Shown: positions 1 through 64,000 of the stretch, in pieces | Numbering within the stretch: the first letter of the stretch is position 1 | How the letters are laid out: each line of letters begins with the position of its first letter | Assembly (NCBI GenBank): GCA_965225625.1 | Contig: CBDDBH010000025.1 | Coordinates: 96,152 to 160,151 of the forward strand | Length of the DNA: 64,000 nucleotides | DNA from: Gammaproteobacteria bacterium | GTDB lineage: Bacteria > Pseudomonadota > Gammaproteobacteria > JADZEE01 | Reading direction: 5' to 3' | The notes under the pieces: generated by a model | Databases searched by the model: none | The model's input: only the letters and a program-made list of their open reading frames with translations | What the model was told of the DNA's origin: nothing | Translations under genes and position numbers: made by a program

Positions 1-690
1 GCGCGCAAAGCGTTGACACTTTCGAAATCGATACGCCGGGTCAAGATCAAAGGTCAAGGAGATTCCCTGGATCGCTGGTACGAGTGCATATCCCAAAAGA
101 TTAACGGCGTTGACGGCCTCGCGGAGCTAAGTTGCTTCGTTGACGCCACTCACCATGAAGAGCGTGATTCAGTTCGCCGGATCTACTCCGATCTGCACGA
201 TCCCGAAAGAATTGATCCCGTTACCGGGCTATTCAAAAAAGCAGCCGTTCGGCAGGAACTGACCGCCCAGGTATCGCGCAGCCGGCGCTACAATAATCCG
301 CTGTCGATCATTATGCTGCGCATCGCATTGGAGGATCGGGACCAGCCCGTGGTCGCCGAACTCGAACGACAACGCGCGTTACGTAACATATCCAGAATGT
401 TGCGCGACAAGTTGCGCTGGGTAGATATCGTCGGCTGCTGGGGCAAGAGTGAATTCTTGATGGTGCTGCCGGAGACCTGCGAAGAGCCGGCCACCAACCT
501 GGCGAAAAAGATCCGTGGTTACATAAAAAGGCTAAAACCACTGCATGATAACGATGAGCCCTCATTACCCGTGCGGATCGGCGTTACCGAGTGGCTCCAG
601 GGCGATGACGTAAATTCGCTAGTGGAACGCGTCGAGCACGAGCTGCACGGCGAGACGCTGCAGCCGCACTCTACGGTTGAAGTCGTTTAG
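1..690 (+). CDS. GGDEF-domain protein (diguanylate cyclase-like); 5' partial, with a degenerate active-site motif (GKSEF in place of GGDEF)
   Basis: The frame is open from window position 1. The ORF track starts it at 13. It contains LSIIMLRIALEDRD ... RWVDIVGCWGKSEFLMVLPET ... RIGVTEW, which has GGDEF-domain architecture with an altered signature. Confidence 0.6.
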   Translation, partial: ARKALTLSKSIRRVKIKGQGDSLDRWYECISQKINGVDGLAELSCFVDATHHEERDSVRRIYSDLHDPERIDPVTGLFKKAAVRQELTAQVSRSRRYNNPLSIIMLRIALEDRDQPVVAELERQRALRNISRMLRDKLRWVDIVGCWGKSEFLMVLPETCEEPATNLAKKIRGYIKRLKPLHDNDEPSLPVRIGVTEWLQGDDVNSLVERVEHELHGETLQPHSTVEVV

Positions 691-1157
691 GGAAGCGTCT
701 CTTCAATTTCGAAGTCGTGGGTGATCCGAGCGGTTTTGCCCAGCATGATAGATGCGGAGCAGTACTTTTCGGCCGATAGCTGAATCGCCCGCTCGACGTG
801 ATGGTGTTTGAGCTCATGGCCAGCGAGCACGAAGTGTACGTGGATGTTCGTGAAAACCTGAGGCGGTGTGTCCGCGCGGTTGGCGGACAGTTGTGCGCGG
901 CACCCGCTTATGCGTTGGCGCGATTTCTTGAGGATGGTCACTACATCGAGCGCGGTGCACGCCCCCATCCCGGCGAGCAGCATTTCCATCGGCCTCAGTC
1001 CTTTGTTCTGTCCGCCCAAATCCGCCGGGCCGTCAATGACAACGTTGTGACCGCTGTCTGACTCTGCCTGAAACTGAACGTTGTCGACCCATGTAATGGT
1101 GGTTTCCATAAAATAGCCTTCTGCGCAGCGGGCCGCGAGGGTAGCACAGTTCGACAT
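687..1157 (-). CDS. yhfA: OsmC/Ohr-family protein (YhfA-like)
   Basis: The core GPADLGGQNKGLRPMEMLLAGMGACTALDVVTILKKSR is typical of the OsmC family. It lies divergent and adjacent to crp, as in the E. coli yhfA-crp synteny. Confidence 0.75.
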   Translation of the reverse strand: MSNCATLAARCAEGYFMETTITWVDNVQFQAESDSGHNVVIDGPADLGGQNKGLRPMEMLLAGMGACTALDVVTILKKSRQRISGCRAQLSANRADTPPQVFTNIHVHFVLAGHELKHHHVERAIQLSAEKYCSASIMLGKTARITHDFEIEETLP

Positions 1158-1221
1158 CGCATTGGACCTTGAATTAGACTAACAGATTGAAAAGAAGGGG
1201 AAAGTACAATGGAGGTGTGGA

Positions 1222-1863
1222 TTGACCTTAGCTGAAGAACGCAAGCCTTCGATAGACGACGCAATTGCCCGTTTGCTTGATCATTGCCAGCGTAAGCAAT
1301 TTGCTGCGAAGTACACGATCGTTCGCCAAGGTGATCCATCCAGGGATCTGTTTTACATCATCGAGGGCTCCGTTACCGTGTTGCTCGAAGATGCGCAGGG
1401 CCATGAAATCGTGCTTGCTTACTTGAATCCCGGTGATTTTTTCGGAGAAATCGGCTTGTTCCGCGAGCAGGCCAGCCGCAGCGCACTCGTTCGGGCTAAA
1501 ACGCCGTGCGAAGTAGCGCAAATCAGCTACGAAAAAATCGAAAGCATGTCGACGATCTATCCTGACCTGGTTTTTGCCATAGCCTCCCAGCTCGCCATGC
1601 GTCTCATGAAGACCAACCGAAAAGTCAGTAACCTGGCATTCATGGACGTCTCCGGCCGAGTTGCTCGCGCGTTGCTGGATCTAACCAACGAGCCGGACGC
1701 AATGACCCACCCTGACGGTATGCAGATCCGCATTACCCGTCAGGAACTCGGACGCATTGTTGGCTGTTCCCGCGAGATGGTGGGCCGAGTCCTGAAAACA
1801 CTGGAAGAACAACACCTGATTAGTGCCAAAGGCAAAACCATCGTTGTGTTTGGCGTCAGGTAG
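1222..1863 (+). CDS. crp: cAMP receptor protein CRP/Vfr (cNMP-binding plus HTH)
   Basis: It aligns along its full length with E. coli CRP (for example NLAFMDVSGRVARALLDLTNEPDAMTHPDGMQIRITRQELGRIVGCSREMVGRVLKTLEEQHLISAKGKTIVVFG). A TTG start is preceded by a GGAGG ribosome-binding site at 1211..1215. Confidence 0.9.
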   Translation: MTLAEERKPSIDDAIARLLDHCQRKQFAAKYTIVRQGDPSRDLFYIIEGSVTVLLEDAQGHEIVLAYLNPGDFFGEIGLFREQASRSALVRAKTPCEVAQISYEKIESMSTIYPDLVFAIASQLAMRLMKTNRKVSNLAFMDVSGRVARALLDLTNEPDAMTHPDGMQIRITRQELGRIVGCSREMVGRVLKTLEEQHLISAKGKTIVVFGVR

Positions 1864-2159
1864 CTAGCGCGTCTTAATCTCAAATTCCAGGTCTCGTCCC
1901 GCGTAACCTGGAGTCATATCGGCAGCTAAATATCCCCCGAATGAGGGGAATTGCAATGGGGCTAAATTGACTCCAACCCCCTTTTTCACGACAATCGCGC
2001 CTCGAAAACTGGACGCCACCGCGAACCTCAACTCGAACGTAGGAGCCGCCTGCACGCGGCCACTAGAGTCGAATCGCAGCACGACCAACGATGTTGGAGC
2101 TGGAGCATGGCGAAGCCACCGCAGCACGGCCACGGATGGCGAGTATGATCTGAGACTGT

Positions 2160-2236
2160 GGCTATGTAGCTCAGTTGGTTAGAGCGCGGCATTCATAATG
2201 CTGAGGTCGGTGGTTCAAGTCCACCCATAGCCACCA
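2160..2236 (+). tRNA. tRNA-Met with CAT anticodon (elongator Met, or possibly the lysidine Ile2 type)
   Basis: The sequence ggctatgtagctcagttggttagagc...ttCATaa...ggttcaagtccacccatagccacca folds as a cloverleaf. It has a 7-bp acceptor stem, a T-arm GGTTCAAGTCC, an anticodon loop ttcataa, and a 3' CCA. Confidence 0.88.
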
Positions 2237-2366
2237 ATAAAAATCAATACGTTAGTGAATTATCTGACCCGTTGTAAACAGGCATCAAAAATTGACCCAC
2301 CATTGGCATCGAATATTGACCCACCAATAATGGGTAAAAAGCTCAGTTTCAGCGAAGGAAGCATCG

Positions 2367-3072
2367 TTGAAAGTGGGTCATTTTTCGACGCCTATCACAC
2401 CTCTAAGTGGGGCATTTTTGCATGCCGATTTACACGGATCTGCCGGTACCGAATCTTGGACCAATGTGGGGTTCGCGATGGTGCCGGAAAACAACGGCAG
2501 TACAGCGGTCGGTCCCATAGTATTCAGCGGCGCCTATTGCAGCGCTAATACATCGATAGCGGATCATCACAACCGCTTTATCGTCGGTACGGTCTGGAAT
2601 GATTTGAACGGCGACGGTGATTACGATGCAAACGAGGGTTTGAACAACGTCACGGTTATGCCCGATTCGGGTACCTAATTTTACGCAGACCGGAAACGCG
2701 GGTGGCTTTGCCATTCCGATCGCGGCGGCGGGAACCTATACGCTGACTTTTTCCGGCACGGCGCTGGGAGCTGGCACCTTGCAACGAATCGTCGAGGTGG
2801 GCACGGTCAGCGTGTTACAGGATCTGGAATTGTCCAGCGCGAACGCCGACACTGATGGCGATGGCGTTTTCGACAATGTCGATAATTGTCTGGCTATTTC
2901 AAACGCCGATCAAACCGACACAGACGGTGACGGCGAAGGTGATGCCTGCGACAGCGATGACGATAACGATGGTGTCCTCGATGAGGACGATCCGGCACCG
3001 CTAGATCCGAATGTATCGGGCGTTAATAGCATTCTTCCGATTTTGCTAGATTTTATTCTTGGCGACGAATAG
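2367..3072 (+). pseudogene. Secreted calcium-binding protein with thrombospondin type-3-like repeats (DTDGDGxxD); frameshifted
   Basis: Repeated motifs [28 protein letters not shown] and [22 protein letters not shown] occur in two different frames (2367..2678 and 2779..3072). A third frame in between reads [19 protein letters not shown]. Confidence 0.5.
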
Positions 3073-3230
3073 GATCCGTCGCCACGTCTGTGGCGAGTTC
3101 CTATGTAATCGTTATCCGTGATGTTATTCACGCAAAAGGTCACCGAATATCTATCATCAGCGCCGCGCCTCCAGTGGACCGCAACACCGGGTGTAGTATG
3201 ATCTCGGTCCCGTGAAGGTATACAGCGACA

Positions 3231-4418
3231 TTGCCCATGATTGACTATAGCACTGTGCCATATCCCATCCGCCCGGATTTCGCCGCGGCGCATAATCGCT
3301 ACTGGGAGCGCCTGGCCGGACCGGGGAGCTGGCTGACCGGTGCGCAACGCATCGAGGTTGCCCGCGAGGTCAGACACGCGTTCGATTGCGATTTCTGCCA
3401 GCGCCGCAAAGATGCGCTGTCGCCGACCCATGTCGATGGTACCCACGACAAGGTCACCAGCCTTTCCGACACAATGATCGAGATGATCCACCGGGTAGTC
3501 ACCGATTCGGGCCGTCTCACCAAGGCCTGGTTCGACGGCCTCATCGCCCAGGGTCTCAGCGAAGAGGAATACGTCGAGATACTCGGTACCGTCGTCAATC
3601 TCTTCTCCATCGACGAGTTCTGCCGCGCGCTTGCACTACCACCCAATCCATTGCCCGAACCCAAAGCTGGTGAACCCACGGGCTACCGTCCACTGACGCT
3701 GGTCAATGACGGTGCCTGGGTCAAAACGCTGCCGCATACCGTCGACGAAGGGCCGGAGTCCGATCTGTGGCCAGGTAGGACTGGTTACGTCATCCGCGCT
3801 TTGTCGCTAGTGCCGGACGAAGTTCGCTCCATGCTGGATCTGCTGGAGGTACATTACCTCAGCAACGATTACATTTTTAAAGTCAAAGGATCACCCAAGG
3901 GAACGCTAACACGGGTGCAGGCCGAGGTAGTCGCCATTCGAGTATCCGCACTCAATGGCTGTTTCTACTGAACCTCCTCACATGCGGTGATGCTCCGTGA
4001 GAGCGCCACGAGCAACGGAGAGACAGTCAACCTGCAGGGCCTGTCAGATCCGAATTGCAGCAAGCTGGACGATGTACCGTATTCCGAGGCGTTGATCGGT
4101 TTATCCGACGCGTTTCTAAGCCGTGATGCCGAAGCGTTGGCAGCCGCGCGAGATGCCCTGGAGCGCGCGATGGGGGTGGAAGCGATGATCGATGCGGCTG
4201 GGGTCGCCTCGAATTTCCAACGCATGGACCGGATTGCGGACGGCGCCGGGATCCCCTCGGACGCGCCGATGGTGATCATGGGCGAGGATATCATCGAACA
4301 GTTAAAGCTGGACGAATACGTGTCCGCTGGAAATACCCCCAAACTGTCGTGGCTGATGCGCCAGATCATGAAATTCCTGGCAGTGCCCAAGCTGCGCGAG
4401 CGCTTTTCACTCGACTAG
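3231..4418 (+). CDS. AhpD/carboxymuconolactone-decarboxylase-family protein, predicted selenoprotein (TGA at 3969..3971 read as Sec)
   Basis: ORF 3231..3971 ends ...IRVSALNGCFY-TGA. The same frame continues TSSHAVMLRESATSNGET... to 4418. Read through, the site is RVSALNGCFY[U]TSSH, which matches the AhpD/CMD signature RVSxxNGCxYCxxxH with the second Cys replaced by UGA. Confidence 0.7.
3993..4020 (+). promoter_or_regulatory. Candidate bacterial SECIS-like stem-loop just 3' of the in-frame UGA
   Basis: There is a 6-bp perfect stem, ctccgt (3993..3998) paired with acggag (4015..4020), and a G-rich loop. It starts 22 nt after the UGA. An alternative fold is ctcac (3977..3981) with gtgag (3997..4001). 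Confidence 0.35.
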
Positions 4419-4485
4419 CCGCAAGTGGCGCGCGCGTACATTCAGGAATCCTGAACCGTCGCAGACAGCTCCGCCGTCTGCCGTC

Positions 4486-6388
4486 ATGCGCGCTCACAAA
4501 CCCGCAATTTTAATCCTCGCGGCGTTGTTACCGACCGCGCTTGTAACGATGGCGCACGCCTGGACAGCCTATGGCGGAGGCGCTGGCGGCGGTCAGTATT
4601 CGCCGCTCGCGCAGCTCACAGTCGACAACGTGCAACGACTCGCGCCCGCGTGGATCTATCACACGGGTGAACTCGCCGACGGCAGTAACGGCATCGCGCC
4701 GACGACCTTCGAAGTCAATCCGATTTTCGTCAACAACGCCCTATATTTCTGTACACCCTACGGTCGGGTCGTGGCGCTGCGACCGGATACTGGCCAGGAG
4801 TTGTGGAGCTTCGATCCCGGCATCGATCGCACGACAACCATTATCGGCGCACACATCTGTCGTGGTGTCAGCTATTGGGAAGATGCACGGGCCGAACCGG
4901 CTAGCGTTTGTCGCAAGCGGGTGTTTCACGGTGTCGCAGATGGCCGCTTGATCGCGTTGGACGCTGATACCGGGCGCCGGTGTGAGGACTTCGGCCAGGC
5001 TGGAGAAGTCCGCTTGGACGCATTCGACTATCACGGCCACGGGGATGTCGGCCTGACATCGCCGCCCGCCGTCGTCAGGGATCGCGTCGTCGTGGGCGCC
5101 AGTTTTCCAAGCTACGAAAAAACCGATTCCGTAGATGGGATTGTTCGCGCATTCGATGCCCGCACAGGAGGACAGGTTTGGTCCTGGAATCCGATCCCGC
5201 CGTCGTTGAGCAGCAGCATTGGCGGCGCCAACGTGTGGGCACCGATATCCGTCGACCGTGCGCGCGGATTGGTGTTTGTGCCGACCACCAGTCCCACACC
5301 GGACATTTACGGCGTAGCGCGCGAGGAACCCGTGCCATACGCGAACGCCGTAGTCGCACTCAACGCAGACAGCGGCACCGTGCAATGGCACTTCCAGACC
5401 GTGCATCACGATTTGTTCGACTACGATCTACCGGCGCAGCCGCTGCTAGTTGAACTTCAACGCGGGAATGCGACCGTGCCTGCCGTGGTGCAGGTGACCA
5501 AGACCGGTTTTGTGTTCGTGCTGCATCGTGAGACGGGCGAACCGGTGTTCGCCCGTCGAGGAACGCCCGGTGCCGCCATCTGATTTGCCGGGTGAAGTCG
5601 CCGCCGCGACCCAACCGTTTTCAACTGAACTGGCACCGTTTGCGAGACAGGACTTCACGGCCGACGAAGCATGGGGTTTGACGTTCTGGGATCGGGGCCG
5701 TTGCCGCGCGGCCGTCGAGGCGCTGCGCAATGAAGGACTGTTCACACCGGCGAGTCTGCGAGGGAGCATGTTGATACCGAGTTCCGCCGGCGGTGCGAAC
5801 TGGGGTGCCGCTGCTTTTGATCCGCAGCGGCAGATCCTGATTGTCAACAACACCAATCTGGCGTTCTCGTCGCGCCTTATTGAACGCGAGAAATTCGATC
5901 TGGAGCTGGCGCGGCAACGCTATGCCACCGTCGGCATGATGCCCGATACCCCCTACGTCTGGATGGAAGCGCCTATCATGTCGCCCTTCGGTGTGCCCTG
6001 TACGCCGCCCCCTTGGGGGGCCATCACCGCCTACGATATGACGGCAGGTGAGATCCTCTGGCAGATTCCTTTCGGGCGTATGCCGGTCGGCCCGTTTCGC
6101 ACACCGCGGGCCTGGGGCGCACCGCACATGGGCGGCGCCATCATTACCGCCGGCGGGCTGATCTTTATTGGCGCGAGCCTGGACAGCAGGCTGCGAGCCT
6201 ACTCTTTGGCTGACGGCGAACAGGTTTGGGAAGCAGAACTCCCGGCCCCCGGCGTCGCCACGCCAATGACTTACTCGGCCGGCGAACCGGCGCGGCAGTA
6301 CGTGGTTATTGCCGCAGGCGGCCACGCAAGACTCAGCTCGCAATTATCAGACGCACTCGTCGCTTTTGCCTTGCCGGCTGCTCACTAG
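4486..6388 (+). pseudogene. PQQ-dependent dehydrogenase (quinoprotein glucose/alcohol dehydrogenase family) with signal peptide; apparent +1 frameshift near 5550
   Basis: The N-terminus has a signal peptide and W-rich propeller repeats. Two frames overlap, 4486..5583 and 5510..6388. Joining them gives ...RETGEPVF|PVEERPVPPSDLPGE, which is typical of quinoprotein dehydrogenases. A single extra nucleotide in gttcgcccgtcgagg separates the frames. Confidence 0.65.
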
Positions 6389-6410
6389 CGCAGATCGGAC
6401 CGAGCCTTCG

Positions 6411-6565
6411 AGATTTTGGGGGGTCAAGTCTTGTCTTTTGCTAGTGGTATGGACGCTTTCACAGATTTTGGGGGGTCAGGTCTTGTCTTTTGCTAGGATT
6501 TTCACAGATTTTGCAGATTTTGGGGGTCAGGTCTTGTCTTTTGCTAGTGGTCTGGACGCTTTTAA
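6411..6565. repeat. Tandem direct repeats (three units of about 45-60 bp) between convergent genes
   Basis: The unit agattttgggggg-tcaggtcttgtcttttgctag-tggtctggacgcttt is repeated three times, with small indels in the middle copy. Confidence 0.85.
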
Positions 6566-8646
6566 TTTTTAGCTTGCGGTGAATACCAGATGGGTGACGT
6601 CCACGCCATTTCCTGGATAACGTGCCTGGAGCTATCTTCACAAACTTCAGGCCTATTTGGCTCCTCATATTTCAGACAGTCCAGCAGGCTCCAGCGCGGA
6701 CTGGGGTTTTCAACAACGCGAAGATAGTAATAAGACGGCACACCCGAGTCGAACTCGTCATCTATGAATACAGCACATAAGGAATCATGACCCTCGCCGA
6801 ACTGCGCACCGGTAGTGGTATCGACGCCAGCACCATTGTCCGCATTCCCCGCGACAGTGTGCACTTTATAATGTGGCTTGCGCTCACTATCGATCCAGCC
6901 CTTGATTACTTGTAACTGTTGTAGCGGAGTCGCATCAGTAGCCGGGTCGCGAAGTGCTGACACAATAAAAGATGGTTTGCTTGCCTTGTTGGGTATCAAA
7001 TCAAGATCACCGCCCATGGGAACGCCAGTAGCATAAGCCTGAGTCATCATGTCTGGCATTTCACAACTTTTCTCTGAAATTGCCCAACCGCCAAAAAAAC
7101 GCGGCACGATTCTCGGTCCTGAGGTACCGAATACTTCGCGGCGCTGCATCGCATTGAAAATTGCATCGCGGGAGTTCTCTTCCGCCCACACTCCGGCCAG
7201 TCCACCTGGACTACCAAGGATCCCGGTGGGCAAAGTGCCTGGTTTAAGGCGATTATCGGGTAACATCTCACCAGTCACGTAGCCGCCCCATTCATCTTCT
7301 TTTACTGAGCCCGGTGTTGAAGTATGTCCATCGCTCGCCGCGACAACACCAAATTTCACCGGATTTACTCCAATCGCCTGTTCTTCTGCAAGGCCCGTCA
7401 ACAGAGCGCTGCGTAAGAAGTCATTGGCAGATACACAGCCACCGCCCATCATGCCATGACGACCGAAACCTTCTTCGCATTCGGTTGTTTTTGCAGCAGG
7501 GTCTTCCGTATCAAAAATTAGCTTGGCGCCATCCATGCTGATATTAATTCGCTTCGCCAAGGTGCCAATGTTACGGATTTGCTCAAAATCACAAAGCTCA
7601 TCAGGTGCACCAATGACGTTGCCTAGTCCATTTATGCATTCCGATGCTCCCTTGTGCTGAAATATCTCCATGATCGGTTCACTTTGCAATCGCGCTTGCG
7701 CGTACATTTTTCGATTATCGAGAGTCGGTTCAAGATCGGCATAAGGCGTCAATAGACGACCATTGGAAAGGTTGCTGTTATGGGGGATGGTTAAATATTC
7801 GCAATCGTTACTGTCGTTGCAGACGGCGTTTAACTGTTTCCATAAAAGATAGTCGAATGGATTTTCCATGTAGGTGACAGGTAAGGCCGGAACATTGGCA
7901 TTGCGAAAGATAACATTCCGATGATAGTTGGAGTTGTTAGGAGTACCCGTGTATTCGTAGGCCACAAAACTGGTAAATTTACATTCTGAACTGCGATCGT
8001 AGGCTTGTTCGGCAGCATCAATAACCACCTGCCAGGGTCCGGCAGCATAATCGCGACATATTTCCCCATCATCACCGCATAACATAGCAATGCGTTCGGG
8101 ATAATCACCACTCATGGCTGTTGCTATCATGGCGCTCCCACGAAATTCGACCTTGCGGTATTCGACACAAAATTCACCATCGTAGGCAGGTGATTCCGGC
8201 GTTTTACATAGTGCAGTTTCACCAAGGAACTCGCCGTGATCTGTCACTGCTGCAAAGTCGAGGGGACGATCGATAGAAATTTCTCCAGTAACATTACCTT
8301 GCTCATCAACCGGGAAAAATGGAATCGGTTCGCCTTTGGCGAAACGATAGGCATCTGCCGGAAGTGTTTTAGTGCGCCCTGCGGCTGCATCAAATGACAG
8401 CGAGGTATGCACATGCAATTCACCAAACAGAGCTTTGCGCTCCACGGCAAAATCTGCACATGCCTCGCGGACTTCGCTGTATTCGCGAGAGGAACTTGAA
8501 TCGGGCGTTGATGTTTCAGTTGAGGGGGCTTCATTCAACGCCGGAGCAATAGAGATGGCATTTGTGTCAGCGTGATCGTCCGAACAACCACCAAGCGCCA
8601 GTAATAAGACAGTAACGGCCATAAAATGAAGGCGAATTTGCATCAA
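6562..8646 (-). CDS. Lipoprotein, DUF3604-like, with an N-terminal HxH metal-binding motif
   Basis: A lipobox LLALGGCSDD is followed by LHVHTSLSFDA. The protein is 694 aa. The DUF3604 assignment is from memory and unverified. Confidence 0.5.
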   Translation of the reverse strand: MMQIRLHFMAVTVLLLALGGCSDDHADTNAISIAPALNEAPSTETSTPDSSSSREYSEVREACADFAVERKALFGELHVHTSLSFDAAAGRTKTLPADAYRFAKGEPIPFFPVDEQGNVTGEISIDRPLDFAAVTDHGEFLGETALCKTPESPAYDGEFCVEYRKVEFRGSAMIATAMSGDYPERIAMLCGDDGEICRDYAAGPWQVVIDAAEQAYDRSSECKFTSFVAYEYTGTPNNSNYHRNVIFRNANVPALPVTYMENPFDYLLWKQLNAVCNDSNDCEYLTIPHNSNLSNGRLLTPYADLEPTLDNRKMYAQARLQSEPIMEIFQHKGASECINGLGNVIGAPDELCDFEQIRNIGTLAKRINISMDGAKLIFDTEDPAAKTTECEEGFGRHGMMGGGCVSANDFLRSALLTGLAEEQAIGVNPVKFGVVAASDGHTSTPGSVKEDEWGGYVTGEMLPDNRLKPGTLPTGILGSPGGLAGVWAEENSRDAIFNAMQRREVFGTSGPRIVPRFFGGWAISEKSCEMPDMMTQAYATGVPMGGDLDLIPNKASKPSFIVSALRDPATDATPLQQLQVIKGWIDSERKPHYKVHTVAGNADNGAGVDTTTGAQFGEGHDSLCAVFIDDEFDSGVPSYYYLRVVENPSPRWSLLDCLKYEEPNRPEVCEDSSRHVIQEMAWTSPIWYSPQAKN

Positions 8647-9105
8647 ACCGACTCCCGTGAATGCGAATTACAACGGCAAACTAGCATATTGATACAGCTA
8701 TTGAACTCACCATCTCACTCCATGCTGTGACTTTGGTTATGTTCATGTTGTGTCCCCCTCCAACGCTACGTTATTCCAGCGACACGTCCAGGCGAACCAA
8801 TCATTTTGCGGTTCGGATTCAAGCACCCCGTCAACCATCTTTCATCCAGAACACCGTTTCGGTATTGACGCCAATCGGGTTCACGAAGCAGTCGGTGGTT
8901 CCACCCAGTATCCTGCACCTATTGGGACAAATCTATGCTGGTGGACGGAGCCGCAAGGAGCGGGCTGCTCGGCATTCTTCTATCTGGTCAATAGCAGAGT
9001 TTTATTAAAACCCGTTACCGCTTGAGACATACGCTTGCTCGACGAGCACGCCGGAATGTATGGCCGGTTCGTCGCCTGCGCTATATCAGTTTTAAAGTTA
9101 TTTTG

Positions 9106-10605
9106 ATGAACACGTCGCACCAAGTGCGAATGCCAACTACCAACTCGCAAGCACCGACTCGGCGTAGACACCTCAACCACGTATCGAAACACGATACAAT
9201 TCACAGGCCAGCATTCGGGGGGCATCGCTTGGCCGACTCCATCATCCAGCAGTTAGTCCACCGCAAGATGTTCCGCATCACGGCGGGGTATCTGGCGGTG
9301 GCGTGGGTGCTGTGGCAGGTGGTAGACACTACGTGCCCGACCTTTGAGTGTTCGCTGTCATTTCAGAAGTCCATATTCTGGTTTCTTGTAGCCGGATTGC
9401 CGGTCACGCTTACAGTTGCTTGGGTGCACTGGAAGACGGCCATCCTTGTCGGTGTGGGAATACTTGCCGGGATAACGGTCACTCTTCTGGTGACTCGAGC
9501 TACATCGCCTGCCCCAGAGTCTAAAACTACCGCGATTACCCCGGTGACCGAAGTTACCCAGCCTGCCCCCACACCCACCGCAACAGTTGAGGAGAAGTCC
9601 ATCGCAGTGCTGCCGTTTGTGAATATGAGTGATGACCGGGAGCAGGAGTATTTCAGTGACGGTATATCGGAGGAAATACTAAACGGTCTCGCTAAGGTAG
9701 AGACGCTGCGTGTCGCTGCGCGGACCTCGTCGTTCTTTTTCAAAGGTAAGGACGCCGATCTGGAGACAATAGCTGAGAAACTGGGTGTCGCCCATGTCCT
9801 GGAAGGTAGTGTCAGAAAGGCGGGTGATCGACTTCGTATCACGGCGCAACTAATTAAGGTCGATGACGGCTTTCACTTATGGTCCGAGTCTTACGACCGT
9901 GAACTGACGGACATCTTTGCTGTTCAGGATGAGATTGCCAATGCAGTTGTCGATGCGTTGAAGATAGAACTGGGTGTTACAGCGGGCAGTACATTGGTAG
10001 ATATCGGCACGACCAACCGCGAAGCCTACGATTGGTATTTGCGCGGCAAGGATGCATTGGTTACCGGTAGCTTAGAGGGATTCCAACGCGGCGTTGGATA
10101 CTTCAATCGCGCGATTGAGCTGGATCCCGACTATGTTGATGCTTACGCCTATCTCGCGTTCGCGCACATATTGCAACATCCGTTTACGCTCTACCAAAAA
10201 CCCTACCGAGAATTAGCACCGGACATCAAACACGCCTACTCGCGGGCCTTGGCATTGGAGCCCGCACACAGTGCGGCGCTGTGCGCTAAGGGATATGACA
10301 AGATGTTTTTAGAGTGGGACTGGTCCGAGGCGGGGAAGCTATTCCGAGCAGGGACTGGCGAGGGTAAGGTTAATGACGTTTGCCTGGGAACCTATGTCGC
10401 GTGGTATCTTCTAGCGCTCGGTCAGTACGAGGAGGCAATCGCATTACTTCGCAGCGCCGAGCGGAGCGATCCCCTGAATCTCGAGCTTAAACATCAGCTC
10501 GGCGCTTATCTTGGACAATTTGCCGGCGAGTGGGAAGAAGGGAGCAACCACCTCCGTGCAGTAATCGACGCCGTGCCCGACCACGTATTCGCGCTCACCG
10601 ATTTA
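9106..10605 (+). pseudogene. TolB-N-like/TPR-repeat membrane protein, 5' portion, interrupted by an IS630-family insertion
   Basis: It has a TM helix MFRITAGYLAVAWVLWQVV and a TolB-N-type motif IAVLPFVNMSDDREQEYFSDGISEEILNGL followed by TPR-like helices. The reading frame runs into the IS at 10606. The ORF-track start at 9022 is probably too early. Confidence 0.65.
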
Positions 10606-11706
10606 CTCAGCAGTCGCCAATATAGGCGACAGATGGAGCAAGAAAGAATGATCGAACAAGGTGGGGCATACGCTTGAGTTGGGTGAGTTGCTCCTCGATC
10701 TTCTCGCGCAGTGTTTCGCCCGCCCGCAGCGTCCGTCGCGCCGCACCCGTGCGCTTGACGTGACTCCACACCCATTCATCGGGGTTCAGGTCTGGCGCGT
10801 AACCGGGCAGAAAATGCAGGCTCAGCCGGCCATTCGTCGAAGCGACGTAGTCGCGCACGCACGCGGTCTTGTGCGCCGGCAGACTGTCGAGCACGAGATG
10901 CACCGGTTTGCGCCGGCCCCGCATGAGCTGGCGCAGCAAGGTGACAAACAAATCGGCTTTGAGCGCGCCGCTATAGGTGCAAAACCAGAACGCCCCGTTG
11001 GCGTTGACCGCCGAGGCGGCACTGAACGATTGACGCTGTCCGGGTCGGTACACGACCGGCGTCTGGCCGCGCACGCCCCAGGTCTTACCGTGCACCGTAT
11101 CAGCACGGAAGCCAGACTCATCCCAGAAAAACACCTCGCCACCGTGCTGTTTCGCTTGACGGGCGATGGCTGGGAAGGTTTCACGCTGCCAGCGTTCAAT
11201 CGCCTCGGGGTCCCGCTGATAGGCTCGCTGCAGCGGCTTGTGCGGCGTCAATCCCAGTTTCGCCAACAACTCCCCGACCGCCGTGACGCCTATCGTCACC
11301 CCGAACTTCTGCGTCACCAACTCCACGACCACCGCGCGCGTCCACAAGCCGAAGTCCAATCCATACTGTCGCGGGTCACGACCATTGATCCAGCGGAACA
11401 CCTGTCGCTCTTGCGCCGCGCTCAGGGTTCGTGGCCGCCCCGTAGCCTTCGTCGAACGCAACGCCTTGATGCCGACACCCGGCTGCAGCGCCGCTTTGAT
11501 CCATTTGTAGATGGTCGTCCGGTTGAACCCGAACGATGCGATCACCGTCGCCGGCGACTCGCCTTCGCGAACGCGCTCTATCGCCATCAAGCGAATAGCT
11601 TCCAAGGTCGAATGGTCAAGCGTGCGGCCGTCCAGTTTCATATCTGATCCGATCGGTACGCTCTCAGAAAGTTCCATCGATGTCGCCTTATTTATCGACT
11701 AGTGAG
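10606..11706 (-). mobile_element. IS630-family insertion sequence, copy 1 (1101 bp, imperfect ~27-bp terminal inverted repeats, TA target-site duplication)
   Basis: The left end reads ctcagcagtcgccaatataggcgaca. The right end, reverse-complemented, reads ctcactagtcgataaataaggcgaca. TA dinucleotides flank it at 10604..10605 and 11707..11708. It is about 99% identical to copy 2. Confidence 0.8.
10607..11677 (-). CDS. IS630-family DDE transposase
   Basis: The 356-aa protein has an N-terminal HTH, a DDE core and the IS630/Tc1-type motif YAPDLNPDEWVW. Confidence 0.85.
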   Translation of the reverse strand: MELSESVPIGSDMKLDGRTLDHSTLEAIRLMAIERVREGESPATVIASFGFNRTTIYKWIKAALQPGVGIKALRSTKATGRPRTLSAAQERQVFRWINGRDPRQYGLDFGLWTRAVVVELVTQKFGVTIGVTAVGELLAKLGLTPHKPLQRAYQRDPEAIERWQRETFPAIARQAKQHGGEVFFWDESGFRADTVHGKTWGVRGQTPVVYRPGQRQSFSAASAVNANGAFWFCTYSGALKADLFVTLLRQLMRGRRKPVHLVLDSLPAHKTACVRDYVASTNGRLSLHFLPGYAPDLNPDEWVWSHVKRTGAARRTLRAGETLREKIEEQLTQLKRMPHLVRSFFLAPSVAYIGDC

Positions 11707-11708
11707 TA

Positions 11709-12170
11709 ATTGCTATACATCTCAATTCGGGTCAACTGGAAAAAGCGGAATCGCTGCTCCGTTCGGAAAGTTTAAAAGGGCCGAACACCTATCCGTATGC
11801 CATGTGGTTGCGGGTTGTGCTTGACGTTCTCCGCGGTGATAGCGCTAAGGCGCAATCTGTCTATGATGAGGCGCGGCGCATTGGCGAGAGCAGCGTCAAC
11901 AAATCACCGGACCTGTGGCATGGCCTGGGGTTCGCAGCGGCGTCATTGGGTCATCTAGACGAAGCGATAAGCTGGTTCAACCGCGGTTTCGAGGAGGAGG
12001 CTTTGGCTAGCGTCGTGGTGCGCCCGTTCGTAACGTCGTGGTCAGCGTTTAAGCAAGGCCACGGCCCTGCCCTCATGGCCCACCCCGACTTCCAAGCGTT
12101 CCTTGCGAAAATGAATCTAGACGATGCGTCAATAGCGGCGTTGGAGGCGGCTGCAGCAGCAGGGGATTAA
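11709..12170 (+). pseudogene. TolB-N/TPR protein, 3' portion downstream of the IS630 insertion
   Basis: The frame opens immediately at the IS boundary. Removing the IS and one TA copy restores a continuous in-frame ORF ...ALTDL|IAIHLNSGQLEKAESLLRS...MWLRVVLDVL..., which continues with TPR-like sequence. Confidence 0.65.
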
Positions 12171-12192
12171 GCATCTCTGCTAGGCGAGATGG

Positions 12193-12528
12193 TTGTCGGA
12201 AGAACGCATTCTCAAAATGAAATCCGGACAAGATTACTCGCCGAATCGTAAAGCCGCTCTAATCGATAGAATTTTGAGTAGCACGGCTTATGTATGCGAG
12301 GCCCTCGACAACATGGCTTCTGATCAGCGGGACGCGTTACGTGACAACGTCGCCAAGGTAATCGCGGATCCCGGCGCTTCACTTGAGTCAGTGCTAGACG
12401 TTTATCGGATCGAGGTGCCCAGATTTGCCGCTTTGTGGCGCGACCTTGAGAATGCTCACCAAGACTCAGGGCGGTCTGCGGCAATTGAGCATATTTTGGC
12501 CGGGAACTACGGGACCAAACTGCGATGA
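12193..12528 (+). CDS. Hypothetical protein (111 aa)
   Basis: ORF only; no motif recognised. Confidence 0.3.
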   Translation: MSEERILKMKSGQDYSPNRKAALIDRILSSTAYVCEALDNMASDQRDALRDNVAKVIADPGASLESVLDVYRIEVPRFAALWRDLENAHQDSGRSAAIEHILAGNYGTKLR

Positions 12529-12811
12529 GGGACCCGAAAAGCACCGCTCGCTGACTTCGTCGAGTTAATGGACGCCCAGGTCATAAGCCCCGAATAGACT
12601 CCCCGCCGGCAGTCTGCGAAGCTGCCCTGACACATCAGCGGGGAGCATGACGATGAGTAAGTATGAGAGGGTGGATCCGTATAACGAATTAAGCACAGCT
12701 ATAGGCGAACACGTCATGAGTTTTGCCGGTATGCTGTTTTCTGGCGGTCTGTGTAATCAGCGTCGTATTCCTGCGCTCCGCAAACCGCGGTTTTGAATCA
12801 GGAGTTTGACT

Positions 12812-15028
12812 ATGCTCAGGCTATTCTCAAATAAGCAGCGTCCGACCCATCTGGGCCCCTACCCGCTTGAACGCTTGCCGCGCGCTGAAGAAATTCCGTC
12901 GTATACACCGGCGAGCGCGCCCGAGCCTCTTGAGATAGTGGATAGTGCGAACCTTTATAGTGTTGCCAACGCGTTGCCACGATCTTTCGATTTATATCGC
13001 AGGCTGCGCGATGGCAAAGTTCGCGCAGACGAGGCCGTCATTCCCACGGATCCTTCGGCCCGTTCGCAGCACCTGAAAAGCTTTTGCTATTTCCTCGATG
13101 CAAGTCAGGTTGGGGTTTGCGCTATCGCTGAGCGAGCGCGACTGGCAAGCCCAATAAAGATCGAATTTGGTAGTGCGGGCGACGGAAATACGGATGCCAC
13201 AGCACAAATTCGACACGACGCGCTTACCAAGCACGAAAACGAATACGGCGAACAATTAGGCGATCCGAGTAAACACAAGTTCGCGCTAGCCATTCTGATC
13301 GAGCATTCCCAAGATCCCGCGCCTGGCGCTCCGGGTTCTGAGTTTATTCGAGGCAGCCATGCAGCACGCTCCGCAGTTCGCGCAGCCGAGCTCGCGGTCA
13401 CGATTGCGATGTACCTGCGTCGGCTCGGTTGGCCAGCACGCGCCCACCTTGCGACGGCAAGCGAGCTGGATCACGACTACATTCTGCTGGCCGCCGGGTT
13501 GGGCGAAGTCACTTCCAGCAAAGGAATTGACCGCGTAACCAATCCTTACCTCGGCGATCGCTTCGGCGTCGCCATTGTTTCGACCACGCTGGAATTAGGC
13601 GTCGATCAGCCTTTGGCTCGACGGGGCCTGGCGGCCAACCTTCTGGCTCGCGGACCGCGATACTGGCTCGGCGTCGGCGGCACGCGTCCCGGCTGGAAGT
13701 GGATCACGGGAGAATCCCGCCCACTCCACAAGGGCGTCTATCCGATGGAGGGGATAAAACACGTTGAAAAAGCTACTACCTATATTGACGTCGAGGCCAT
13801 ACAACGCGTGCCCAAACGCGCAGACTTTTTCAGTCGGGGTGCGTTCGGCGATCTTGGGCCAGCTGCAGAACGCGAGAGCGTTGGCGGCCACTTCATGGAG
13901 AAGGAGCCCATCGGCGCGACTATGGGTGTGGTGGTAACGGAAGGCGTACCGTTGCAGTTCGGCGAGCCGGCGGCAACTAAAGCGCCGCATTCCGATGACC
14001 CGGATCGCAATATGCACAGTATCCGTGCGCTTTGCCATTTCTTGGGAGCGGACATTGTCGGCTTTACCCCGGCCTATGCGCATACCTGGTATTCGCATCA
14101 CTTCGACGGCACCCCGATCGAGCCTTATCACAAAAATGCGATCGTCCTCGTGCTCGACCAGGACCAGGAAACCATGTCCGGCTCAAGCGGCGACGACTGG
14201 ATTAGCAACGCCCAGAGCTTTCGCGCATACATGCGAGGCGCCTTTCTCTCCAACATTGTGGCCGAACATATCCGCGGCCTCGGCTGGTCGGCGCGATCGC
14301 ACACCGCCTGGGACGAGGACGTGCTGCACATTCCTTTGTGTGTACACGCCGGTATCGGCGAGTTGAGTCGCATTGGCGAGACGGTACTCAACCCATTTTT
14401 AGGGCCTCGTTTCAAAGACGCCATCGTGACCACTGACTTGCCGCTGACGCCCACCAAATATGTTGATTTCGGTTTGCAGGATTTCTGCGGCAAATGCCAG
14501 AAATGTGCCCGTGAGTGCCCCTGCGACGCGATCCCCTACGGCGACAAAATTCTTTTCAATGGCTACGAAATCTGGAAACCGGACGTGCAACGCTGCGCGA
14601 CTTATCGGATCACCAACTCAGCGGGTGCCGTGTGTGGCCGCTGCATGGCCACCTGCCCGTTTCAGACAGAAAGCACCGTGTTTAACCGTGGCCTCTTATG
14701 GGCTTCGATCTATCTGCCGTTCCTTCGTAGCTCGCTGGCAAAGTTTGATGACTGGCGCCGCAACGGTGAGATCAATCCCGTAAAGAAGTGGTGGTGGGAT
14801 CTGGAGGACACCGGCCATGGTCTCGGACCGGCCAAGCGGGTCAACGCAAGGCCGCTGTTCTTCAAACCGCGAATAGAAGGTAAGAAACGAAAACAAAACG
14901 CCGTATTTCCGCCACACATGAACCCGCCTCCAGCTGCAACCGAAGCGGTGCCGGTCGATCGCGCCGCCGGTATTGCCGCGCAACTACAGTGCGCAGCCGA
15001 TCTGCAACGCTTGAAGGAAAAACAATAA
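12812..15028 (+). CDS. Reductive dehalogenase homolog (RdhA superfamily; cytoplasmic, catabolic-type two-domain architecture)
   Basis: The C-terminus has twin ferredoxin motifs, FCGKCQKCARECPCDAIP and CGRCMATCPF. The RDH/QueG-like motif occurs twice: AAGLGEVTSSKGIDRVTNPYLGDRFGVAIVSTTLELG in a degenerate N-terminal domain and AGIGELSRIGETVLNPFLGPRFKDAIVTTDLPL in the C-terminal domain. The ATG at 12812 is preceded by AGGAG. Confidence 0.7.
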   Translation: MLRLFSNKQRPTHLGPYPLERLPRAEEIPSYTPASAPEPLEIVDSANLYSVANALPRSFDLYRRLRDGKVRADEAVIPTDPSARSQHLKSFCYFLDASQVGVCAIAERARLASPIKIEFGSAGDGNTDATAQIRHDALTKHENEYGEQLGDPSKHKFALAILIEHSQDPAPGAPGSEFIRGSHAARSAVRAAELAVTIAMYLRRLGWPARAHLATASELDHDYILLAAGLGEVTSSKGIDRVTNPYLGDRFGVAIVSTTLELGVDQPLARRGLAANLLARGPRYWLGVGGTRPGWKWITGESRPLHKGVYPMEGIKHVEKATTYIDVEAIQRVPKRADFFSRGAFGDLGPAAERESVGGHFMEKEPIGATMGVVVTEGVPLQFGEPAATKAPHSDDPDRNMHSIRALCHFLGADIVGFTPAYAHTWYSHHFDGTPIEPYHKNAIVLVLDQDQETMSGSSGDDWISNAQSFRAYMRGAFLSNIVAEHIRGLGWSARSHTAWDEDVLHIPLCVHAGIGELSRIGETVLNPFLGPRFKDAIVTTDLPLTPTKYVDFGLQDFCGKCQKCARECPCDAIPYGDKILFNGYEIWKPDVQRCATYRITNSAGAVCGRCMATCPFQTESTVFNRGLLWASIYLPFLRSSLAKFDDWRRNGEINPVKKWWWDLEDTGHGLGPAKRVNARPLFFKPRIEGKKRKQNAVFPPHMNPPPAATEAVPVDRAAGIAAQLQCAADLQRLKEKQ

Positions 15029-15096
15029 GGCGTTTAGTGGAGTCTTGGCTCCATAATTGAGCGGTGTATACGTCTTACGAATAAGGAGAGACTGGT

Positions 15097-16311
15097 ATGC
15101 CACGGTTGTTCATTCTCGTCGTGTGTTTGCTGCTGAGCGGCCACGTCTCCGCAGAGCATCCACAAGGTTCCGCCGATATCGTGCTTCGCAATGCACGGAT
15201 CATCAATGCGGCCGGGAACGTAATGCAGGGCGGTTCTCTTGTCATTAGCGGTGATCGGATCAGCGCCGTTGAGCCTGGGCTAACGCCGGTTCGCGCAGCT
15301 GTTGAGATAGACGCTACCGATTTGACGGTGATGCCGGGCCTGATCGATGCGCATCGCCATTTATTGATCAGACCCGATCTGGACAGCGACGCCGCATTAT
15401 CGCGATGGCAAGATGAGCACCTTCAGGCAATGCTCAACGAATACCTGGAAAGCGGTTTTACAACCGTCCTGTCGGCGGGCGACTATCACCCGGCAATTAT
15501 CCAGATAAAGCAGCGTCTAGCGGACGGGACTTTAACCGGGCCCCGGATTCTCGCCCTCAGCGTCGTGTTTACAGCGCCAGGCGGCCACCCGGTGCTTACT
15601 ATCTGTAAGAACAATCCGTGGTGCCAACAGCGCGTCGCGATCCAAGTCGCCGATCCTGACACGGCCCGCGCGACAGTCAGAGATTTTGCAAAAACCGATA
15701 TCGACGGCTTAAAGCTCATTTATGACGGCTATCTCGGTGTACGGCTCGACGACTCTGTTTTCGCGGCCATCGCCGACGAAGGACGGCGACATAGCGTGCC
15801 CGTGTTTGCGCACGCCTCAAGCGTGGAAGATATGATTCGAGTTGTCGATCTAGGGGCCAATCGGCTGGTTCATCCGCCGTATTTCGGTTCACTCGCCGGA
15901 ATCAAGGCTGGACGAACGCTGCGTGACGCAGCGGTGATGGTTACCACGACAGTCTCCCGACCGCTCGGCCTCACAGCGCCGGATCGTGTCCAAGCGCTGG
16001 CAAACCTGCGACAGCTCTGGGATGACGGTGTGACCATCGCTTTCGGTACCGACCTGCAAGTTGGGCCCGCCGCCGGCCTGGCGCGTGAGACTCAGCAACT
16101 CGCACAGGTACTCTCGCCAAGCGAGATCATCAGCGCATTGACTCGTAACGCCGCCCTGTTCCTGGGACTGGGTGCGGAGATCGGTACCCTTGAGGTCGGT
16201 AAGGTCGCCGACATATTGATCGTCACGGGTGATCCGCTAAATCGAATTGAAGATCTGGCGAACGTCGTAATGGTAATCCGCAACGGTGCCATTGTCGTCG
16301 ATCATCGCTGA
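15097..16311 (+). CDS. Amidohydrolase-family metal-dependent hydrolase, secreted
   Basis: It has a signal peptide and the PGLIDAHRH metal-binding motif, then GTD...H motifs. It starts 69 bp downstream of the RdhA-like gene. Confidence 0.75.
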   Translation: MPRLFILVVCLLLSGHVSAEHPQGSADIVLRNARIINAAGNVMQGGSLVISGDRISAVEPGLTPVRAAVEIDATDLTVMPGLIDAHRHLLIRPDLDSDAALSRWQDEHLQAMLNEYLESGFTTVLSAGDYHPAIIQIKQRLADGTLTGPRILALSVVFTAPGGHPVLTICKNNPWCQQRVAIQVADPDTARATVRDFAKTDIDGLKLIYDGYLGVRLDDSVFAAIADEGRRHSVPVFAHASSVEDMIRVVDLGANRLVHPPYFGSLAGIKAGRTLRDAAVMVTTTVSRPLGLTAPDRVQALANLRQLWDDGVTIAFGTDLQVGPAAGLARETQQLAQVLSPSEIISALTRNAALFLGLGAEIGTLEVGKVADILIVTGDPLNRIEDLANVVMVIRNGAIVVDHR

Positions 16312-16359
16312 AACATGCGATTGCTTGCCTAGCGTCGCGTTCAAGATTCCCAACGCCGA

Positions 16360-17092
16360 TCACCGCGCCGGTGGCGCCACTGTTAGCTGGCCTGTCACGC
16401 CGTGCTGTTCGATGAGGCTGGCAACCAATCCGCTTGCTTTTGCTTCCTCGACGAAGTCGTTTAAGAAGGCGGCACCGATCGCGTGATCCGGCTTCGTGCC
16501 GATGGCCTGTTGCACTGAGGAGTACTTACCTTCGAGTATGCGCGAACCGGGAAGGCGCTCCACGTCATTTATGAGGCGCGGCCGCAATCCCGCCAGCGCA
16601 TCAAGGCGTTGCTGCACGAATAGATCGAAGGACGCATCCATGCCGTCGGTCTCGACGAGATCCGCGTGTTTGATATTGTCCTTCAACCACAACCCGTAGG
16701 CGGCGCGGCCGTAAACTGCAATGCGCACACCTTCTCGGTCTACTTCCTCGATGGACTGGATAGACGAACCAGCGGGCAGCAGATAGGTAGATTCAATTTC
16801 CGCGTAGGCGGCGGTGAAGGTAATCACTTTCGCACGTTCGGGCTCCGCCCCAATGTTGGCGATGTCCCATATGTCCTCGGAGGCCGCGTCCGCCAGCTCA
16901 CCCGGTGTCTGGAAGTCTATGTACTGCACTGGCACGCCCAAGCGCGCCGCAACTACGCGGGCCATATCGGGAGACACGCCTTGCGGGCTCTCCCGCAGCG
17001 CTTCTGCCGGTAACAAGGAGAAAGTTGGAGAGGTTGATGCCGGCGCGAAGGACACCGGTGGGCGCCAACTCGGCACGTGCTTGTTCGATCAT
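16360..17092 (-). pseudogene. Substrate-binding protein of the periplasmic-binding-protein type (family 3/PhnD-like); frameshifted near 16960-16990
   Basis: The N-terminal segment GVLRAGINLSNFLLV lies in ORF 16898..17092. The remainder, SPDMARVVAARLGVPVQYIDF..., lies in ORF 16360..17076 in a different frame. Confidence 0.5.
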
Positions 17093-17222
17093 TGAGCTCA
17101 GCCCTTGTTTCAGTTACCTAACAACTTTATTCGTGAAGCTGCCTTATAAGCAAGACGGGCGCTCGTTTAGATGAATAGCATTCCGTATACTTAACTGTAG
17201 CAGCGGCCCATAGAGGGCAAAT

Positions 17223-18475
<1,253 letters not shown>

Positions 18476-18521
18476 GAAATTGCAGCATCTGTTTACGTTT
18501 ATAGTTGTCCAGGGCCCAGCT

Positions 18522-19239
18522 ATGCACAACGTGGAACTACCGCAGGACCTGATTGACTTCGTCATGTCCCGGCGCGGTCGTCTAAACGTTTTTGACGATA
18601 TTGATCCAGCGACTACGGCGATGCTGGTCATTGATATGCAAAACGCTTATGTTGAGCAGGGCGCTCCGCTGCATCTTCCCTGGGCGCCCGGCATTGTTCC
18701 TGAGGTGAATACATTGGCGGCGGCGCTGCGCGAGGCCGGCGGTCTGGTCGTGTGGCTGCAACACACGAACGGTGCTCCGGGCACGTCTGATTATTGGTCG
18801 ATGTATTTTGATAACTTTGTTGATCCGAACAAGCGCGAGGCACTGGGCACTGGGCAATGCGTTAACGCCGGGTAGTCATTATCACGGTCTGGCACCGCAA
18901 TTGGATGTACACCCAGATGATCTGGTATTGGATAAAAGGCGCTTCAGCGCACTGATCCCCGGTTCGTCAACGCTGGATGAAAATCTGCGCGGGCGCGATA
19001 TAAAGACGGTGATAGTGACCGGCACCTTGACCAATGTTTGCTGTGAGTCAACCGCGCGCGATGCCATGATGATGGATTACCGGGTATTTATGCCCATGGA
19101 CTGTACCGCCGCACGTAGTGATAACGATCATCTAGCCGGATTGCGAACAGTTTGTCAGGCAATCGGTGATGTACGCTCGAGCGCCGAGCTCATCGACATG
19201 ATAAAGCAGGGAACCGGAGCAGCAGGCGACGCGAGTTAA
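18522..19239 (+). pseudogene. Isochorismatase-family cysteine hydrolase, disrupted by a 7-bp tandem duplication (gcactgg gcactgg at 18840..18853)
   Basis: It contains MLVIDMQNAY and VIVTGTLTNVCCESTARDA. Removing one gcactgg copy fuses the two ORFs in frame as ...REALGNALTPGSHYHG.... Confidence 0.7.
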
Positions 19240-19254
19240 GGAGAGCCCACGGCA

Positions 19255-20019
19255 ATGGTCATAGGACATGAACTGCGGGGAAGCGGCGAAGAGCACGTCA
19301 TCATCATGCACGATTGGCAGGGCGACCATCGAAATTACGATGGGATCCTCGCTTACCTGGATACGGCCGCCTTTACCTATGCCTTTGCGGACTTACGCGG
19401 CTACGGTTGGTCCCGGGAGATCGGTGGCGAACATTCGGCGGCAGAAGCTGCCAATGATGTGATTGCTTTAGCCGATCACTTAGCTTGGGAGCGATTCCAT
19501 GTTGTCGGCCATTCCATGACCGGTATGGTTGTGCAACGCATTGCCATCGATGCCGGGAAACGGATCAAAAGCGTCGTAGCCTCGAACCCGGTCCCCGCCT
19601 GCGGAATAGCCATTCCTGCCGAAGCGCTCGCCTTTTTTGAATCCTCCATAACCGATGATGCCAAGTTCAAAACATTATTGATGGATATAGTCAGGCCGGA
19701 TCTGTCCGAAGCGTGGCAGAACTACAAGCTGCACATCTGTCGTGACAGTGCAGATTTCCAGACGCGCAGTGACTATCTACGTATGTTTACCTCGACCGAT
19801 TTTTCTGCCGAAGCGCAGGGAATACAAACACCGATATTGGTCCTGGGCGGAGAGTTTGACCACGAATCATTATCGCAGGCAAACCTGCAGGCTACATTCG
19901 GCAGCTGGTACCCCAATGCCACAATAAAGATTTGCGCCAATGCCGGTCACTACCTGATGGAAGAGATGCCGATTTATTTCGTGTCGGTTATCGAAGCGTT
20001 TATGCGTGGGGACGGATAG
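19255..20019 (+). CDS. Alpha/beta-fold hydrolase
   Basis: It has the nucleophile elbow HVVGHSMTG (GxSxG) and is 254 aa long. Confidence 0.7.
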   Translation: MVIGHELRGSGEEHVIIMHDWQGDHRNYDGILAYLDTAAFTYAFADLRGYGWSREIGGEHSAAEAANDVIALADHLAWERFHVVGHSMTGMVVQRIAIDAGKRIKSVVASNPVPACGIAIPAEALAFFESSITDDAKFKTLLMDIVRPDLSEAWQNYKLHICRDSADFQTRSDYLRMFTSTDFSAEAQGIQTPILVLGGEFDHESLSQANLQATFGSWYPNATIKICANAGHYLMEEMPIYFVSVIEAFMRGDG

Positions 20020-20118
20020 GGATTTGGAGTTTTGATTGAGAGCGGGTAAAGAGATACCCACCTGTCAGCACGCCGCAACCGCGGAGAAGTCGTCCCCCAC
20101 AACGTTCAGTTTTCAGCG

Positions 20119-21156
20119 CTAATTTCGCGCAGCTAGCATCTTGGCGGTTAGTTTCGGCGCAAGACCGGGGCGGCTCCAGGGGCAGATCGACAAGCAGATT
20201 GCGCAACCGTAGTTCTCATTGAAATACGGAACGCATTTATCAAAATCGACGTACCATTTCTCCACGCCACGTACTATCTGCTTTTCGTTTGAGATGGCTA
20301 CGGGTGGGCACGCATTAGTGCACGCTTTGCATCGGCTGCAATAATCATCGACGCCGATGTCTATGGGTTGGTCCTCAACCAGCGGCATGTCGGTTAATAC
20401 AAAAGAAAACCGCATACACGATCCCAGTTCATTGTGTATCAATGAACCGTGCTTACCCAGTTCGCCCAATCCCGCGGCATGGGCGGCCGCCAGCAGAATA
20501 ATCGGCGCGCCTTTGGGTCCGCCGTGGCCCACGGCGTCGTAACCCTGGGTCCTGATCCAGTCAGCCAATTTCCATGCCGCAATTTGCGAGCGAAGGTAGG
20601 TGCCCAATACTTCACGCACTTCCGGTAGGAATTTGTTTTTCCAGAAGGGCCGCCATCTGCCATCGTCCTTATCTAGATTTTTCGACAATTTTTTATAATC
20701 CATGGACCGGCCCAGTACGATGATCCAGGGATGTTTGACAAGGCCAAGCTGATTGTCGCGATCGAAAATCAGATCAGGCGTGACTTTTGTGATCCCGACT
20801 ATGTCGCACTGTGGATGTGCAACGGCTATTTCCTTAACCGTCCGAGACCAGTTCGTTGGAGTATCTTCAATTTTTTGGTGCGCAATCGGACGATGACCGA
20901 GTCGGTCCATCAACCAGCTGCGAAAGATGATGCGACCTTGCACCATGTCCCACATCTGTCTGCCGTAAAACGATTCCTGTACCCAGTACCAGGGATGTCG
21001 GTGACTGCGGCGATGATAAACAGGTGTGGCCGGGCGTTTTTCCGTTTCGCCCAGTCCGTTGATTTCGTTACCGGTGATGTCCGGTTTCAGATAGTTATGC
21101 AACCAAGAGGGTTGATAGCCATCCGCAGTCTGGTGTCCGTAAAGAAAACCCATCAA
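20119..21156 (-). CDS. Reductive-dehalogenase/QueG-superfamily protein (short RdhA-like, twin 4Fe-4S motifs at the C-terminus)
   Basis: GLGELGKHGSLIHNELGSCMRFSFVLTDMPL is an RDH/QueG-type motif. It is followed by CSRCKACTNACPPVAI and CAICLSICPW. Confidence 0.6.
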   Translation of the reverse strand: MMGFLYGHQTADGYQPSWLHNYLKPDITGNEINGLGETEKRPATPVYHRRSHRHPWYWVQESFYGRQMWDMVQGRIIFRSWLMDRLGHRPIAHQKIEDTPTNWSRTVKEIAVAHPQCDIVGITKVTPDLIFDRDNQLGLVKHPWIIVLGRSMDYKKLSKNLDKDDGRWRPFWKNKFLPEVREVLGTYLRSQIAAWKLADWIRTQGYDAVGHGGPKGAPIILLAAAHAAGLGELGKHGSLIHNELGSCMRFSFVLTDMPLVEDQPIDIGVDDYCSRCKACTNACPPVAISNEKQIVRGVEKWYVDFDKCVPYFNENYGCAICLSICPWSRPGLAPKLTAKMLAARN

Positions 21157-30776: not shown

Positions 30777-32682
30777 TGTACACGCAGCGTGAGACCCCAC
30801 TCGCGCGGATCCGAGAATGCACCAACCACGGTATTGAATCCGAACAGACTCACGTCTTCAGCCATTGCGCGATAGCGTTCGTCGGTCACATTTCCACCGC
30901 CGCGATGTTACCGAGTATAGTCGCACCCGATTCGAGCGTATTACCCTGCAAATCGTTGTAATCGTAGAAGAAACCGGCAAGATTGGCGCGCAGCCGATTA
31001 TCAAACCACTCGGATTTTACGCCGCCCTCATAGGCCCAGATCGTTTCCGGATCAGCGGCGGGCGGGACTACCGGATCAAGCGCGCGGCCATTGAATACGC
31101 CACTGCGGAAGCCGCGCGATACAGATGCATATACCATCAAATCGTCGCGCCAGTGGTACTCGATGCCGAACTTGGGCGAAATGTCATCCCAGTTGTCTCG
31201 AATGGTATTAAAAGGCCGAACCAGCGCACCCGACATATAATTATCGTCGCTCTTTTTTTCATAGGTGTAACGAACACCGGCAGTCACCGCTAACTTCTCC
31301 GTCAACGAGTAGGTGCCTTGCCCGTATCCCGCATAGCTCTTGGTGTCTGTGCCGATAAAAATAAAGAGCGGCGGCGAGACCTCAACATACTCCTTAAAAC
31401 CACGGCCAACGCGACCTAAGCCGGTCGTAACGATAGCCTGAAAAAACGGAATATTCTCGATATCACGACCGCGTTCATGAAAATAGAAGAAACCGGCGAT
31501 CCAATCGAGCCGATCGTTGAACGCACGCCCGCTCAGTTGAATTTCCTGACTGGTTTGTTTGTGATCAATTTCGATTTCCTGCTCAATCTCCGGGTATGGC
31601 GTGCCATCCAGATCCCAGCCGGTGTGTGATTCGATGCGCCTATAGGACGTGATCGATTTTGCCGTGATATTGTCGGTAATATCCCAGCTCGCTGTAAGCG
31701 AGAAACCGTAAATGTTGTTTTTGTCGATATTAGCTTCGTTCGCAAATGACTCGTCCGGGCTCGTAGCGACAAAACTCTCTATGGGCGGCAATCCCTGCGG
31801 ATTGAGGAAAAAGATGTCATAAAGATCGCTCAACGCTGGCGCGCCGCCCGCCGGCGTCGGCACGAAACTTAAGATTTGCTCCGTGTTACCCTTTTGACGC
31901 GTACGTGTGTAATCCGCGATGAACCGAAAATTGAGGTCGTCGCGCGGTTCCCACTCCAGCTGTCCGCGAAACACATCCCGGTTTCTATCGCTCGATTCCT
32001 CGCCGCTTAGCACGCGCTCTCCCCAACCGTCCTGATTGAGCGTCGCCGCCGCAACTTTGAGGAAAAGTTGATCCTTTATGAGAGGAATGCTGACATTGCC
32101 TTTGACATCCATCCGATCGCGCTCGCCGACGGTGATTTCACCGTTTACCTCAAATTCGCGCGCCGGGCTTTTCGTGATCACCTGGATGGCGCCGGCCGTG
32201 GTATTGCGACCGAACAGCGTGCCTTGGGGACCTTTCAGAACCTCTATTCGTTCAACATCCACCAAGTCGAGAGCGGCGCCAGTCGAGCGTGCGATGTAGA
32301 CGCCGTCGAGATAAAACCCCACGGCCTGTTCGGCAGTCATAATGAAATCGAACAGCCCCAGACCACGGATGAAATATTGTCCGTGTGAACTACCTCCACC
32401 AAGCGAGGTGAACGAGGTTACATTGGGTACCACATTGGCCAGGTCGAAAGCATTGGTCAACCCACGATTCTGGAGTTCCATTGACGTCAATGCCGTCACT
32501 GCCACAGGTGTTTCCTGCAGGCTCTGCTCGCGCCTCTGTGCGGTGACAACTATCTCTTCGAGTGCGCCGGAAATCTCGCCACCGCTCGTTTGCGCTAGTG
32601 CGAATGTCGAACCCGCTGCCAAATATACACAACTGCTAACAGACGTCAGCAAAAGGGTAATCAGCCGTAGTTTGGTAGTCAT
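30777..32682 (-). pseudogene. TonB-dependent outer-membrane receptor; frameshift near the C-terminus (about 30890)
   Basis: It has a signal peptide, a plug EIVVTAQRREQSLQETPVAVT and a barrel. The last ~35 residues, NVTDERYRAMAEDVSLFGF...EWGLTLRVHY, lie in another frame after a 1-nt slip in atcgcggcggtggaaatg. Confidence 0.65.
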
Positions 32683-33108
32683 ATAACTGACCTGATGAGT
32701 TACCGGAGACGACAGCTCGTAGACGTCACTGAGTCTGTTTAACATTGTTAATCTCCCTCCATCTACTGCTCGTTGAGTACGTGCGCGCCAATCCTACGCG
32801 TTCCCCACGACTAAAGCAGCTTTTCCGATACGACGGGAGACCGGTGGGCTTTGTCAGGTTGTTGTGCGTATGACAGATCGTTTGGCGCAAGACGCGCCTT
32901 CGTTGTTCAGTAGGCGCGCGTCACCTGCGACCAAATTCGAAACGCCCTAGATCGTAGTTCACGCTAGTTCTGTGCTTTCAGGAGATGACGACCGAGGCGA
33001 ATTGTTCGCATATTAATCTTGGCAGTGCGGCACTGACGGGATCACCTCGCGTTTTGCTGCCGCGTAACCGCGGAGCTTATCCGTTGTTATCTCCATCGGC
33101 ACTTGCAA

Positions 33109-33429
33109 TTAAGAACGCATTGCCTTTCGAAAAAAGCGTTTAGCAGCGTTAGTATGCTTGCGTTTTTGTACGAGAATCTCAATAAGATTGCCGTCTTGGT
33201 CAACGGCTCGCCAAAGGTAGCGACGCTTTCCTTGTAGTGAGACGACGACTTCGTCGAGAAACCAACGGTCGCCGCGCGGGCCGTGACGTTTGTTAATTCG
33301 ACGAGCGTAATCGGGTCCAAACGTGAGACACGACTGCCGAATGGTTTCGTGCGAAACCGTAACACCGCGTTCCGCTAATAGGTCTTCGACATCGCGAAAG
33401 CTGAGCGTGAAACGATGGTAGAGCCACAA
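33109..33429 (-). pseudogene. IS6-family transposase fragment (N-terminal ~106 aa only)
   Basis: MWLYHRFTLSFRDVEDLLAERGVTVSHETI...LWRAVDQDG matches the IS26/IS6 transposase N-terminal half. The ORF stops prematurely. Confidence 0.75.
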
Positions 33430-33698
33430 CGCCCGTGCGATGATTTCAGGGAGGATCGGAATCCGCGATAATTAGGAGTCTCTGTCATGAGTTAACTGTC
33501 GGCGATCCGGCGGCAACCTGGCAGCCTAGGTTTACAGATGAATATTGAGGAACGACAACGGACAACGGAAATTGCACCGGTCGGTTACCGAGATTCGCAG
33601 ATCGCGCAACGGACGGTGCAGCGTATCGGTAAGGGTAATGGGTTGCTTGCGTTTCAGTGTTCCAGACTCTTGCACCACAGGCTTAAGTGATCCGGGCA

Positions 33699-35024
33699 TC
33701 ACGCGGCAATACTGGTTAGCCCTTTCCAAAGCGGAGCGATCACGACACTCAATTTTGCATGCGCCTGGCTGAGCGCGGCCTCCACCTGCTCCGGGCGTGG
33801 CGCCCGAGCAAAGATGAAACCGAGGTAGCTGGAGCCCTCGGGCAGCGGCACCAGTTGATAATGATCCCGCACCTGTATGGTCACTTCCTCGACATAAGGT
33901 ACCTCGCGGGCCGCACCCACCCCCTCGACCCGTCTGAGGATCCCGGCCTTCGGCGTCGGGATCATCAACACGCCGGCCGCCTCTTGCCAACCTGCAAACA
34001 CCAGCGGGGCGCCCACGGCGTTCGATAACACCAGCCCCTCGAGGCTGCCGGCGAGACCGTATTCGAACAGCCGACTGCACAGCCCACCGATGGTCCGCGA
34101 CGCGATCTCGAGCATCCATACCCCAGCCGCATTGATGCGGCACTCAGCATGTATCGGCCCGTGCCGGAGCCCATAAGCGCGGCAGGTCTCGGCCACCCGC
34201 TGTCGAACCTGGCGCTGCACGCCCGCGTCGAGCCGTGACGGGGTCACGAAGTAGGTCTCTTCAAAATAGGGGCCATTTAGGGGAGCGGGTTTATCAAAGA
34301 CCGCGAGCACGTCGAGTTCCCCGTCGGTCAGCATCGCCTCGACCGCAACCTCGACGCCCGGAATAAATTCTTCCACGAGGAGGTAGTGCCGCTCTTCCGG
34401 GTCGTGGGCTTCGGCAACGATACGGGCCACACGTGCGCAAGCCGCGCGCAGCTCGTCCTCGCTATCCGCCCGGATGACGCCGCGGCTTGCCGACATGGCC
34501 AGGGGCTTGACCACGCACGGGAATTCGATGCCGTCGAGCTGCCCCGCGAGCGGCTTCTCCAGACTAATGCGCGCATGCGAGGGGACCGGGATCCCGGCGG
34601 CACTAAGGTGTGCCCGCGCGAGGTCTTTGCGGCGTGCAATGCGCACGGCATCCGGTTCGTTATGTGGCAAGCCCAATCGGCGTGCGGCGAGTGACGCCAG
34701 CTCGGTCGTGATATCGTCGGTGCCGATAATTGCGGCAAACGATTGGCGACGCGCTTCCTCGACGATGACGTCAACGGCACCGCGGCTGTCGCTGAAGTCG
34801 AGGTGCAATCCTTGCGCGTACGCACTGACCAGCGAATGGTGGCCTTCGGACGCGATCAGGCACTCGATGCCGAGGTGCCGAGCCGCTTCAACGTAAGGGA
34901 CGGTCCGGTAGCTCCCGTGCGGAGCGATGATCAATACGCGTGCTTTGCCCTGTGCCGACGTACGCTGCAGGTCTTCACCGCCGGCAACACGGGTTCGGTT
35001 TCCAGCATCGATCGTTGGAGACAT
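33699..35024 (-). CDS. ATP-grasp domain protein (carboxylate-amine ligase-like)
   Basis: 441 aa with ATP-grasp-type motifs (VVKP..., EEFIPGVE.., ...E.N). Confidence 0.6.
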   Translation of the reverse strand: MSPTIDAGNRTRVAGGEDLQRTSAQGKARVLIIAPHGSYRTVPYVEAARHLGIECLIASEGHHSLVSAYAQGLHLDFSDSRGAVDVIVEEARRQSFAAIIGTDDITTELASLAARRLGLPHNEPDAVRIARRKDLARAHLSAAGIPVPSHARISLEKPLAGQLDGIEFPCVVKPLAMSASRGVIRADSEDELRAACARVARIVAEAHDPEERHYLLVEEFIPGVEVAVEAMLTDGELDVLAVFDKPAPLNGPYFEETYFVTPSRLDAGVQRQVRQRVAETCRAYGLRHGPIHAECRINAAGVWMLEIASRTIGGLCSRLFEYGLAGSLEGLVLSNAVGAPLVFAGWQEAAGVLMIPTPKAGILRRVEGVGAAREVPYVEEVTIQVRDHYQLVPLPEGSSYLGFIFARAPRPEQVEAALSQAHAKLSVVIAPLWKGLTSIAA

Positions 35025-35066
35025 CTAAGCCGTCAACCTTTGCCAGAAGTGGACAGGATGCGGCGT

Positions 35067-35465
35067 CTAGTAGCCGCTGCCGCCACAGCCGCCGCACATG
35101 CCGCTGCCGCCCACACTCTCAAACACATCGTTAAAGACAAAGACCTCATTAAGGCCCTGCTTGGCGTAATCGATTTGGCAGCCCCGCAGGAAGTTGAGGG
35201 CGACGGCATCCACCACCAGTTTGAAGCCCTCACCCTGGAGGACACTGTCGTACTCGGTACGCTCCTCAACATAGGTCATCCCATAGCTGAGGCCATCGCA
35301 TCCGCCACCCTCAACAAAGACACGCAGGGCGGTGAATTCCTTCTCGGCGTCCCGCATGATTTTCGCGAGCTGCGCCTCGCCCGCAGGTGTAATCGTCAAG
35401 TATTGCTCGGTGATGTCCTGCGGATATTCGGATCTCGACTCTTGCGACATTAGCTTGAACCCCAC
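35067..35465 (-). CDS. HesB/IscA/ErpA-family iron-sulfur cluster insertion protein
   Basis: FVEGGGCDGLSYGMTY plus a C-terminal Cys-Gly cluster GSGMCGGCGGSG. Confidence 0.75.
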   Translation of the reverse strand: MGFKLMSQESRSEYPQDITEQYLTITPAGEAQLAKIMRDAEKEFTALRVFVEGGGCDGLSYGMTYVEERTEYDSVLQGEGFKLVVDAVALNFLRGCQIDYAKQGLNEVFVFNDVFESVGGSGMCGGCGGSGY

Positions 35466-35570
35466 TCAATCAACGGTGATAATTCGACAGGATGATACCT
35501 GAGTCTTTATTATAGCTCCTTCGACTTCAACGGCGCATAGGCACCTCACCTACCTCGAAGCTCACTGGCC

Positions 35571-35855
35571 ATGGCACGTACCGTAGATTGCCCGATCCTG
35601 AAGCGCGCAGCCGAGGGACTGGAAGAACCGCCGTACCCCGGCACCTTGGGCAGGCGCATCTATGAGCATATTTCCAAGGAAGGATGGCGGCAGTGGCTGG
35701 AACGGCTCACCATGATCATGAATGAGAATGGGTTGAGCACGGCAGATCCGGACGCAATGCGCCTTATTGAAGAACATATGCGGGGTTTCTTGTTCGGAGA
35801 AGGCGACCTCGGCGGTCTACCGGCGGGGTTCGTCCCCCAGGGCCAGAAGAAGTAA
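35571..35855 (+). CDS. yggX: Fe(II)-trafficking / oxidative-damage protection protein YggX
   Basis: MARTVDCPILKRAAEGLEEPPYPGTLGRRIYEHISKEGWRQW...MIMNENGL aligns with E. coli YggX ([42 protein letters not shown]). Confidence 0.85.
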   Translation: MARTVDCPILKRAAEGLEEPPYPGTLGRRIYEHISKEGWRQWLERLTMIMNENGLSTADPDAMRLIEEHMRGFLFGEGDLGGLPAGFVPQGQKK

Positions 35856-35926
35856 CCAGCACTGCAGCACGATTTCCGCTGTTCCGCCGTCGACATCTCC
35901 ACTCTGGGGCGATAGCGCGTTCGCGA

Positions 35927-37315
35927 TTATAGTTCCGCGAACTGCTCGTCCGTCGGCTCGGCGCAGCAATACCACGGCTCACTCAGCTCCGCCGACGGCG
36001 CGCAGTCCGCCATCGACACGGGCGGCGCCGGCCGATCCAGGTATGCATGCGCAAGTGTCCAGACCTCCCTGAATAACTGTTCGCGCGGCTTGCCTGCGGC
36101 TTGCTGGACGATTCGCTGGATCTCGGCCTGCATTTCGTCCACCTTGGGGTCGGCACTCGACCACCGATATACGAGCGCCGCCTGGTCGAGCGGGCCGACG
36201 TGATCGCAGATCTCCTGCAATTCCAGCAGCCGCGAGCCGGGCGGGATCAAAAGGCGTATGGCAAGCTGCACGGGCGCGACGGCGCCCACCAGTTCGAGTT
36301 CGGTCAACGCCACCAGCAGATCTCGGTAGCCGGCCAGTGTCGTCCACGGCGTAAACGCGACAAACGTCGGCGACAGCTTCAGCCCCAGCTCATCGAAATT
36401 GCGGACCACGTGGTAGAAATCCTCGCGCGTGTGGCCTTTGTCCAGGAGGGTAAGGATCCGATCATCAACCGACTCGACGGCGGTGGTGACGAAAAGACAC
36501 CCTGTGCGTTTTAATATCGGCAGCAGCCTGGCGTGCGCGAGTAGGTGCTCGACCTTGATGGTCACGTCATAGGTCAGCTCCGGAAATTGTTCGTGCAGCG
36601 CCTCGACGATCCGCACGCCATGGGTTGGCCCATTGAAGAAGTCGGGGTCACCGAAGGTAATATGGCGTGCGCCCGCTAGCACTTGTTGGCGCAGGTCAGC
36701 CAGCACGATCGCGCGCGGCACGGCACGAAACCGCCCGTTATACACTGGGACTACCGGACAGTGGCGGCAGCGGTGCTTGCAGCCCCGACTTGCCTCGACG
36801 TAGCCGGTAACGCGAGCCTCGCCGTCGGGCATTCGCAGAAACGCATAACGGTCGAGCGCTGGGAGGTCGCTGCGATCCGGTACCAGAAACCGCTGCCCGA
36901 CTACGGAGATCCGCGGTTCCGGTTGCTCGCCGGTCTCACAAGACACCCCGGATTCGAGCCGATCGGCGAGTGCCTTGAGTCCCGACTCGAATTCACCGCC
37001 CAGTACCGTTCCGACACCGAGTTCGCGAAGGTACGCTTCATTCATCGGCGCATAAAGACCATAGGCGGCGATATGCGTTCGGGGGTTGAGGAGCTTTACA
37101 CGGGGGATCAGCCGGGCGGCCAGCCGGGTCGCCGTATGCATCGGTACATAGAAAGCCGCTAAGTCGGCTTTGCCAACAACGTCTTCGTCCCAGCTCTCGA
37201 CAGCCAGATCCAAGGTCCGTACTGAATCGCCGCGCTCCCGCAACCAAGCCACAGGCTCCGCCAGACCAAAGGGTTGGTGGCCGAGTTCATAGGTGGAAAT
37301 GAGGACGACGTTCAT
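35927..37315 (-). CDS. B12-binding-type radical SAM protein with a C-terminal CCAEP tail (Cys form of the CUAEP/CCAEP-tail radical SAM family)
   Basis: It has CKHRCRHC (CxxxCxxC) and an N-terminal B12-binding-like domain. The extreme C-terminus reads ...SEPWYCCAEPTDEQFAEL. Confidence 0.65.
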   Translation of the reverse strand: MNVVLISTYELGHQPFGLAEPVAWLRERGDSVRTLDLAVESWDEDVVGKADLAAFYVPMHTATRLAARLIPRVKLLNPRTHIAAYGLYAPMNEAYLRELGVGTVLGGEFESGLKALADRLESGVSCETGEQPEPRISVVGQRFLVPDRSDLPALDRYAFLRMPDGEARVTGYVEASRGCKHRCRHCPVVPVYNGRFRAVPRAIVLADLRQQVLAGARHITFGDPDFFNGPTHGVRIVEALHEQFPELTYDVTIKVEHLLAHARLLPILKRTGCLFVTTAVESVDDRILTLLDKGHTREDFYHVVRNFDELGLKLSPTFVAFTPWTTLAGYRDLLVALTELELVGAVAPVQLAIRLLIPPGSRLLELQEICDHVGPLDQAALVYRWSSADPKVDEMQAEIQRIVQQAAGKPREQLFREVWTLAHAYLDRPAPPVSMADCAPSAELSEPWYCCAEPTDEQFAEL

Positions 37316-37685
37316 CCCAACTCAACCTGTCAAATATGGAGCGGCGAATTTTTTTCCGTGGCGGTGCGCACAGATGTCATCATTGGCAAAGCACTCGTCA
37401 CCAAGCTTAAGCACGGCTATGGTCTTGCCGCCCACCTCGACGCATTTGGCCCAACGTCGAAATCGGAAACTTTAGCTACAGAGACAAAATTTGACATGGT
37501 CACTCCAATGCCGAATGCCCACGGGCAACCGATCTCAAGATTTGCACCGATCACAAGCGCTCGGGCTTTGGTTACAAGCATAGATTCTGCAAATCCGAAT
37601 GACAACCGGCGTGATCTCTGACGCTGTCCAGAGGCCGGGATCGTTGAAGGGCGCAAAAACTCTATCTGTGTTGTGTTCATCCACC

Positions 37686-38140
37686 GAGTCGTGTGAAAAA
37701 CTGCTGCTAGAACAATAACAAGCAGGAGTAGACCGTGTTGCAATGGTTTGTCGCCGCGTGTTCAGCGTGTTTTCAATCGAGGACACAACTTATTGCCGAG
37801 AATCTGTGCCTTCGACAGCAGTTGGTTGTTCTCAAACGTCGCCAAAAGCGACCGTTGCTGAACGATTCGGATCGGCGCTTTTGGATCCTAGCGAGTCGAT
37901 GGTTGGTGCGTTGGCGCGCTACGTTAATCGTTGTGCAACCAGAGACAGTATTGAGTTGGCATCGCAAAGGTTGGAAAGCGTTTTGGCGCTGGCGTTCGAG
38001 GCGGGTTGGGGGAGGCTGTGTGTGGCGAATTGCTATTTTGCGCTAGCCAGCCTTTTCCATGGAAGGGTTTTGCAACCGGTTGCATCAAAAACGACTCCTC
38101 ACACTCCTCAAATCTAGAGTTCCCTGCTTTTCCCCTGTTA
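37686..38140 (+). mobile_element. Internally deleted derivative of an rve-type (IS481-like) IS: left end with ~100 codons of transposase fused to the right-end region
   Basis: The left end, cgagtcgtgtgaaaaactgctgc...ttgcaatggtttgtcgccgcgtgttcagcgtgtttt, is shared with 43815... The ORF MLQWFVAACSACF...LRQQLVVLKRRQ is homologous to the N-terminus of the 42650 transposase. The right-end block (38011..38140), with the palindrome ttgcaaccggttgca, also occurs at 45708... Confidence 0.55.
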
Positions 38141-38405
38141 ATTCCCCGTTATTTTTAGCACTGACTTCAGGGAACATCCCTAAGATTCAGGACTTTAGTG
38201 CGCTTGTAACTCGCAATTCGAGCGCAAAAACCTACAGAGAATCTTACATTCGTTTCCGACACCTGCGAAATTCTCCCAATCCCATTTTGGCAGTACGTTT
38301 TGGCCGATAGTTTCGTGTGTTACGCGGCAACGTGCGAACGCGCCGGAGCTATCTACGTTTCAACTTATTGCTGTGCAACACCTAGTAAAGTGACCGTACT
38401 GCAAT

Positions 38406-39440
38406 CTATTGAAATGGCAGGGCGGCGTGCAGCCCGCCATCGTTCCAAATGCCATTAAGCCCTCTATCAAGCCCGATTGGCGTGAAGTGCCGCTCCCACA
38501 CATCGGCGTAGTTACCCACGAGTTTGATGATGTTGTACGCCCAGTCATTGTTTAATCCCAATGCGGCGCCGAAGTCTCCGTGCACGCCCAGTAGACGCTG
38601 CACCTCGGCGCTTTTCGAGCTTGCGCGCATCTCGTGCACATTCGCCTGACTGATACCGAGTTCTTCGGCAGCAATTTGCACGTTGAAGGACCATAGGGCT
38701 ATATCGCGCCAGCGCGGATCGTCTTGTCGTATCATCGGGCCAAGCGGCTCCCTCGTTATCACCTCGGACAAGATCGCATGCAGGTCACGGTCCGGCCAGT
38801 TATGTATGCGACCGGCAATTGACATTTGACCCGTGCTGAACGCATCACAGCGATCTGCCCGATAGGCTTGCAGTCCTTTGTCTTCGTCGGCAAAAGTAAT
38901 GGCGACATAACGCAGGCCGTGGTAGTTAAAATAGTCGGCAATGTTGCGCTCATTGGTCGTACCCTGGCCCACGCATATCGTTGCGCCATCAAGATCTACC
39001 ACCGACTCGACGCCTGCGCTTTTCTTAACCACGAAACTCTGACCGACGTACAAATACACGCCGGCAAAATCCAACCCCAGCGTGGCGTCGCGCGAGAACG
39101 ACCACGTCGCGCTGCCGGGATAGATATCGATGCCGCCGGACTGTAGTAATGTGAACACTGTGTGCGGGGTGATCGGTATGTATTCGATGCGGATGTTGCC
39201 AAAGAGCGCCGCCGAAATCGTCTTGCAGTGGTCGATGTCAAAGCCGATACGCTCGCCGCGCCCATTAACCGTGCTGAATCCCGGGGCACCCTCCTGAACG
39301 CCGCAACGCAGATACCCACGGTCAAGAATGCCCTGCAGCGTGTCGGCTGCCTGGCAGGCGGCGGCTACCTGTACCCACACGATGACCACCGCCGGCAAGA
39401 GCCGCTGCGCGCGGTGGCTAAGTTTCAACAGTTGGACGGT
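38406..39440 (-). CDS. Amino-acid ABC transporter substrate-binding protein (family 3)
   Basis: It has a signal peptide and periplasmic-binding motifs typical of general L-amino-acid binding proteins (AapJ-like). Confidence 0.65.
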   Translation of the reverse strand, partial: TVQLLKLSHRAQRLLPAVVIVWVQVAAACQAADTLQGILDRGYLRCGVQEGAPGFSTVNGRGERIGFDIDHCKTISAALFGNIRIEYIPITPHTVFTLLQSGGIDIYPGSATWSFSRDATLGLDFAGVYLYVGQSFVVKKSAGVESVVDLDGATICVGQGTTNERNIADYFNYHGLRYVAITFADEDKGLQAYRADRCDAFSTGQMSIAGRIHNWPDRDLHAILSEVITREPLGPMIRQDDPRWRDIALWSFNVQIAAEELGISQANVHEMRASSKSAEVQRLLGVHGDFGAALGLNNDWAYNIIKLVGNYADVWERHFTPIGLDRGLNGIWNDGGLHAALPFQ

Positions 39441-40329
39441 CATTTCGCGGCCACAGCAACGGACAAATCGCCGGATCTGCATAATCCGGAACGCCGTTTT
39501 GCCGCCGGCAAATCACTTCCAGATCGTGCTGTTTAATGCTGCCGTCCGGCATGCGATAGACGTGCTTGCGCCACCGGTTGCTTGCCCCCTGAAGGTGCAC
39601 GGCCAGTGCAATTCTCGGTAAGACGCTGCGATTGGGGCCGCTGCCGTGGATCGTTTTACAGTGATGGAAGCTCACCTGACCCCGCTTCATTTCGATGGGA
39701 ACCGGGACGATGGCATGCTCATTCGCGTCGAAAAACTGTTCCAGTCCGTCGAGGCTCTGCGTGCGAAAGTTGAGGGTGTCGAAACCGATATCGTCGGTAT
39801 TATCCGACCAGCGGTGGCTTCCATCGATTACCGTCATGGTACCGTCTGTCGCGCTGCAATCGCGTAGCGGGATCCAGGCCGTGAGCATGTCTGCCGATGT
39901 ACAACACTGCCAATATTGCCGGTCGGTATGCCAGCCGACGTTACCCTGCACCTCAGGGCTGTCCGGCGGCTTGTAGAGCAGCTGATCTACCCACAGGCGC
40001 ACCGGCTCTCCCACAAGCGCCGCGGCGGTAGCACCGATCAGCGGGTAGCGGACGAGTGCCGCGAATTCGTCACGTTGAATTGAAGCGAAATCATTCTTAC
40101 GCAGTATGTCGGAGCCATCGCGGCGCTCCCAGCCGGGTGCAGCACCGTCGGGTGGTGCTCGATCGCGCTCGCCCGCATAGAATGACTCAATCGCGTTCAG
40201 CGCGGCATCGAGCACGTCGTCTGCGAGTATCTTGGGGGTAATGTAGTAGCCGTGCTGACGATAAAATCGGACGCCTTCCTCTCCAGGCAAAGTGGCTGCT
40301 TGTTCGGTGATCCGGTCGGTTTGTTTCAT
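39418..40329 (-). CDS. Phytanoyl-CoA dioxygenase (PhyH)-family Fe(II)/2-oxoglutarate oxygenase
   Basis: WHTDRQYW ... VSFHHCKTIHGSGPN carries the HxD...H facial-triad motifs of the PhyH family. Confidence 0.7.
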   Translation of the reverse strand: MKQTDRITEQAATLPGEEGVRFYRQHGYYITPKILADDVLDAALNAIESFYAGERDRAPPDGAAPGWERRDGSDILRKNDFASIQRDEFAALVRYPLIGATAAALVGEPVRLWVDQLLYKPPDSPEVQGNVGWHTDRQYWQCCTSADMLTAWIPLRDCSATDGTMTVIDGSHRWSDNTDDIGFDTLNFRTQSLDGLEQFFDANEHAIVPVPIEMKRGQVSFHHCKTIHGSGPNRSVLPRIALAVHLQGASNRWRKHVYRMPDGSIKQHDLEVICRRQNGVPDYADPAICPLLWPRNDRPTVET

Positions 40330-40441
40330 TTCTTCAGTACCTCGCTAAGGCGGCGTCAGTAATTGACTTTGCGCTGCGTCAATGGGCCAATAAGGCGCGG
40401 TGCAATCCCAAAGTCGTGAACACGTCATCCGATGGCGGCCG

Positions 40442-41338
40442 CTACTTCCGTGCCAGGGAGCGGCGCATATGATGATTCCAACCGCTGAGCACCAGCCGCT
40501 CATTGATGTGTTCAATGTCTTCGTTCTCGAGCACGTAATCGCCGCCACTGTGCATCTGCACGAGTACGGTCTTGCGGCATTGCTCCGATTTATTCGGCAG
40601 CGAACCATGCAGGGTGAAATAGCTGAAGAACAGTACATCACCGCGTTTAGCGTTGACGGGGGTTGCGCCCGACAGTGGATAGGGCCGGAGTGACTCCGCT
40701 GCATCCAGCCCCGAGGAGTTTTCCAGACGGCCCAGCTTGTGCGAACCCGGATAAACGCACAGCCCTCCGGAGCTTTGATCAGCATCTGTCAGGAAAATGA
40801 CGGCGGCGATCATGCTGTCGTTACGCGTCGGGAAATACCACCAATCCTGATGTATGGGGAACGGCGCACCCTCCCGCGGCGGTTTTTGAAATAATTTCGT
40901 GTGATGCAAAACGATGTCTGTCCCGAGTATTTGCTGCGTTACGTGTAGAAAGGTCTCGTGCTGAAGCGCCCGCAACCAACGAGATGAATATCGATGGACG
41001 CTGTGTGTATGGATGGCCGTCGATGTGCCACCATCGAGTGCGTCCATGTTTTCACCGGACCAACGGGCATTGATCTCCTCTGCGCTGCGCTCGAGTTGCG
41101 CAACGATGCGATCGAAATCTTCTTCCAGCTCACGCAGCACTGCATTCTCGTAGACAGCCCTTGCCAGATAAAAGCCCTGCTCGGCAAATACCTCGCCGAT
41201 AAATTGCGCTGGTTCCGCCACTCTGATCACACGAAGTCGTCCCAAGTATTTGCTGAAGTACGCCGCTATTGTGTCAGCGAGATGCAGTATTGACCATCTC
41301 TGGACCGGCCAAAACTTGACTAATTCGGCCAAACTCAT
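40442..41338 (-). CDS. PhyH-family dioxygenase paralog
   Basis: IHQDWWYFP ... VYPGSHKLG ... FFSYFTLHGSLPN. The likely start is MSLAELVKF. The track ORF extends further and would overlap the AraC gene. Confidence 0.6.
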   Translation of the reverse strand: MSLAELVKFWPVQRWSILHLADTIAAYFSKYLGRLRVIRVAEPAQFIGEVFAEQGFYLARAVYENAVLRELEEDFDRIVAQLERSAEEINARWSGENMDALDGGTSTAIHTHSVHRYSSRWLRALQHETFLHVTQQILGTDIVLHHTKLFQKPPREGAPFPIHQDWWYFPTRNDSMIAAVIFLTDADQSSGGLCVYPGSHKLGRLENSSGLDAAESLRPYPLSGATPVNAKRGDVLFFSYFTLHGSLPNKSEQCRKTVLVQMHSGGDYVLENEDIEHINERLVLSGWNHHMRRSLARK

Positions 41339-41350
41339 AAATTGGCGACT

Positions 41351-42274
41351 ATGAGCGCGGTCCCCACGTATCGCGTCACGTTCAGTCAAACCCGCTACGT
41401 GACGTTTGAAAAGGTCACTAGAAACCGAATTCATCGGCACTCGTTCTTCGAGCCCTGTATTGTCATATCCGGCACCGGCGAGTTTGAGCACGCGGGCAAG
41501 GTCATCCGGCTGCGCGAGGCCGATCTGTTTGTTGCGGATCCCGGCGTCTATCACGAGATACGCTCGCTGAAAACGCGAAATCTCAGGCTATACTTTCTGG
41601 CGTTCAATCTAACGCGGGGACCGGCGGCATCACCGAATGGCGAACAGGCGGGAATCGGCCAGCACGCGCTGACGGACTTTGTTCTGGGTCACGGTGTCCA
41701 TCTGCCGGGCCAATCCCATCTCATACCGCTGTTTGAACACGCAATGAAACTCGCGCGACACGACGTCAACCATCAGCTCAGTCCGTTCTATTGCCAGACT
41801 TCTCAATTGTTGCTGAGCCAAATTATTGCCAACCTTACTGATTCGAGCCGGGCCTCCGCTGAGAAACACCGCGAGCAGCTTCACAAAAGGAACATCGTAG
41901 AGATTATCGAGGAGCGCCTTCATGAGCCGCTGCGGATCGCTCAACTGGCCACAGACTGCGGAATGTCGGAGCGCACCCTTCGGCGCAGATGGAAGCGCTT
42001 GAGTCAGCGGACCCTGACGGATGAAATATCCCATCGCCGGATCGAACGTGCCAGTCATCTCCTCCTGTTGCAGGATTTATCCGTTGCGGATGTCGGCGAT
42101 CAGGTTGGTATCGCAAATCCGGCCCAGTTCTCACGGCTCTTCAAGGGCATAAAGAAAATAACGCCAAAATCGTACCGCGAGAAATATCTCGGCAAGCTGC
42201 CCGGGCTTTCGTCAGGGCAAACACAATTCAGAACAGAATTCCTCGATGGAGAAGTAAAAGAGTACGCCAGTTGA
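41351..42274 (+). CDS. AraC-family transcriptional regulator (cupin N-terminus plus HTH_AraC)
   Basis: A C-terminal double HTH (LRIAQLATDCGMSERTLRRRWKR...ISHRRIERASHLL...VGIANPAQFSRLFKGIKKITPKSYR). Confidence 0.8.
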   Translation: MSAVPTYRVTFSQTRYVTFEKVTRNRIHRHSFFEPCIVISGTGEFEHAGKVIRLREADLFVADPGVYHEIRSLKTRNLRLYFLAFNLTRGPAASPNGEQAGIGQHALTDFVLGHGVHLPGQSHLIPLFEHAMKLARHDVNHQLSPFYCQTSQLLLSQIIANLTDSSRASAEKHREQLHKRNIVEIIEERLHEPLRIAQLATDCGMSERTLRRRWKRLSQRTLTDEISHRRIERASHLLLLQDLSVADVGDQVGIANPAQFSRLFKGIKKITPKSYREKYLGKLPGLSSGQTQFRTEFLDGEVKEYAS

Positions 42275-42649
42275 CACTCTCGCGTTCTCACAGTTGAATT
42301 GTCGCGGAAAACGAACGACGGGTATCGAGAAGAGCCGACGGTCGCAGATAATCGCTGCAAAAGACCGCAATGGATCGAGGCTGTGTGAAAACAGCCTGGG
42401 TCGAAAGCGTACTCGCGCAGATTGCGAAATGGCCATAGTTATCCACATTTTCTCTGCTCTATTTTCTCGCTGAACTAGTCTAATCATTCCGCGAAGTTAG
42501 CGACTCCAAAACGTACTACGAGTTCGAAATCAACTCTCTCCGCCACGCAGTCTGGTCTCTGAGGATCGGTTCTCCGGTTGTCCTTCCTCAAAATTGGTCT
42601 GCGTTGATTTTGTTGCACTTTTTCTTCCAGCCCAGTTAGCCTGGCAGCC

Positions 42650-43672
42650 ATGTTGAAATGGTTGGGAATACTCCTCGGAACTCTCAGAAGCGCGCTTAGC
42701 AGCCGCCGTGAGCTGGCACTTGAGAACTTAGCGCTGCGTCAGCAGCTAGCCGCGGTCAAACACCGTCATCCAAAGCCGCGACTAACGGACACCGATCGCC
42801 TGTTCTGGGTTTTGTTGTCGCGGGTGTGGAAGTACTGGCGGAACTCACTGCACCTGGTCCAACCGGGCACCGTTGTGCGCTGGCATCGCCAAGGATTTCG
42901 CTACTATTGGCGTTGGAAGAGTCGGGGCCGGGGTCGCCCAAAGATTGAACCCGAACTGAAGGTTCTCATTCGGCAAATGTGTCGTGCCAATCCCCTGTGG
43001 GGTGCACCCCGGATCCATGGCGAGCTTTTGAAGCTAGGCATTGATGTCGCGGAGGTAACGGTGTCCAGGTACATGCTTCGTCGTCATGGGCCACCGTCTC
43101 AAAGCTGGCGAAGTTTCCTGGACAATCATTCCCGAGAGCTGATCTCGATGGATTTCTTCACCGTGCCTTCAGCAACGTTTCGAGTGCTATTCGTGTTGGT
43201 GATACTAAGCCATGAACGTCGGCGGATAATCCATTTCAATGTGACCGCGCATCCGACGGCGGTGTGGACAGCGCGACAACTGTTGGAGGCCGTCGGTGAG
43301 GGCGAAACGCCTGGGTACGTGCTCCGAGATCGTGACCGAAGTTACGGCAGACGATTCTCTCGGCAAGCCTCAGCGTTGGGTATAGAAGAAGTACTGACAG
43401 CACCCCGGTCGCCATGGCAGAACGCGTACGCGGAGCGGGTGATCGGATCTATCAGGCGAGAGGTCCTCGATCACGTCATCGTTCTTGGGGAACGGCATCT
43501 GAGACGGATGATGAAGCGATACGTTAGCTACTACAACGGCACGCGGACCCATCTATCACTGGAGAAGGATGCGCCGGAGAGGAGATCAGTGCAGCCACCG
43601 TGTGCGGGGAGGGTGGTCGAGTTACCTCGAGTGGGCGGACTGCATCATGAATACATTCGGCTGGCAGCCTAG
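42650..43672 (+). CDS. DDE transposase with an integrase (rve) core domain; IS481-family-like, family assignment tentative
   Basis: 340 aa with an N-terminal HTH (LALENLALRQQLAAVKHR), then GRPKI...LIRQM..ANPLWGAPRIHGELLKLGIDVAEVTVSRYM, a DDE/rve core with MDFFTVPS, and a C-terminal SPWQNAYAERVIGS. Confidence 0.7.
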   Translation: MLKWLGILLGTLRSALSSRRELALENLALRQQLAAVKHRHPKPRLTDTDRLFWVLLSRVWKYWRNSLHLVQPGTVVRWHRQGFRYYWRWKSRGRGRPKIEPELKVLIRQMCRANPLWGAPRIHGELLKLGIDVAEVTVSRYMLRRHGPPSQSWRSFLDNHSRELISMDFFTVPSATFRVLFVLVILSHERRRIIHFNVTAHPTAVWTARQLLEAVGEGETPGYVLRDRDRSYGRRFSRQASALGIEEVLTAPRSPWQNAYAERVIGSIRREVLDHVIVLGERHLRRMMKRYVSYYNGTRTHLSLEKDAPERRSVQPPCAGRVVELPRVGGLHHEYIRLAA

Positions 43673-43814
43673 GTCTGCTTGCGGATGAATATTGAGGAAC
43701 ACAGGTCATCTTATATTAGAGTTCCCTGCTAATTCCTCTAATTCATGGTGCCGACTTTGGTGAATGCAGCTGAAACTGGGATGAACAGAGGGTTTCAGCT
43801 GTAATAGTTCCTAT

Positions 43815-44066
43815 ACCATCGAGTCGTGTGAAAAACTGCTGCCAGAATAATAACAAGCAGGAGTAGCCGCGTTGCAATGGTTTGTCGCCGCGTGTTCAGC
43901 GTGTTTTAAATCGGGGACACAACTTACTGCTGAAATCATGTGTCTTCGCCAGCAGTTAGTTGTTCTCAAACGTCGCCAGCCGCGACCTACATCACGTCTA
44001 TCGGATGGCTGCCTAAGTCCAGACGACGTTTTTTCCCCCTTCGGCAAGCGACTAAAGGTAACCTAA
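43815..44066 (+). mobile_element. Left-end fragment of the same rve-type IS as at 37686, with a truncated transposase N-terminus (MQWFVAACSACFKSGTQL...LKRRQ)
   Basis: The first ~125 nt are near-identical to 37686..37810, then the sequence degrades. Confidence 0.55.
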
Positions 44067-44492
44067 CCTGACATATCAAGACTGCTCCAATCTGGCCAGA
44101 TTCAACTCCCAACTTGCCAAGCGTCTTCAGCAGGTTATTCAATTCCGGCAGCTTGATACCACGAACAAACTCTCTTTCCCAGGCCAGCGCATTCTCTTCA
44201 ATCTGCTCAAACGTGCGTCTGCCCTTTGCATTGATCTTCAGTTTGATGAGTCGATTATCCTGTTTGCTCTTGGTACGAGAAATCAGGCTTTTTTCAATCA
44301 AACGATCAAGCGCGCGGGTAATCGTTGCTTTATCGATGCCAGTTTTTTATGAATATCTCGGGATGAGACGTCATCCTGTTCGGACAAGATAACCAAGATG
44401 CTGAACTCGGGTTCGGAAATACCCAGATTTTCGTGCGTGGAGGCCAGAAGCCGTAGCGATCGCTCATTAATTGCCTTGAAGCGGCAAGGCAA
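43987..44492 (-). pseudogene. MarR-family transcriptional regulator; frameshifted in a T-run near 44335
   Basis: ORF 44298..44492 has the wing/HTH LSEQDDVSSRDIHKKLA. ORF 43987..44301 continues with LIEKSLISRTKSKQDNRLIKLKINAKGRRTFEQ.... The junction is at agtttttta. Confidence 0.6.
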
Positions 44493-44749
44493 AAAATTCT
44501 GGAAAACCAGTCTAGATTCTTGAGATCTCTTTGTTTGCGGTCCCGGCCAAAGTCAACTCTCCCAAAACACGAAGAAGTACCACCCGAATGCGAGGTGGCT
44601 AACCTAATATAGTAAGACAACTGCTGGATCCGCACCAGCCCGCACGTAGTCGCAGCGACACCGCGAACGCTTGCATTGACGATTTATTCGTTTATTATAA
44701 AACGTTTTATATAAAAAGATAAATTGAAAACTCGTTGAGGAAGGCACGA

Positions 44750-45139
44750 CATGAATACCAAAAACGCCAGACCAATCCGCTATCGAAGCAACCATTCAAA
44801 AGTACATCGATGGAATCGCCCAGCACAATACGGATCTGATTACGGAAGCTTTTCATTCCGACGCCATCATGAGTAGTCACCGTGGCGACCAGTTCAGCAT
44901 CGTGCCCGCCCGCGCAATCGATTGTGAATTATATGAATAACATCCCACCCATCAGCGAAACCAGCCCCGACTTCGCTGGCCGCATAGTTTCCGTTGAGCA
45001 AAAGGACACCATGGCGACCGCGGTGATCGCTGAGGACCGGCTCGAAGGGCTGAATTTTGTGACTTATTTCCACTTACATAAGGTTGATGGCACCTGGCTG
45101 ATCTCCAGTAAGGCAACCTATGGCGAACCTGCTGCGTGA
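44750..45139 (+). pseudogene. NTF2-like (SnoaL/lumazine-binding-like) small protein; frameshifted
   Basis: One frame reads AIEATIQKYIDGIAQHNTDLITEAFHSDAIMSSHRGDQFSIVPA (about 44770..44935). ORF 44882..45139 continues with IVSVEQKDTMATAVIAEDRLEGLNFVTYFHLHKVDGTWLISS. Confidence 0.45.
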
Positions 45140-45208
45140 ACTAAGGTTCGCAACGCCCAGGAAGGGAATAAAGGAGTTTCTGCAAGATCCGTCCGTGAGG
45201 AAACAGTC

Positions 45209-45742
45209 ATGAGTAACCTGGTCAAACCGACGTTCTCAGAAGAAGAGATCCGTAGCATCCGAGACGGCGTTAATGGCGTGAAGGGCACCATTCCAGCCCG
45301 TTTTTATTACGACGAGACCATTTACCAATACGAAGTGGAGCACGTACTCAAGAAAAACTGGCTGTGCGTCGGGCGCTGGGACCAGGTTGAACATCCCGGC
45401 GATTACTTCACTCTCAGAATGTGGGGCGAATCAATTGTTATCGTCCGCGACAAAGCAAACGAACTTCATGCTCTGATTAACGTGTGCCAGCATCGCTGGT
45501 CGCAAGTTGTCCATGACGGCAGTGGCAACGCCAATCTCTTTACCTGCCCGTATCACAACTGGACCTACAACTTGGACGGCAGTTTACGCGGTATGTCCGT
45601 GCAACCGGTCCCAGGGGTAGATAAGGCAACCTGTCGTATGCATAAACTCAGGATCGAAGAGTGGCAAGGATTTGTTTTCGTCAACTTCGAAAGCGATGCC
45701 AAGCCATTGGCCTGTGTGTGGCGAATTACTATTTCGCGCTAG
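45209..45742 (+). pseudogene. Rieske non-heme-iron ring-hydroxylating oxygenase alpha subunit, N-terminal Rieske domain only; truncated by an IS right-end fragment at about 45708
   Basis: The Rieske motif is CQHRW...CPYHNW. The last residues ...ACVWRITISR* are encoded by the repeat also found at 38018 (CVWRIAILR*). No catalytic domain follows. Confidence 0.65.
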
Positions 45743-46151
45743 CTAGAGCTTGTCCATGGGAAGGAATTTGCAACTGGTTGCAAAAAAGAGGGCTCCTCAG
45801 ACCTTCTTGAACACGGTGTTTAAACGAAACGTTGCACAGCAACATGCCGGCGTTACGGCGCTGCGTTTACGTCTCGTCTGTTGCTGAGCAACACATCGCC
45901 TTCGCCCGGTATGGAGCTTGTCCGTTAAAGTGGCTTTCTAGCCACCAGATCGATCAGCGCAGACATTCCCGAATGACCGAACCCTTCATCGATGCTGTCA
46001 TCGTGACTTTGCAAATGTTCGATATCAAAATCCGAGAACGTCTGCTGGAGAAAATCTTCTGTGTACATGTTATCCCTATCGGGTGGGCCACCAGTGCCAT
46101 ATTCGATTTGCTCCGGGCCGATAACCTTGCAAGACGAATAGTCCACTGGGC

Positions 46152-46550
46152 TTAAGGGCGTTTTGCAGGTTTTCGAATAGCCCCCCCGCGTTGATCTGGC
46201 GCGGCAAATTGAATGAAAATCGCAACGATGGCGTCATATGACCTCGCTGCGAATTCGTGGGTAAAGAGGTCGACTTGTTCGGTCTTGATCTTCACCCCCC
46301 GCTTGGCCGCAAGTTTTTCCGCCTTCTCTAGCGCCACGTCGGAGAAATCCACCGCATGGACGCCGGTACCTAGGCTGGCGAGAAAAGTCCCGTTACGACC
46401 TTCCCCATCGGCAACGGCCAGCACTTTTTGCCCGGCCGAAAACAACGCGGCCTGAGATTTTAGAAAGCTATTTGGCTCGGTTCCAAATAGATAGCCTTCC
46501 TTCCCAAACCGCTTGTTCCAAAAAGTCTGCTCTTGGTTTTCTTGGTTCAT
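46152..46550 (-). CDS. Class I SAM-dependent methyltransferase (small, TehB-like); C-terminus may be truncated
   Basis: VLAVADGEGRNGTFLASLGTGVHAVDFS is a SAM-binding motif I-like segment. Confidence 0.5.
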   Translation of the reverse strand: MNQENQEQTFWNKRFGKEGYLFGTEPNSFLKSQAALFSAGQKVLAVADGEGRNGTFLASLGTGVHAVDFSDVALEKAEKLAAKRGVKIKTEQVDLFTHEFAARSYDAIVAIFIQFAAPDQRGGAIRKPAKRP

Positions 46551-46839
46551 TATTCAAAGCCCACATGCTCTGGTTGGGTAAATACATTTGGCAGCACGAA
46601 TCACACGTGTTCGAGAGGTGATTGGGACCGCCTTAAGGGCGGCATTTCAATTATGTTGGATTCGAGCGACTGAGAGTATCGCTGCATCGCCAAATTCGGC
46701 TATTTGCCGCTTTTTGGCACCCCCGGGTCGCCATTGCCCGGCTAATGACGTTCACTCAAATCATTGAAGAGGACCGAAATTGGTCACCCAATGGGGACCA
46801 ATTAAGATCTCTGCGGACAATTTTTTCCGACCTAGGGTT

Positions 46840-47106
46840 TCAGCTGACATTGCGGTCTCTGCAGCGCACGATTATCAGCGTATCATCGCGGACGCTGTAG
46901 ACTAAGGAATGCTCCCGCGACATCGGCCGAGACCAAAGCCCGTCATACGTAGACGGATGGCGATCGCAGGTGAGGCCAAGAAACGGCTCGCGCATAATGC
47001 TGTCGATCGTGTCCTCGATGCTATCTAACTGGTGCATGTTGGCGTTCTGCCAATAACGGTAATCGTCGCGAGCAGCCGGCTCGAAAATAATCCGTGAGAA
47101 CTTCAC
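46840..47106 (-). CDS. yoeB: YoeB/Txe-family toxin (type II TA ribonuclease)
   Basis: VKFSRIIFEPAARDDYRYWQ ... GLWSRPMSREHSLVYSVRDDTLIIVRCR aligns with E. coli YoeB (MKLIWSEESWDDYLYWQ...GFWSRRITEEHRLVYAVTDDSLLIAACR). A GTG start is assumed. Confidence 0.7.
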   Translation of the reverse strand: MKFSRIIFEPAARDDYRYWQNANMHQLDSIEDTIDSIMREPFLGLTCDRHPSTYDGLWSRPMSREHSLVYSVRDDTLIIVRCRDRNVS

Positions 47107-47134
47107 GCTCGCCAGCGCGGGGCCGCCAGTTGAG

Positions 47135-47758
47135 CTACGCAACGGAGTAATCTCGCGCTACCAGACACGCTGTCATGGCCCGGCGATAGTCAAACGGGCT
47201 CGCATCCGCAGCAGTGGATTTGGGAACGCTCGGGTCGAAACCACTTTTGCGAGCCGCCCAGGTGTGGCATTCGAAGCGGTCTTTGGACTGTTGATCCTCG
47301 TCTTGCTCATCCTTCGGATAAATGAACACGTTGTAGTCAACATTGGCGACGGCCAAGTCGGAGGGCGGGGGCAAAGTCGGACCGGCAACGACCACGTATC
47401 CCCCAGCGGAGGACTCCCATGCGTAATAAGTATTATTCACGAGGTAGTACGGGCGATGACGTATGTGCACGACGTGATGGCGAGGCGGCAGTGCACGTAT
47501 CATTGCACCAATGGGCGCGGCAACGGCGACGTAACTGCCGCTACTCTCGTTGTAGAACACGCCGCTGGCGTAAAAATACGCAAAGCTACCCACCGTGATA
47601 CGCACGTGCCCGCCGGGCAGTCTGTTTAACCGGTGTCCGGGCGCGTGGAAACGACTAGCCTTGCTGTCGTGCTTGCGATGGCTGCGAGGCGGATCGGCCA
47701 AGGCCGGTACAGCGAGTACTGTGATAATGACCGTTGTAAGGAATATTTTAATCTTCAT
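47135..47758 (-). CDS. Secreted hypothetical protein with a signal peptide
   Basis: The N-terminus MKIKIFLTTVIITVLAVPALA is a signal peptide. No motif recognised. Confidence 0.4.
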   Translation of the reverse strand: MKIKIFLTTVIITVLAVPALADPPRSHRKHDSKASRFHAPGHRLNRLPGGHVRITVGSFAYFYASGVFYNESSGSYVAVAAPIGAMIRALPPRHHVVHIRHRPYYLVNNTYYAWESSAGGYVVVAGPTLPPPSDLAVANVDYNVFIYPKDEQDEDQQSKDRFECHTWAARKSGFDPSVPKSTAADASPFDYRRAMTACLVARDYSVA

Positions 47759-48232
47759 TTCCATTCTCACTTCCGTTGATCTAGCGGTGTCTCACGCTAC
47801 GCAGAAACCTGTGCTCCCTATTGGCGTTGTCTGAATCGACTAGTAACCATGTTTCACCCGGCTCCTTGATTCACGCGCATCGCAGAACAAAGGGGGCCAA
47901 ATTCACCGTAGGGGTGGGGGGACACGGAGGGTTGGTGAATTTGGCCCCTGCTAAACGCCAAATGGCTAATATGATCTCTTGCGTGGATTCGATGAACATG
48001 ACGCTCTAAAACGAGTGCATGTGACTTCCGTTGACAGGCAGGAGGGGTGATTTTTGTCACGAAGTGTAAATGATGCCGCGGGGCGACTTCCGGAAACCCG
48101 TTGTGTAGGTCTGGTTCTACCCCGACATGAGGTGGCCTAGGTCGTCCATGGTCATGATGTCAGCGTATGCGCTCGTTACCGCAATCATCGTGGCGATCAG
48201 GATTGTCCTGACCGCCGTCGTGGCCGCGACTG

Positions 48233-49474
48233 TCATATCTCGCCCGAGCGATCGTGGTGCTCGTCCTTGATGTAGCAAACGCAGGTGAGCGCGACGGCCG
48301 CCAGGCATGCAAAGATTAGAAACATCAGGTCGTAGCTTCCCGTGCGATCGTAAATTTCGCCACCCACGTAGGTCCAAAGACCACCTGCCAGATGGTGAAA
48401 GGTCATGACAAAACCCATGGTAACGCCAATGTGTGTGAGACCGTAAAGCTTGCCGAGCAGCGTGGGCGTGATCGGAGCCGTAATGAGAAAGGTAATACCG
48501 AATCCAACCGCGAAGACATAAAACGCTACGCTCGAGTGCCAGTTCAAGATCAAAACGAACAGGAGCAAACGCACGGCGAAGGCGAACGCCATCGGGATCT
48601 TGTTACCGATGACGTCCGCGACCGGGCCCGCGAGCAGGAGACCCGCGAGGCTCGTCAAGCCAAACAACGCGAGCATACGTCCAGCCATAGTCGGCGTCAT
48701 GCCGTTATCAGTGACCAACGGGACGAAATGTGTCATGACGGCGAAATCCGCGCCGCCGCAGATGATCATGGACACGAGGAAGAGCCAGTACGAACGCGTC
48801 CGCAGCGCGTGCCCGATCGAAACATCCCCGCTGGATGGGGCCGCGATCGGCTCACCGGTACGCGATTCCGTGTCGCTGCCGTATGCCTGCAACCCCATGT
48901 CTCCCGGTTCGCGGATCACGAGGAACCCGAGGGCTGTGATCACCACGAACATCATCGCGGCGACCGTGAGGTAGGCCGTCCGCCAGTCGTATTCCACAGT
49001 GATGCTGGTCAGCAGCGGTACCAGGACAAACTGACCTATGGAGGCGCCTGAGATGGTCAAGCTGGCCGCCATGCCACGGCGTTTGACGAACCATTTGGCG
49101 ATGATTGCCGATATCAACGGTACCGAGGTCCCGCCGATACCGAGCGCCACGATCACTCCGTAGGAAATGTAAAGCTGCCACAGCGCGGACACGTTTGCGG
49201 TCAGCGAGTAGCCGAGGGTGAGGAGCAGGGCGCCGATGGTGAGGATCGGCCTTGGTCCGATGCGGTCGTAAAGGCGTCCGATGAACACCATTGATGTTGC
49301 CAGCACGGTCATGTTCAGAAAATAGACGGATGAGATCGCGCCACGATCCCAGCCGAACTCGGCCGCCATGGGCTTAAGCATCACCCCGAACGAAAGATGC
49401 GTGCCAGTGCTCAGGAACAGAACGACGAACGCCGCCGCCAATACGTACCAGCCGTAGAATATCCTGGCTTTCAT
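48233..49474 (-). CDS. MFS transporter (oxalate/formate antiporter-like)
   Basis: 413 aa with 12 predicted TM helices. Confidence 0.7.
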   Translation of the reverse strand: MKARIFYGWYVLAAAFVVLFLSTGTHLSFGVMLKPMAAEFGWDRGAISSVYFLNMTVLATSMVFIGRLYDRIGPRPILTIGALLLTLGYSLTANVSALWQLYISYGVIVALGIGGTSVPLISAIIAKWFVKRRGMAASLTISGASIGQFVLVPLLTSITVEYDWRTAYLTVAAMMFVVITALGFLVIREPGDMGLQAYGSDTESRTGEPIAAPSSGDVSIGHALRTRSYWLFLVSMIICGGADFAVMTHFVPLVTDNGMTPTMAGRMLALFGLTSLAGLLLAGPVADVIGNKIPMAFAFAVRLLLFVLILNWHSSVAFYVFAVGFGITFLITAPITPTLLGKLYGLTHIGVTMGFVMTFHHLAGGLWTYVGGEIYDRTGSYDLMFLIFACLAAVALTCVCYIKDEHHDRSGEI

Positions 49475-49561
49475 TTCGGGCGCGTTTTTAAAGATCCATG
49501 TGTAAAAAAGGTGTCAGATCACTGCTCTGCGCGTACTGCGATTTCCTGATCCTCTATTGAA

Positions 49562-50695
49562 CTATTCCGATTTCAGCCGACTATCGAGCAGCCATTGAGA
49601 CGCCCGCGTATTTTCACTCCGTCCCGCCCTGCGGTAGGCATCAAAATCTACGGTTTCCGGATAGGTTTCGTCGTTTGCCACCACCATACGTACCCGAATG
49701 TCGTCAGGTGTGACATTAAAGACGACCCCGTCACGCGCCAACACCAGCGGCCCGCTATAAGTAGAACGGATATCGTCGTAAACCAATGGGACGCTTTGTA
49801 GGTCATAGAAAAAATGAAAGGCGACCGCCATTCGTGGTTTAACAAGGCTGAACATACGACCAGCTGCCGCCGGCTGCGTATGGATCAACGATCCGACAAT
49901 ATTCGCCAACTTTTCATCCCAGCCCCATACATCGATCATGCGCTGCACGGTGTCAATCGATTCGTGGAGCAGTAAATCGACGTTACGGGCATTTTCGAGC
50001 ATGAATTTTGTCTGAGTGGTGTCTCCCGAGAAAACGAAACTCAATTCGTTCCAATCGAGCCGGTAACTCACCGGACCGTCCGGCCCGTGTAACGCCGGGA
50101 AGCTGGAAATAGTAACGCCGTTTTGTTGATACACTGTTTGCGTTTTCGAATAATCGAACTCGTGGATTTCCAGCTCCGCCCCCGCCGCGGGCAACTTACC
50201 GTGCCGACTAGCCAGATCCCAGGTCCATGCGGCTTTCTGCATTTTCAGAAAATGTGCGGTACCCATTTCTGGCGTCGCTCCGGACGGACCCCATATCCTG
50301 AGAGGACGGTCCCAACGTCCGGCGAGCCACCCGCCGATCCAGATCTCCGCCAGGTCGCCTGCATGGTCGGAATGCAGGTGAGACAGAAACACTTTGTCCG
50401 CATCACGGTAGGAAACCCTGAGCGGCGGGAAATTCATCTGTGAGCCCGTGCCGATATCAAAGAAGAACTTATCGCCGTTGCCCAGTTCAACAAACCATGA
50501 GGTTGAGGCTTGGGATTTACGCGGGGACGGATTTCCGGTGCCAAGTGCAACTACCCGCATCTCGTCCTCTGCGAGTGTTTCCGTGCCGGGGTAGTAATCT
50601 GTACGGTGGTAGTTAGCAAATGACTCCTGGGCTGAGATGTTTAGGCTAAACAAAGCAAAAAACGTCGAACTCGCGAACAACAATGTGGTCTTCAT
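49562..50695 (-). CDS. MBL-fold metallo-hydrolase, secreted
   Basis: It has a signal peptide and the HxHxDH motif LSHLHSDHAGD. Confidence 0.7.
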   Translation of the reverse strand: MKTTLLFASSTFFALFSLNISAQESFANYHRTDYYPGTETLAEDEMRVVALGTGNPSPRKSQASTSWFVELGNGDKFFFDIGTGSQMNFPPLRVSYRDADKVFLSHLHSDHAGDLAEIWIGGWLAGRWDRPLRIWGPSGATPEMGTAHFLKMQKAAWTWDLASRHGKLPAAGAELEIHEFDYSKTQTVYQQNGVTISSFPALHGPDGPVSYRLDWNELSFVFSGDTTQTKFMLENARNVDLLLHESIDTVQRMIDVWGWDEKLANIVGSLIHTQPAAAGRMFSLVKPRMAVAFHFFYDLQSVPLVYDDIRSTYSGPLVLARDGVVFNVTPDDIRVRMVVANDETYPETVDFDAYRRAGRSENTRASQWLLDSRLKSE

Positions 50696-50844
50696 GTTTC
50701 GCTCACTCCATAAATACATTTGCGGGATCACTCACGTTGTTACTTCCGTGCATCTGAATTCTGCGCGGAGCCGAAACTGTCGACGCCAAGGGCGCTCTTT
50801 CGACTCCAATGCCGGCGGCAGCGATAATAGCAAGAATCGATTTA

Positions 50845-51945
50845 CTCAGCAGTCGCCAATATAGGCGACAGATGGAGCAAGAAAGAATGATCGAACAAGG
50901 TGGGGCATACGCTTGAGTTGGGCTAGTTGCTCCTCGATCTTCTCGCGCAGTGTTTCGCCCGCCCGCAGCGTCCGTCGCGCCGCACCAGTGCGCTTGACGT
51001 GACTCCACACCCATTCATCGGGGTTCAGGTCTGGCGCGTAACCGGGCAGAAAATGCAGGCTCAGCCGGCCATTCGTCGAAGCGACGTAGTCGCGCACGCG
51101 CGCGGTCTTGTGCGCCGGCAGACTGTCGAGCACGAGATGCACCGGCTTGCGCCGGCCCCGCATGAGCTGGCGCAGCAAGGTGACAAACAAAGCGGCTTTG
51201 AGCGCGCCGCTATAGGTGCAAAACCAGAACGCCCCGTTGGCGTTGACCGCCGAGGCGGCACTGAACGATTGACGCTGTCCGGGTCGGTACACGACCGGCG
51301 TCTGGCCGCGCACGCCCCAGGTCTTACCGTGCACCGTATCAGCACGGAAGCCAGACTCATCCCAGAAAAACACCTCGCCACCGTGCTGTTTCGCTTGACG
51401 GGCGATGGCTGGGAAGGTTTCACGCTGCCAGCGTTCAATCGCCTCGGGGTCCCGCTGATAGGCTCGCTGCAGCGGCTTGTGCGGCGTCAATCCCAGTTTC
51501 GCCAACAACTCCCCGACCGCCGTGACGCCTATCGTCACCCCGAACTTCTGCGTCACCAACTCCACGACCACCGCGCGCGTCCACAAGCCGAAGTCCAATC
51601 CATACTGTCGCGGGTCACGACCATTGACCCAGCGGAACACCTGTCGCTCTTGCGCCGCGCTCAGGGTTCGTGGCCGCCCCGTAGCCTTCGTCGAACGCAA
51701 CGCCTTGATGCCGACACCCGGCTGCAGCGCCGCTTTGATCCATTTGTAGATGGTCGTCCGGTTGAACCCGAACGATGCGATCACCGTCGCCGGCGACTCG
51801 CCTTCGCGAACGCGCTCTATCGCCATCAAGCGAATAGCTTCCAAGGTCGAATGGTCAAGCGTGCGGCCGTCCAGTTTCATATCTGATCCGATCGGTACGC
51901 TCTCAGAAAGTTCCATCGATGTCGCCTTATTTATCGACTAGTGAG
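50845..51945 (-). mobile_element. IS630-family insertion sequence, copy 2 (TA target duplication at 50843..50844 and 51946..51947)
   Basis: Its ends are near-identical to copy 1. Its transposase differs at about 4 residues. Confidence 0.8.
50846..51916 (-). CDS. IS630-family DDE transposase
   Basis: 356 aa, about 99% identical to the 10607..11677 copy. Confidence 0.85.
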   Translation of the reverse strand: MELSESVPIGSDMKLDGRTLDHSTLEAIRLMAIERVREGESPATVIASFGFNRTTIYKWIKAALQPGVGIKALRSTKATGRPRTLSAAQERQVFRWVNGRDPRQYGLDFGLWTRAVVVELVTQKFGVTIGVTAVGELLAKLGLTPHKPLQRAYQRDPEAIERWQRETFPAIARQAKQHGGEVFFWDESGFRADTVHGKTWGVRGQTPVVYRPGQRQSFSAASAVNANGAFWFCTYSGALKAALFVTLLRQLMRGRRKPVHLVLDSLPAHKTARVRDYVASTNGRLSLHFLPGYAPDLNPDEWVWSHVKRTGAARRTLRAGETLREKIEEQLAQLKRMPHLVRSFFLAPSVAYIGDC

Positions 51946-52089
51946 TAAACGACGTTTCCTGTTTCATGTATAGCGAGTGCCCTTGTTGAAATATCTGCTT
52001 GTAATGCCATGAACATCTAGTCCGATCCTTGACAATTGCAACATCGAGATTTGTTCCGAGCGCCGGTCAAATAGAGTAAAGGAGGTCTT

Positions 52090-52470
52090 ATGTCGGAATC
52101 TTCAAATGACGCAGGATTACTCAACCATCTATCCTGGTGGGGCGTTCCGACTTTTTTTCGATGCGAGCACGATCCAGCGCTATCCGATCTGGAAATCCGT
52201 CTTGTAGGTATCCCTCACAGCAGCGGTAATGGGTCCACCGAACGGGACCAGCATCTTGGACCAAGGGCTGTACGGCTGACGTCAACTGGCTATCGACGTC
52301 TACACCGGGAATTCAGGATTTCTCCCTAGGACACCTGCCGCATCCGTGATCCGGGTGATGTTCCTTTGCCGCGTGCAATGGTCAATGAAGCATGTATAAG
52401 CGATATTGAAACGTACTATCGTGAATTAGCGAACGCTGGTATACGACCGGTTGCTGTAGGGCCGTAGATT
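52090..52470 (+). pseudogene. Agmatinase/arginase-family gene remnant (N-terminal ~125 codons spread over two frames)
   Basis: WWGVPTFFRCEHDP...DLEIRLVGIPHSSGNGSTERDQHLGPRAVR is followed, after a frame change, by IRDPGDVPLPRAMVNEACISDIETYYRELANAGIRPVAVGP*. Confidence 0.5.
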
Positions 52471-52884
52471 TATAGATATGAAAGGCTAACAACGCCGACC
52501 GAACTCAATATTAGAACTCGGCTCAACAGATTGTATTGTTCACGCAAGTAGACTTCGTTACCACCCATCCCGCATTTATCAAACGTACCGTGCTCGGCGC
52601 AGTTTTCCTTGCGTATAAACTACGAAGTAATTGGGACACCATATCCAGCGGACTCAAAACTTAGAAATTCCGGTATTTGGATAGTAGTGTTACCTGTGAA
52701 TTTCGCTGGGGATCCAAGTTATCTATTAGTTACGGATTTGTTCGCCAGCGGATAATGAAGTCGGTATGCTATCTCCTGGGTTCCCCGCGCCCGCGCAAGT
52801 ATGTGATCAGCCCACAGTCAAAGCATTTCTAAACCGGCCGCGCCAGAACGCACTCATGTGACGTTCCCAGGAGGTGTCTAGCAG

Positions 52885-55800
52885 ATGGCGCTGAGAAAGA
52901 GCAGTACGAAAACAAACTCCGGGTCTTCGACGAGTAAGAAAAGAACCTCGAGAACCGCCCAAAAGCGTACATCTAAGAGTGCGGATGCTGCGCGGGTCGA
53001 GGATACCGCATATCTGCATTTACTGCAGAAACTCGCAGTTGCCGCCAATGAAGCCTCGACTGTCGAAGAGGCGTTTCAGGTGTGTCTCGACGAGGTGTGC
53101 GCGCTTACAGGGTGGCCGGTGGGCAATGTATACCTGCTAGGCGAAGACGGCACCGGTGATCTCGTTCCGGCTGGGCTGTGGCACCTCGACAAACCCCGGA
53201 AGTTCAAAACCTTTCGGGACATCACCGAAAAGACGCGGTTCGCGCCGGGTATTGGTCTGCCCGGCCGCGTCCTGGGCAGTGGTGAGCCATTGTGGGTCAC
53301 CGATGTCACTCAGGACCCCAATTTCGCTCGCGCAAAGCACGCCGAAGATATTGGCGTTAAAGCGGCTTTTGGGTTTCCGGTGCTGGTGGGAACTGAAGTT
53401 ACGGCCGTGCTGGAATTCTTTGCCGTTGACGCCATAGCGCCTGATAAACAATTACTGGAAGTGATGGCGCATGCGGGAACGCAACTTGGGCGGGTCATTG
53501 AGCGCAAACGAGCTGAAGAAGCGCTCAAGGTGGCAAAGGACGCAGCCGAACGCGCTTCGGCTATCGCTAAAACGACGCTTGAGAACACGGGCCAGGGGAT
53601 CCTCATGGTGGATGGCGATGGCCAGATTCTCGTGCACAACGATCAGATGCTCGACTACGTTGGGGTATCCAAGGAAGCGGCGGCGGACTGTCGTACTTTC
53701 GAAGAATTGCTTGAGGCTGGCAAACAAAACGTCAGTGAAGAATTTGTGCAACGGTCCAGTCGTCTTGCCCAGGAAAGCGGTTATGCGAGCTACGAACTTT
53801 CGACTGAAGACGGCAAGTGCATCGAGATCCGGCAGACTCCGCTCACCGATGGAGGGTTCGTTCGCACCTATACCGACATCACCGAGCGCAAACGCGACGA
53901 ACAAGCGCTACGCGAAAGCGAAGAACGACTCCTGTCCCTTCTCGAAGCGAGTCCAGTCGGCGTGGCGATCACCCGAGACGAAGATTCAAAGGTTGTATTT
54001 TTGAATACGCGTTTTGCTGAGTTGTTCCACATAGAAAAAGACGAAATGCTTGGGCAAAACGCCAAACGACTCTATGCGCATGTCACGGACAGGCAGCCGC
54101 TGATTGAGGAGTTAAGGACCAAAGGCGAAGTCCGCGACATGGAAATGATGATGCAGCGGCCGGATGGAGGTACTTTTTGGGAGTTGATGTCTCTCTTCCC
54201 GATGGCCTACCAGGATCAACCTGCGATTGTGGGTTGGCATTACGACATCACCGAGCGCAAGCAGGCTGAGAAAACACTAACAGAGCGTGAAACAAAGTTC
54301 CGAAGTCTGTTTGAATCCTCGCGCGATGCGGTGTTGCTAATCGACGATGAAGCTTTTCTCATTGATTGCAACGAGGCGACGTTACGGATGTTCGGATCTG
54401 CCAGCATCGATGAAATGCGTAGTACGCACACCGCCGATCGGTCACCGACGGTGCAGCCGAATGGGCAAGCCTCGCGAGTCCTAATTGCCGAAAATAGAGC
54501 AGAAGCTCGTTTGACAGGCAGCAGCTTCTTTGAATGGACCTACCTCCGTGCGGATGGAACAGAATTTCCCGCGGAAGTGCGATTGAGTGCGATGGAGCTG
54601 GACGGGAAACCTGTAACGCAGGCGGTCGTTCGGGACATTACCGAGCGCAAGCAGACTGAAGAAGCCCTGCGCTTCCGTCTTGCATTGGAGCAACTGATAG
54701 GCAAAAGTTCATCTCGCTTTGCTATTGCGGATGATCTGGAAGCGGCTATTGATACGTCGTTAAAAGAGATCGGAGAATTTAGCGGCTCGCAGCGGGCGTA
54801 CCTATTTAAATTCTCAAGCGATGGGAGATTTATGACGAATACCAACGAATGGTGTGCGCCCGGAATAGAGTCTCAAATCGATATGTTTCAAAATCTTCCA
54901 ACGTCCGAATTGGGAGTAATGGATCTAATAAATCGACTTGCATCGGATGGGATTTATTATTGCAGAGATATTTCACAATTACCGCCAGAGCAACATGAAA
55001 TAAGAGAGTTTTTCACAAGTATAGGAATTAATTCTGTTGCGATTTTCCCGATTGTAGAGAATGGGCGCATGGTAGCGTTTACCGGTTTGGATGTTCCTCA
55101 GCGATTAAATGCAATGAGCAACCCGGATATATCACTGCTCAAGGTGTTTGGGGAAGGCTTATATGGCGCCGTTCAACGCCGCAAATCTGAAGACGCGGTC
55201 ATAGTTGCTAAGAATGAAGCAGAGTCGGCATCTGCTATTGCCAATACTACGCTTGAAAATATGGGTCAGGGAATACTAATGGTAGATGCAGACGAAAACG
55301 TCCTCGTCTGCAATGATCAACTGCTCGACTATATCGGCATTGACAAGGAAGCAGCGCGCCAGTGCCGATCCATGGAAGATTTCTTCGAACTCGGGACGGA
55401 AAGCTTTACCGATGAGGGTAAGGAGGAGGCTTTGCATTTCGCGGAAGTGGGCGGCCATGCGACTTGGCAGCGCGGCACCACGTCCGGCCGGGCACTGGAG
55501 GTTCGGCAAAATCCCCTGGCCGGCGGCGGCTTCGTCAGGACCTATACCGACATCACCGAGCGCAAACAGGCTGAAGAGCGACTTCGCTTCCAATTTGAAC
55601 TCGAGCAAATCGTGAGTGCCATATCCGAGCGGTTCGCAGCTACTGGCAATATCGATGTCGCAATCAGTAAATCGCTTGCAGAACTTGGAGAACTCACCGT
55701 CGGCAACCGAGTCTCTGTCTGGCGCATCTCGGCTGACCGCACAACGCGCTCCATGACTCACGAATGGTGCCGGGTCGGTATCGAGCCGCAGATAGAAATG

Positions 55801-58800
55801 TTCCAAAACATCAAATTGGAACCGCGCGAATTCTCACCGATTATTCAGGAAATATTTAAGGGTGAGCCTTTTCACCTACGCGATATACATGAACTCTCGG
55901 ATGAGAAAATCGGGATACGGGATTTTTTCCAGGAGATAGGCATCACGTCATTCGCGGTACTCCCCATTATGGAAGAAGGACAATTGATCGCGTATTTCAC
56001 CTTAAACGAACCACAGCGCTTGAGTAGTCTCGATACCCGGGATGTTTCGATGCTCCAGGTTTTCGGGCAGAGTCTGCACAGCGCAATCAAGCGGCGTGAA
56101 GCCGAGCAGCAACTCCTCAAATTGAACACCGATCTCGCCGCCAGCCAGGCACAGCTTCAGGACGTGACCAGTACTATGCCCGGGATCGTCTATCAAGACG
56201 TGCGAAAAGCTGATGGTGAATGGCAACTATTGTGGGCAAATCATGCTCTAGAGCGATATCACGGCGTGGAAGTTGAAACCATAAAAGAGGATTTTGCCGC
56301 CTTTGGCCGCTATATACCAAAGGAAGATGTTGAGGGTCTTATAGAAGTGATCGAGGAAAATTCGCGGACGTTGTCGGAATATACCTACGAATACAGAGTG
56401 CAGTTGCCGGGGCAAGACACCACCTGGTTAAGCGCCACGGCGACCCCACGCAAACAAGAAGACGACAGCATCATTTGGACCGGTGTTACGACAGACATCA
56501 CTGGACGCAAGCGAATGGAAGAGCGGCTTGAAGGAGCCCATCGGGATTTAACCGAGAGTCAGACTCAGCTTCAGGCCGTTCTGGATAATTCCCCCGCTCT
56601 GATTTACATCAAAGATGTAGAAGGCCGGTATCAGTTAACCAACCGCAAGTGGCTGGATGTCTTAGGCCTCGATGAAAAAAAAGTTATTGGGTACACCGAT
56701 GTAGAGGTATTTGACCCAGAATTTGCGGAGGGATTCGCAGCCAATGACCGTAGAGTGCTGGAAACGGGTCTCATGCAGGAAATAGAGGAGCAAGCGCCAC
56801 AAGCTGATGGTGTGCACACCTATATGTCCTACAAGTTTCCGCTACTAGATCAATTGGGCCGAACTTACGCGGTGTGCGGCATTTCGTCGGACATCACCGA
56901 GCGTAAGCGGGCGGAAGCAAAACTCAAGCTGGCCCACGCTGAACTCGTCAAGAACCAAGGCTTAATCCAGGGGGTACTCGATCATTCACCGGCCCTGATT
57001 ACTATCAAGGACCTTGAAGGCCGGTTCATGCTGGCCGACCGTCAATGGCTGGACCAGATGGGACTCACCGAGGAGGCCGTGATGGGGAAGACGGACTTCG
57101 ACCTCTACCCCGAAGAGCTCGCCCGCAAGTTTGAGTCTGAGGATCGCAAGACCCTGGAGCTTGGCAAGGCATTGGAAAAAGAAGAAACCGCGCCCATGAG
57201 GGATGGTCTGCGTACCTTTTGGGTCTATAACTTCCCGTTGTTCGACGAGGAGGGGAAACCTTACGCGTTGTGCAACATCTCCACCGACATCACCGAGCGC
57301 AAACAGGCCGAAGAAGAACTCAAGCTAGCCCAGCAAGCGGCCGAGCAGGCCAGCCGAACCAAGAGCGCGTTCCTCGCCAACATGAGCCATGAGCTTCGTA
57401 CCCCAATGACTGTCATTACCGGATACTGCGAGATGCTGATGGAGGAGGCCGTGGATCTCGGACAAGACCACTTCCTACCCGATCTCGAGAAGATCAACCA
57501 AACAGCTAAGCATCTACGCGAGCTAATCGATCAGATCCTCGATCTGTCCAAGATCGAGGCCGGTAAGATGGAGTTGTACCTCGAGAGCTTCGACGTATCT
57601 TTGATGATTGAAGAGATTGCTACAACCATTACTCCAGTGATCGAGAAAAACGGCAACACCTTGGAACGAGAAATAGCAGATGATCTTGGGTCCATGCACG
57701 CCGATTTGACCAAGGTCCGGCAGTCGCTATTCAATTTGCTGAGTAATGCAGCAAAGTTCACCGAGCATGGGATCATCTCTTTGCGCGTAGCGCGCGAGGA
57801 TGATTGCTTCGAGTTCACCGTTGGCGATACCGGGATTGGGATCCAGGCCGACGACCTCAGCAAATTGTTCGAAGAGTTTACCCAGGCCGATTCCTCGACG
57901 ACACGACAGTACGGTGGCACGGGTCTCGGTCTCGCCATCACACGGCGCTTCTGCCAGATGATGGGCGGCGAGATTACCGTGGAGAGTACGGAGGGCCAGG
58001 GTTCATCGTTCACAATCCGCCTGCCGGCCAAGGTAGCTGACGCGGTCAAGCGCGAGGATAACCAAGCGCCGGATCCGGTCACAGAAGCGGTTGCAGCTTC
58101 GGTTTCAGGCGCTTCACAGACGGTTGTGGTCGTCGACGACGACGCCAACACCCGGGAATTGCTTTTAAGAACGCTGACGCGCGAAGGCTTCACTGTCGTC
58201 CAGGCCGCGACCGGTGAGGAGGGCCTGCGGCTGATCCGGGGAGTCAATCCCATTGCAGTCACCCTCGACGTTCTGATGCCAGGGATGGATGGTTGGTCGG
58301 TACTTCGGGAATTAAAAGCCGACGAGGCGCTCCGTGATATACCCATTATCATGTTGACCATGGTTGACGAGCGCAACATGGGGTATGCACTCGGTGCCGC
58401 GGACTATCTGAGCAAACCGATCGATCGGGAACATTTATCGAGGATCTTGAAGAAATACCGCCGTGGAGACCCCCCATGCCCGGTCCTCGTAGTCGAGGAT
58501 GATCCGCAGACGCGCGAACTACAACGACGGCTCCTGGAAAAGGACGGATGGCGGGTCTACGAGGCTGAGAACGGTCGTGATGCGCTCGAAATCATGACCA
58601 AGCATCCACCGGTTTTGGTGATGCTGGATCTCATGATGCCCGTCATGGACGGCTTTGATTTCCTGTACGAAATGCGCCAAGTCGAAGCCTGGCGAACAAT
58701 ACCCGTTATAGTGGTTACGGGAACCGAGCTGACCGAGAAGGTTCGCCAGCGCCTGCAAGGCGAGGTCGAGCGCGTCATCGAAAAAGGCGCTGTCACCACA

Positions 58801-58848
58801 GATCAGTTGCTTACGCAGATACGAGAAACCCTGGCAGCATTGCGATGA
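52885..58848 (+). CDS. Hybrid sensor histidine kinase (N-terminal GAF, about seven PAS/GAF modules, HisKA, HATPase and two receiver domains)
   Basis: Module boundaries TDITERK(Q/R)AEE recur seven times. HisKA is MSHELRTPM. HATPase is GGTGLGLAI. The receivers are [14 protein letters not shown]...D and [14 protein letters not shown]...D. Confidence 0.85.
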
Positions 58849-59204
58849 TCCTGATCGTCGAAGACGACGCACTGATCCAGGACATGCTCGCGCGACGTCT
58901 GAAGCGCCGCGGGTTTGAAGTGATAACCGCTAGCGACGGCCAAGCGGCGGTTAGTCTCGCCACGCAAGAGATGCCGGACTTAATTCTCATGGACCTGAGC
59001 CTACCGATGATGGATGGTTTGAGCGCGACGCGTGCGCTAAAGGATGCGCCCAAAACGGCGGATATTCCGGTCATCGCAGTGACGGCGCATGCGATGGCCG
59101 GCGACCGAGAGAAAGCAATGGAAGCAGGTTGCGATGAATACGATACAAAGCCGATCGATTTCGAGCGACTGCTCGGGAAGATCGCTAATTTCGTCTCACC
59201 ATGA
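58845..59204 (+). CDS. Single-domain response regulator (CheY-like receiver)
   Basis: [15 protein letters not shown]...[13 protein letters not shown]...K. Its start overlaps the HK stop by 4 nt. Confidence 0.8.
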
Positions 59205-60394
59205 CAAATCCAGGTGAATGGGCGCTAGCTGGCGAGATACTGGTCGTTGACGATAACGAGTTGATCCGGGACATGTTGTCGCGGCGTCTCGCCCGCCAGG
59301 GGCATATCGTAGCGACGGCGGTGGACGGCACGAGTGCCTTAGCGCTGATCGGAAAGCACCGCTTCGATGTCATCCTCCTCGACGTCATGATGCCTGGCAT
59401 GGATGGCTTCGAAGTCCTCAAACACATCCGTATCGAATATACGGCCTTGGAATTACCAGTCATCATGGTCACGGCTAAAGACCAGAGCGAGGACGTCGTG
59501 CGCGCACTCATGGCCGGCGCAAATGATTACGTCGCGAAACCTGTCGATTTCCCCGTCGCCCTGGCGCGGCTAAGCACACAGCTTACCTTGAGGCGTTCCC
59601 AAGAAGCCCTCCGGAAGGCTCACAGCCGGATGGAACAGGAGCTGGAGTTCGGGCGCACCGTACAAATGACCCTCGTCCCCGAGGTCTCTAGCGTGCTTTC
59701 CAACGATGATAATCTCGTGGCGGCGGCGACACTTCGGCCAGCACATGAGCTGGGTGGTGACTTCTATGACATCTTACGGTCCTCAGACGGCAGAGTGTGG
59801 TTCTGCATTGGCGATGTCTCTGGAAAGGGCGTAGCTGCCGCCCTGTTCATGGCGGTGGCAAAGACCCTCTTTGCATCGCTGGTATCTGAACTTCCGAGTC
59901 CTCGTGAAGTTGTCACCCGGATGAACAACGAACTGGCAAAGTACAATCCTTCAGCGATGTTTGTGACTTTTTTTGTGGCTGTGATTGAGCCGGATTCTGG
60001 AAATATCACCTTCACGAACGCTGGACACAACCCGCCGTTCGTCTGTCGAGGTCAAGACGGGGTGGACTTACTCGATGCCCGTCATGGACCAGTGCTCGGT
60101 GCAGTGGAGGATCTAGACTACGGAGAGGATCAGTTGACGTTGCAAGAGTCAGATGCGCTGTTCCTATACACCGACGGCGTTACCGAAGCGAAGGACGTCG
60201 ACGGTAAACTCTACGGCGAACAAAGGGTGCTGGATGTGCTTCGCTCGACCTCAAAGGAACCGTCGGCAATCGTTACAGCTATCGTGGATTCGGTGGACGC
60301 CTTCGCCGGGACCAAAGAGCAGGCAGACGACATCACGATATTCGTGATCCGCCGTGGAACAACAGCCTCTGTGCGCCACTCGCAGACGAATTAA
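59201..60394 (+). CDS. Response regulator with a PP2C-type (SpoIIE/RsbU-like) serine phosphatase output domain
   Basis: An N-terminal receiver (ILVVDDNELIRDML...D...K) and a C-terminal PP2C (GGDFYDIL ... GDVSGKGVAAALFMA ... DGVTEA). It has a 4-nt overlap with the upstream gene. Confidence 0.8.
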   Translation: MTNPGEWALAGEILVVDDNELIRDMLSRRLARQGHIVATAVDGTSALALIGKHRFDVILLDVMMPGMDGFEVLKHIRIEYTALELPVIMVTAKDQSEDVVRALMAGANDYVAKPVDFPVALARLSTQLTLRRSQEALRKAHSRMEQELEFGRTVQMTLVPEVSSVLSNDDNLVAAATLRPAHELGGDFYDILRSSDGRVWFCIGDVSGKGVAAALFMAVAKTLFASLVSELPSPREVVTRMNNELAKYNPSAMFVTFFVAVIEPDSGNITFTNAGHNPPFVCRGQDGVDLLDARHGPVLGAVEDLDYGEDQLTLQESDALFLYTDGVTEAKDVDGKLYGEQRVLDVLRSTSKEPSAIVTAIVDSVDAFAGTKEQADDITIFVIRRGTTASVRHSQTN

Positions 60395-60619
60395 ATTGGC
60401 TAGGTCAACCTGGGCTCGAATCCGCAAACTGCCGTTCAAGCGAAGTTGTCTCGATCTCTATAAGACCGACCGTGCTGTCAGAATTCTCAGTTCAGAGCAG
60501 ATAAGCTGCAAGCCTCGGTGCAGCCCTTGATTATTATAAATAACCGCACAGGGTGAAGAGGGATAATATGCAAACTTATTATGATTGTTGTCCGAGTTTG
60601 AACTCAAAAACGAGTTAGT

Positions 60620-63199
60620 TTGGTGCAGACTATTATTGTTTGTGATGGTCTCACGCGGGATGTATTGAGTCCGGAACTTCATTACCAAAGCAATAATGTT
60701 AATGTCGGCAGGCGTGAAATCGCACGACTGGTCGGAAGCGGTCGCCAGTACGGACAAGGTCCCCTCCCTCGGTTTCTTGAACTAGCGGCTGAGCAGGTTC
60801 GGCTGAAGGACGCATCGACACACCTGTTATTTCTTGTCGACGTAAATGCCGCCAAGACATCGGATACCGAAGCTGGTTGCAACATAAAACAGGTGCTCAT
60901 CGATCCGTTCGACAAAATCGCCGCCGATGCCGCTCTTGTCACATGCGTGCCAGCGCAGATGCCGTGGGTTCAAATCCAAGCCCAGATCCGCGACGTTGTG
61001 TCAAAAGAGGAACAGGTAAGGATTCTTATCGTCGGGTGTCATACGGACGGGCGGGTTCTAAGTACGGCACTCGTACTGCGAAACGTACTTGGGTATTCGG
61101 ATGTTGCGGTGTGCGCGCATCTTGTTGGTAGCAGTACGCAAGAGGCTCATTATGCGGCCCTGCGGCATCACCTGCCGTTGGCCGGGGTGCGAATTTTTTT
61201 GGATCTCGGAGAAGCAGCAGCTTTCGCTGGCTTAGACGCGAAGCGGGTTGAACAATTTAACCTACAGCCATGCATCATAGAACCGCGCGAAGTGCGTGAG
61301 GCGCTTAGCACCGAACAAAGCAGAATCATAGAACTCCTATGTTGTCACTGGACAAAGACACATCTCCGCTCATTACAGGGTGGCTACAGCGGCAGTCTGC
61401 TATTTCTTGCGGATGGTTGGCAAGGTACTGCGCGTACCGAGCCCATGGTGATAAAAATTGATGCTCGCGCGCAAATGCGTCGGGAGATCGAAGGCTATCA
61501 TCGAGTCAAAGATTTTGTTGGGAAGCATGTGCCTTCCTTCGGCTATCCCGTTTCGTTGCGAGACCACATAGGCGTTGGTATGGAATTAGCTGCCATGGAG
61601 GGGCAGCCAGAGACGCTTCAGGATCACTTTGAAGCGGCTGAGAATGAACTGGCCCTGAAACACTTTACAAATCGCCTTGAAAAAGTCCTGGGCCAGCTAT
61701 CTGAAAAGCTGTACCGCAATACGCTATTTCGAGCATCGGTCGTGCCCTACCGCGAGTTCGGACTTCATATAAAAGATCAATTGTTGTGGCTCGATGAAAA
61801 TGGCAAGCACATTACCGAGTATGTGGAAGCTGAACGCATCAAAGATGCGGGCATCGATGTTCGTCAAACCCAAACCATGCTGTCGCTCATTGCTTCGAAC
61901 GAGGATGGCATCGAGTCCGAGGTATGCATCGCTCACGGTGATCTGAATTTGAAAAACATCATTTGCGATCAGGCTGAAAATATCTGGTTTATCGATTGGA
62001 CCCACGCGGGCGAGTATCCACTCGAGCTAGATTTCGCCAAGCTGGAGAATGACGTCAAATTCGTAATGAGCAAGGACTTCGAACATGACGATTTGCCTCG
62101 GCTCAGACGATTCGAGGACTACTTGCTCAACCACCGGCTTCCAGATGCGCCCGATAATCTGCCCAGCGAACTCAAATTTGTCAAATGGGACCTTCGATAC
62201 CGTAAGATTCTTGCGGCGGTAAACTTGATCCGGCGGAAGTGTTTCGACCTCAAGGTAGGTGATGGTTGGTTGATTTACCAGGTCGCATTACTGAAATACG
62301 CACTGCACACGCTAAGTTTCGATGCCCGACGTAATCGGGGCGAATGCAAGCTAATTCAACTGATATATGCACTTTATTCTGCGGGAACGCTGTGCTTCAA
62401 ACTGGTCACAGATGATTTCCATCTTCGAATTCGTGGCGAACGTCCTGCTTCCTACCCGGCTCGGCAACGAATATCCATTGACCAGGCCCCGTGGAGCGTA
62501 GAAGTTGGTAACTACGATCCGCCGTATCACGTGGATGGAGACGTCCTCGAAAACGATCGTCACCTACAAAATGGCGGGTGGGCAGACCCTGAAGATACCA
62601 GATTACTCGGAGGGGACGTCTCGACTGGAGAATCTCAACGCGCCGATGACCTCGGCCGCCCGCTAAATCCGCGTGGACGTACTGGAATTGCGGGACGCGG
62701 AATGCTCGGCGGGTGGGGTGCTAATCCAGCAGTCGGGGCAGTTGTCACGCGCTCAACCGGTGAATCGAACCCCATCGAAATACTCGTTGGAAGGCGCGAG
62801 GGACAGACAATCTTGTCTCTACCAAGGGGCTTTCTGTTTAGCGGGGAGACTGCAGAACAAGCCATGTCTAGAATTGCGTTGAGCAAAGTTGGTTGCCAGA
62901 TCGACTTTGACGAAGAAGATGTGATGTTCGACGGGTTTTATTACGACGTTCGGCAAACAGACCACGCATGGGTCGAATTACGCGCTTATTTAATCACTCC
63001 GAAGCGAGAATTCAGGGCTCCCGTGTTACGTTCCACGGATGCATTCAGCGAAGTAGAGTGGAGGCCGCTGGTGGCGGATACGATCAACGTTATCAGCTCT
63101 AGTGGGGCACGACTCGTGCGAGAAGCCGTTTCACGTCTGCGCGATGCTGGCGCGATGCCAGAAGCAGAAGCAACCCGGCTATTGGAAAGGACGGGTTGA
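60620..63199 (+). CDS. Three-domain fusion protein: N-terminal isochorismatase/nicotinamidase-like hydrolase fold, central kinase-like (APH/choline-kinase-type phosphotransferase) fold, and C-terminal NUDT9-like Nudix (ADP-ribose pyrophosphatase-type) domain
   Basis: The N-terminus has LLFLVDVNAAK ... ILIVGCHTDGRVLSTALVLRN. The centre has CIAHGDLNLKNIICDQAENIWFIDWTHAGE (the Brenner phosphotransferase motif). The C-terminus has NPRGRTGIAGRGMLGGWGANPAVGAVVTR and a Nudix-like ...E...E segment, as in NUDT9. A TTG/GTG start is assumed. Confidence 0.55.
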   Translation: MVQTIIVCDGLTRDVLSPELHYQSNNVNVGRREIARLVGSGRQYGQGPLPRFLELAAEQVRLKDASTHLLFLVDVNAAKTSDTEAGCNIKQVLIDPFDKIAADAALVTCVPAQMPWVQIQAQIRDVVSKEEQVRILIVGCHTDGRVLSTALVLRNVLGYSDVAVCAHLVGSSTQEAHYAALRHHLPLAGVRIFLDLGEAAAFAGLDAKRVEQFNLQPCIIEPREVREALSTEQSRIIELLCCHWTKTHLRSLQGGYSGSLLFLADGWQGTARTEPMVIKIDARAQMRREIEGYHRVKDFVGKHVPSFGYPVSLRDHIGVGMELAAMEGQPETLQDHFEAAENELALKHFTNRLEKVLGQLSEKLYRNTLFRASVVPYREFGLHIKDQLLWLDENGKHITEYVEAERIKDAGIDVRQTQTMLSLIASNEDGIESEVCIAHGDLNLKNIICDQAENIWFIDWTHAGEYPLELDFAKLENDVKFVMSKDFEHDDLPRLRRFEDYLLNHRLPDAPDNLPSELKFVKWDLRYRKILAAVNLIRRKCFDLKVGDGWLIYQVALLKYALHTLSFDARRNRGECKLIQLIYALYSAGTLCFKLVTDDFHLRIRGERPASYPARQRISIDQAPWSVEVGNYDPPYHVDGDVLENDRHLQNGGWADPEDTRLLGGDVSTGESQRADDLGRPLNPRGRTGIAGRGMLGGWGANPAVGAVVTRSTGESNPIEILVGRREGQTILSLPRGFLFSGETAEQAMSRIALSKVGCQIDFDEEDVMFDGFYYDVRQTDHAWVELRAYLITPKREFRAPVLRSTDAFSEVEWRPLVADTINVISSSGARLVREAVSRLRDAGAMPEAEATRLLERTG

Positions 63200-63209
63200 G
63201 AGCCGAGTT

Positions 63210-64000: not shown

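Follow-up and report, generated by a model that had tools for sequence, protein, structure and literature searches.

An IS-rich accessory region downstream of tRNA-Met in an uncultured gammaproteobacterium, with apparent gene decay of probably mixed origin

Three kinds of described sequences come close to the locus studied here. Genomic islands integrated at tRNA genes start directly 3' of the tRNA, where synteny with relatives ends, and are marked by a tyrosine or serine recombinase gene, a repeat of the tRNA 3' end and a composition step. IS-rich regions of genome plasticity combine IS copies and IS scars with neighbouring gene remnants and patchy GC content. Residual errors of long-read assemblies are mostly homopolymer-length changes that persist near repeats (PMC8812927), and they pseudogenise genes (PMC12007338).

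The window, i.e. the whole 64,000-nt stretch of DNA that was analysed, had been described in a first-pass annotation as carrying unusually dense gene decay between positions 2237 and 52884. The lesions were tested one by one, by position-by-position comparison of the window with near-identical independent contigs. These are long-read metagenome contigs of an uncultured gammaproteobacterium from three ENA samples, about 99.9% identical to the window; they cover it entirely, with ctg257166l as the only independent contig available for 35.9–52 kb. Every listed lesion was found at or near the place given for it, but several had been misdescribed and their meaning differs. Roughly half of them are old and fixed in all assemblies. 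As about half of the lesions are old IS scars found in every near-identical assembly and the single-base frameshifts resemble, for the most part, long-read consensus errors, the locus is better viewed as an ordinary mobile-element-rich accessory region than as a case of unusual decay. With a probability of roughly 0.65, 2237–52884 is an ordinary IS-rich accessory region whose apparent decay has three layers, namely old lesions, strain variation and consensus errors.

The tRNA-Met junction

On its left, the variable region is bounded by a tRNA-Met (CAT) gene at 2160–2236 on the plus strand. The gene order GGDEF-OsmC-Crp-tRNA-Met is kept in distant relatives (Crp at most 77% identical), the downstream DNA is different in each of them, and synteny with them stops exactly at tRNA-Met. 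The 3' end of the tRNA gene adjoins the region, which opens with a gene remnant at 2367. This position, immediately 3' of a tRNA gene, where the synteny ends, is that of a tRNA-integrated genomic island, and an island of this type in decay had been proposed. However, unlike such islands, the region has no tyrosine or serine recombinase gene among the Pfam matches of the called genes of the whole window or in the gap ORFs scanned. The 3' end of the tRNA (20 and 25 nt, with up to 3 mismatches) occurs once within the 64-kb window, so that no repeat that could serve as attR is found within 62 kb. The GC profile across the tRNA boundary, which had been put forward as a check, is patchy inside the region (0.495–0.614, versus 0.53–0.55 to the left of tRNA-Met) but shows no step at the tRNA gene. 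Furthermore, all of the 99.9%-identical assemblies have the same DNA beside tRNA-Met, and no conserved right flank was found among the nearest other genomes. As both an integrase and an att repeat are missing, the comparison does not support the reading as a discrete, classic tRNA island.

Insertion sequences and lesions common to all assemblies

Five IS families are represented: IS630 (two copies), IS110, IS91, IS6 and an IS3/IS481-like rve type. The six families counted previously are thus one too many, but there are six element types if a second rve-type element, present as two remnants and 46% identical to the first, is included. In total, the 50 kb contain eight IS elements, of which four are intact and four are remnants. 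IS630 copy 1 (10599–11709, transposase on the minus strand) and copy 2 (50838–51948, minus strand) are about 99% identical, share 99% identity over their first 300 nt, and are each 99.1–99.5% identical to the reference-contig counterpart of the other. Copy 1 lies inside a TPR gene (9022–12170, plus strand), as reported earlier; its removal restores an ORF of 678–679 aa, and the insertion is seen in every assembly covering the site. An IS110-family element occupies 21438–22900 on the plus strand (transposase at 21545–22609), and additional copies of IS630 and IS110 are present in sister contigs. The intact rve-type transposase (42650–43672, plus strand), which is IS3/IS481-like but scores under both curated cut-offs, carries 13 substitutions relative to its counterpart at this locus in the reference, far above the flanking DNA.

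Among the remnants, that of IS91 (23448–24655, plus strand) is indeed disrupted, its Zn_Tnp_IS91 domain (23448–23963) and positions 56–181 of Y2_Tnp (24089–24655) being in different frames, and is the same in the reference contig. The second rve-type transposase has left an N-terminal remnant at 37681–38043 (plus strand; 46% identical to the copy at 42650–43672) and a shorter copy at 43816–43987. An IS6-family transposase remnant at 33112–33471 on the minus strand (profile positions 8–119 of 202), identical in the reference contigs, had been overlooked.

Three genes listed as damaged are likewise remnants shared with the references. The TSP3/CarboxypepD_reg-repeat gene (2367–3072, plus strand) is fragmented into two ORFs in different frames, with a frame change near 2672–2680, and is devoid of the N-terminal signal region; because it is identical in all assemblies, it is an old pseudogene. 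The Rieske oxygenase alpha subunit (45209–45742, plus strand) is truncated to its N-terminal Rieske domain (profile positions 4–159 of 450), and the same 177 aa are found in the reference. The agmatinase remnant (52075–52464, plus strand) is the N-terminal part of a ureohydrolase (agmatinase/guanidinopropionase-like; residues 17–123 of 326 matched), with an in-frame stop at 52327–52329 that is also present in the reference. Window and references show zero differences over 1–5096, 23355–25568, 33000–38300, 45209–45742 and 51949–52884. Judged by these comparisons, the lesions of TSP3, TPR::IS630, Rieske, ureohydrolase, IS91, IS6 and the rve-type elements are old, have become fixed in the population and are linked to the traffic of mobile elements.

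Besides these shared scars, IS elements also distinguish the strains. One contig (L001) carries an additional, truncated IS630 near window position 17193 and another (L007) an IS3-type insertion at 22892–22900, both absent from the window. Since IS insertions differ between near-identical strains, ongoing IS activity is supported. Together with the two near-identical IS630 copies and the clean insertion in the TPR gene, these variable sites argue, in a modest sense, for the IS expansion in progress that had been suggested. The IS110 element bounds a difference in arrangement: its left side matches ctg256229l and its right side ctg257166l, with a crossover between 21438 and 21889. No other assembly has this join, and both flanks run on into different sequence in ERZ21829562. 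The region therefore resembles IS-rich regions of genome plasticity in its IS copies, IS scars, neighbouring gene remnants and patchy GC, as well as in insertions that vary between 99.9%-identical strains and in this IS110-bounded arrangement. In contrast to those regions, a boundary could not be defined, nor mobility as a unit be shown, and most of its genes serve catabolism and transport, with no recognisable cargo module.

Lesions private to the window

Two isolated frameshifts were confirmed as single-base changes. The PQQ-dependent dehydrogenase gene (4486–6388, plus strand; 633 aa when intact) is split by an additional C at 5552 (CC to CCC), which is also found in contig_38 of ERZ28763709, a contig with the same strain SNPs, but not in ERZ21829562 or ERZ28669063. 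The SBP_bac_3 substrate-binding protein gene (16360–17092, minus strand; 243 aa when intact) is frameshifted close to its 5' end by an additional G (GG to GGG at 16985), which three other assemblies lack. One Logan contig stops precisely where the GG and GGG alleles branch, at 16986, suggesting that the reads of that run contain both alleles. Both frameshifts may be consensus errors.

Three larger lesions are private to the window. In the cNMP-binding/EAL gene (17223–18475, plus strand; 405 aa when intact), the previously noticed poly-C lesion is a C42 tract at 17958–17999 in place of the TC6 found in two other assemblies, and the net gain of 35 nt shifts the frame. This tract may be a consensus error as well, although we know of no established mechanism for such an artefact. 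The isochorismatase gene (18399–19239, plus strand; 236 aa when intact) does carry the reported 7-bp tandem duplication (GGCACTG, 18839–18845). The TonB-dependent receptor gene (30886–32745, minus strand) had been listed among the single-base slips, but its lesion is actually a 361-bp deletion at a short microhomology, AAT(T)GTG (junction at 30887–30892), that leaves 619 of 778 aa. All three may be either real strain variants or artefacts; the deletion and the 7-bp duplication are probably real.

The single-base indels amount to 14 (10 insertions and 4 deletions) and are all changes of homopolymer length: each of the 10 insertions lengthens an existing run, and the 4 deletions are at runs in the reference. 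Apart from the one at 5552, shared with contig_38, they are missing from every other near-identical assembly. Twelve of them (8 insertions, 4 deletions) are clustered within the 2,483 bp of 43699–46181, a 137-fold enrichment (Bonferroni-corrected binomial P ~6e-14), whereas the substitution density of this segment is normal (1 observed versus 0.6 expected). MarR (44083–44556, minus strand; 157 aa intact elsewhere) and the Lumazine_bd_2/NTF2-like gene (44756–45142, plus strand; 128 aa intact elsewhere) are frameshifted by single-base indels as described, but these number four and two, respectively, rather than one each. A methyltransferase gene (45927–46550, minus strand; 207 aa intact elsewhere), overlooked earlier, carries two, and the remaining four are intergenic. 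In ctg257166l, all three genes have their full length, and their Pfam domains are complete.

A sister assembly used as a control shows the same signature: compared with L011, L012 (ERZ28669063) has single-base insertions at 8 sites, 6 of which lie within 2.4 kb at another place, and 1 substitution. Because of this recurrence at a different place, the indels of the cluster are most likely long-read consensus errors, as judged from other assemblies and not from source reads; the case draws on a single comparison and on ORF integrity, because only one independent contig covers this part. That 35.9–52 kb was recovered by no more than one other assembly is an indirect hint that local coverage may be low. 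Consensus errors, mentioned in the first-pass annotation as a possible source of the single-nucleotide frameshifts, thus become their main explanation. A homopolymer deletion at 6015 is private to L010, and the one-base homopolymer difference of L004 at 12469 indicates that homopolymer variants or errors circulate in these data. As with the residual errors of other long-read assemblies (PMC8812927, PMC12007338), the changes are of plus or minus one in homopolymers, are clustered and private to one assembly, come with no accompanying substitutions, adjoin repeats or IS elements, and make genes look like pseudogenes that are intact in a second assembly. They are unlike those errors in that the isolated sites 5552 and 16985 show hints of independent support and in that a 42-nt poly-C tract is not typical.

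Taken as a whole, the favoured reading can be viewed as follows. The region follows a conserved crp-tRNA-Met junction in an uncultured gammaproteobacterium, and its sequence most likely comes from a long-read (metagenome) assembly. Mobile-element-linked lesions fixed in the population form the first layer. Strain-level structural variation, shown by the assemblies, forms the next, in which the window would join two reference arrangements across its IS110 copy and its 361-bp deletion and 7-bp duplication would probably be real. Finally, homopolymer-length errors of the consensus would falsely break MarR, the NTF2-like gene and the methyltransferase. The insertion at 5552, found in a second assembly with the same strain SNPs, the end of the Logan contig at 16986 and the difference at 12469 in L004 all speak against this reading. 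The first two also speak for all lesions being real, in a tRNA-Met-linked genomic island or a relaxed-selection accessory region in which slippage, small rearrangements and insertions of IS elements turn genes into pseudogenes. The tRNA gene at the start of the region, where the relatives' synteny ends, would agree with this proposal, as would the eight old gene or IS remnants, which are real and fixed, and the 7-bp duplication and 361-bp deletion, which are types of mutation rarely made by consensus errors. It is nevertheless improbable: the window has neither an integrase nor an att repeat, GC is patchy with no step at tRNA-Met, and the sister assembly has the same indel signature elsewhere. 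In addition, true pseudogene decay in bacteria is deletion-biased and accompanied by substitutions, whereas the 12 indels in 2.5 kb are biased towards insertions and come with one substitution, a 12:1 pattern that does not fit neutral decay.

At the opposite extreme, only the shared lesions would be biological, and all features private to the window would be assembly artefacts, including the 7-bp duplication, the C42 tract, the 361-bp deletion and a chimeric IS110 join made through the repeat. The truncated products specific to the window are indeed recorded in no other assembly, a finding that also speaks for consensus errors in the favoured reading. The IS110 join is unique to the window, whose IS copies are not identical to those at the same loci in the references, as would result from a consensus drawn across several IS copies. 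Moreover, the C42 allele has lost the T that precedes C6, a change that simple slippage of C6 does not explain, and the sister contig of the same strain stops 436 bp before the tract. However, the 361-bp deletion has its junction at a microhomology, within unique sequence where there is no repeat to collapse, the 7-bp tandem duplication, which adjoins a partial GGCA repeat, is what slippage classically produces, and other assemblies clearly differ structurally at the strain level. A wholly artefactual origin of the private features is thus considered unlikely. A real local hypermutation or contingency process in one environmental strain, which would have produced both the run-length changes of 43.7–46.2 kb and the expansion of C6 to C42 in the EAL gene, would account for the extreme clustering and for a 42-nt homopolymer inside a signalling gene. 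It appears highly improbable, as most of the changed runs are of 2–3 nt, too short for slipped-strand contingency loci, TC6 is stable in two other assemblies, and an equivalent cluster lies at an unrelated place in another assembly. Since 4 of the 12 changes are intergenic, they are also not aimed at genes.

The gene at 3231–4418

The split gene at 3231–4418 (plus strand) is no further pseudogene but belongs to a known selenoprotein family, the AhpD-related CFYUT proteins (NCBIfam NF041238). A SECIS hairpin is predicted downstream of the UGA, but it is no better than those of shuffled sequence (z = -1.25), and selA, selB and selD are not among the genes of the 64-kb window. The match to the family is full length (E=9.6e-135; 449 bits versus a cut-off of 175; profile positions 1–356 of 357), with nothing in the sequence that departs from the family, and the gene shows no differences from the references. 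The in-frame TGA (3969–3971) is located exactly at the U of CFYUT, between CFY and TSSH (motif CxxU-xxx-H; C-F-Y-U-T-x-x-H), and is identified by this position as a selenocysteine codon.

Reference assemblies and lesions common to all of them

The window shares about 99.9% identity with metagenome contigs of long-read style found by exact-product look-ups in three ENA samples (ERZ21829562, with contigs ctg256229l and ctg257166l; ERZ28669063, with several contigs including ctg113114; and ERZ28763709, with contig_38) and in two Logan runs (ERR14231557 and ERR14231558). Taken together, these near-identical contigs cover every base of the window, so that each claimed lesion can be checked against independent assemblies from the same strain cluster. 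Among 185,579 species genomes scanned with Crp, none belongs to the same species, the best Crp match being 77% identical; the source organism is an uncultured gammaproteobacterium. A single other assembly (ERZ21829562) yielded the 16-kb segment 35900-52000 and two or more yielded the rest of the window, which fits a lower-abundance accessory segment with low coverage at the indel cluster that it contains.

The lesions that are present in all assemblies are real and old. As positions 1-5096 are base-identical between the window and three other assemblies, the TSP3/CarboxypepD_reg gene (2367-3072), which is split into two ORFs in different frames with a break of the CarboxypepD_reg domain near 2672-2680, is a fixed remnant. 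The TPR gene (9022-12170) carries an IS630 (10599-11709) in every assembly and the removal of this element in silico restores a TPR ORF of 678-679 aa. The IS91 transposase is split (Zn_Tnp_IS91 at 23448-23963 and positions 56-181 of Y2_Tnp at 24089-24655) and the reference shows zero differences from it. The match of the Rieske ORF (45209-45742) to oxygenase alpha-subunit profiles of 450 residues is limited to positions 4-159, and the ORF has the same length (177 aa) in the reference contig. The 'agmatinase remnant' of the first-pass annotation was borne out: the sequence at 52075-52464, identical in the reference, aligns with residues 17-123 of a 326-aa ureohydrolase (PDB 3nip, E=2.7e-13) and includes an in-frame stop. 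It has no match in Pfam or NCBIfam, its identity coming from a search of PDB sequences. An IS6 remnant (33112-33471) and two remnants of a second rve-type transposase (37681-38043 and 43816-43987) complete this set.

Another apparent lesion is of a different nature. The ORFs 3231-3971 and 3987-4418 share one frame and are separated by a single TGA (3969-3971, + strand). Once a cysteine is put at this codon, the whole matches NCBIfam NF041238 ('AhpD_rel_CFYUT alkylhydroperoxidase-related (seleno)protein') over profile positions 1-356 of 357 (E=9.6e-135), with the TGA exactly at the U of CFY-U-TSSH. Gene callers cut this gene into 244 and 142 aa in every assembly, and the hairpin predicted downstream of the TGA (SECIS fold) is no better than that of shuffled sequence. 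Judging from the profile match, 3231-4418 is a predicted selenoprotein gene and not a pseudogene, its apparent stop being the selenocysteine codon.

Single-base indels and probable consensus error

Fourteen single-base indels distinguish the window from the cleanest references. All 10 insertions lengthen a run already present, in most cases taking it from 2 to 3 bases, and all four deletions lie at runs in the reference contexts. Twelve of the 14 are found within 43699-46181, four of them in the MarR gene, two in the Lumazine_bd_2/NTF2-like gene, two in a methyltransferase gene missing from the genes first listed as frameshifted, and four in intergenic DNA. Indels are enriched 137-fold in these 2,483 bp (corrected binomial P about 6e-14), which show one substitution versus 0.6 expected. 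Neutral decay of bacterial pseudogenes is deletion-biased, with substitutions alongside, which is the opposite of the insertion bias (8:4) and of the indel to substitution ratio (12:1) of the cluster. A mismatch-repair mutator strain was also considered as its cause and rejected, since a mutator would not restrict indels to 2.5 kb; transitions make up 13 of the 15 non-IS substitutions.

The contigs ctg113114 and ctg256229l, which come from the same population, provide a positive control. The former differs from the latter by eight single-base insertions, six of them in 2.4 kb, and one substitution; these insertions disrupt genes for N_methyl, guanylate cyclase and DUF3604 proteins, all of them intact in the window and elsewhere. 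A homopolymer deletion at 6015 is likewise private to the sister contig_38. Clusters of +1 homopolymer changes that shift location from one assembly to another behave as consensus error. Homopolymer-length errors are the commonest residual error of long-read assemblies, lasting near repeats (PMC8812927), and they produce false pseudogenes (PMC12007338). Except for that of the TonB-dependent receptor, the single-nucleotide frameshifts noticed in the first-pass annotation are present in the window, but those of MarR and the NTF2-like gene, like those of the methyltransferase, very probably exist only in the assembly, as all three genes keep their full length and their complete domains in ctg257166l.

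The two remaining indels are isolated and the broken state of the corresponding genes in the genome is uncertain. In the PQQ dehydrogenase gene, the +C at 5552 is also found in contig_38. This contig carries the SNPs of the window at 6850 and 9031 and therefore belongs to the same lineage. The +C could be a real allele of the strain or a systematic error common to both assemblies. The gene of the substrate-binding protein has a +G at 16985 that is missing from three assemblies. A Logan contig from ERR14231558 stops precisely at 16986, after which the GG and GGG alleles diverge; both alleles may be present in the reads of this run, in which case a branch of the de Bruijn graph would give the end of the contig. 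Overall, 3 to 5 'decaying' genes of the window are probably long-read consensus artefacts. The main value of this case is one of caution: read straight from such assemblies, pseudogene density overstates decay.

Three tandem copies of a 45-nt unit (6415-6562; 78-93% identical, spacing of 51-52 nt) occupy the space that separates the PQQ dehydrogenase gene from the convergent DUF3604 gene.

Private lesions and IS activity

Three larger lesions are private to the window. In the cNMP/EAL gene, a C42 tract (17958-17999) replaces the TC6 of two assemblies (net +35 nt), the upstream T being also lost. The sister contig_38 stops 436 bp short of this tract, and the 24-mer on its left has no match in JGI metagenome contigs, so that no further tract alleles were seen there; we lean towards an artefact. 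The isochorismatase gene carries a clean tandem GGCACTG duplication at 18839-18845, adjoining a partial GGCA repeat. The TonB-dependent receptor, first described as frameshifted by a single-base slip, has instead lost 361 bp in unique sequence. This deletion, with its junction at 30887-30892, runs between two short imperfect repeats (AATTGTG and AATGTG) and cuts the receptor at 619 of 778 aa. The duplication and the deletion look like real mutations. The truncated products (TonB receptor, 619 aa; cNMP fragment, 261 aa; isochorismatase fragment, 158 aa) gave no exact-product match, which fits private lesions, although another start-codon call would yield the same null result.

The count of six IS families made from the sequence is essentially right, since there are five families or six element types: two IS630, an IS110, an IS91 remnant, an IS6 remnant, an intact IS3/IS481-like rve element (42650-43672) and remnants of its relative. 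Contig L001 carries a truncated IS630 at about 17193 and contig L007 an IS3-type element at window positions 22892-22900. Both insertions are missing from the window, which indicates that IS activity among these strains is real. The truncated IS630 (L001 12094-12993; window about 17162-17193), located upstream of the cNMP/EAL gene, retains 875 of 1111 bp, and the duplication that flanks it, of 32 bp, is much longer than usual for an IS630 target. The window IS copies at 42650-43672 and 50838-51948 differ from the same-locus reference copies by 13 and 7 substitutions, the flanking DNA differing at about 2.5e-4 per base. This excess divergence suggests gene conversion or a consensus built from several copies of the IS.

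On the left of the IS110 (21438-22900), the window tracks ctg256229l and, on its right, ctg257166l, with a crossover placed by SNPs between 21438 and 21889. In ERZ21829562, both contigs run into different genes past their own IS110 copies, and the join of the window was seen in no other assembly compared. Either two IS110 copies have recombined in this strain or the assembly path is chimeric. The join spans 21438-22943 in the window, 17190-18733 in L001 and 15020-16434 in L007. Just right of IS110, about 370 bp (22909-23277) recur in inverted orientation and with 95.5% identity at L007 19298-19670, and a 41-nt motif occurs three times in the window (21898, 22902 and 23674). These repeats may correspond to the end of an IS91 or to a target of IS110; as a target/guide signal of IS110, the 41-nt family was dropped, one copy being only 63% identical.

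The tRNA-Met boundary and the nature of the region

The tRNA-Met(CAT) gene (2160-2236) is the only tRNA gene of the window. The order GGDEF-OsmC-Crp-tRNA-Met is kept in many distant gammaproteobacterial genomes, the DNA after the tRNA differing in each, and the genes found downstream in the window are absent from those genomes at that site. The tRNA is therefore a synteny break point. The tRNA-associated island initially proposed is not supported: no integrase was found in the window in the Pfam tables of called genes or by scans of gap ORFs, the tRNA 3' end is not repeated within the window, and GC content is patchy (0.495 to 0.614) with no step at the tRNA. 'IS-rich plastic accessory region' is a safer description than discrete integrative island.

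The dense decay described from the sequence alone holds as far as the existence of the lesions is concerned, but three genes are very probably broken only in the assembly and two more are uncertain, one lesion was of another type and one stop most likely encodes selenocysteine. What is real in these 50 kb amounts to four old remnants of non-IS genes, four remnant and four intact IS elements, and two or three structural mutations private to the strain. Such a load is ordinary for an IS-rich accessory region; the region is unsurprising and raises no new question. Its old scars, strain-differing insertions and possible IS110 recombination help to describe the strain-level plasticity of this gammaproteobacterium.

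Several other genes can be mentioned. A 740-aa ORF (12806-15028, + strand) matches the reductive dehalogenase family by its C-terminal 300 aa (TIGR02486, E=1.9e-60), its first ~440 aa matching no family, and a 344-aa 4Fe-4S protein is encoded nearby (20119-21156, - strand). An AraC-family regulator with cupin and HTH_18 domains (41342-42274, + strand) is uncalled in the reference contig, where a 142-aa ORF without family match is called instead on the opposite strand. Outside the region under study, an 858-aa protein with TCAD9, APH-like and NUDT9_N domains (60620-63199, + strand) adjoins a 1987-aa GAF/PAS sensor kinase and a response-regulator/SpoIIE phosphatase.

Follow-up and report, generated by a model that had tools for sequence, protein, structure and literature searches.

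The window, i.e., the whole 64-kb stretch of DNA that was analysed, carries an AhpD-related reading frame which is interrupted by an in-frame TGA and which we interpret as a predicted selenoprotein gene (Table 1). Its neighbours are OsmC, CRP, tRNA-Met and a PQQ dehydrogenase. Past the TGA this frame holds a further 148 sense codons (3972-4415) before it closes with a TAG at 4416-4418. A sequence-only reading of this DNA had reported a frame that stops at the TGA at 3969-3971 and stays open beyond it, and these coordinates were confirmed; its count of 149 further open codons is higher by one, a trivial difference. The read-through peptide, RVSALNGCFY*TSSHAVMLRESATSNGE, i.e., ...RVSALNGCFY-U-TSSHAVMLRES, was found exactly as quoted there, and the peptide around the UGA is ...AIRVSALNGCFY-U-TSSHAVMLRESATSNGE.... 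The product is 393 aa from the ATG at 3237, the start used in public gene calls, and 395 aa from the TTG at 3231, in agreement with the length of about 395 aa given earlier. Both starts are possible because homologs carry two or three residues ahead of a conserved IDYS.

Table 1 Features of the predicted selenoprotein gene, in positions of the window
Feature	Position	Strand	Remarks
AhpD-related selenoprotein CDS	3237..4418	+	393 aa then TAG; alternative TTG start 3231
First AhpD/CMD-like domain	roughly 3237-3716	+	roughly residues 1-160
C51-D-F-C54 motif of the diverged first AhpD/CMD-like domain	3387..3398	+	C51 3387-3389; C54 3396-3398
Active-site segment of the C-terminal AhpD-like domain	3924..3983	+	invariant residues, AhpD relay spacing
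E230	3924-3926	+	
C242	3960-3962	+	
Y244	3966-3968	+	
In-frame UGA, predicted selenocysteine codon (U245)	3969..3971	+	aligns with Cys133 of M. tuberculosis AhpD (TIGR00777 offset, profile position 133)
H249	3981-3983	+	
SECIS-type hairpin within the CDS	3987..4009	+	folding, covariation, frozen synonymous sites

Gene callers split this locus into 3237-3971 (244 aa) and a downstream ORF at 3987-4418 (142 aa), and the gene call was split in every public copy examined. Truncated calls are the normal artefact of software without a Sec model, and the downstream ORF is spurious as a separate gene. The identical 244-aa N-terminal ORF, and hence the same TGA, was present in four independent metagenome assemblies (ERZ28763709, ERZ21829562, ERZ28669063 and ERR14231557), which excludes a local sequencing error. 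Of all TGA codons in the window, read in six frames, just three have 137 or more open codons both before and after them, and a scan of the 64 kb gave no sign of selenoprotein genes at the other two. The in-frame TGA scan of the window likewise produced no credible second selenoprotein gene. A TonB receptor ORF, considered as a further in-frame TGA gene, was rejected as it showed no read-through, and the CUAEP/CCAEP radical SAM gene of the window is the Cys form. Genome-wide reassignment of TGA was also rejected, given that in the window no fewer than four genes with family validation use TGA as an ordinary stop.

In a profile search with U read as C, the product matched the NCBIfam model NF041238 at 449.4 bits (E 9.5e-135, cut-off 175), with residues 11-362 covering positions 1-356 of its 357. 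The model is of equivalog level and is named 'AhpD_rel_CFYUT, alkylhydroperoxidase-related (seleno)protein', and the CFYUT motif is present in the window as NGCFY-TGA-TSSH, such that the AhpD/CMD-family selenoprotein predicted from the sequence alone proves to be a full-length member of a family whose very name carries the motif. Two broader models, Pfam CMD (PF02627; 31.8 bits vs a threshold of 23) and the TIGR00778 AhpD core domain (31.8 bits vs 27.8), both cover residues ~218-257. The score against TIGR01926 was 45.3 bits, below its cut-off of 81.8, and that against TIGR00777, the model of true AhpD, was 16.8 bits and far under the cut-off of 191.95, therefore the gene is not filed as an AhpD orthologue. 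NF041238 is listed in a 2026 review (PMC13188914) as a CxxU selenoprotein corresponding to 'hypothetical protein 1' of the Sargasso Sea selenoproteome; the paper that introduced this protein (Zhang, Fomenko & Gladyshev 2005, PMC1088965) presents it as a selenoprotein family new at the time, in which a CXXU motif is conserved and a SECIS-like stem-loop is present. As such, the family has been catalogued since 2005 and is part of the NCBI annotation rules, and the gene is a routine further member of it. No biochemical characterisation of NF041238 members is apparent in the literature on the family.

The C-terminal domain (~162-342) matched the solved structure 6k40 at E 5e-15, followed by 2oyo, 3c1l, 2pfx and 2prr down to 2e-8, and both 6k40 and 2oyo align continuously through the UGA, from profile positions 162 to 342. 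In these comparisons N-G-C-F-Y-U-T-S-S-H overlies N-R-C-V-Y-C-A-V-S-H of the solved AhpD-like proteins, and all five structures have the second Cys of their CxxC where the gene has its UGA. The residues E230, C242, Y244, C/U245 and H249 are invariant among 26 diverse members of the family. Their spacing is identical to that in the proton relay of five residues known from M. tuberculosis AhpD (E118/C130/H132/C133/H137) and from PA0269 (E36/C48/Y50/C51/H55) (PMC3141380), and the TIGR00777 alignment offset places E230, C242, U245 and H249 on AhpD positions 118, 130, 133 and 137. The N-terminal half does contain the second CxxC (CDFC) noted earlier, at residues 51-54, and the accompanying guess of a tandem-domain form is supported: hhalign placed C51xxC54 on C242xxU245, and for a confident predicted model of residues 1-244 the best structural matches were AhpD/CMD-fold proteins only. 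The evidence thus supports two AhpD/CMD-like domains in the protein, of which the N-terminal one has diverged and carries a CxxC of its own.

A genome scan, using one genome per species, provided 79 loci with 81 gene copies at 36-66% identity, from Gamma- and Alphaproteobacteria, Myxococcota, Actinomycetota, Binatia and others. TGA follows CFY in 78 of the 81 copies, and it is also found in L001-L004, the four copies of the sequence of the window itself. The three exceptions are TGC in a Henriciella MAG (L029, motif CFYCT), TGT in the cultured Pseudomaricurvus alkylphenolicus KCTC 32386 (L030, motif CYYCT) and GTC, encoding Val, in L056. Both Cys forms are single uninterrupted ORFs, and their second CxxC cysteine, like that of 6k40, 2oyo and 2pfx, aligns with the UGA, where the sequence-only reading had placed it. 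The scan patterns left out the Sec position but came from Sec-type members, therefore the 78:2 ratio of Sec to Cys forms may overstate the rarity of the latter.

Conservation extends well past the UGA. Matches by tblastn run across residues 2-388 in the 79 loci, and the frame after the TGA is open for 114-160 codons, with two TGA loci running off the fetched DNA. The post-UGA part is 29-57% identical to that of the window (mean 42%) over 114-148 residues in 79 homologs; within it H249, L253, R332, A334, D335 and G338 are invariant, and T246, R305 and F327 nearly so. At the protein level, a search of the whole database returned 355 relatives, the best 120 of which (56-98% identity) are all ~246-aa products that cover the first 62% of the query, and 29 of 29 aligned relatives end exactly at ...N-x-C-F-Y.

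The stretch downstream of the UGA, singled out earlier as the place to look for a bacterial SECIS element, contains a SECIS-type hairpin. Its 5' arm (3987-3995, GUG-A-UGCUC) and 3' arm (4001-4009, GAGCG-C-CAC) pair with one A-C mismatch (3990/4006) and enclose the apical loop CGUGA at 3996-4000, of which G3997 is invariant in the family. The bSECIS criteria of PMC13188914 comprise an apical loop of 3-9 nt on an upper stem of 4-16 bp, a G in the first two loop positions, a distance of 16-37 nt between UGA and loop, and an MFE <= -7.5 kcal/mol. The hairpin lies within all four, with a 5-nt loop on a 5-bp upper stem extended by 3 bp, a G at loop position 2 followed by U, a UGA-to-loop spacing of 24 nt, and a local MFE of -9.3 kcal/mol with pair probabilities of 0.84-0.91.

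Folded alone, the hairpin of the window was not exceptional when compared with shuffled sequences (z -1.4 for 62 nt and +0.34 for 131 nt), therefore it is the comparative evidence that carries the SECIS argument. In an ungapped alignment of 72 Sec-type sequences (68 distinct), the five core pairs were paired in 97-100% of cases and showed compensatory changes, e.g., CG in 64 and UA in 4 at columns 27-33, AU in 28, CG in 12 and others at 22-38, and UG in 34, UA in 30 and GC in 2 at 23-37. Paired cells reached 79.7% overall vs at most 48.7% with slid partners, and none of 500 shuffles attained the covariation score. Third-codon-position entropy was 0.1-0.3 bits in the hairpin core and loop vs 1.5-1.9 bits at flanking four-fold sites. 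Leu is always encoded by CUC or CUU and Arg almost always by CGU, and the codon after that Arg always ends in G or A, according to its pairing partner; frozen synonymous sites of this kind point to the RNA, and not the protein, as the target of selection. As a natural control, the hairpin is missing from both Cys forms and from the Val form. RNAalifold returned an empty consensus for the 72-sequence, 45-column alignment, which we took as a limit of the method. Rfam gave no SECIS family, either at the gathering threshold over the whole window or at E up to 10 over 3800-4200, the matches in those scans being tRNA-Met and a chance viral one only, and we take this silence as the absence of a suitable model and not as evidence against a SECIS element.

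Selenocysteine machinery lies close to the gene in a number of the homologous loci. By ARAGORN, 11 loci have a tRNA-Sec no more than a few kb from the gene, with only 5 other tRNAs found across all loci, and tblastn located sel genes at most 10 kb away in approximately 22 of the 79. In L007 the gene is followed by tRNA-Sec, selB (401 bits), selA (580 bits) and an NADH-oxidoreductase-SelD (Ndh-SelD) fusion; in L062 the order is selB, selA, selD, tRNA-Sec and the gene. This adjacency demonstrates that the family is tightly associated with Sec-using genomes. In the 64-kb window and ~7 kb past each end, no selA, selB, selD or tRNA-Sec was found: with SelA, SelB and SelD of L007 and L062 as queries, tblastn returned nothing at 1e-10 from the window or from L001-L004, and ARAGORN reported tRNA-Met only in the window. 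The 859-aa product of 60620-63196 returned no record in a look-up, and that of the neighbouring gene, which widened the view by ~7 kb, revealed no sel genes. Genes of the window that had been guessed from their size to be sel genes turned out to encode a TonB-dependent receptor, a radical SAM protein, a reductive-dehalogenase-like protein and an ATP-grasp enzyme. There were no adjacent sel genes in the two closest relatives, L005 and L031, either. Since the window and its flanks hold neither sel genes nor tRNA-Sec, Sec decoding by this particular genome is a prediction, and the window has no second selenoprotein gene to corroborate it. That both the hairpin and the conserved frame behind the UGA are intact indicates that decoding is probably active, and the use of selenocysteine by this uncultured marine-type gammaproteobacterium is implied, not proven.

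The proximity to sel genes also bears on what such a protein may do. It could be a genuine selenoprotein whose role lies in selenium handling or Sec biosynthesis rather than in peroxide or peroxiredoxin reduction, e.g., one that reduces or traffics selenium species toward the SelD fusion enzyme. We consider this unlikely. The gene does adjoin selA, selB, selD or tRNA-Sec in those ~22 of 79 species, which belong to at least two classes, no AhpC/peroxiredoxin partner is near it in the window (no called gene within 10 kb had an AhpC-TSA/peroxiredoxin Pfam match), and its score against the model of true AhpD is low (TIGR00777, 16.8 vs 191.95). However, selenoprotein genes often travel with sel genes, the trait being transferred and lost as a unit, the window, L005 and L031 have no adjacent sel genes, and ordinary thiol-disulfide or peroxide chemistry is what would be expected of a protein with all five AhpD relay residues intact. 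A Sestrin-like two-domain AhpD selenoprotein coupled to the Sec machinery, acting in selenium reduction or delivery to SelD or in protection of the pathway and not as an enzyme of general peroxide defence, is suggested by the roughly one quarter of sampled species in which the gene stands beside tRNA-Sec, selA, selB or the Ndh-SelD fusion. This too we regard as distinctly unlikely, and co-inheritance of the Sec trait is a simpler explanation of the adjacency than a functional tie.

That the window has no Sec machinery would also suit a pseudogene, in which a chance nonsense mutation struck the catalytic Cys codon of an AhpD-like gene that once had Cys and the downstream frame has not yet decayed, and there are other apparently broken genes in the window, namely a split PQQ dehydrogenase and a TGA-interrupted ORF pair at 23615-24658. 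It is nevertheless very unlikely that the gene is such a remnant, as copies spread across several phyla and diverged to 36-66% identity share the same TGA, the C-terminal part is conserved at the protein level, a conserved and compensated hairpin follows the UGA in the TGA forms only, and the sequence is identical in four assemblies. The sequence-only reading had considered a random nonsense mutation improbable, and with TGA in 78 of 81 copies and a downstream frame conserved in 79 homologs the conservation data effectively refute it. The conservation of the TGA together with that of the open frame behind it excludes both a chance nonsense mutation and an arrangement of two genes. The latter, i.e., a 244-aa protein ending at the TGA and a ~142-aa protein starting from the GTG at 3987, is scarcely credible, for while public gene calls give exactly 244 aa and 142 aa and the best 120 of the 355 database relatives are all ~246-aa products, the split would fall inside one AhpD-like domain, midway along the active-site helix, the solved homologs 6k40 and 2oyo are continuous through the UGA, and the Cys forms L029 and L030 are uninterrupted.

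We therefore consider it highly likely that 3237-4418 is one gene, encoding a two-domain, all-helical thiol/selenol oxidoreductase of the AhpD/CMD superfamily that belongs to NF041238 and in which UGA is read as Sec. During translation, SelB carrying Sec-tRNA(Sec) would bind the hairpin and bring selenocysteine to the UGA in place of termination. In the folded protein, C242-F-Y-U245 would then reproduce the AhpD proton relay together with E230, Y244 and H249. Cys133 is the more reactive thiol of AhpD, and for this reason we assign the attacking role to U245, whose selenolate may target either a peroxide itself or the sulfenate or disulfide of an oxidised, peroxiredoxin-type partner. C242 would resolve the intermediate to give a selenenylsulfide, which an upstream reductant would re-reduce. 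The N-terminal domain is a degenerate duplicate, with a conserved CxxC and without the Glu/His relay, and its role may lie in onward electron transfer, in partner binding or in structure. This redox mechanism is proposed from homology.

The practical value of these findings lies in annotation, since what is called as a 'hypothetical protein' (244 aa) plus a spurious ORF (142 aa) is restored to one 393-aa selenoprotein. Modest leads toward the function of the family are provided by the frequent adjacency to sel operons, the tandem AhpD-like architecture and the few Cys forms in the sample.

Among known systems, AhpD of M. tuberculosis (PDB 1gu9/1knc) shares the all-helical AhpD/CMD fold and the relay spacing. 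The protein described here differs in that it has twice the length and an additional N-terminal AhpD-like domain and carries Sec for Cys133 and Tyr for His132 (Tyr as in PA0269); no ahpC was detected next to its gene. By sequence, the nearest solved structures for residues ~162-342 are the peroxidase-related AhpD-core proteins of TIGR01926 (6k40, 2oyo, 3c1l, 2pfx and 2prr), whose motif N-x-C-[FVY]-Y-C-x-x-x-H aligns residue for residue with the gene. These proteins are single-domain, ~190 aa long and use Cys, whereas the present family adds an N-terminal domain and a C-terminal tail. The likeness to Sestrin-2 (PDB 5cuf) is one of fold and architecture only and implies no common function; Sestrin-2 is a eukaryotic stress and leucine sensor with 15% identity and without Sec. 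The AhpD-like 1, AhpD-like 2 and CMD-like selenoproteins (COG2128, PF02627) also have a CxxU motif and are abundant in marine bacteria (PMC2398784), but they are separate single-domain families, and reviews give NF041238 an entry of its own. With NF041238, or hypothetical protein 1, the gene shares the CFYUT and CxxU motifs and the SECIS-like hairpin past the UGA, and nothing material differs. To the published description of this family we add the two-domain architecture, the frequent adjacency to sel genes and the covariation of the SECIS hairpin.

The gene for the CFYUT family (NCBIfam NF041238, AhpD-related selenoproteins) directly adjoins tRNA-Sec, selB, selA and selD in many species, amounting to about 22 loci in all, and at gammaproteobacterial loci selD is often fused to a pyridine-nucleotide-disulfide oxidoreductase (TIGR03169 + TIGR00476). 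A TonB-dependent receptor lies approximately 3 kb upstream of the CFYUT gene in 23 loci. Several genomes carry two CFYUT paralogues, in some cases spaced just 1-5 kb apart, and every copy has its own TGA and hairpin. A single Pseudomonadota MAG homolog (L056) has GTC (Val) in place of the Sec/Cys codon at 2482-2484; its hairpin is gone, but the 160-codon downstream frame is still open, and this form may represent either a variant that has lost redox activity or an error of sequencing or assembly.

Features of the window and of homologous CFYUT loci (L numbers, loci from public genomes)
Feature	Location	Strand	Remarks
PQQ-dependent membrane dehydrogenase (TIGR03074), split	window 4486-6388	+	overlapping ORFs 4486-5583, 5510-6388
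1.1-kb insertion sequence, DDE_3 transposase	window 10599-11709 and 50838-51948		two copies
Same-frame ORF pair, 157 + 158 aa	window 23615-24658	+	split by TGA 24086-24088 and a short gap
TonB-dependent receptor ORF, 619 aa	window 30886-32745	-	weak partial NCBIfam matches
Radical SAM protein	window 35927-37315	-	NF040546 'CUAEP/CCAEP-tail radical SAM (seleno)protein', 610 bits
Direct repeat, ~165 nt	window 37681-37844 and 43816-43978		91.5% identical
Multi-sensor protein, 1987 aa	window 52885-58848	+	many GAF and PAS domains
CFYUT gene with sel cluster	L007 12007-17696		
CFYUT gene with sel cluster	L062 171-9027		
CFYUT paralogue pair	L006 7678 and 9019		
CFYUT paralogue pair	L076 10703 and 15844		
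CFYUT paralogue pair	OZ242265.1 (L005 and L024)		
CFYUT paralogue pair	CBDBPJ010000003.1 (L031 and L036)		

The two ORFs of the PQQ-dependent dehydrogenase beside the window's CFYUT gene cover TIGR03074 profile positions 153-502 and 501-783, respectively. Among assemblies of the same sequence the gene is whole (633 aa) in L002 and L003 and broken in L001 and L004, and the split is most likely an assembly frameshift rather than a pseudogene. The copies of the DDE_3 insertion sequence share 99.4% identity. Assembly ERZ21829562 places the two ends of the window on separate contigs, the near one on ctg256229l and the far one on ctg257166l, and the window may therefore have been joined differently across these copies in different assemblies. 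Copies of the shorter direct repeat lie 6 kb apart, in intergenic or gene-edge regions.

The TGA that interrupts the same-frame ORF pair has high GC3 on both sides, and its context (...LSRLFR-TGA-RFLEQLL) contains no Cys or redox motif; the pair looks like a putative interrupted mobile-element gene. Two response-regulator genes, of which one is fused to a SpoIIE phosphatase, come after the multi-sensor gene, and the three make up one large signalling locus.

The TonB-dependent receptor ORF gives weak, partial matches to Sec-motif TonB receptor models (PCPU, PUIUD, CU and FCYXU types) and stops well short of the profile ends. It may be truncated, because its stop has no in-frame read-through. 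This receptor and an ATP-grasp enzyme are neighbours of the radical SAM gene (enzyme at 33699-35024, minus strand). The radical SAM protein is the Cys form of NF040546, with the tail WYCCAEPTDEQFAEL; the family, a relative of the arsinothricin synthase ArsL, is a selenoprotein in other organisms.

Follow-up and report, generated by a model that had tools for sequence, protein, structure and literature searches.

The type element IS630, from Shigella sonnei, is approximately 1.1 kb long, encodes one transposase with HTH and DDE domains, carries terminal inverted repeats and duplicates TA at its target; PMC2170065, citing Tenzen and Ohtsubo (1991), gives TA within CTAG as its preferred target. 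The transposase of ISY100 (ISTcSa), from Synechocystis, alone carries out cut-and-paste transposition in vitro, with a 2-bp stagger at TA (PMC2170065). ISHsp2, an IS630-family element of Halomonas sp. ZM3, is reported to be flanked by TTAA direct repeats in which all four bases are duplicated, and to need a programmed frameshift between two ORFs (PMC3606827).

Two copies of an unnamed IS630-family member with a clean TTAA target rule were found in the window, which is the whole 64,000-nucleotide stretch of DNA that was analysed. The element had the length, the single HTH and DDE transposase, the terminal inverted repeats and the TA duplication of IS630; when the two were compared by target and architecture, it differed in using TTAA, and not CTAG, at every complete site. 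It also resembled ISY100 in its architecture and TA duplication, and ISY100 was taken as its mechanistic model, although ISY100 targets TA with little further context and the window element, judged by its insertion sites, requires TTAA. It shared TTAA targets and family with ISHsp2, from which it differed in duplicating TA only (T-TA-IS-TA-A) and in encoding its transposase in a single ORF of 356 aa. In the literature searched, no description of a strict requirement for the 4-bp palindrome TTAA combined with a 2-bp duplication was found for the IS630 family. With two same-orientation copies of one IS and genes between them, the locus also looked like an IS-bounded composite transposon; unlike such a transposon, it has one copy that alone interrupts a gene, and its interval is split over contigs in another assembly. 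The two copies very probably inserted independently and belong to one element that is multicopy and was active recently.

The element and its ends were delimited as follows.

10606-11706, minus strand (that of the transposase gene): IS630-family insertion sequence copy 1, 1101 bp, from repeat comparison, gene reconstruction and the empty site
50845-51945, minus strand: IS630-family insertion sequence copy 2, 1101 bp, from repeat comparison and identity with copy 1
10606-10631: left terminal inverted repeat of copy 1, partner 11681-11706, from end-to-end comparison
10604-10605: left-hand TA of the target duplication at copy 1, partner 11707-11708
50843-50844: left-hand TA of the target duplication at copy 2, partner 51946-51947, in the context T-TA...TA-A
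10607-11677, minus strand: intact transposase gene of copy 1, 356 aa, from Pfam and NCBIfam matches
50846-51916, minus strand: intact transposase gene of copy 2, 356 aa, from ORF comparison with copy 1

The preliminary description had placed two same-orientation copies at these coordinates with 99% identity; all of the coordinates held, and the measured value was 99.4% (seven differing positions in 1101 bp). The flanking TA that it had reported was seen in the sequence at all four ends. The terminal inverted repeats of copy 1 were imperfect, with 19 of the 26 outermost bases matched, and together with the 1101-bp length they agree with the short terminal inverted repeats and approximately 1.1-1.2 kb of IS630-family elements. 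The family assignment was borne out by NCBIfam NF033545 (IS630 family), which scored 237 bits against a cut-off of 100 bits and was covered over positions 1-298 of its 299, and by Pfam matches to DDE_3 at residues 182-323 (2.9e-37), HTH_33, HTH_29 and HTH_23. From their motif positions, D186, D264 and E301 of the copy 1 transposase form a candidate catalytic triad. The copy 2 transposase differed from that of copy 1 at four residues (I97V, D242A, C273R and T332A).

Copy 1 lies within a gene whose product is membrane-associated and FlgO-TolB-like, with TPR matches in Pfam and a FlgO domain at 23.1 bits. Two parts of this gene are present.

9106-10605, plus strand: 5' part of the interrupted membrane / FlgO-TolB-like / TPR gene, from the ORF list, reconstruction, Pfam and homolog alignment
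11709-12170, plus strand: 3' part of the same gene, ending in a stop codon, from reconstruction and homolog alignment

The present-day 5' frame runs into copy 1 up to position 10677, and its start codon may be at 9022, 9106 or 9268. Excision of 10606-11708, comprising the IS and one TA, gave a single frame that opens at 9022/9106 and closes with the stop codon at 12170, and the junction ...VPDHVFALTDL-IAIHLNSGQLEKAE...MWLRVVLD (hyphen at the point of rejoining) was reconstructed exactly as it had been quoted in the preliminary description. The further claim that this TolB-N/TPR gene was intact before insertion was also upheld, and the search for uninterrupted relatives that had been suggested was productive: seven homologs (67-85% identity) aligned across the junction with no indel, and the DNA of one intact homolog carried the empty site GATTTAATTGCT exactly at the junction, in a region of 1451 bp that was gap-free and 91.5% identical. 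The genes neighbouring this homolog differ from those in the window; as a comparison of sequences, it backs the reconstructed sequence and does not represent a syntenic pre-insertion state. The in-frame reconstruction, the indel-free homologs and the empty site together support the TA duplication and the exact boundaries of copy 1.

Copy 2 is intergenic, approximately 110-150 bp upstream of a minus-strand MBL-fold gene (49562-50731) and also upstream of a divergent 79-aa ORF (52091-52330). Its boundaries are predicted from its identity with copy 1 and from the TTAA rule, and the empty site would be expected to read AAGAATCGATTTAAACGACG, with one TTAA. The same insertion recurs in another assembly (L006), and no empty site for copy 2 was found among the JGI metagenomes searched. 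A promoter scan around copy 2 gave one weak match that did not exceed shuffled sequence, and no IS-driven expression is claimed.

The target TTAA of copy 1 is made up of positions 10603-10605 and 11709. TTA/TAA flanks were seen at each of the 12 independent sites in related assemblies, which answers the comparison of target sites across copies that had been proposed, and a 13th TTAA site was found at a partial copy. Complete elements in unrelated metagenomes were flanked by T-TA...TA-A in 21 of 21 cases and were of the same length in 19 of the 21, while 102 of 108 metagenomic left flanks ended in TTA. These flanks are not attributable to chance, because the 12 and the 21 sites were uniformly alike and TTAA is the context of only 116 of the 2281 TA dinucleotides in the window. 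The true target is therefore TTAA, with only TA duplicated.

The flanks of both window copies have cgattTA...TAa in common, as had been reported; as a motif only TTAA counts, since no consensus outside it was seen over the 12 sites or the 108 flanks. The cgat was considered as an extended target motif and rejected as a coincidence. It is scarcely credible that the element ends include cgatt or the TAs, so that no TA duplication exists, which the preliminary description had itself named as a refutation. The mechanically detected repeat (10599-11709 and 50838-51948) is wider than the element proper and does start five bases outside the TA; however, cgatt supplies part of the Thr-Asp-Leu codons in the host gene and also occurs in uninterrupted homolog DNA, the TPR frame is restored indel-free only by taking out 1103 bp, and ten other sites in related assemblies and the 108 metagenomic flanks conserve nothing outside T-TA. 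These results refute that reading.

The element is multicopy and has been recently active, since identical 1101-bp DNA was present at five sites and a second identical sequence at five others, in a set that was fetched by exact protein identity and so favours similar copies, and since a partial copy was in one assembly and missing from the window and L010. It is presumably still active. Clustering at 90% identity placed the transposase among 64 members; exact look-ups (P0001, window transposase, TonB-receptor ORF) returned no record, and cluster members were taken instead. In related contigs the element splits a TonB-dependent receptor gene, and several others hold or adjoin it. It is widespread in environmental metagenomes, and in this lineage its numbers have risen recently. 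Species-representative genomes held more distant relatives only, in Rhodocyclales MAGs (74-81% identity), plus one 35-nt match, and a search of a plasmid collection gave no match. The same insertion differed by up to seven bases between assemblies, with flanks 99.8-99.96% identical, and for this reason the differences internal to the IS cannot date insertions. Use of the seven inter-copy differences as a clock was rejected, as the same insertion varies as much between assemblies and the differences cluster inside the repeats; they may reflect gene conversion or consensus mixing in repeats.

The DNA between the copies was then characterised.

11709-50842: interval between the IS630 copies, 39.1 kb, from gene tables, Pfam and NCBIfam
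21438-22943, plus strand: IS110-family element (NCBIfam IS110 family, 340.9 bits), the point at which context switches

The interval holds accessory metabolic and transport genes and mobile elements (IS110, IS91 fragments and an rve-type IS); its catabolic genes include reductive-dehalogenase-like, hydantoinase, PhyH dioxygenase and GntH-like hydrolase genes. BLAST of L009, L010 and L012 against the window located the IS110 breakpoints. Two other assemblies of the same organism, ERZ21829562 (ctg256229l) and ERZ28669063 (ctg81944), followed the window from 1 to 22943 and then, beyond the IS110, ran on into other DNA (DUF1028, Rieske etc.). In ERZ21829562, the copies are on different contigs, of 364 kb (copy 1) and 682 kb (copy 2). 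The IS110 is all that these two contigs have in common; each corresponds to the window on a single side of that element, the 682-kb contig arriving at 21438 from different DNA. As the other assemblies switch at the IS110 and one of them has copy 2 on a contig of its own, the 39-kb spacing belongs to a single strain or a single assembly. The earlier claim that the copies bracket about 39 kb is correct in that they flank it; a reading of the interval as a unit is contradicted by the divergence at the IS110.

A join made by the assembler across the 1.5-kb IS110 repeat, with the copies truly far apart, is an unlikely explanation of the 39-kb adjacency, but of the alternatives it deserves the most weight. 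Two independent assemblies leave the window at 22943 and the 682-kb contig comes out of different DNA to reach 21438, at the opposite edge of the IS110; in addition, no second contig was found across the window's IS110 junction, and window indels relative to the other assemblies fall in homopolymer runs, as in noisy long-read data. On the other hand, the long reads implied by such error patterns easily span a 1.5-kb repeat, and the window IS110 is no simple splice, carrying the 48-nt insert of one other copy and the SNPs of the other. A separate strain in which the IS110 truly mediated a deletion or inversion would explain that mosaic no less well. It is a good deal less probable that a recent IS110-mediated deletion or inversion brought two old independent IS630 insertions within 39 kb of each other in direct orientation, which would make the locus a potentially mobilisable or excisable 41-kb block of catabolic genes, a composite element caught at birth. 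Very improbable indeed is a 41-kb composite transposon, in which both copies and the 39 kb moved via the outer IS ends. Direct orientation does provide one left and one right outer end, both next to TA, and PMC2170065 cites Tenzen and Ohtsubo (1991) for an IS630-built composite transposon that was shown to transpose. However, the flanking TAs do not discriminate, being a feature of all insertions of this IS, and both flanks of copy 1 belong to one gene that is seamless without the IS, so that its inner flank is host target and not cargo. Rather than the two outer flanks being continuous, the left flank of copy 1 joins its own inner flank. Nor was the block seen as a unit elsewhere: ERZ21829562 splits it over two contigs, and the left part of the interval likewise leads into different DNA in ERZ28669063. 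Since copy 1 sits between two halves of one gene, the locus is not a composite transposon; the copies did not arrive together, nor did they carry the 39 kb. Direct repeats can recombine, giving deletion or circular excision. The two copies would be expected to share this tendency, and deletion by recombination between them is plausible, although no product of such a deletion was seen.

For two independent insertions, a mechanism can be proposed from what is known of characterised members of the family. The transposase would excise the element and paste it into TA by what is probably cut-and-paste chemistry, and repair of the 2-bp staggered joint would duplicate the TA, which for this element has to lie within TTAA. 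Copy 1 landed in the codon context ...GAT TTA ATT... of the TPR gene, leaving a 5' part whose frame enters the IS and a 3' part that is orphaned, and copy 2 landed in the divergent intergenic region upstream of the MBL-fold/MFS gene pair. The present spacing of the copies depends on the arrangement at the IS110 inside the interval.

As two independent insertions, the pair is routine mobile-DNA biology that matters little outside annotation. An annotation of this genome should list the TPR gene as a pseudogene disrupted by an IS. Gene order at 21-23 kb varies among assemblies, and the 39-kb spacing is not a fixed feature. The element inactivates the TPR gene in the window and splits the TonB-dependent receptor gene in related contigs.

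A 1.1-kb sequence was present in the window as two direct copies whose starts lay 40,239 bp apart. Base-by-base comparison showed that repeat identity spanned 10599-11709 and 50838-51948, with seven mismatches inside and unrelated sequence outside, and that each repeat contained an element with TA on both sides, as had been claimed in the preliminary description.

The two IS630-family elements
10606-11706, transposase gene on minus strand, IS copy 1, 1101 bp, TA at both ends
50845-51945, transposase gene on minus strand, IS copy 2, 1101 bp, TA at both ends

The ends of the element were imperfect inverted repeats (19 of 26 terminal bases matched), its G+C content was 61.4% compared with 55.2% for the window, and each copy carried one intact minus-strand ORF of 356 amino acids, the two products differing at four residues. 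The ORF product matched Pfam DDE_3 (2.9e-37), with HTH_33, HTH_29 and HTH_23 N-terminal to it, and scored 237 bits against the NCBIfam IS630-family model (cut-off 100). These matches upheld the earlier assignment to the IS630 family, with which the length of the element, its inverted repeats, its lone transposase and the flanking TA are likewise consistent. D186, D264 and E301 were candidate catalytic residues. For ISY100, the transposase by itself is sufficient for excision and for joining of the 3' ends at TA; the stagger is 2 bp, and the TA becomes duplicated upon repair (PMC2170065). By analogy, the transposase studied here would use ISY100-like chemistry, cutting the element out and attaching its 3' ends at TA with the same stagger, so that repair would leave a TA duplication.

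Removal of 10606-11708 joined the ORF from 9022/9106 to the downstream ORF in a single frame with its stop at 12170 and gave the expected junction peptide, confirming the proposed reconstruction of the TPR gene split by copy 1. Its product had hydrophobic N-terminal segments, TPR repeats and a FlgO/TolB-like domain (PF17680) that was barely over the cut-off (23.1 bits). A database search identified intact relatives of 600-620 amino acids (67-85% identity), as well as a 469-amino-acid protein that matched the current truncated product exactly, its read-through into the IS included. In the alignment, none of the seven full-length relatives had an indel at the junction. An intact relative recovered as DNA (contig L025) was 91.5% identical to the reconstructed window, with 1451 gap-free bases across the junction, where it read CTGACCGATTTAATTGCTGTACAT and the reconstructed window CTCACCGATTTAATTGCTATACAT. 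The gap-free sequence of L025 establishes where the IS begins and ends and that TA was duplicated, in agreement with the boundaries and duplication first proposed. Both points on which the preliminary description was open to refutation were checked: intact relatives exist, and cgatt is host-gene sequence in L025, which rules it out as part of the IS. The gene neighbours of the L025 relative differed from those in the window, so that it serves as homologous support for the sequence but was rejected as a syntenic ancestor of the locus. Paralogs of the TPR gene (72% and 69% identity) were found on one contig from the same organism and may have made loss of this copy tolerable.

Two related metagenome assemblies supplied ten more full-length copies, with 99.4-99.5% identity to copy 1. 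The arrangement T-TA-[IS]-TA-A was observed at all 12 sites (the two in the window and these ten), against a background in which only 116 of the window's 2281 TA dinucleotides were in a TTAA context; a partial IS copy in one assembly also lay at TTAA. The exact 25-nt left end of the IS was present in at least 120 JGI metagenome contigs. Among these, 102 of 108 distinct left flanks ended in TTA, and all 21 complete elements had TTA...TAA flanks, 19 being exactly 1101 bp long. No consensus beyond TTAA was found at any position over the 12 sites and 108 flanks. Of the cgattTAa previously noted at both window sites, the TTAA part was thus general (12/12), but the other four bases were coincidental, since there was no wider consensus. 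The element needs TTAA yet duplicates TA only. It differs from IS630 itself, for which a preference for CTAG is cited in PMC2170065, and from ISHsp2, in which the whole TTAA is reportedly duplicated (PMC3606827).

One identical 1101-bp sequence occupied five of the retrieved sites and a second occupied five others, although these sites were chosen via an identical protein and so are biased toward similar copies. At least one retrieved insertion split a gene, encoding a TonB-dependent receptor (contig L020); others lay within or adjoining ring-hydroxylating oxygenase, sulfate transporter and MFS transporter genes. The transposase cluster at 90% identity had 64 members. One assembly only had a further IS630 copy at a TTAA site (contigs L004, 17923-18822, and L009, 7050-7949; window position 17190-17193), inverted and with an internal deletion; beyond it, 32 bp of the target region were duplicated. 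This copy was absent from the window and another assembly. When the same insertion was compared between assemblies, copy 1 showed 1-5 base differences and copy 2 showed 7, the flanking DNA was 99.83-99.96% identical, and differences between assemblies were concentrated inside repeats. For this reason the seven differences between copies 1 and 2 were rejected as a clock.

Besides accessory genes, the interval between the copies contained several further mobile elements.

Genes in the interval (11709-50842)
12806-15028, reductive-dehalogenase-like protein, 740 amino acids, Fe-S cluster motifs (TIGR02486 subfamily model, 205 bits, cut-off 160)
amidohydrolase
cNMP/EAL protein
hydantoinases
TonB-dependent receptor
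ATP-grasp and radical-SAM enzymes
two PhyH dioxygenases
transporters
49562-50731, minus strand, MBL-fold hydrolase, directly downstream of IS copy 2 (NCBIfam GntH model, 436 bits, cut-off 333)

GntH is a guanitoxin-biosynthesis protein; genes near the MBL-fold gene included those for two PhyH dioxygenases, a methyltransferase, a Rieske protein and MFS transporters. A 42-base poly-C run (17958-17999), replaced by T and six C in three other contigs, broke the cNMP-binding/EAL gene (261 versus 405 amino acids); since the short-read contig L011 begins within it, the run could be genuine or could have arisen in sequencing. The TonB-dependent receptor gene lacked approximately 355 bp at 30887-30892 relative to three other contigs (619 versus 778 amino acids). 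Two 173-nt direct repeats (37681-37853 and 43816-43987; 88-94% identical, 6.1 kb apart) flanked SBP, PhyH and rve-type transposase genes, and the last region (42650-43672) had many SNPs between assemblies, as expected of a multicopy IS. Single-base indels relative to other assemblies occurred in homopolymer runs (44100-46200, 5552, 6015 and 16985) and split several ORFs, such as the PQQ dehydrogenase (4486-6388); the split ORFs are probably the product of consensus errors in long-read data and not true pseudogenes. A 45-nt motif (TTTGGGGGGTCARGTCTTGTCTTTTGCTAG...) occurred three times at 6415-6562, spaced 51-52 nt, between two convergent genes.

The transposases of both copies mapped to a single 180,118-bp public contig, and other assemblies of the same organism were arranged differently from the window. 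In ERZ21829562, window 1-22943 lay on a 364-kb contig, followed by DUF1028, Rieske and creatininase genes, and window 21438-59474 lay on a 682-kb contig (L012) with different DNA on its left; ERZ28669063 repeated the first arrangement. The overlap, 21438-22943, was an IS110-family element (NCBIfam), at which the flanking DNA switched beyond 22943 in contigs L009 and L010 and before 21438 in L012. This switch is due either to a join made in assembly or to a structural polymorphism produced by deletion or inversion between copies of IS110. The window's IS110 combined the 48-nt insert of the 364-kb contig with SNPs of the 682-kb contig. Both IS630 insertions were present in the other assemblies and therefore either predate the arrangement difference or go back to before these strains diverged. 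The best explanation of the 39-kb spacing is that two copies of IS110 recombined to give a deletion or an inversion; that it was created by an assembly join across the IS110 repeat is unlikely. Under either explanation a composite transposon was rejected: the TPR gene is split by copy 1 alone, and the block does not move as a unit. RecA-dependent deletion or excision can operate on two 1.1-kb direct repeats that are 99.4% identical, and on general grounds the 39 kb would be prone to such loss; no deletion product was present among the contigs recovered.

The 48-nt insert (21892-21938) was in frame in the IS110 transposase gene (354 amino acids, versus 338 in the L012 copy, where the insert is missing). 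It resembled a 41-nt motif (CATnnATGCAGGAGGTAGAGC...) at the IS110 right edge (22902-22942) that recurred 770 bp on (23674-23714). Possible explanations of the motif are a target that is repeated and a small mobile sequence. L012 also carried an IS3-family insertion (13383-15019; HTH_28 and rve ORFs) at this edge (window 22892-22900), absent from the window.

The observation and main interpretation of the preliminary description were correct. The pair is unremarkable: a multicopy, TTAA-specific element of the IS630 family inserted twice, independently. The family is well known, and this member of it is unnamed.

Follow-up and report, generated by a model that had tools for sequence, protein, structure and literature searches.

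An NpRdhA-type reductive dehalogenase gene and a minimal single-domain RdhA-like gene within one gammaproteobacterial genome segment

Described systems and the content of the window

Several described systems frame the two genes reported here. NpRdhA (PDB 4RAS/6ZXU), a well-studied marine debrominase of the catabolic type with a crystal structure, combines a vestigial and a functional core in one chain and lacks a twin-arginine (TAT) signal, an RdhB partner and a fused reductase; its gene is clustered with ferredoxin and ferredoxin-reductase genes, and a 'truncated' subfamily of catabolic RdhA proteins has been defined (PMC10463259). BhbA and JtRdhA, which are self-sufficient catabolic RdhAs, additionally carry a C-terminal PDOR-type reductase module. 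Respiratory RdhA proteins of the RdhAB type, such as the tetrachloroethene dehalogenase PceA (4UQU, 8Q4H), are recognized by a TAT signal and an adjacent rdhB gene. Short TAT-less debrominase and deiodinase forms (Ros_A3X954 / A0A2T7UTL8) are known from Roseobacter and Pararhodobacter (PMC13101508). Finally, the epoxyqueuosine reductase QueG (5D6S, 5D08) shares its class-III cobalamin/2x[4Fe-4S] superfamily with the second protein described below and resembles it in the cluster motifs.

The window, i.e., the whole 64-kb stretch of DNA analysed, comes from an IS-rich metagenomic genome that is probably gammaproteobacterial and contains two intact genes whose sequences predict cobalamin/iron-sulfur reductive-dehalogenase-type (RDH-type) enzymes, P1 and P3. 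These and an amidohydrolase gene had been singled out by a sequence-only reading, and all three ORFs were found where it had placed them; no further RDH-like gene was detected in the 64-kb window. Neither P1 nor P3 falls within QueG, an alternative which that reading had raised for both. From their sequences it is likely that P1 and P3 belong, independently of each other, to the cobalamin/[4Fe-4S] reductive-dehalogenase superfamily, that both are cytoplasmic and that the amidohydrolase lies outside any functional unit with them. Both are new members of already known kinds, the small P3 family being the more interesting of the two.

The region around both genes is rich in insertion sequence (IS) elements. 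An IS630-family transposase gene (10607..11677, minus strand; DDE_3/HTH_33) upstream of P1 interrupts a TPR gene, fragments of which are found on both sides, and an IS110-family transposase gene (21545..22609, plus strand) lies on the promoter side of P3. No gene for cobalamin uptake, salvage or transport and no cobalamin riboswitch was found in the 64-kb window.

P1, a relative of NpRdhA

The gene for P1 (12812..15028, plus strand) is preceded by an AGGAG ribosome-binding site 7 nt 5' of its ATG. It was first read as encoding 739 residues; there are indeed 739 codons, stop included, but the protein itself has 738 aa. P1 scores 205 bits against the TIGR02486 RDH model (cut-off 160), and its best phmmer match in the PDB is NpRdhA, over the full length and at ~45% identity (E ~1e-172 to 2e-172). 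The two-core architecture is shared as well. Residues 155-262 of P1 (13274..13597, plus strand) form a vestigial N-terminal copy of the cobalamin-binding core, detected as an internal repeat of residues 439-545 (36% identity, E=7e-19). This copy has Ala and Gly at the positions of the catalytic Tyr and Lys of the C-terminal copy, and it lacks Cys motifs, C92 and C103 being the sole cysteines, which confirms the degenerate N-terminal domain without Fe-S motifs proposed earlier. The catalytic core, mapped by residue onto NpRdhA, spans aa 381-660 (13952..14791, plus strand) and includes Ser469, Tyr473, Lys535 and Arg599. Both [4Fe-4S] motifs predicted for the C-terminal domain are present in that half of the protein (14486..14659, plus strand) as CGKCQKCARECP and CATYRITNSAGAVCGRCMATCP; they follow the patterns CX2CX2CX3CP and CX12CX2CX3CP, identical in type to those of NpRdhA, with cysteines spanning C559-C569 and C595-C615.

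P1 contains no TAT motif, no hydrophobic or membrane helix and no fused reductase domain (neither PF00111 nor PF00175), and no RdhB or small membrane-protein gene was found among the genes neighbouring P1 or P3; the combination of TAT signal and adjacent rdhB that marks respiratory RdhA is found for neither protein. With TAT signal, membrane helix and reductase domain all missing, P1 is best described as a "truncated catabolic" RdhA, and the lack of a reductive C-terminal domain fits the 'truncated' subfamily (PMC10463259). P1 has the catabolic clade and core in common with BhbA and JtRdhA but, with its 738 aa, lacks their reductase module; fused relatives of ~1075-1100 aa occur among its matches at 42-49% identity. 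Together with the intact catalytic and phenol-binding residues, this NpRdhA-type profile supports the initial view of P1 as a cytoplasmic, non-respiratory reductive dehalogenase. Unlike the NpRdhA gene, that of P1 has no redox genes nearby, and no ferredoxin, ferredoxin reductase or other redox-partner gene was found anywhere in the 64-kb window.

NpRdhA residues F290, F310, S422, Y426, K488 and R552, the roles of which have been described (PMC7565698), are all conserved in P1. S422 maps to Ser469, Y426 to Tyr473 (codon 14228-14230), K488 to Lys535 (codon 14414-14416) and R552 to Arg599 (codon 14606-14608), all on the plus strand. Tyr473 and Lys535 correspond to the catalytic dyad, Ser469 and Arg599 to the binders of the phenolic OH. 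Other positions of the pocket and its entrance diverge, K307, P311, A419 and M423 of NpRdhA being replaced by Ser, Met, Asn and Phe (the altered residues of P1 are Ser356, Met362, Asn466 and Phe470). With the entrance lysine and three of the five hydrophobic residues of the pocket altered, the substrate of P1 should not be exactly that of NpRdhA. Ortho-halogenated phenols are probably its substrates, and bromine or iodine is the most likely ortho substituent. In the mechanism that we propose, the vestigial N-terminal copy would replace the second subunit of a dimer, while the C-terminal core would bind cobalamin and the two [4Fe-4S] clusters. The phenolic OH of the substrate would be gripped by Ser469, Lys535 and Arg599 and its ortho halogen would ligate Co; electrons would be supplied by a separately encoded ferredoxin/reductase and pass through the clusters, with Tyr473 protonating the substrate carbon. 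As a further NpRdhA-type enzyme P1 is unsurprising, but its altered pocket could make it useful for comparisons of substrate scope.

The amidohydrolase and the linkage of the genes

The amidohydrolase gene (15097..16311, plus strand; 404 aa, PF01979 at 1.9e-26) has its own AAGGAG site. Its early description as a signal-peptide amidohydrolase 69 bp downstream of P1 holds for the gene and for its N-terminus, MPRLFILVVCLLLSGHVSA followed by EH, which is hydrophobic (Kyte-Doolittle 1.78) and resembles a signal peptide; the gap from the P1 stop codon, on the same strand, is 68 nt. Such a short gap, in which no terminator-like site is found, would suit a single pathway for halogenated phenolic amides in which the hydrolase frees a halophenol acid that P1 then debrominates, possibly with P3 taking part. 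So would the nearest solved structures of the hydrolase, which include amide and peptide carboxypeptidase-type enzymes: the Xaa-Pro dipeptidase 2qs8, the Arg carboxypeptidase Cc2672 (3mtw) and the amidohydrolase 8ihq, an ochratoxin-degrading enzyme. We nevertheless consider this pathway very unlikely. The signal-like N-terminus of the hydrolase is at odds with a cytoplasmic P1, and the two transposase genes flank and break up the region. The four distinct loci of P1 homologues compared, which come from five contigs (identities 76%, 72%, 59% and 52%), contain no amidohydrolase beside the P1 homologue, whereas an MFS transporter gene adjoins it in three of them; the window has no such transporter next to P1. 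A tblastn search with the amidohydrolase returned only a contig of the same species and one unrelated match at 28% identity. The functional grouping of P1 and the amidohydrolase implied at first is thus unsupported, and the hydrolase is probably a mere neighbour outside the P1 system.

The two RDH-type genes lie within 8 kb of each other. A link between them likewise finds no support: no NpRdhA-type gene was found within +/-8 kb of any of 80 P3 homologues, and in a second genome with both families the NpRdhA-type and P3-type genes are ~44 kb apart. The proximity of P1 and P3 is an accident and not a conserved gene pair.

P3 and its family

P3 (20119..21156, minus strand) is a minimal single-domain RdhA-like protein of 345 aa if counted from a TTG start and of 344 aa from the ATG one codon later. 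This ATG, at 21153, is more likely the true start; a GGAG site lies upstream of it and the database entry P0001 begins at the same codon. As anticipated for this short member of the RDH/QueG superfamily, the two [4Fe-4S] motifs, CSRCKACTNACP and CVPYFNENYGCAICLSICP (20179..20340, minus strand), are C-terminal: CX2CX2CX3CP and CXnCX2CX3CP occupy residues 273-284 and 308-326, the last one ending 19 residues before the C-terminus. No TAT (RR) motif or hydrophobic helix was found in P3. Its AlphaFold model (pLDDT 94.5, pTM 0.93) has the RdhA core fold. Tyr187 (codon 20596..20598, minus strand) aligns with NpRdhA Y426 and PceA Y246, and Arg249 (codon 20410..20412, minus strand) with PceA R305 and NpRdhA K488; the two residues are invariant in 43 homologues, among which the cysteines are also invariant or nearly so. 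The position of NpRdhA R552 is taken by Phe312, so P3 need not act on phenols. On these grounds P3 would be a one-domain enzyme of ~340 aa with a PceA-type Tyr187/Arg249 pair, probably a homodimer, that binds cobalamin and two clusters and reduces a small-molecule substrate by the kind of chemistry proposed for P1. To our knowledge this base-off class lacks a discrete B12 sequence motif.

Some databases name members of the P3 family QueG, and P3 does match the QueG model TIGR00276 weakly. It is, however, hardly credible that P3 is the epoxyqueuosine reductase of its host. The match reaches 59 bits, far below the cut-off of 200, and covers residues 216-329 only. QueG carries a C-terminal domain, and the 19 residues that follow the second cluster motif of P3 leave no room for one. 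The family is also sporadic, with multiple copies per genome. When the 43 homologues were combined into a profile, the dehalogenases reached 163, 136 and 130 bits with it and QueG proteins 48 and 41 bits, and the RDH model outscores the QueG model for every one of the 43 members. P3 therefore stands on the RDH side of the superfamily, in keeping with the initial remark that it is unlike housekeeping QueG.

Within that side, the P3 family is monophyletic (98% bootstrap) and separate from both the NpRdhA type and a group formed by PceA and Ros_A3X954 / A0A2T7UTL8 (88% bootstrap) in a neighbour-joining tree of 176 columns, built without a QueG outgroup and with only partial PDB sequences. Compared to PceA, P3 is ~100 residues shorter, has neither TAT signal nor RdhB, shows only 22-23% identity in structural alignment and comes from mostly aerobic-heterotroph lineages. 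Ros_A3X954 / A0A2T7UTL8 are, like P3, short cytoplasmic single-core RdhA proteins of aerobic marine bacteria, yet they share only 29-35% identity with it. They have ~390 aa and a PF13486 match, while P3 has ~340 aa and none (at E<=0.01), and 54 residues separate motif 1 from the final CxxCxxxCP in place of 45. PF13486 was also absent from the precomputed domains of all of the best 120 homologues of P3, which itself scores 111 bits against TIGR02486, under the cut-off of 160.

Given this sub-threshold score and the missing PF13486 match, P3 could use a dehalogenase fold for a different B12-dependent reduction, maybe of a natural non-halogenated metabolite, by analogy with epoxide reduction by QueG; the name 'dehalogenase' would then be wrong. 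The first ~55 residues, with G29, N30, N33, G34, G36 and H48 invariant, are very strongly conserved across phyla in which overall identity is only 43-50%, a hint that the family shares a single substrate and has not diversified its pockets as respiratory dehalogenases have, and we found no member characterized for cofactor or activity in the literature. On the other hand, the proton-donor Tyr/Arg pair of PceA is invariant in the family. Moreover, its sporadic spread (at least 588 of 185,579 species genomes), the presence of up to five tandem paralogues on one Kordiimonas contig and the variable, catabolic-type neighbouring genes form a pattern typical of substrate-diversifying catabolic enzymes. 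We thus regard a different reduction by P3 as unlikely.

We tentatively suggest that the P3 family, which forms ~30 full-length clusters at 50% identity, may be a widespread clade of soluble reductases of minimal size (~340 aa) that depend on cobalamin and occur in aerobic bacteria of marine, soil and host-associated habitats. Surveys relying on PF13486 or TIGR02486 would have missed it, and its members would serve either the dehalogenation of natural organohalides in oxic settings or a new B12-dependent reduction. P3 represents a compact one-domain dehalogenase relative in which the catalytic Tyr/Arg pair is retained and which goes unrecognized by standard domain models. If active, such proteins would mean that B12-dependent dehalogenation extends further in oxic environments than known so far, and would offer a small scaffold that should express easily for mechanistic work. 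The family is common among aerobic Proteobacteria, Acidimicrobiia and Gemmatimonadota and in several MAGs with isolate names that look sponge-derived.

Two-domain protein P1 and its substrate pocket

The three ORFs proposed by the sequence-only reading are all present where it had placed them. P1 (12812..15028, + strand) encodes 738 aa behind an AGGAG site, and the neighbouring amidohydrolase gene (15097..16311, +) starts 68 nt past the P1 stop codon, has its own ribosome-binding site and encodes a hydrophobic, signal-like N-terminus. P3 (20119..21156, - strand) encodes 345 aa if translation starts at a TTG and 344 aa if it starts at the following ATG; the 344-aa form, with a GGAG site upstream, is the one found in the database. 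Neither P1 nor P3 contains a twin-arginine motif or a membrane helix, and no further gene of the RDH/QueG superfamily was found in the window. A cobalamin riboswitch, BtuB (the TonB receptor present reaches 51 bits, with the cut-off at 600) and a ferredoxin or reductase gene were likewise not found there.

P1 belongs to the NCBIfam reductive dehalogenase (RDH) family TIGR02486 (205 bits vs a 160-bit cut-off). Among all PDB sequences, it best matches the catabolic dehalogenase NpRdhA (4RAS/6ZXU; E=1e-172, residues 2-725 aligned), with 45% identity across the main block (564 aligned positions). The degenerate N-terminal RDH-like domain previously suggested for P1 was recovered as an internal repeat: residues 155-262 align with residues 439-545 (36% identity, E=7e-19), showing that the C-terminal core has a degenerate duplicate in the N-terminal half, in which Ala and Gly replace the catalytic Tyr and Lys and the cluster cysteines are missing. 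This copy is the same as the "vestigial duplication" considered a defining trait of catabolic RdhAs (PMC10463259). Since the C-terminal PDOR reductase is absent, P1 falls within the naturally "truncated" subfamily, like NpRdhA.

Residue mapping against NpRdhA (residue roles from PMC7565698) showed that P1 retains the proton donor (Y426, here Y473) with its partner (K488, here K535), as well as the two residues that bind the phenol OH (S422 and R552, here S469 and R599). F290 and F310 are also conserved, while K307, P311, A419 and M423 are replaced by Ser356, Met362, Asn466 and Phe470. In the core alignment, the closest relatives (72% identity or more) share the Asn and Phe changes, whereas more distant ones do not. 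We predict that P1 would dehalogenate ortho-halogenated phenols with a substitution preference unlike that of NpRdhA. By sequence, P1 joins the NpRdhA-type catabolic dehalogenases as a new member, ordinary for marine Proteobacteria yet with a distinct pocket.

The P3 family within the RDH/QueG superfamily

Sequence models return a split verdict on P3, which scores 111 bits with the RDH model, under the cut-off, and 59 bits with the QueG model (cut-off 200), while Pfam detects ferredoxin-type motifs only. A search of 5.8 billion proteins yielded 4754 matches. The best 120 of these are almost all 320-375 aa long, mostly with 94-100% query coverage and identity down to 43%, and the source databases label them no further than "4Fe-4S dicluster protein" or, in some cases, QueG and in others dehalogenase. 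When 43 of the 120 homologues were aligned, Tyr187, Lys235 and Arg249 proved invariant, as did seven of the eight Cys of the cluster motifs (the eighth, C318, is near-invariant); the alignment also revealed a strikingly conserved N-terminal segment (MGxLxG..GYxPSxLH..LKP..SGNxINGLGE..R..P.YHR). The AlphaFold2 model built from this alignment reached a pLDDT of 94.5 and a pTM of 0.93.

The family profile scored 163, 136 and 130 bits on three dehalogenases vs 48 and 41 bits on two QueG structures, and it aligned Tyr187 with NpRdhA Y426 and PceA Y246, and Arg249 with NpRdhA K488 and PceA R305. All 43 members score higher with the RDH model than with the QueG model, in agreement with the earlier view of P3 as unlike housekeeping QueG. 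The NpRdhA R552 position is occupied by Phe312, which leaves no grounds for expecting a phenolic substrate of P3.

Short RdhAs without a TAT signal are already known, among them the "simplified cytosolic" type (mean 395 aa; PMC12219181) and enzymes of Asgard archaea. Another is the debrominase Ros_A3X954 of Roseobacter, with activity towards 2,6-dibromophenol (PMC13101508). Using the published motif CDICTKCADACP, we recovered from marine metagenomes 28 distinct Ros_A3X954-like proteins of ~390 aa, which share only 29-35% identity with P3. A neighbour-joining tree (200 bootstraps, 176 core columns, without a QueG outgroup) was built from the P3 family, Ros-like and NpRdhA-type proteins, and fragments of NpRdhA and of two PceAs taken from the PDB, to which an exhaustive HMMER search added transmembrane RdhAs and further short RDH-like proteins. 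In this tree, the P3 family forms a single clade (98% bootstrap) and joins other uncharacterised proteins of ~320 aa (96%), apart from the NpRdhA-type (100%) and Ros-like plus PceA (88%) groups; no characterised member was found in the P3 group. By sequence comparison, P3 is a member of a clade, so far unrecognised and apparently uncharacterised, that lies on the superfamily's dehalogenase branch, and this protein is the find that merits follow-up.

The P3 family occurs in at least 588 species-representative genomes, with hosts including Gamma- and Alphaproteobacteria, Acidimicrobiia, Gemmatimonadota, Myxococcota, Binatia and Entotheonella. Several of the MAGs bear isolate names that look like those of sponge-derived bins. 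Some genomes carry multiple copies: a Kordiimonas sp. MAG (PADB01000006.1, locus positions 2938..9029) has a same-strand tandem array of five paralogues with a TonB-dependent receptor gene after it. This array is the densest seen for the family. Clustering of neighbouring ORFs over 81 loci revealed no conserved partner gene, and three further contexts also differ. This scattered, multi-copy distribution without a conserved partner argues for a stand-alone catabolic enzyme rather than a housekeeping one. At one locus (ENA ERZ21829562 ctg256595l, 5711..11154), a 51% identical homologue lies divergent beside genes for B12-dependent methylmalonyl-CoA mutase, MeaB and propionyl-CoA carboxylase, and the 3' end of the homologue's gene shares 14 nt with a 719-aa gene without Pfam match.

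Linkage of the genes and surrounding mobile elements

The grouping of P1, the amidohydrolase gene and P3 implied by the sequence-only reading is not supported at homologous loci. Five contigs bearing P1 homologues were fetched, two with the same 72% homologue, leaving four distinct loci (76%, 72%, 59% and 52% identity). All four lack the amidohydrolase, a member of the Xaa-Pro dipeptidase/arginine carboxypeptidase group. Three of the four have an MFS transporter adjoining the P1 homologue; two intact transporters that were compared share 33% identity, and the window contains no homologue. None of 80 P3 homologues from the genome collection has an NpRdhA-type gene within 8 kb, and a second genome from the same metagenome carries members of both families ~44 kb apart. 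Because the homologous loci compared show no conserved linkage and IS elements break up this region of the window, we conclude that the 8-kb pairing of P1 and P3 is circumstantial.

The IS load of the window is high. An IS630-family transposase gene (10607..11677, -; 356 aa) just upstream of P1 is inserted in a TPR/FlgO-like gene (9022..10677 and 11802..12170), and a second 356-aa copy lies at 50846..51916 (-). An IS110 element (21545..22609, +) is next to P3, with fragmented IS91-like ORFs beyond (23451..24658, +), and an rve-type integrase gene is found at 42650..43672 (+). A same-organism contig, 99.8-99.95% identical to the window, has one extra IS630 and intact versions of two genes frameshifted in the window. 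Two genes, for a cNMP-binding/EAL phosphodiesterase and an isochorismatase-family protein, are broken into two ORFs apiece (17223..18475 and 18399..19239, +), the former at a Pro-codon run (~17960..18010); both are intact (405 and 236 aa) in L001, a 99.8% identical contig. The window's version also occurs in L002, an independent short-read contig, making it probable that the frameshift is genuine and no assembly error. A PQQ-dependent dehydrogenase gene in two overlapping ORFs (4486..6388, +; profile positions 1-336 and 336-595) is likely another frameshift or a pseudogene.

Other genes of the window

A possible small-molecule biosynthesis or modification neighbourhood on the - strand comprises genes for an ATP-grasp L-amino-acid ligase (33699..35024), a radical SAM protein of the CUAEP/CCAEP-tail family (35927..37315; NF040546, 610 bits vs a 500 cut-off), an SBP_bac_3 protein (38406..39482) and two PhyH-family dioxygenases (39418..40329 and 40442..41554). 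At a greater distance, the same strand encodes a GntH-like MBL-fold hydrolase of the guanitoxin pathway enzyme family (49562..50731; NF041257, 436 bits vs a 333 cut-off). The radical SAM protein is related to the arsinothricin enzyme ArsL, and its C-terminus (...EPWYCCAEPTDEQFAEL) is the Cys form, not the selenocysteine form. An 859-aa protein combining kinase-like APH, TCAD9 "ternary complex associated" and NUDIX domains (60620..63199, +) is encoded downstream of genes for a 1987-aa hybrid histidine kinase with multiple PAS/GAF domains and for a response-regulator/SpoIIE phosphatase.

Follow-up and report, generated by a model that had tools for sequence, protein, structure and literature searches.

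A cysteine-form radical SAM protein of the CUAEP/CCAEP-tail family, a relative of ArsL, frequently encoded next to a predicted L-amino-acid-ligase-type ATP-grasp protein

The radical SAM enzyme ArsL transfers SAM's 3-amino-3-carboxypropyl (ACP) moiety to arsenite bound on its cysteine-rich tail. Indeed, this tail has been reported to bind the substrate and to be needed for product formation (10.1101/2024.02.01.577332; 10.64898/2026.04.29.721666), and the engineered 'MCCA' variant, whose tail retains the CC only, proved most active on methylarsenite (PMC13598754). As judged from sequence, ArsL is the only close characterised relative of the CUAEP/CCAEP-tail radical SAM (seleno)proteins (NF040546), an uncharacterised family that has been mentioned in the literature (bioRxiv 10.1101/2022.07.06.499078) and is already catalogued, the catalogue assigning it no function. 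With 576 clusters at 50% identity that match at E <=1e-30, and with members in many soil and sediment phyla, this is a large family; it is also one of few selenoprotein families to possess a Cys-Sec dipeptide. Here we describe one of its members in a 64,000-nucleotide stretch of gammaproteobacterial DNA (the window); what is new is the relationship of NF040546 enzymes to ArsL and their ATP-grasp and YggX neighbourhood. A preliminary description of this DNA had called the substrate unknown, in agreement with our search, which found no biochemistry for any NF040546 member.

The radical SAM gene is located on the minus strand (35927..37315), forms an intact open reading frame with an ATG start and encodes a 462-aa Cys-form member of the family. 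On the NF040546 profile, this protein reaches 610.4 bits (E 2e-183; curated cutoff 500), residues 3-460 aligning with profile positions 1-467 of 468, which upholds the family assignment proposed earlier; Pfam Radical_SAM matches it at 47.5 bits. The translation contains the CxxxCxxC core and the CCAEP ending as they had been described: the [4Fe-4S]/SAM motif is C179-KHR-C183-RH-C186 (CKHRCRHC; codons at 36758..36781, minus strand), with the three cysteines invariant in an alignment of 69 family members and six ArsL-like proteins, and the C-terminus (...SEPWYCCAEPTDEQFAEL) includes WYCCAEP. A sequence search of the PDB returned no close solved relative (best match E 2e-4), and an AF2 model of the protein (mean pLDDT 92.5, pTM 0.90) found its best structural match in AprD4 (PDB 6FD2; Foldseek E 1.6e-18, TM 0.68), with further matches to TsrM, OxsB, MgmA and CysS.

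The strictly conserved tail, S445-EPWYCCAEP-454, is encoded at 35954..35983 (minus strand; C450 at 35966..35968, C451 at 35963..35965) and preceded by a variable linker of about 30 residues; residues 446-455 read EPWYCCAEPT, and the position of C451 is occupied by Sec in most relatives. Homologs keep this tail: CCAEP was found in 102 of the 120 best database homologs, with 17 of the 120 sequences ending exactly at ...W[YF]C, and among 76 distant representatives of at least 420 aa, with identity down to 33%, 33 have CCAEP and 30 end at W[YF]C, these endings being read as stops at a Sec codon. At the codon level, the interpretation of the tail as the cysteine version of a Sec-containing one was borne out. 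Of 82 related loci, 51 have TGA and 27 have TGC or TGT as the codon for the second Cys of the tail; the frame is kept past the TGA in these 51 loci, with AEP(T)..Q downstream, and a SECIS-like hairpin (MFE <= -8), which shows covariation, is nearly confined to Sec forms (44/51 Sec forms vs 1/27 Cys forms, p = 3e-11). The Sec forms of the NF040546 family are hence real, and the CCAEP tail match is not due to chance. In an alignment of 69 members, C450 is invariant and every sequence has either Cys or a UGA stop at position 451; apart from the cluster motif, the vicinal Cys-Cys of the tail (Cys-Sec in most species) is the sole thiol pair that is conserved universally. The host of this Cys-form enzyme encodes at least one selenoprotein, of the AhpD type (3231..4418; TGA at 3969..3971; NF041238 449 bits); its existence had been correctly predicted, at a distance of 34 kb that has to be corrected to about 32 kb.

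Regarding the relation to ArsL, the second-best family for the window protein in the NCBIfam search is NF040542/ArsL (E 1.3e-78, residues 4-399), all families other than these two being at E ~1e-9 or worse. T. roseum apart, a plasmid collection yielded 36 matches, each of them an RCCLKC-tail/ArsL protein with 29-34% identity across residues 1-399; six ArsL-like proteins have the identical residue at 30 of the 43 positions whose conservation within the family reaches 93% or more, and the vicinal CC of the window tail aligns with the CC of ArsL. From this identity and these shared positions, we infer that the window enzyme may perform an ArsL-type cleavage of SAM and ACP chemistry; homology at a level of about 30% identity does not determine which C-S bond of SAM is cleaved.

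Our favoured reading, to which we give a probability of roughly 40%, is an ArsL-like enzyme whose Cys-Cys or Cys-Sec arm would present a soft substrate and whose amino-acid product would be ligated by the neighbouring ATP-grasp protein. SAM would be converted to methylthioadenosine and a 3-amino-3-carboxypropyl species, while the flexible arm would chelate a soft, two-coordinate substrate and swing into the active site, where the ACP group would be transferred. The substrate would not be arsenite and could be a chalcogen, a persulfide-type sulfur or a thiophilic metalloid, giving a methionine- or homocysteine-like 2-amino-4-X-butanoate that the co-transcribed ligase would join to a second amino acid to form a dipeptide; YggX and the IscA/NfuA carrier would keep the oxygen-labile cluster loaded in mostly aerobic hosts. 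Several observations count against an ArsL-like reading. The tail offers two chalcogen ligands vs three in ArsL; C273, considered as a third ligand in place of the third cysteine of ArsL, was rejected, being conserved in just 51 of 69 members; and neither arsenic genes nor, across the family loci, a conserved transporter or regulator pointing to the substrate are present nearby.

Sec is a redox residue in most selenoproteins, and the GCUG tail of thioredoxin reductase as well as the C-terminal cysteines of ribonucleotide reductase are redox arms. This usual role of Sec favours the alternative that survives best, which we regard as possible although rather unlikely: a canonical radical SAM enzyme whose C-terminal Cys-Cys or Cys-Sec serves as a redox arm that would supply a product radical with a hydrogen atom or electrons and cycle through a (seleno)disulfide. 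Nearly all PF04055 enzymes make 5'-dAdo radicals, the dehydratase AprD4, which gives the best structural match, is itself a canonical radical SAM enzyme, and the context in Acidobacteriota (YggX, aconitase and G6PD) hints at redox or oxidative-stress biology; furthermore, alternation between Cys and Sec typically marks the redox-active positions of selenoproteins in prokaryotes (tables, PMC13188914). However, the nearest sequence family is ArsL and not a canonical enzyme, the margin in E-value being about 70 orders of magnitude; the tail CC aligns with the substrate-binding CC of ArsL, and neither a reductase nor a thioredoxin that could act as partner is conserved in the vicinity.

The preliminary description had also reported a divergent yggX, a HesB/IscA-type carrier and an ATP-grasp ligase next to the radical SAM gene, and all three are recovered by HMM and Pfam searches. 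The ATP-grasp gene (33699..35024, minus strand) encodes a 441-aa protein with ATP-grasp_4 (106.6 bits), LAL_C2 (50.7 bits) and ATPgrasp_N matches, which falls below every NCBIfam equivalog cutoff and among solved structures best matches 3VOT (BL00235, E 7.6e-26), then BacD (5e-8). It is most probably an ATP-grasp enzyme of the L-amino-acid-ligase type, acting on free amino acids. Of the 57 family loci that are flanked by 2 kb or more on either side, 35 have an ATP-grasp gene no further than 1.5 kb from the radical SAM gene and, in every case, on its strand; these pairs come from at least five named phyla, show three gene orders and are separated by a median of 119 bp. The ATP-grasp gene is thus a conserved neighbour, as had been anticipated, and its adjacency shows no association with the Sec or Cys form of the radical SAM enzyme (22/34 vs 11/20). 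The broader co-occurrence of radical SAM, ATP-grasp and IscA genes holds only in part: in the reverse direction, a radical SAM gene is found within 5 kb in just 20 of 58 ATP-grasp-anchored loci, and IscA-like genes are rare across the family.

It counts against a coupling to the ligase that adjacency is incomplete, being absent in Chloroflexota (0/7) and Alphaproteobacteria (0/3), as well as infrequent in the reverse direction. Another common partner in the lineages devoid of the ATP-grasp gene was considered and rejected, their neighbours (aldo-keto reductase, arginase, Ldi-like, GFO/IDH/MocA, SIS, secretin, FIST) reflecting lineage-local synteny without a common theme. On the T. roseum megaplasmid, no ATP-grasp orthologue was found at E <1e-15. 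In favour of a coupling, the radical SAM gene is flanked in T. roseum by an aminotransferase and in Nonomuraea by a GCS2 carboxylate-amine ligase and an aminotransferase, the latter adjacency being confined to these two cases. Also in its favour, an ATP-grasp gene is present in five of the six ArsL-like clusters inspected, and its product has, as in the window, NF002563 and then NF005543 as top NCBIfam families, together with matches to DdaF and BacD; against it, identity to the window ATP-grasp protein is only 24-26%.

Between the radical SAM and ATP-grasp genes lie the two genes related to Fe-S and iron metabolism. On the opposite strand, yggX (35571..35855, plus strand) encodes a 94-aa Fe(II)-trafficking/oxidative-damage protection protein (NF003817 104.2 bits, cutoff 74; Pfam Iron_traffic) and is followed by the gene of an IscA/HesB-like A-type Fe-S carrier (35067..35465, minus strand; TIGR00049 75.8 bits, cutoff 58.8; Pfam Fe-S_biosyn), a 132-aa protein from a GTG start for which the public gene call gives 127 aa with a start at 35450. 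Of the 57 fully flanked family loci, 31 have a YggX gene. The IscA-like gene, which had been proposed as a conserved neighbour, is conserved in the lineage of the window but not family-wide (5/81 loci, and an NfuA-type carrier in 6, the sets partly overlapping). The radical SAM, ATP-grasp, A-type carrier and yggX genes form a four-gene cassette, which a single blastn segment aligns at 84% identity with the closest genome, a Gammaproteobacteria MAG (L002): 33558..37362 of the window, in reverse orientation, corresponds to 9953..13703 of L002. The GC content is 60-66% in this block vs 50-55% in its flanks. After the ATP-grasp gene lies a truncated 5'-end remnant of moaA (GTP 3',8-cyclase; 33532..33702, minus strand; TIGR02666 positions 1-25, E 8.5e-9), and a fragment of an IS6/IS240-family transposase (33109..33429, minus strand; Pfam DDE_Tnp_IS240 64.2 bits, profile 2-53 of 139) bounds the cassette. 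An Rfam search found no riboswitch or other RNA element near the cassette; for DUF169, neither a PDB relative nor informative literature was found.

This neighbourhood lends itself to another explanation, which we consider improbable, though to be taken seriously. The clustering would reflect Fe-S housekeeping, with YggX, an IscA or NfuA carrier and the ATP-grasp protein forming a module that Fe-S clients (the radical SAM enzyme, MoaA, aconitase and other radical SAM proteins) merely adjoin, and the ATP-grasp protein would not use the radical SAM product. Indeed, the closest ATP-grasp homologs mostly belong to yggX-iscA-ATP-grasp trios lacking the radical SAM gene, and ATP-grasp-anchored loci carry directly upstream an IscA-like (about 20) or NfuA-like (10) gene, with YggX in 26/65, compared with the 20/58 of the CUAEP gene. 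Other clients are likewise close, since an intact moaA (383 bits) follows the ATP-grasp gene at the corresponding place in L002, moaA is also near the radical SAM gene in three further loci (L038, L045, L075), and aconitase is divergently adjacent in 27 family loci. However, the order, strand and short gaps from radical SAM to ATP-grasp genes recur in at least five named phyla even with no carrier between them, and the ArsL-like clusters have independently paired with ATP-grasp ligases, in an arsenic context and without Fe-S genes.

That the window enzyme is simply an ArsL orthologue making arsinothricin-type organoarsenicals is very improbable. ArsL is its nearest characterised family, and engineered ArsL can act on methylarsenite with a tail that has the CC alone; nevertheless, the protein scores 265.1 bits on NF040542, under the cutoff of 450, and the RCCLKC motif with its three As(III)-binding cysteines is absent, the WYCCAEP tail having two. 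In addition, a tblastn search with 16 ars-cluster proteins against 82 and 80 loci and the window retrieved next to nothing, with one ArsM-like and one ArsR-like match in the 82 family loci and none in the window, and ArsC, Acr3, ArsB, ArsH, ArsN and ArsQ were found neither in the 82 loci nor in the window.

Some RiPP clusters contain radical SAM and ATP-grasp pairs, and there is a short gap upstream of the gene; the grouping had been likened to a small-molecule or peptide modification locus. A small-molecule locus is plausible. A maturase locus, in which the radical SAM and ATP-grasp enzymes would modify a ribosomal precursor peptide, is by comparison hardly tenable. Inspection of 37316..37700 yielded no short precursor peptide, the opposite-strand ORFs of that stretch matching no family. 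Directly upstream of the radical SAM gene lies the decayed, frameshifted and truncated remnant of a Rieske [2Fe-2S] ferredoxin gene (37327..37500, minus strand), which after frame repair reaches 22.9 bits on Pfam Rieske (cutoff 20.3; profile 2-48 of 88). Across 81 loci, small ORFs between genes did not cluster and none was conserved, nor was a peptidase or an exporter, and the ATP-grasp protein, with its LAL_C2 domain, matches ligases of free L-amino acids. Finally, a cobalamin-dependent (class B) methyltransferase, suggested by the structural matches to TsrM, OxsB, MgmA and CysS and by the B12-binding-like N-terminal domain of the preliminary description, is scarcely credible: the Pfam match behind that domain (PF02310) exists but is weak (21.5 bits, below the gathering score of 32.1), neither AprD4, the top fold, nor ArsL homologs reportedly bind cobalamin (PMC12931638), and the domain is Rossmann-like rather than a demonstrated B12 domain.

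Kinship with ArsL, an enzyme that breaks the 'wrong' bond of SAM, together with the habitual pairing with a free-amino-acid ligase, makes the function of this large and functionally unassigned family testable, and the Cys-form gene allows expression in E. coli without the Sec machinery. The question raised is whether there is in nature a second radical SAM enzyme that transfers ACP, and which heteroatom it alkylates. Extending the ArsL-like reading, one may speculate, with considerable doubt, on a second and far wider class of ArsL-like, non-canonical radical SAM ACP-transferases, in which the Cys-Sec or Cys-Cys arm would carry a chalcogen (e.g., the sulfur of a persulfide or selenosulfide) or another thiophilic atom, to which ACP would be joined to give a homocysteine-like or new heteroatom amino acid. 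Once this is converted by a dedicated ligase, the resulting dipeptide might be connected with Fe-S cluster homeostasis (YggX, IscA/NfuA), either as a thiol of low molecular weight or as a metabolite that handles metals; Acidobacteriota, Methylomirabilota, Nitrospirota and some Proteobacteria would be the hosts concerned. That ArsL-like plasmid clusters also show the ligase pairing suggests that peptide-bound arsinothricin-type amino acids may exist.

Compared with known systems, the window protein is a full-length match to NF040546, with the same CxxxCxxC core and the same [ED]xW[YF]C[C/U]AEP tail and no substantive difference; unlike the Sec members, it has a Cys codon (TGC) in the tail and no SECIS-like hairpin (MFE -5.3). 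With AprD4, a radical SAM 1,2-diol dehydratase that binds no cobalamin, it shares a Rossmann-like domain and a radical SAM barrel, but identity is 18%, and AprD4 has no Cys/Sec tail and performs canonical 5'-dAdo chemistry on an aminoglycoside. The ATP-grasp protein has the ATP-grasp_4 and LAL_C2 architecture of BL00235 (3VOT), an L-amino-acid ligase that makes Met-X dipeptides, as well as of BacD and DdaF, all of which join two free amino acids, often one a non-proteinogenic 'warhead'; unlike these ligases, it belongs to a family whose habitual neighbours are IscA/NfuA and YggX genes. As in the GCUG tail of thioredoxin reductase and the C-terminal CC of MerA, a vicinal pair sits on a flexible C-terminal extension able to move between solvent and a buried active site, an analogy only, drawn from general knowledge, as these folds and chemistries are unrelated. 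With ArsL itself, the enzyme has in common the catalytic core, a Rossmann-like N-terminal domain without B12, the vicinal Cys-Cys on a C-terminal tail and the frequent pairing with an ATP-grasp ligase gene. It differs by a tail with two chalcogens instead of three, by some 30 additional linker residues before it and by the motif WYC[C/U]AEP, by Sec forms, which in this analysis were seen only in NF040546 and not in the ArsL family, and by a neighbourhood in which Fe-S carriers and YggX take the place of genes for arsenic resistance, transport, methylation or acetylation.

The intact open reading frame at 35927..37315 (-) has an ATG start and encodes a 462-aa protein with the cluster motif C179-KHR-C183-RH-C186 and the end ...SEPWYCCAEPTDEQFAEL, its two tail cysteine codons being TGC TGC (35966..35968 and 35963..35965, -). 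The preliminary description of a CCAEP-tailed radical SAM protein with a CxxxCxxC core was borne out by profile search: the protein scores 610.4 bits on NF040546, the curated NCBIfam equivalog 'CUAEP/CCAEP-tail radical SAM (seleno)protein' (cutoff 500), and 47.5 bits on Pfam Radical_SAM. It is a new member, ordinary in itself, of a known, uncharacterised family. Indeed, the sole text found on this family terms it 'uncharacterized' and places it among rare CU-motif selenoproteins (bioRxiv 10.1101/2022.07.06.499078), and the selenoproteome reviews and radical SAM papers searched offer no characterisation of it. The useful output lies in family-level inferences opening direct experiments, namely sisterhood with the arsinothricin enzyme ArsL, a ligase pairing mirrored in ArsL clusters, an Fe-S helper context and a setting without precursor peptide or arsenic genes.

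Membership of the family is defined by the tail, whose selenocysteine (Sec) forms are real. Retention of the tail in close homologs had been set as a test beforehand; CCAEP is present in 102 of the 120 best homologs, and 17 more have ...W[YF]C as their very end. Searched against 1.84 billion cluster representatives, the protein has 576 relatives at E <= 1e-30; of those listed with a length of at least 420 aa (76 representatives, 33-60% identity), 33 bear CCAEP, 30 stop at W[YF]C and several of the other 13 are near variants (CCAMP, CCSEP, CCAAP); close homologs thus keep the tail. Across 81 genomic loci and Thermomicrobium roseum, the second tail codon is TGA in 51, TGC/TGT in 27 and not located in 4, with the reading frame going on past the TGA as AEP(T)..Q in Sec-form loci. 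Between +12 and +40 past this codon, the 29-nt stretch folds at or below the threshold of -8 kcal/mol in 44/51 TGA forms vs 1/27 Cys forms (medians -10.9 and -4.9; Mann-Whitney p = 3e-11). When the 42 nt following the UGA were aligned for 50 Sec-form loci (alignment A4), two registers of the SECIS-like hairpin emerged in 25 sequences each, GAGC-AGNUN-GCUC with a 5-nt loop and GACC-AGUU-GGUC with a 4-nt loop, both encoding E/D-Q-(F/L/V). Compensatory changes occur (one pair is GC in 18, AU in 17 and CG in 3 sequences), and the observed covariation was matched by 0/500 shuffles. The T. roseum gene (L082 8935..10371; NC_011961.1) illustrates the consequence for annotation: its annotated CDS runs as far as ...ESWFC, and behind it come a TGA codon, in-frame AEPLEDPSGPVASQVRMVDQPLR and a GGACCCgucGGGUCC hairpin, so that the listed product WP_012643191.1 is probably cut at Sec. 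The copy in the window has Cys and no hairpin (-5.3 kcal/mol). The window also contains an AhpD-related selenoprotein gene (3231..4418, +; TGA at 3969..3971; motif CFY-U-T), whose product with U->C reaches 449 bits on NF041238 'AhpD_rel_CFYUT' (cutoff 175); its host thus appears able to decode Sec, yet has Cys in its own CUAEP-family enzyme.

An AlphaFold2 model built on a 46-sequence alignment (mean pLDDT 92.5, pTM 0.90) has AprD4 as top PDB match in Foldseek (E 1.6e-18, TM 0.68), followed by TsrM, OxsB, MgmA, CysS and MiaB. Since AprD4 and ArsL homologs possess a Rossmann-like domain that does not bind cobalamin (2026 review, PMC12931638), the N-terminal domain initially called B12-binding-like, which reaches only 21.5 bits on Pfam B12-binding vs a threshold of 32.1, is better taken as a non-B12 Rossmann-like domain. 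The second-best NCBIfam model is NF040542 (RCCLKC-tail, now ArsL; E 1.3e-78, 265 bits over residues 4-399, cutoff of 450 not reached), all further families being at E ~1e-9 or worse. A plasmid collection contains 36 RCCLKC-tail/ArsL proteins with 29-34% identity over residues 1-399, and a single protein annotated as CUAEP/CCAEP, a Sec form with 44% identity on the T. roseum megaplasmid. When the two families were aligned jointly, 43 positions were conserved in at least 93% of 69 CUAEP/CCAEP members, and at 30 of these all six ArsL-like proteins have the same residue. Judged by these alignments, the enzyme core is homologous to ArsL.

We give a probability of about 0.4 to a joint reading in which SAM would be split in ArsL style into methylthioadenosine and a 3-amino-3-carboxypropyl species, this group would be transferred to a soft, two-coordinate atom X held by the Cys-Cys or Cys-Sec arm, and the product, 2-amino-4-X-butanoate, would be joined by ligation to a further amino acid; YggX and the carrier protein would maintain the cluster. 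The arm itself is a conserved two-chalcogen tail borne by a flexible linker; linker and tail have a pLDDT of 74-81 and hence no predicted disorder. C273 is kept in just 51/69 members, which leaves C450 and C/U451 as the sole thiol/selenol pair that all members share beyond the cluster motif. A rival reading, somewhat less probable than ArsL-style transfer, is a canonical 5'-dAdo enzyme whose tail would serve in redox, much as in thioredoxin reductase.

The ligation step in the ArsL-style reading draws on gene neighbourhoods. Flanks of 2 kb or more on both sides of the radical SAM gene were available in 57 loci, an Acidobacteriota-heavy and hence phylogenetically non-independent sample with genes called by a crude longest-ORF procedure. 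Of these loci, 35 have a homolog of the window ATP-grasp gene no more than 1.5 kb away and invariably on the radical SAM strand (32 downstream, 3 upstream; median gap 119 bp), and YggX occurs in 31. This operon-like linkage to an amino-acid-ligase-type ATP-grasp extends to many lineages (Acidobacteriota 28/36, Gammaproteobacteria 2/2, Methylomirabilota 1/1, Latescibacterota 1/1, Actinomycetota 1/2 and a shorter Nitrospira contig) and not to all (Chloroflexota 0/7, Alphaproteobacteria 0/3), with no difference between Sec and Cys forms. Of the neighbours proposed as conserved, ATP-grasp thus recurs in several phyla, and the IscA-like gene (5/81 loci) is lineage-specific; NfuA-type carriers occur in 6 loci, partly the same (81 loci, 82 with T. 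roseum), and moaA in 5. A DUF169 gene (PF02596) lies directly 3' of the radical SAM gene in 9 loci of this set (81 plus T. roseum). It repeatedly accompanies the radical SAM and ATP-grasp genes as a second partner (straight after the former in L008, L009, L018, L028, L035, L060 and L066; further loci L020, L044, L138, L150, L151 and L161), for which no NCBIfam model, PDB relative or informative literature was found. The radical SAM gene is flanked in Nonomuraea by genes for an aminotransferase and a GCS2 carboxylate-amine ligase, and in T. roseum by those for an aminotransferase and an MFS transporter. In Acidobacteriota, 27 loci have a divergent aconitase gene, and downstream come genes for HAD, G6PD and glucokinase; the order in L013, L014, L022, L032, L053, L064 and others is aconitase (divergent), radical SAM, ATP-grasp, yggX, HAD, glucose-6-phosphate dehydrogenase, glucokinase. 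As acnA, zwf and yggX belong to the SoxRS regulon in E. coli, this arrangement may point to an oxidative-stress theme.

Seen from the ATP-grasp gene, the picture shifts. In 80 metagenome loci retrieved with an ATP-grasp alignment, 58 have enough upstream sequence to judge, and just 20 of them show a CUAEP gene at a distance of up to 5 kb; YggX is found in 26/65; directly upstream there is usually an IscA-like (~20) or NfuA-like (10) carrier gene. The closest homologs (50-61% identity) mostly stand in yggX-iscA-ATP-grasp trios, the radical SAM gene being absent from the locus (exceptions L085 and L107). ATP-grasp is thus tied to Fe-S carriers at least as tightly as to the radical SAM enzyme. 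Compact trios without a CUAEP gene recur in sediment and marine contigs L086-L104 (e.g. L086 4103..6221), five of which have an AmmeMemoRadiSam-type radical SAM gene nearby (TIGR04337-like, 215 bits, cutoff 220) and four a Nudix gene. Mere co-location with an Fe-S housekeeping module, the enzyme sharing no pathway with ATP-grasp, is an unlikely account, below the redox-tail one.

Ligation in the ArsL-style reading also has a structural and a genomic parallel. The closest solved structure to the window ATP-grasp is BL00235 (3VOT, E 7.6e-26), an L-amino-acid ligase producing Met-Gly and Met-Met, with BacD next. An ATP-grasp gene is also present in five of the six ArsL-like clusters inspected, those of Bacillus cereus, Priestia, Pantoea, Alicyclobacillus and Klebsiella; the sixth, Pseudomonas amygdali arsQLM, has none. 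These ATP-grasps share the window protein's top NCBIfam matches (NF002563, then NF005543; DdaF and BacD also matched), whereas identity to it is only 24-26%. The parallel supports a hand-over of ArsL-type amino-acid products to a ligase. In the plasmid clusters (L084 1139..2667, L165 3330..4858, L166 8286..9777, L167 3118..4668, L169 7284..8773), a small protein of ~90-100 aa is encoded ahead of the ATP-grasp; the two compared end in ...TSTCC (Bacillus, AhpD/CMD-like) and ...SSSCC (Pantoea), a hint, with the ATP-grasp genes, that arsinothricin-type products may be peptide-bound and that a small CC-tailed protein may serve as carrier.

In the window, the three neighbours first described were all recovered by profile search: yggX (35571..35855, +; NF003817, 104 bits, cutoff 74), a HesB/IscA-type (A-type) Fe-S carrier (35067..35465, -; TIGR00049, 75.8 bits vs 58.8) and the ATP-grasp protein (33699..35024, -; domains ATP-grasp_4, LAL_C2 and ATPgrasp_N). 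DNA homology with the closest genome, another gammaproteobacterial one (87% protein identity), spans exactly 33558..37362, i.e., four genes only, with a GC content of 60-66% vs 50-55% in the flanks (~10 points). The setting is decayed and mosaic: downstream lie a moaA remnant (first ~25 codons, 33532..33702, -; intact in the closest genome) and, beside it, an IS6/IS240 transposase fragment (33109..33429, -), and upstream a frameshifted, truncated Rieske remnant (37327..37500, -) and an ORF resembling a transposase N-terminus, matching no Pfam family (37735..38046, +). No Rfam element was found at the locus, and the sole plausible promoter-like site precedes yggX. A TehB-like SAM-dependent methyltransferase gene of the tellurite-resistance type (45923..46546, -; L001 770..1393) lies ~9 kb from the radical SAM gene, past an rve-family integrase gene, and is not conserved in other loci.

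As to X, arsenic is disfavoured by gene context, the window holding no arsenic genes and the 82 related loci one ArsM-like and one ArsR-like match only; a chalcogen (persulfide or selenosulfide) is a speculative choice, made solely in view of neighbours that traffic Fe-S or sulfur and of the advantage that Sec offers as nucleophile and leaving group. Very improbable, each of them, are a RiPP maturase (37316..37700, the suggested place for a precursor peptide, contains the decayed Rieske remnant and no such peptide), an ArsL orthologue (NF040542 score below cutoff, third tail Cys and arsenic context absent) and a B12-dependent methylase (Rossmann-like domain, sub-threshold Pfam match).

The ArsL-style reading finally rests on a comparison of tails. 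In ArsL, the tail begins directly after the F415-equivalent position, whereas the CUAEP/CCAEP family has an extra variable linker of ~30 residues ahead of SEPWYC[C/U]AEP. The third Cys of ArsL is without counterpart; the vicinal CC of both align. Tail-less ArsL still cleaves SAM and loses product formation (10.1101/2024.02.01.577332; 10.64898/2026.04.29.721666), and the ArsL variant most active on methylarsenite carries an 'MCCA' tail (PMC13598754).
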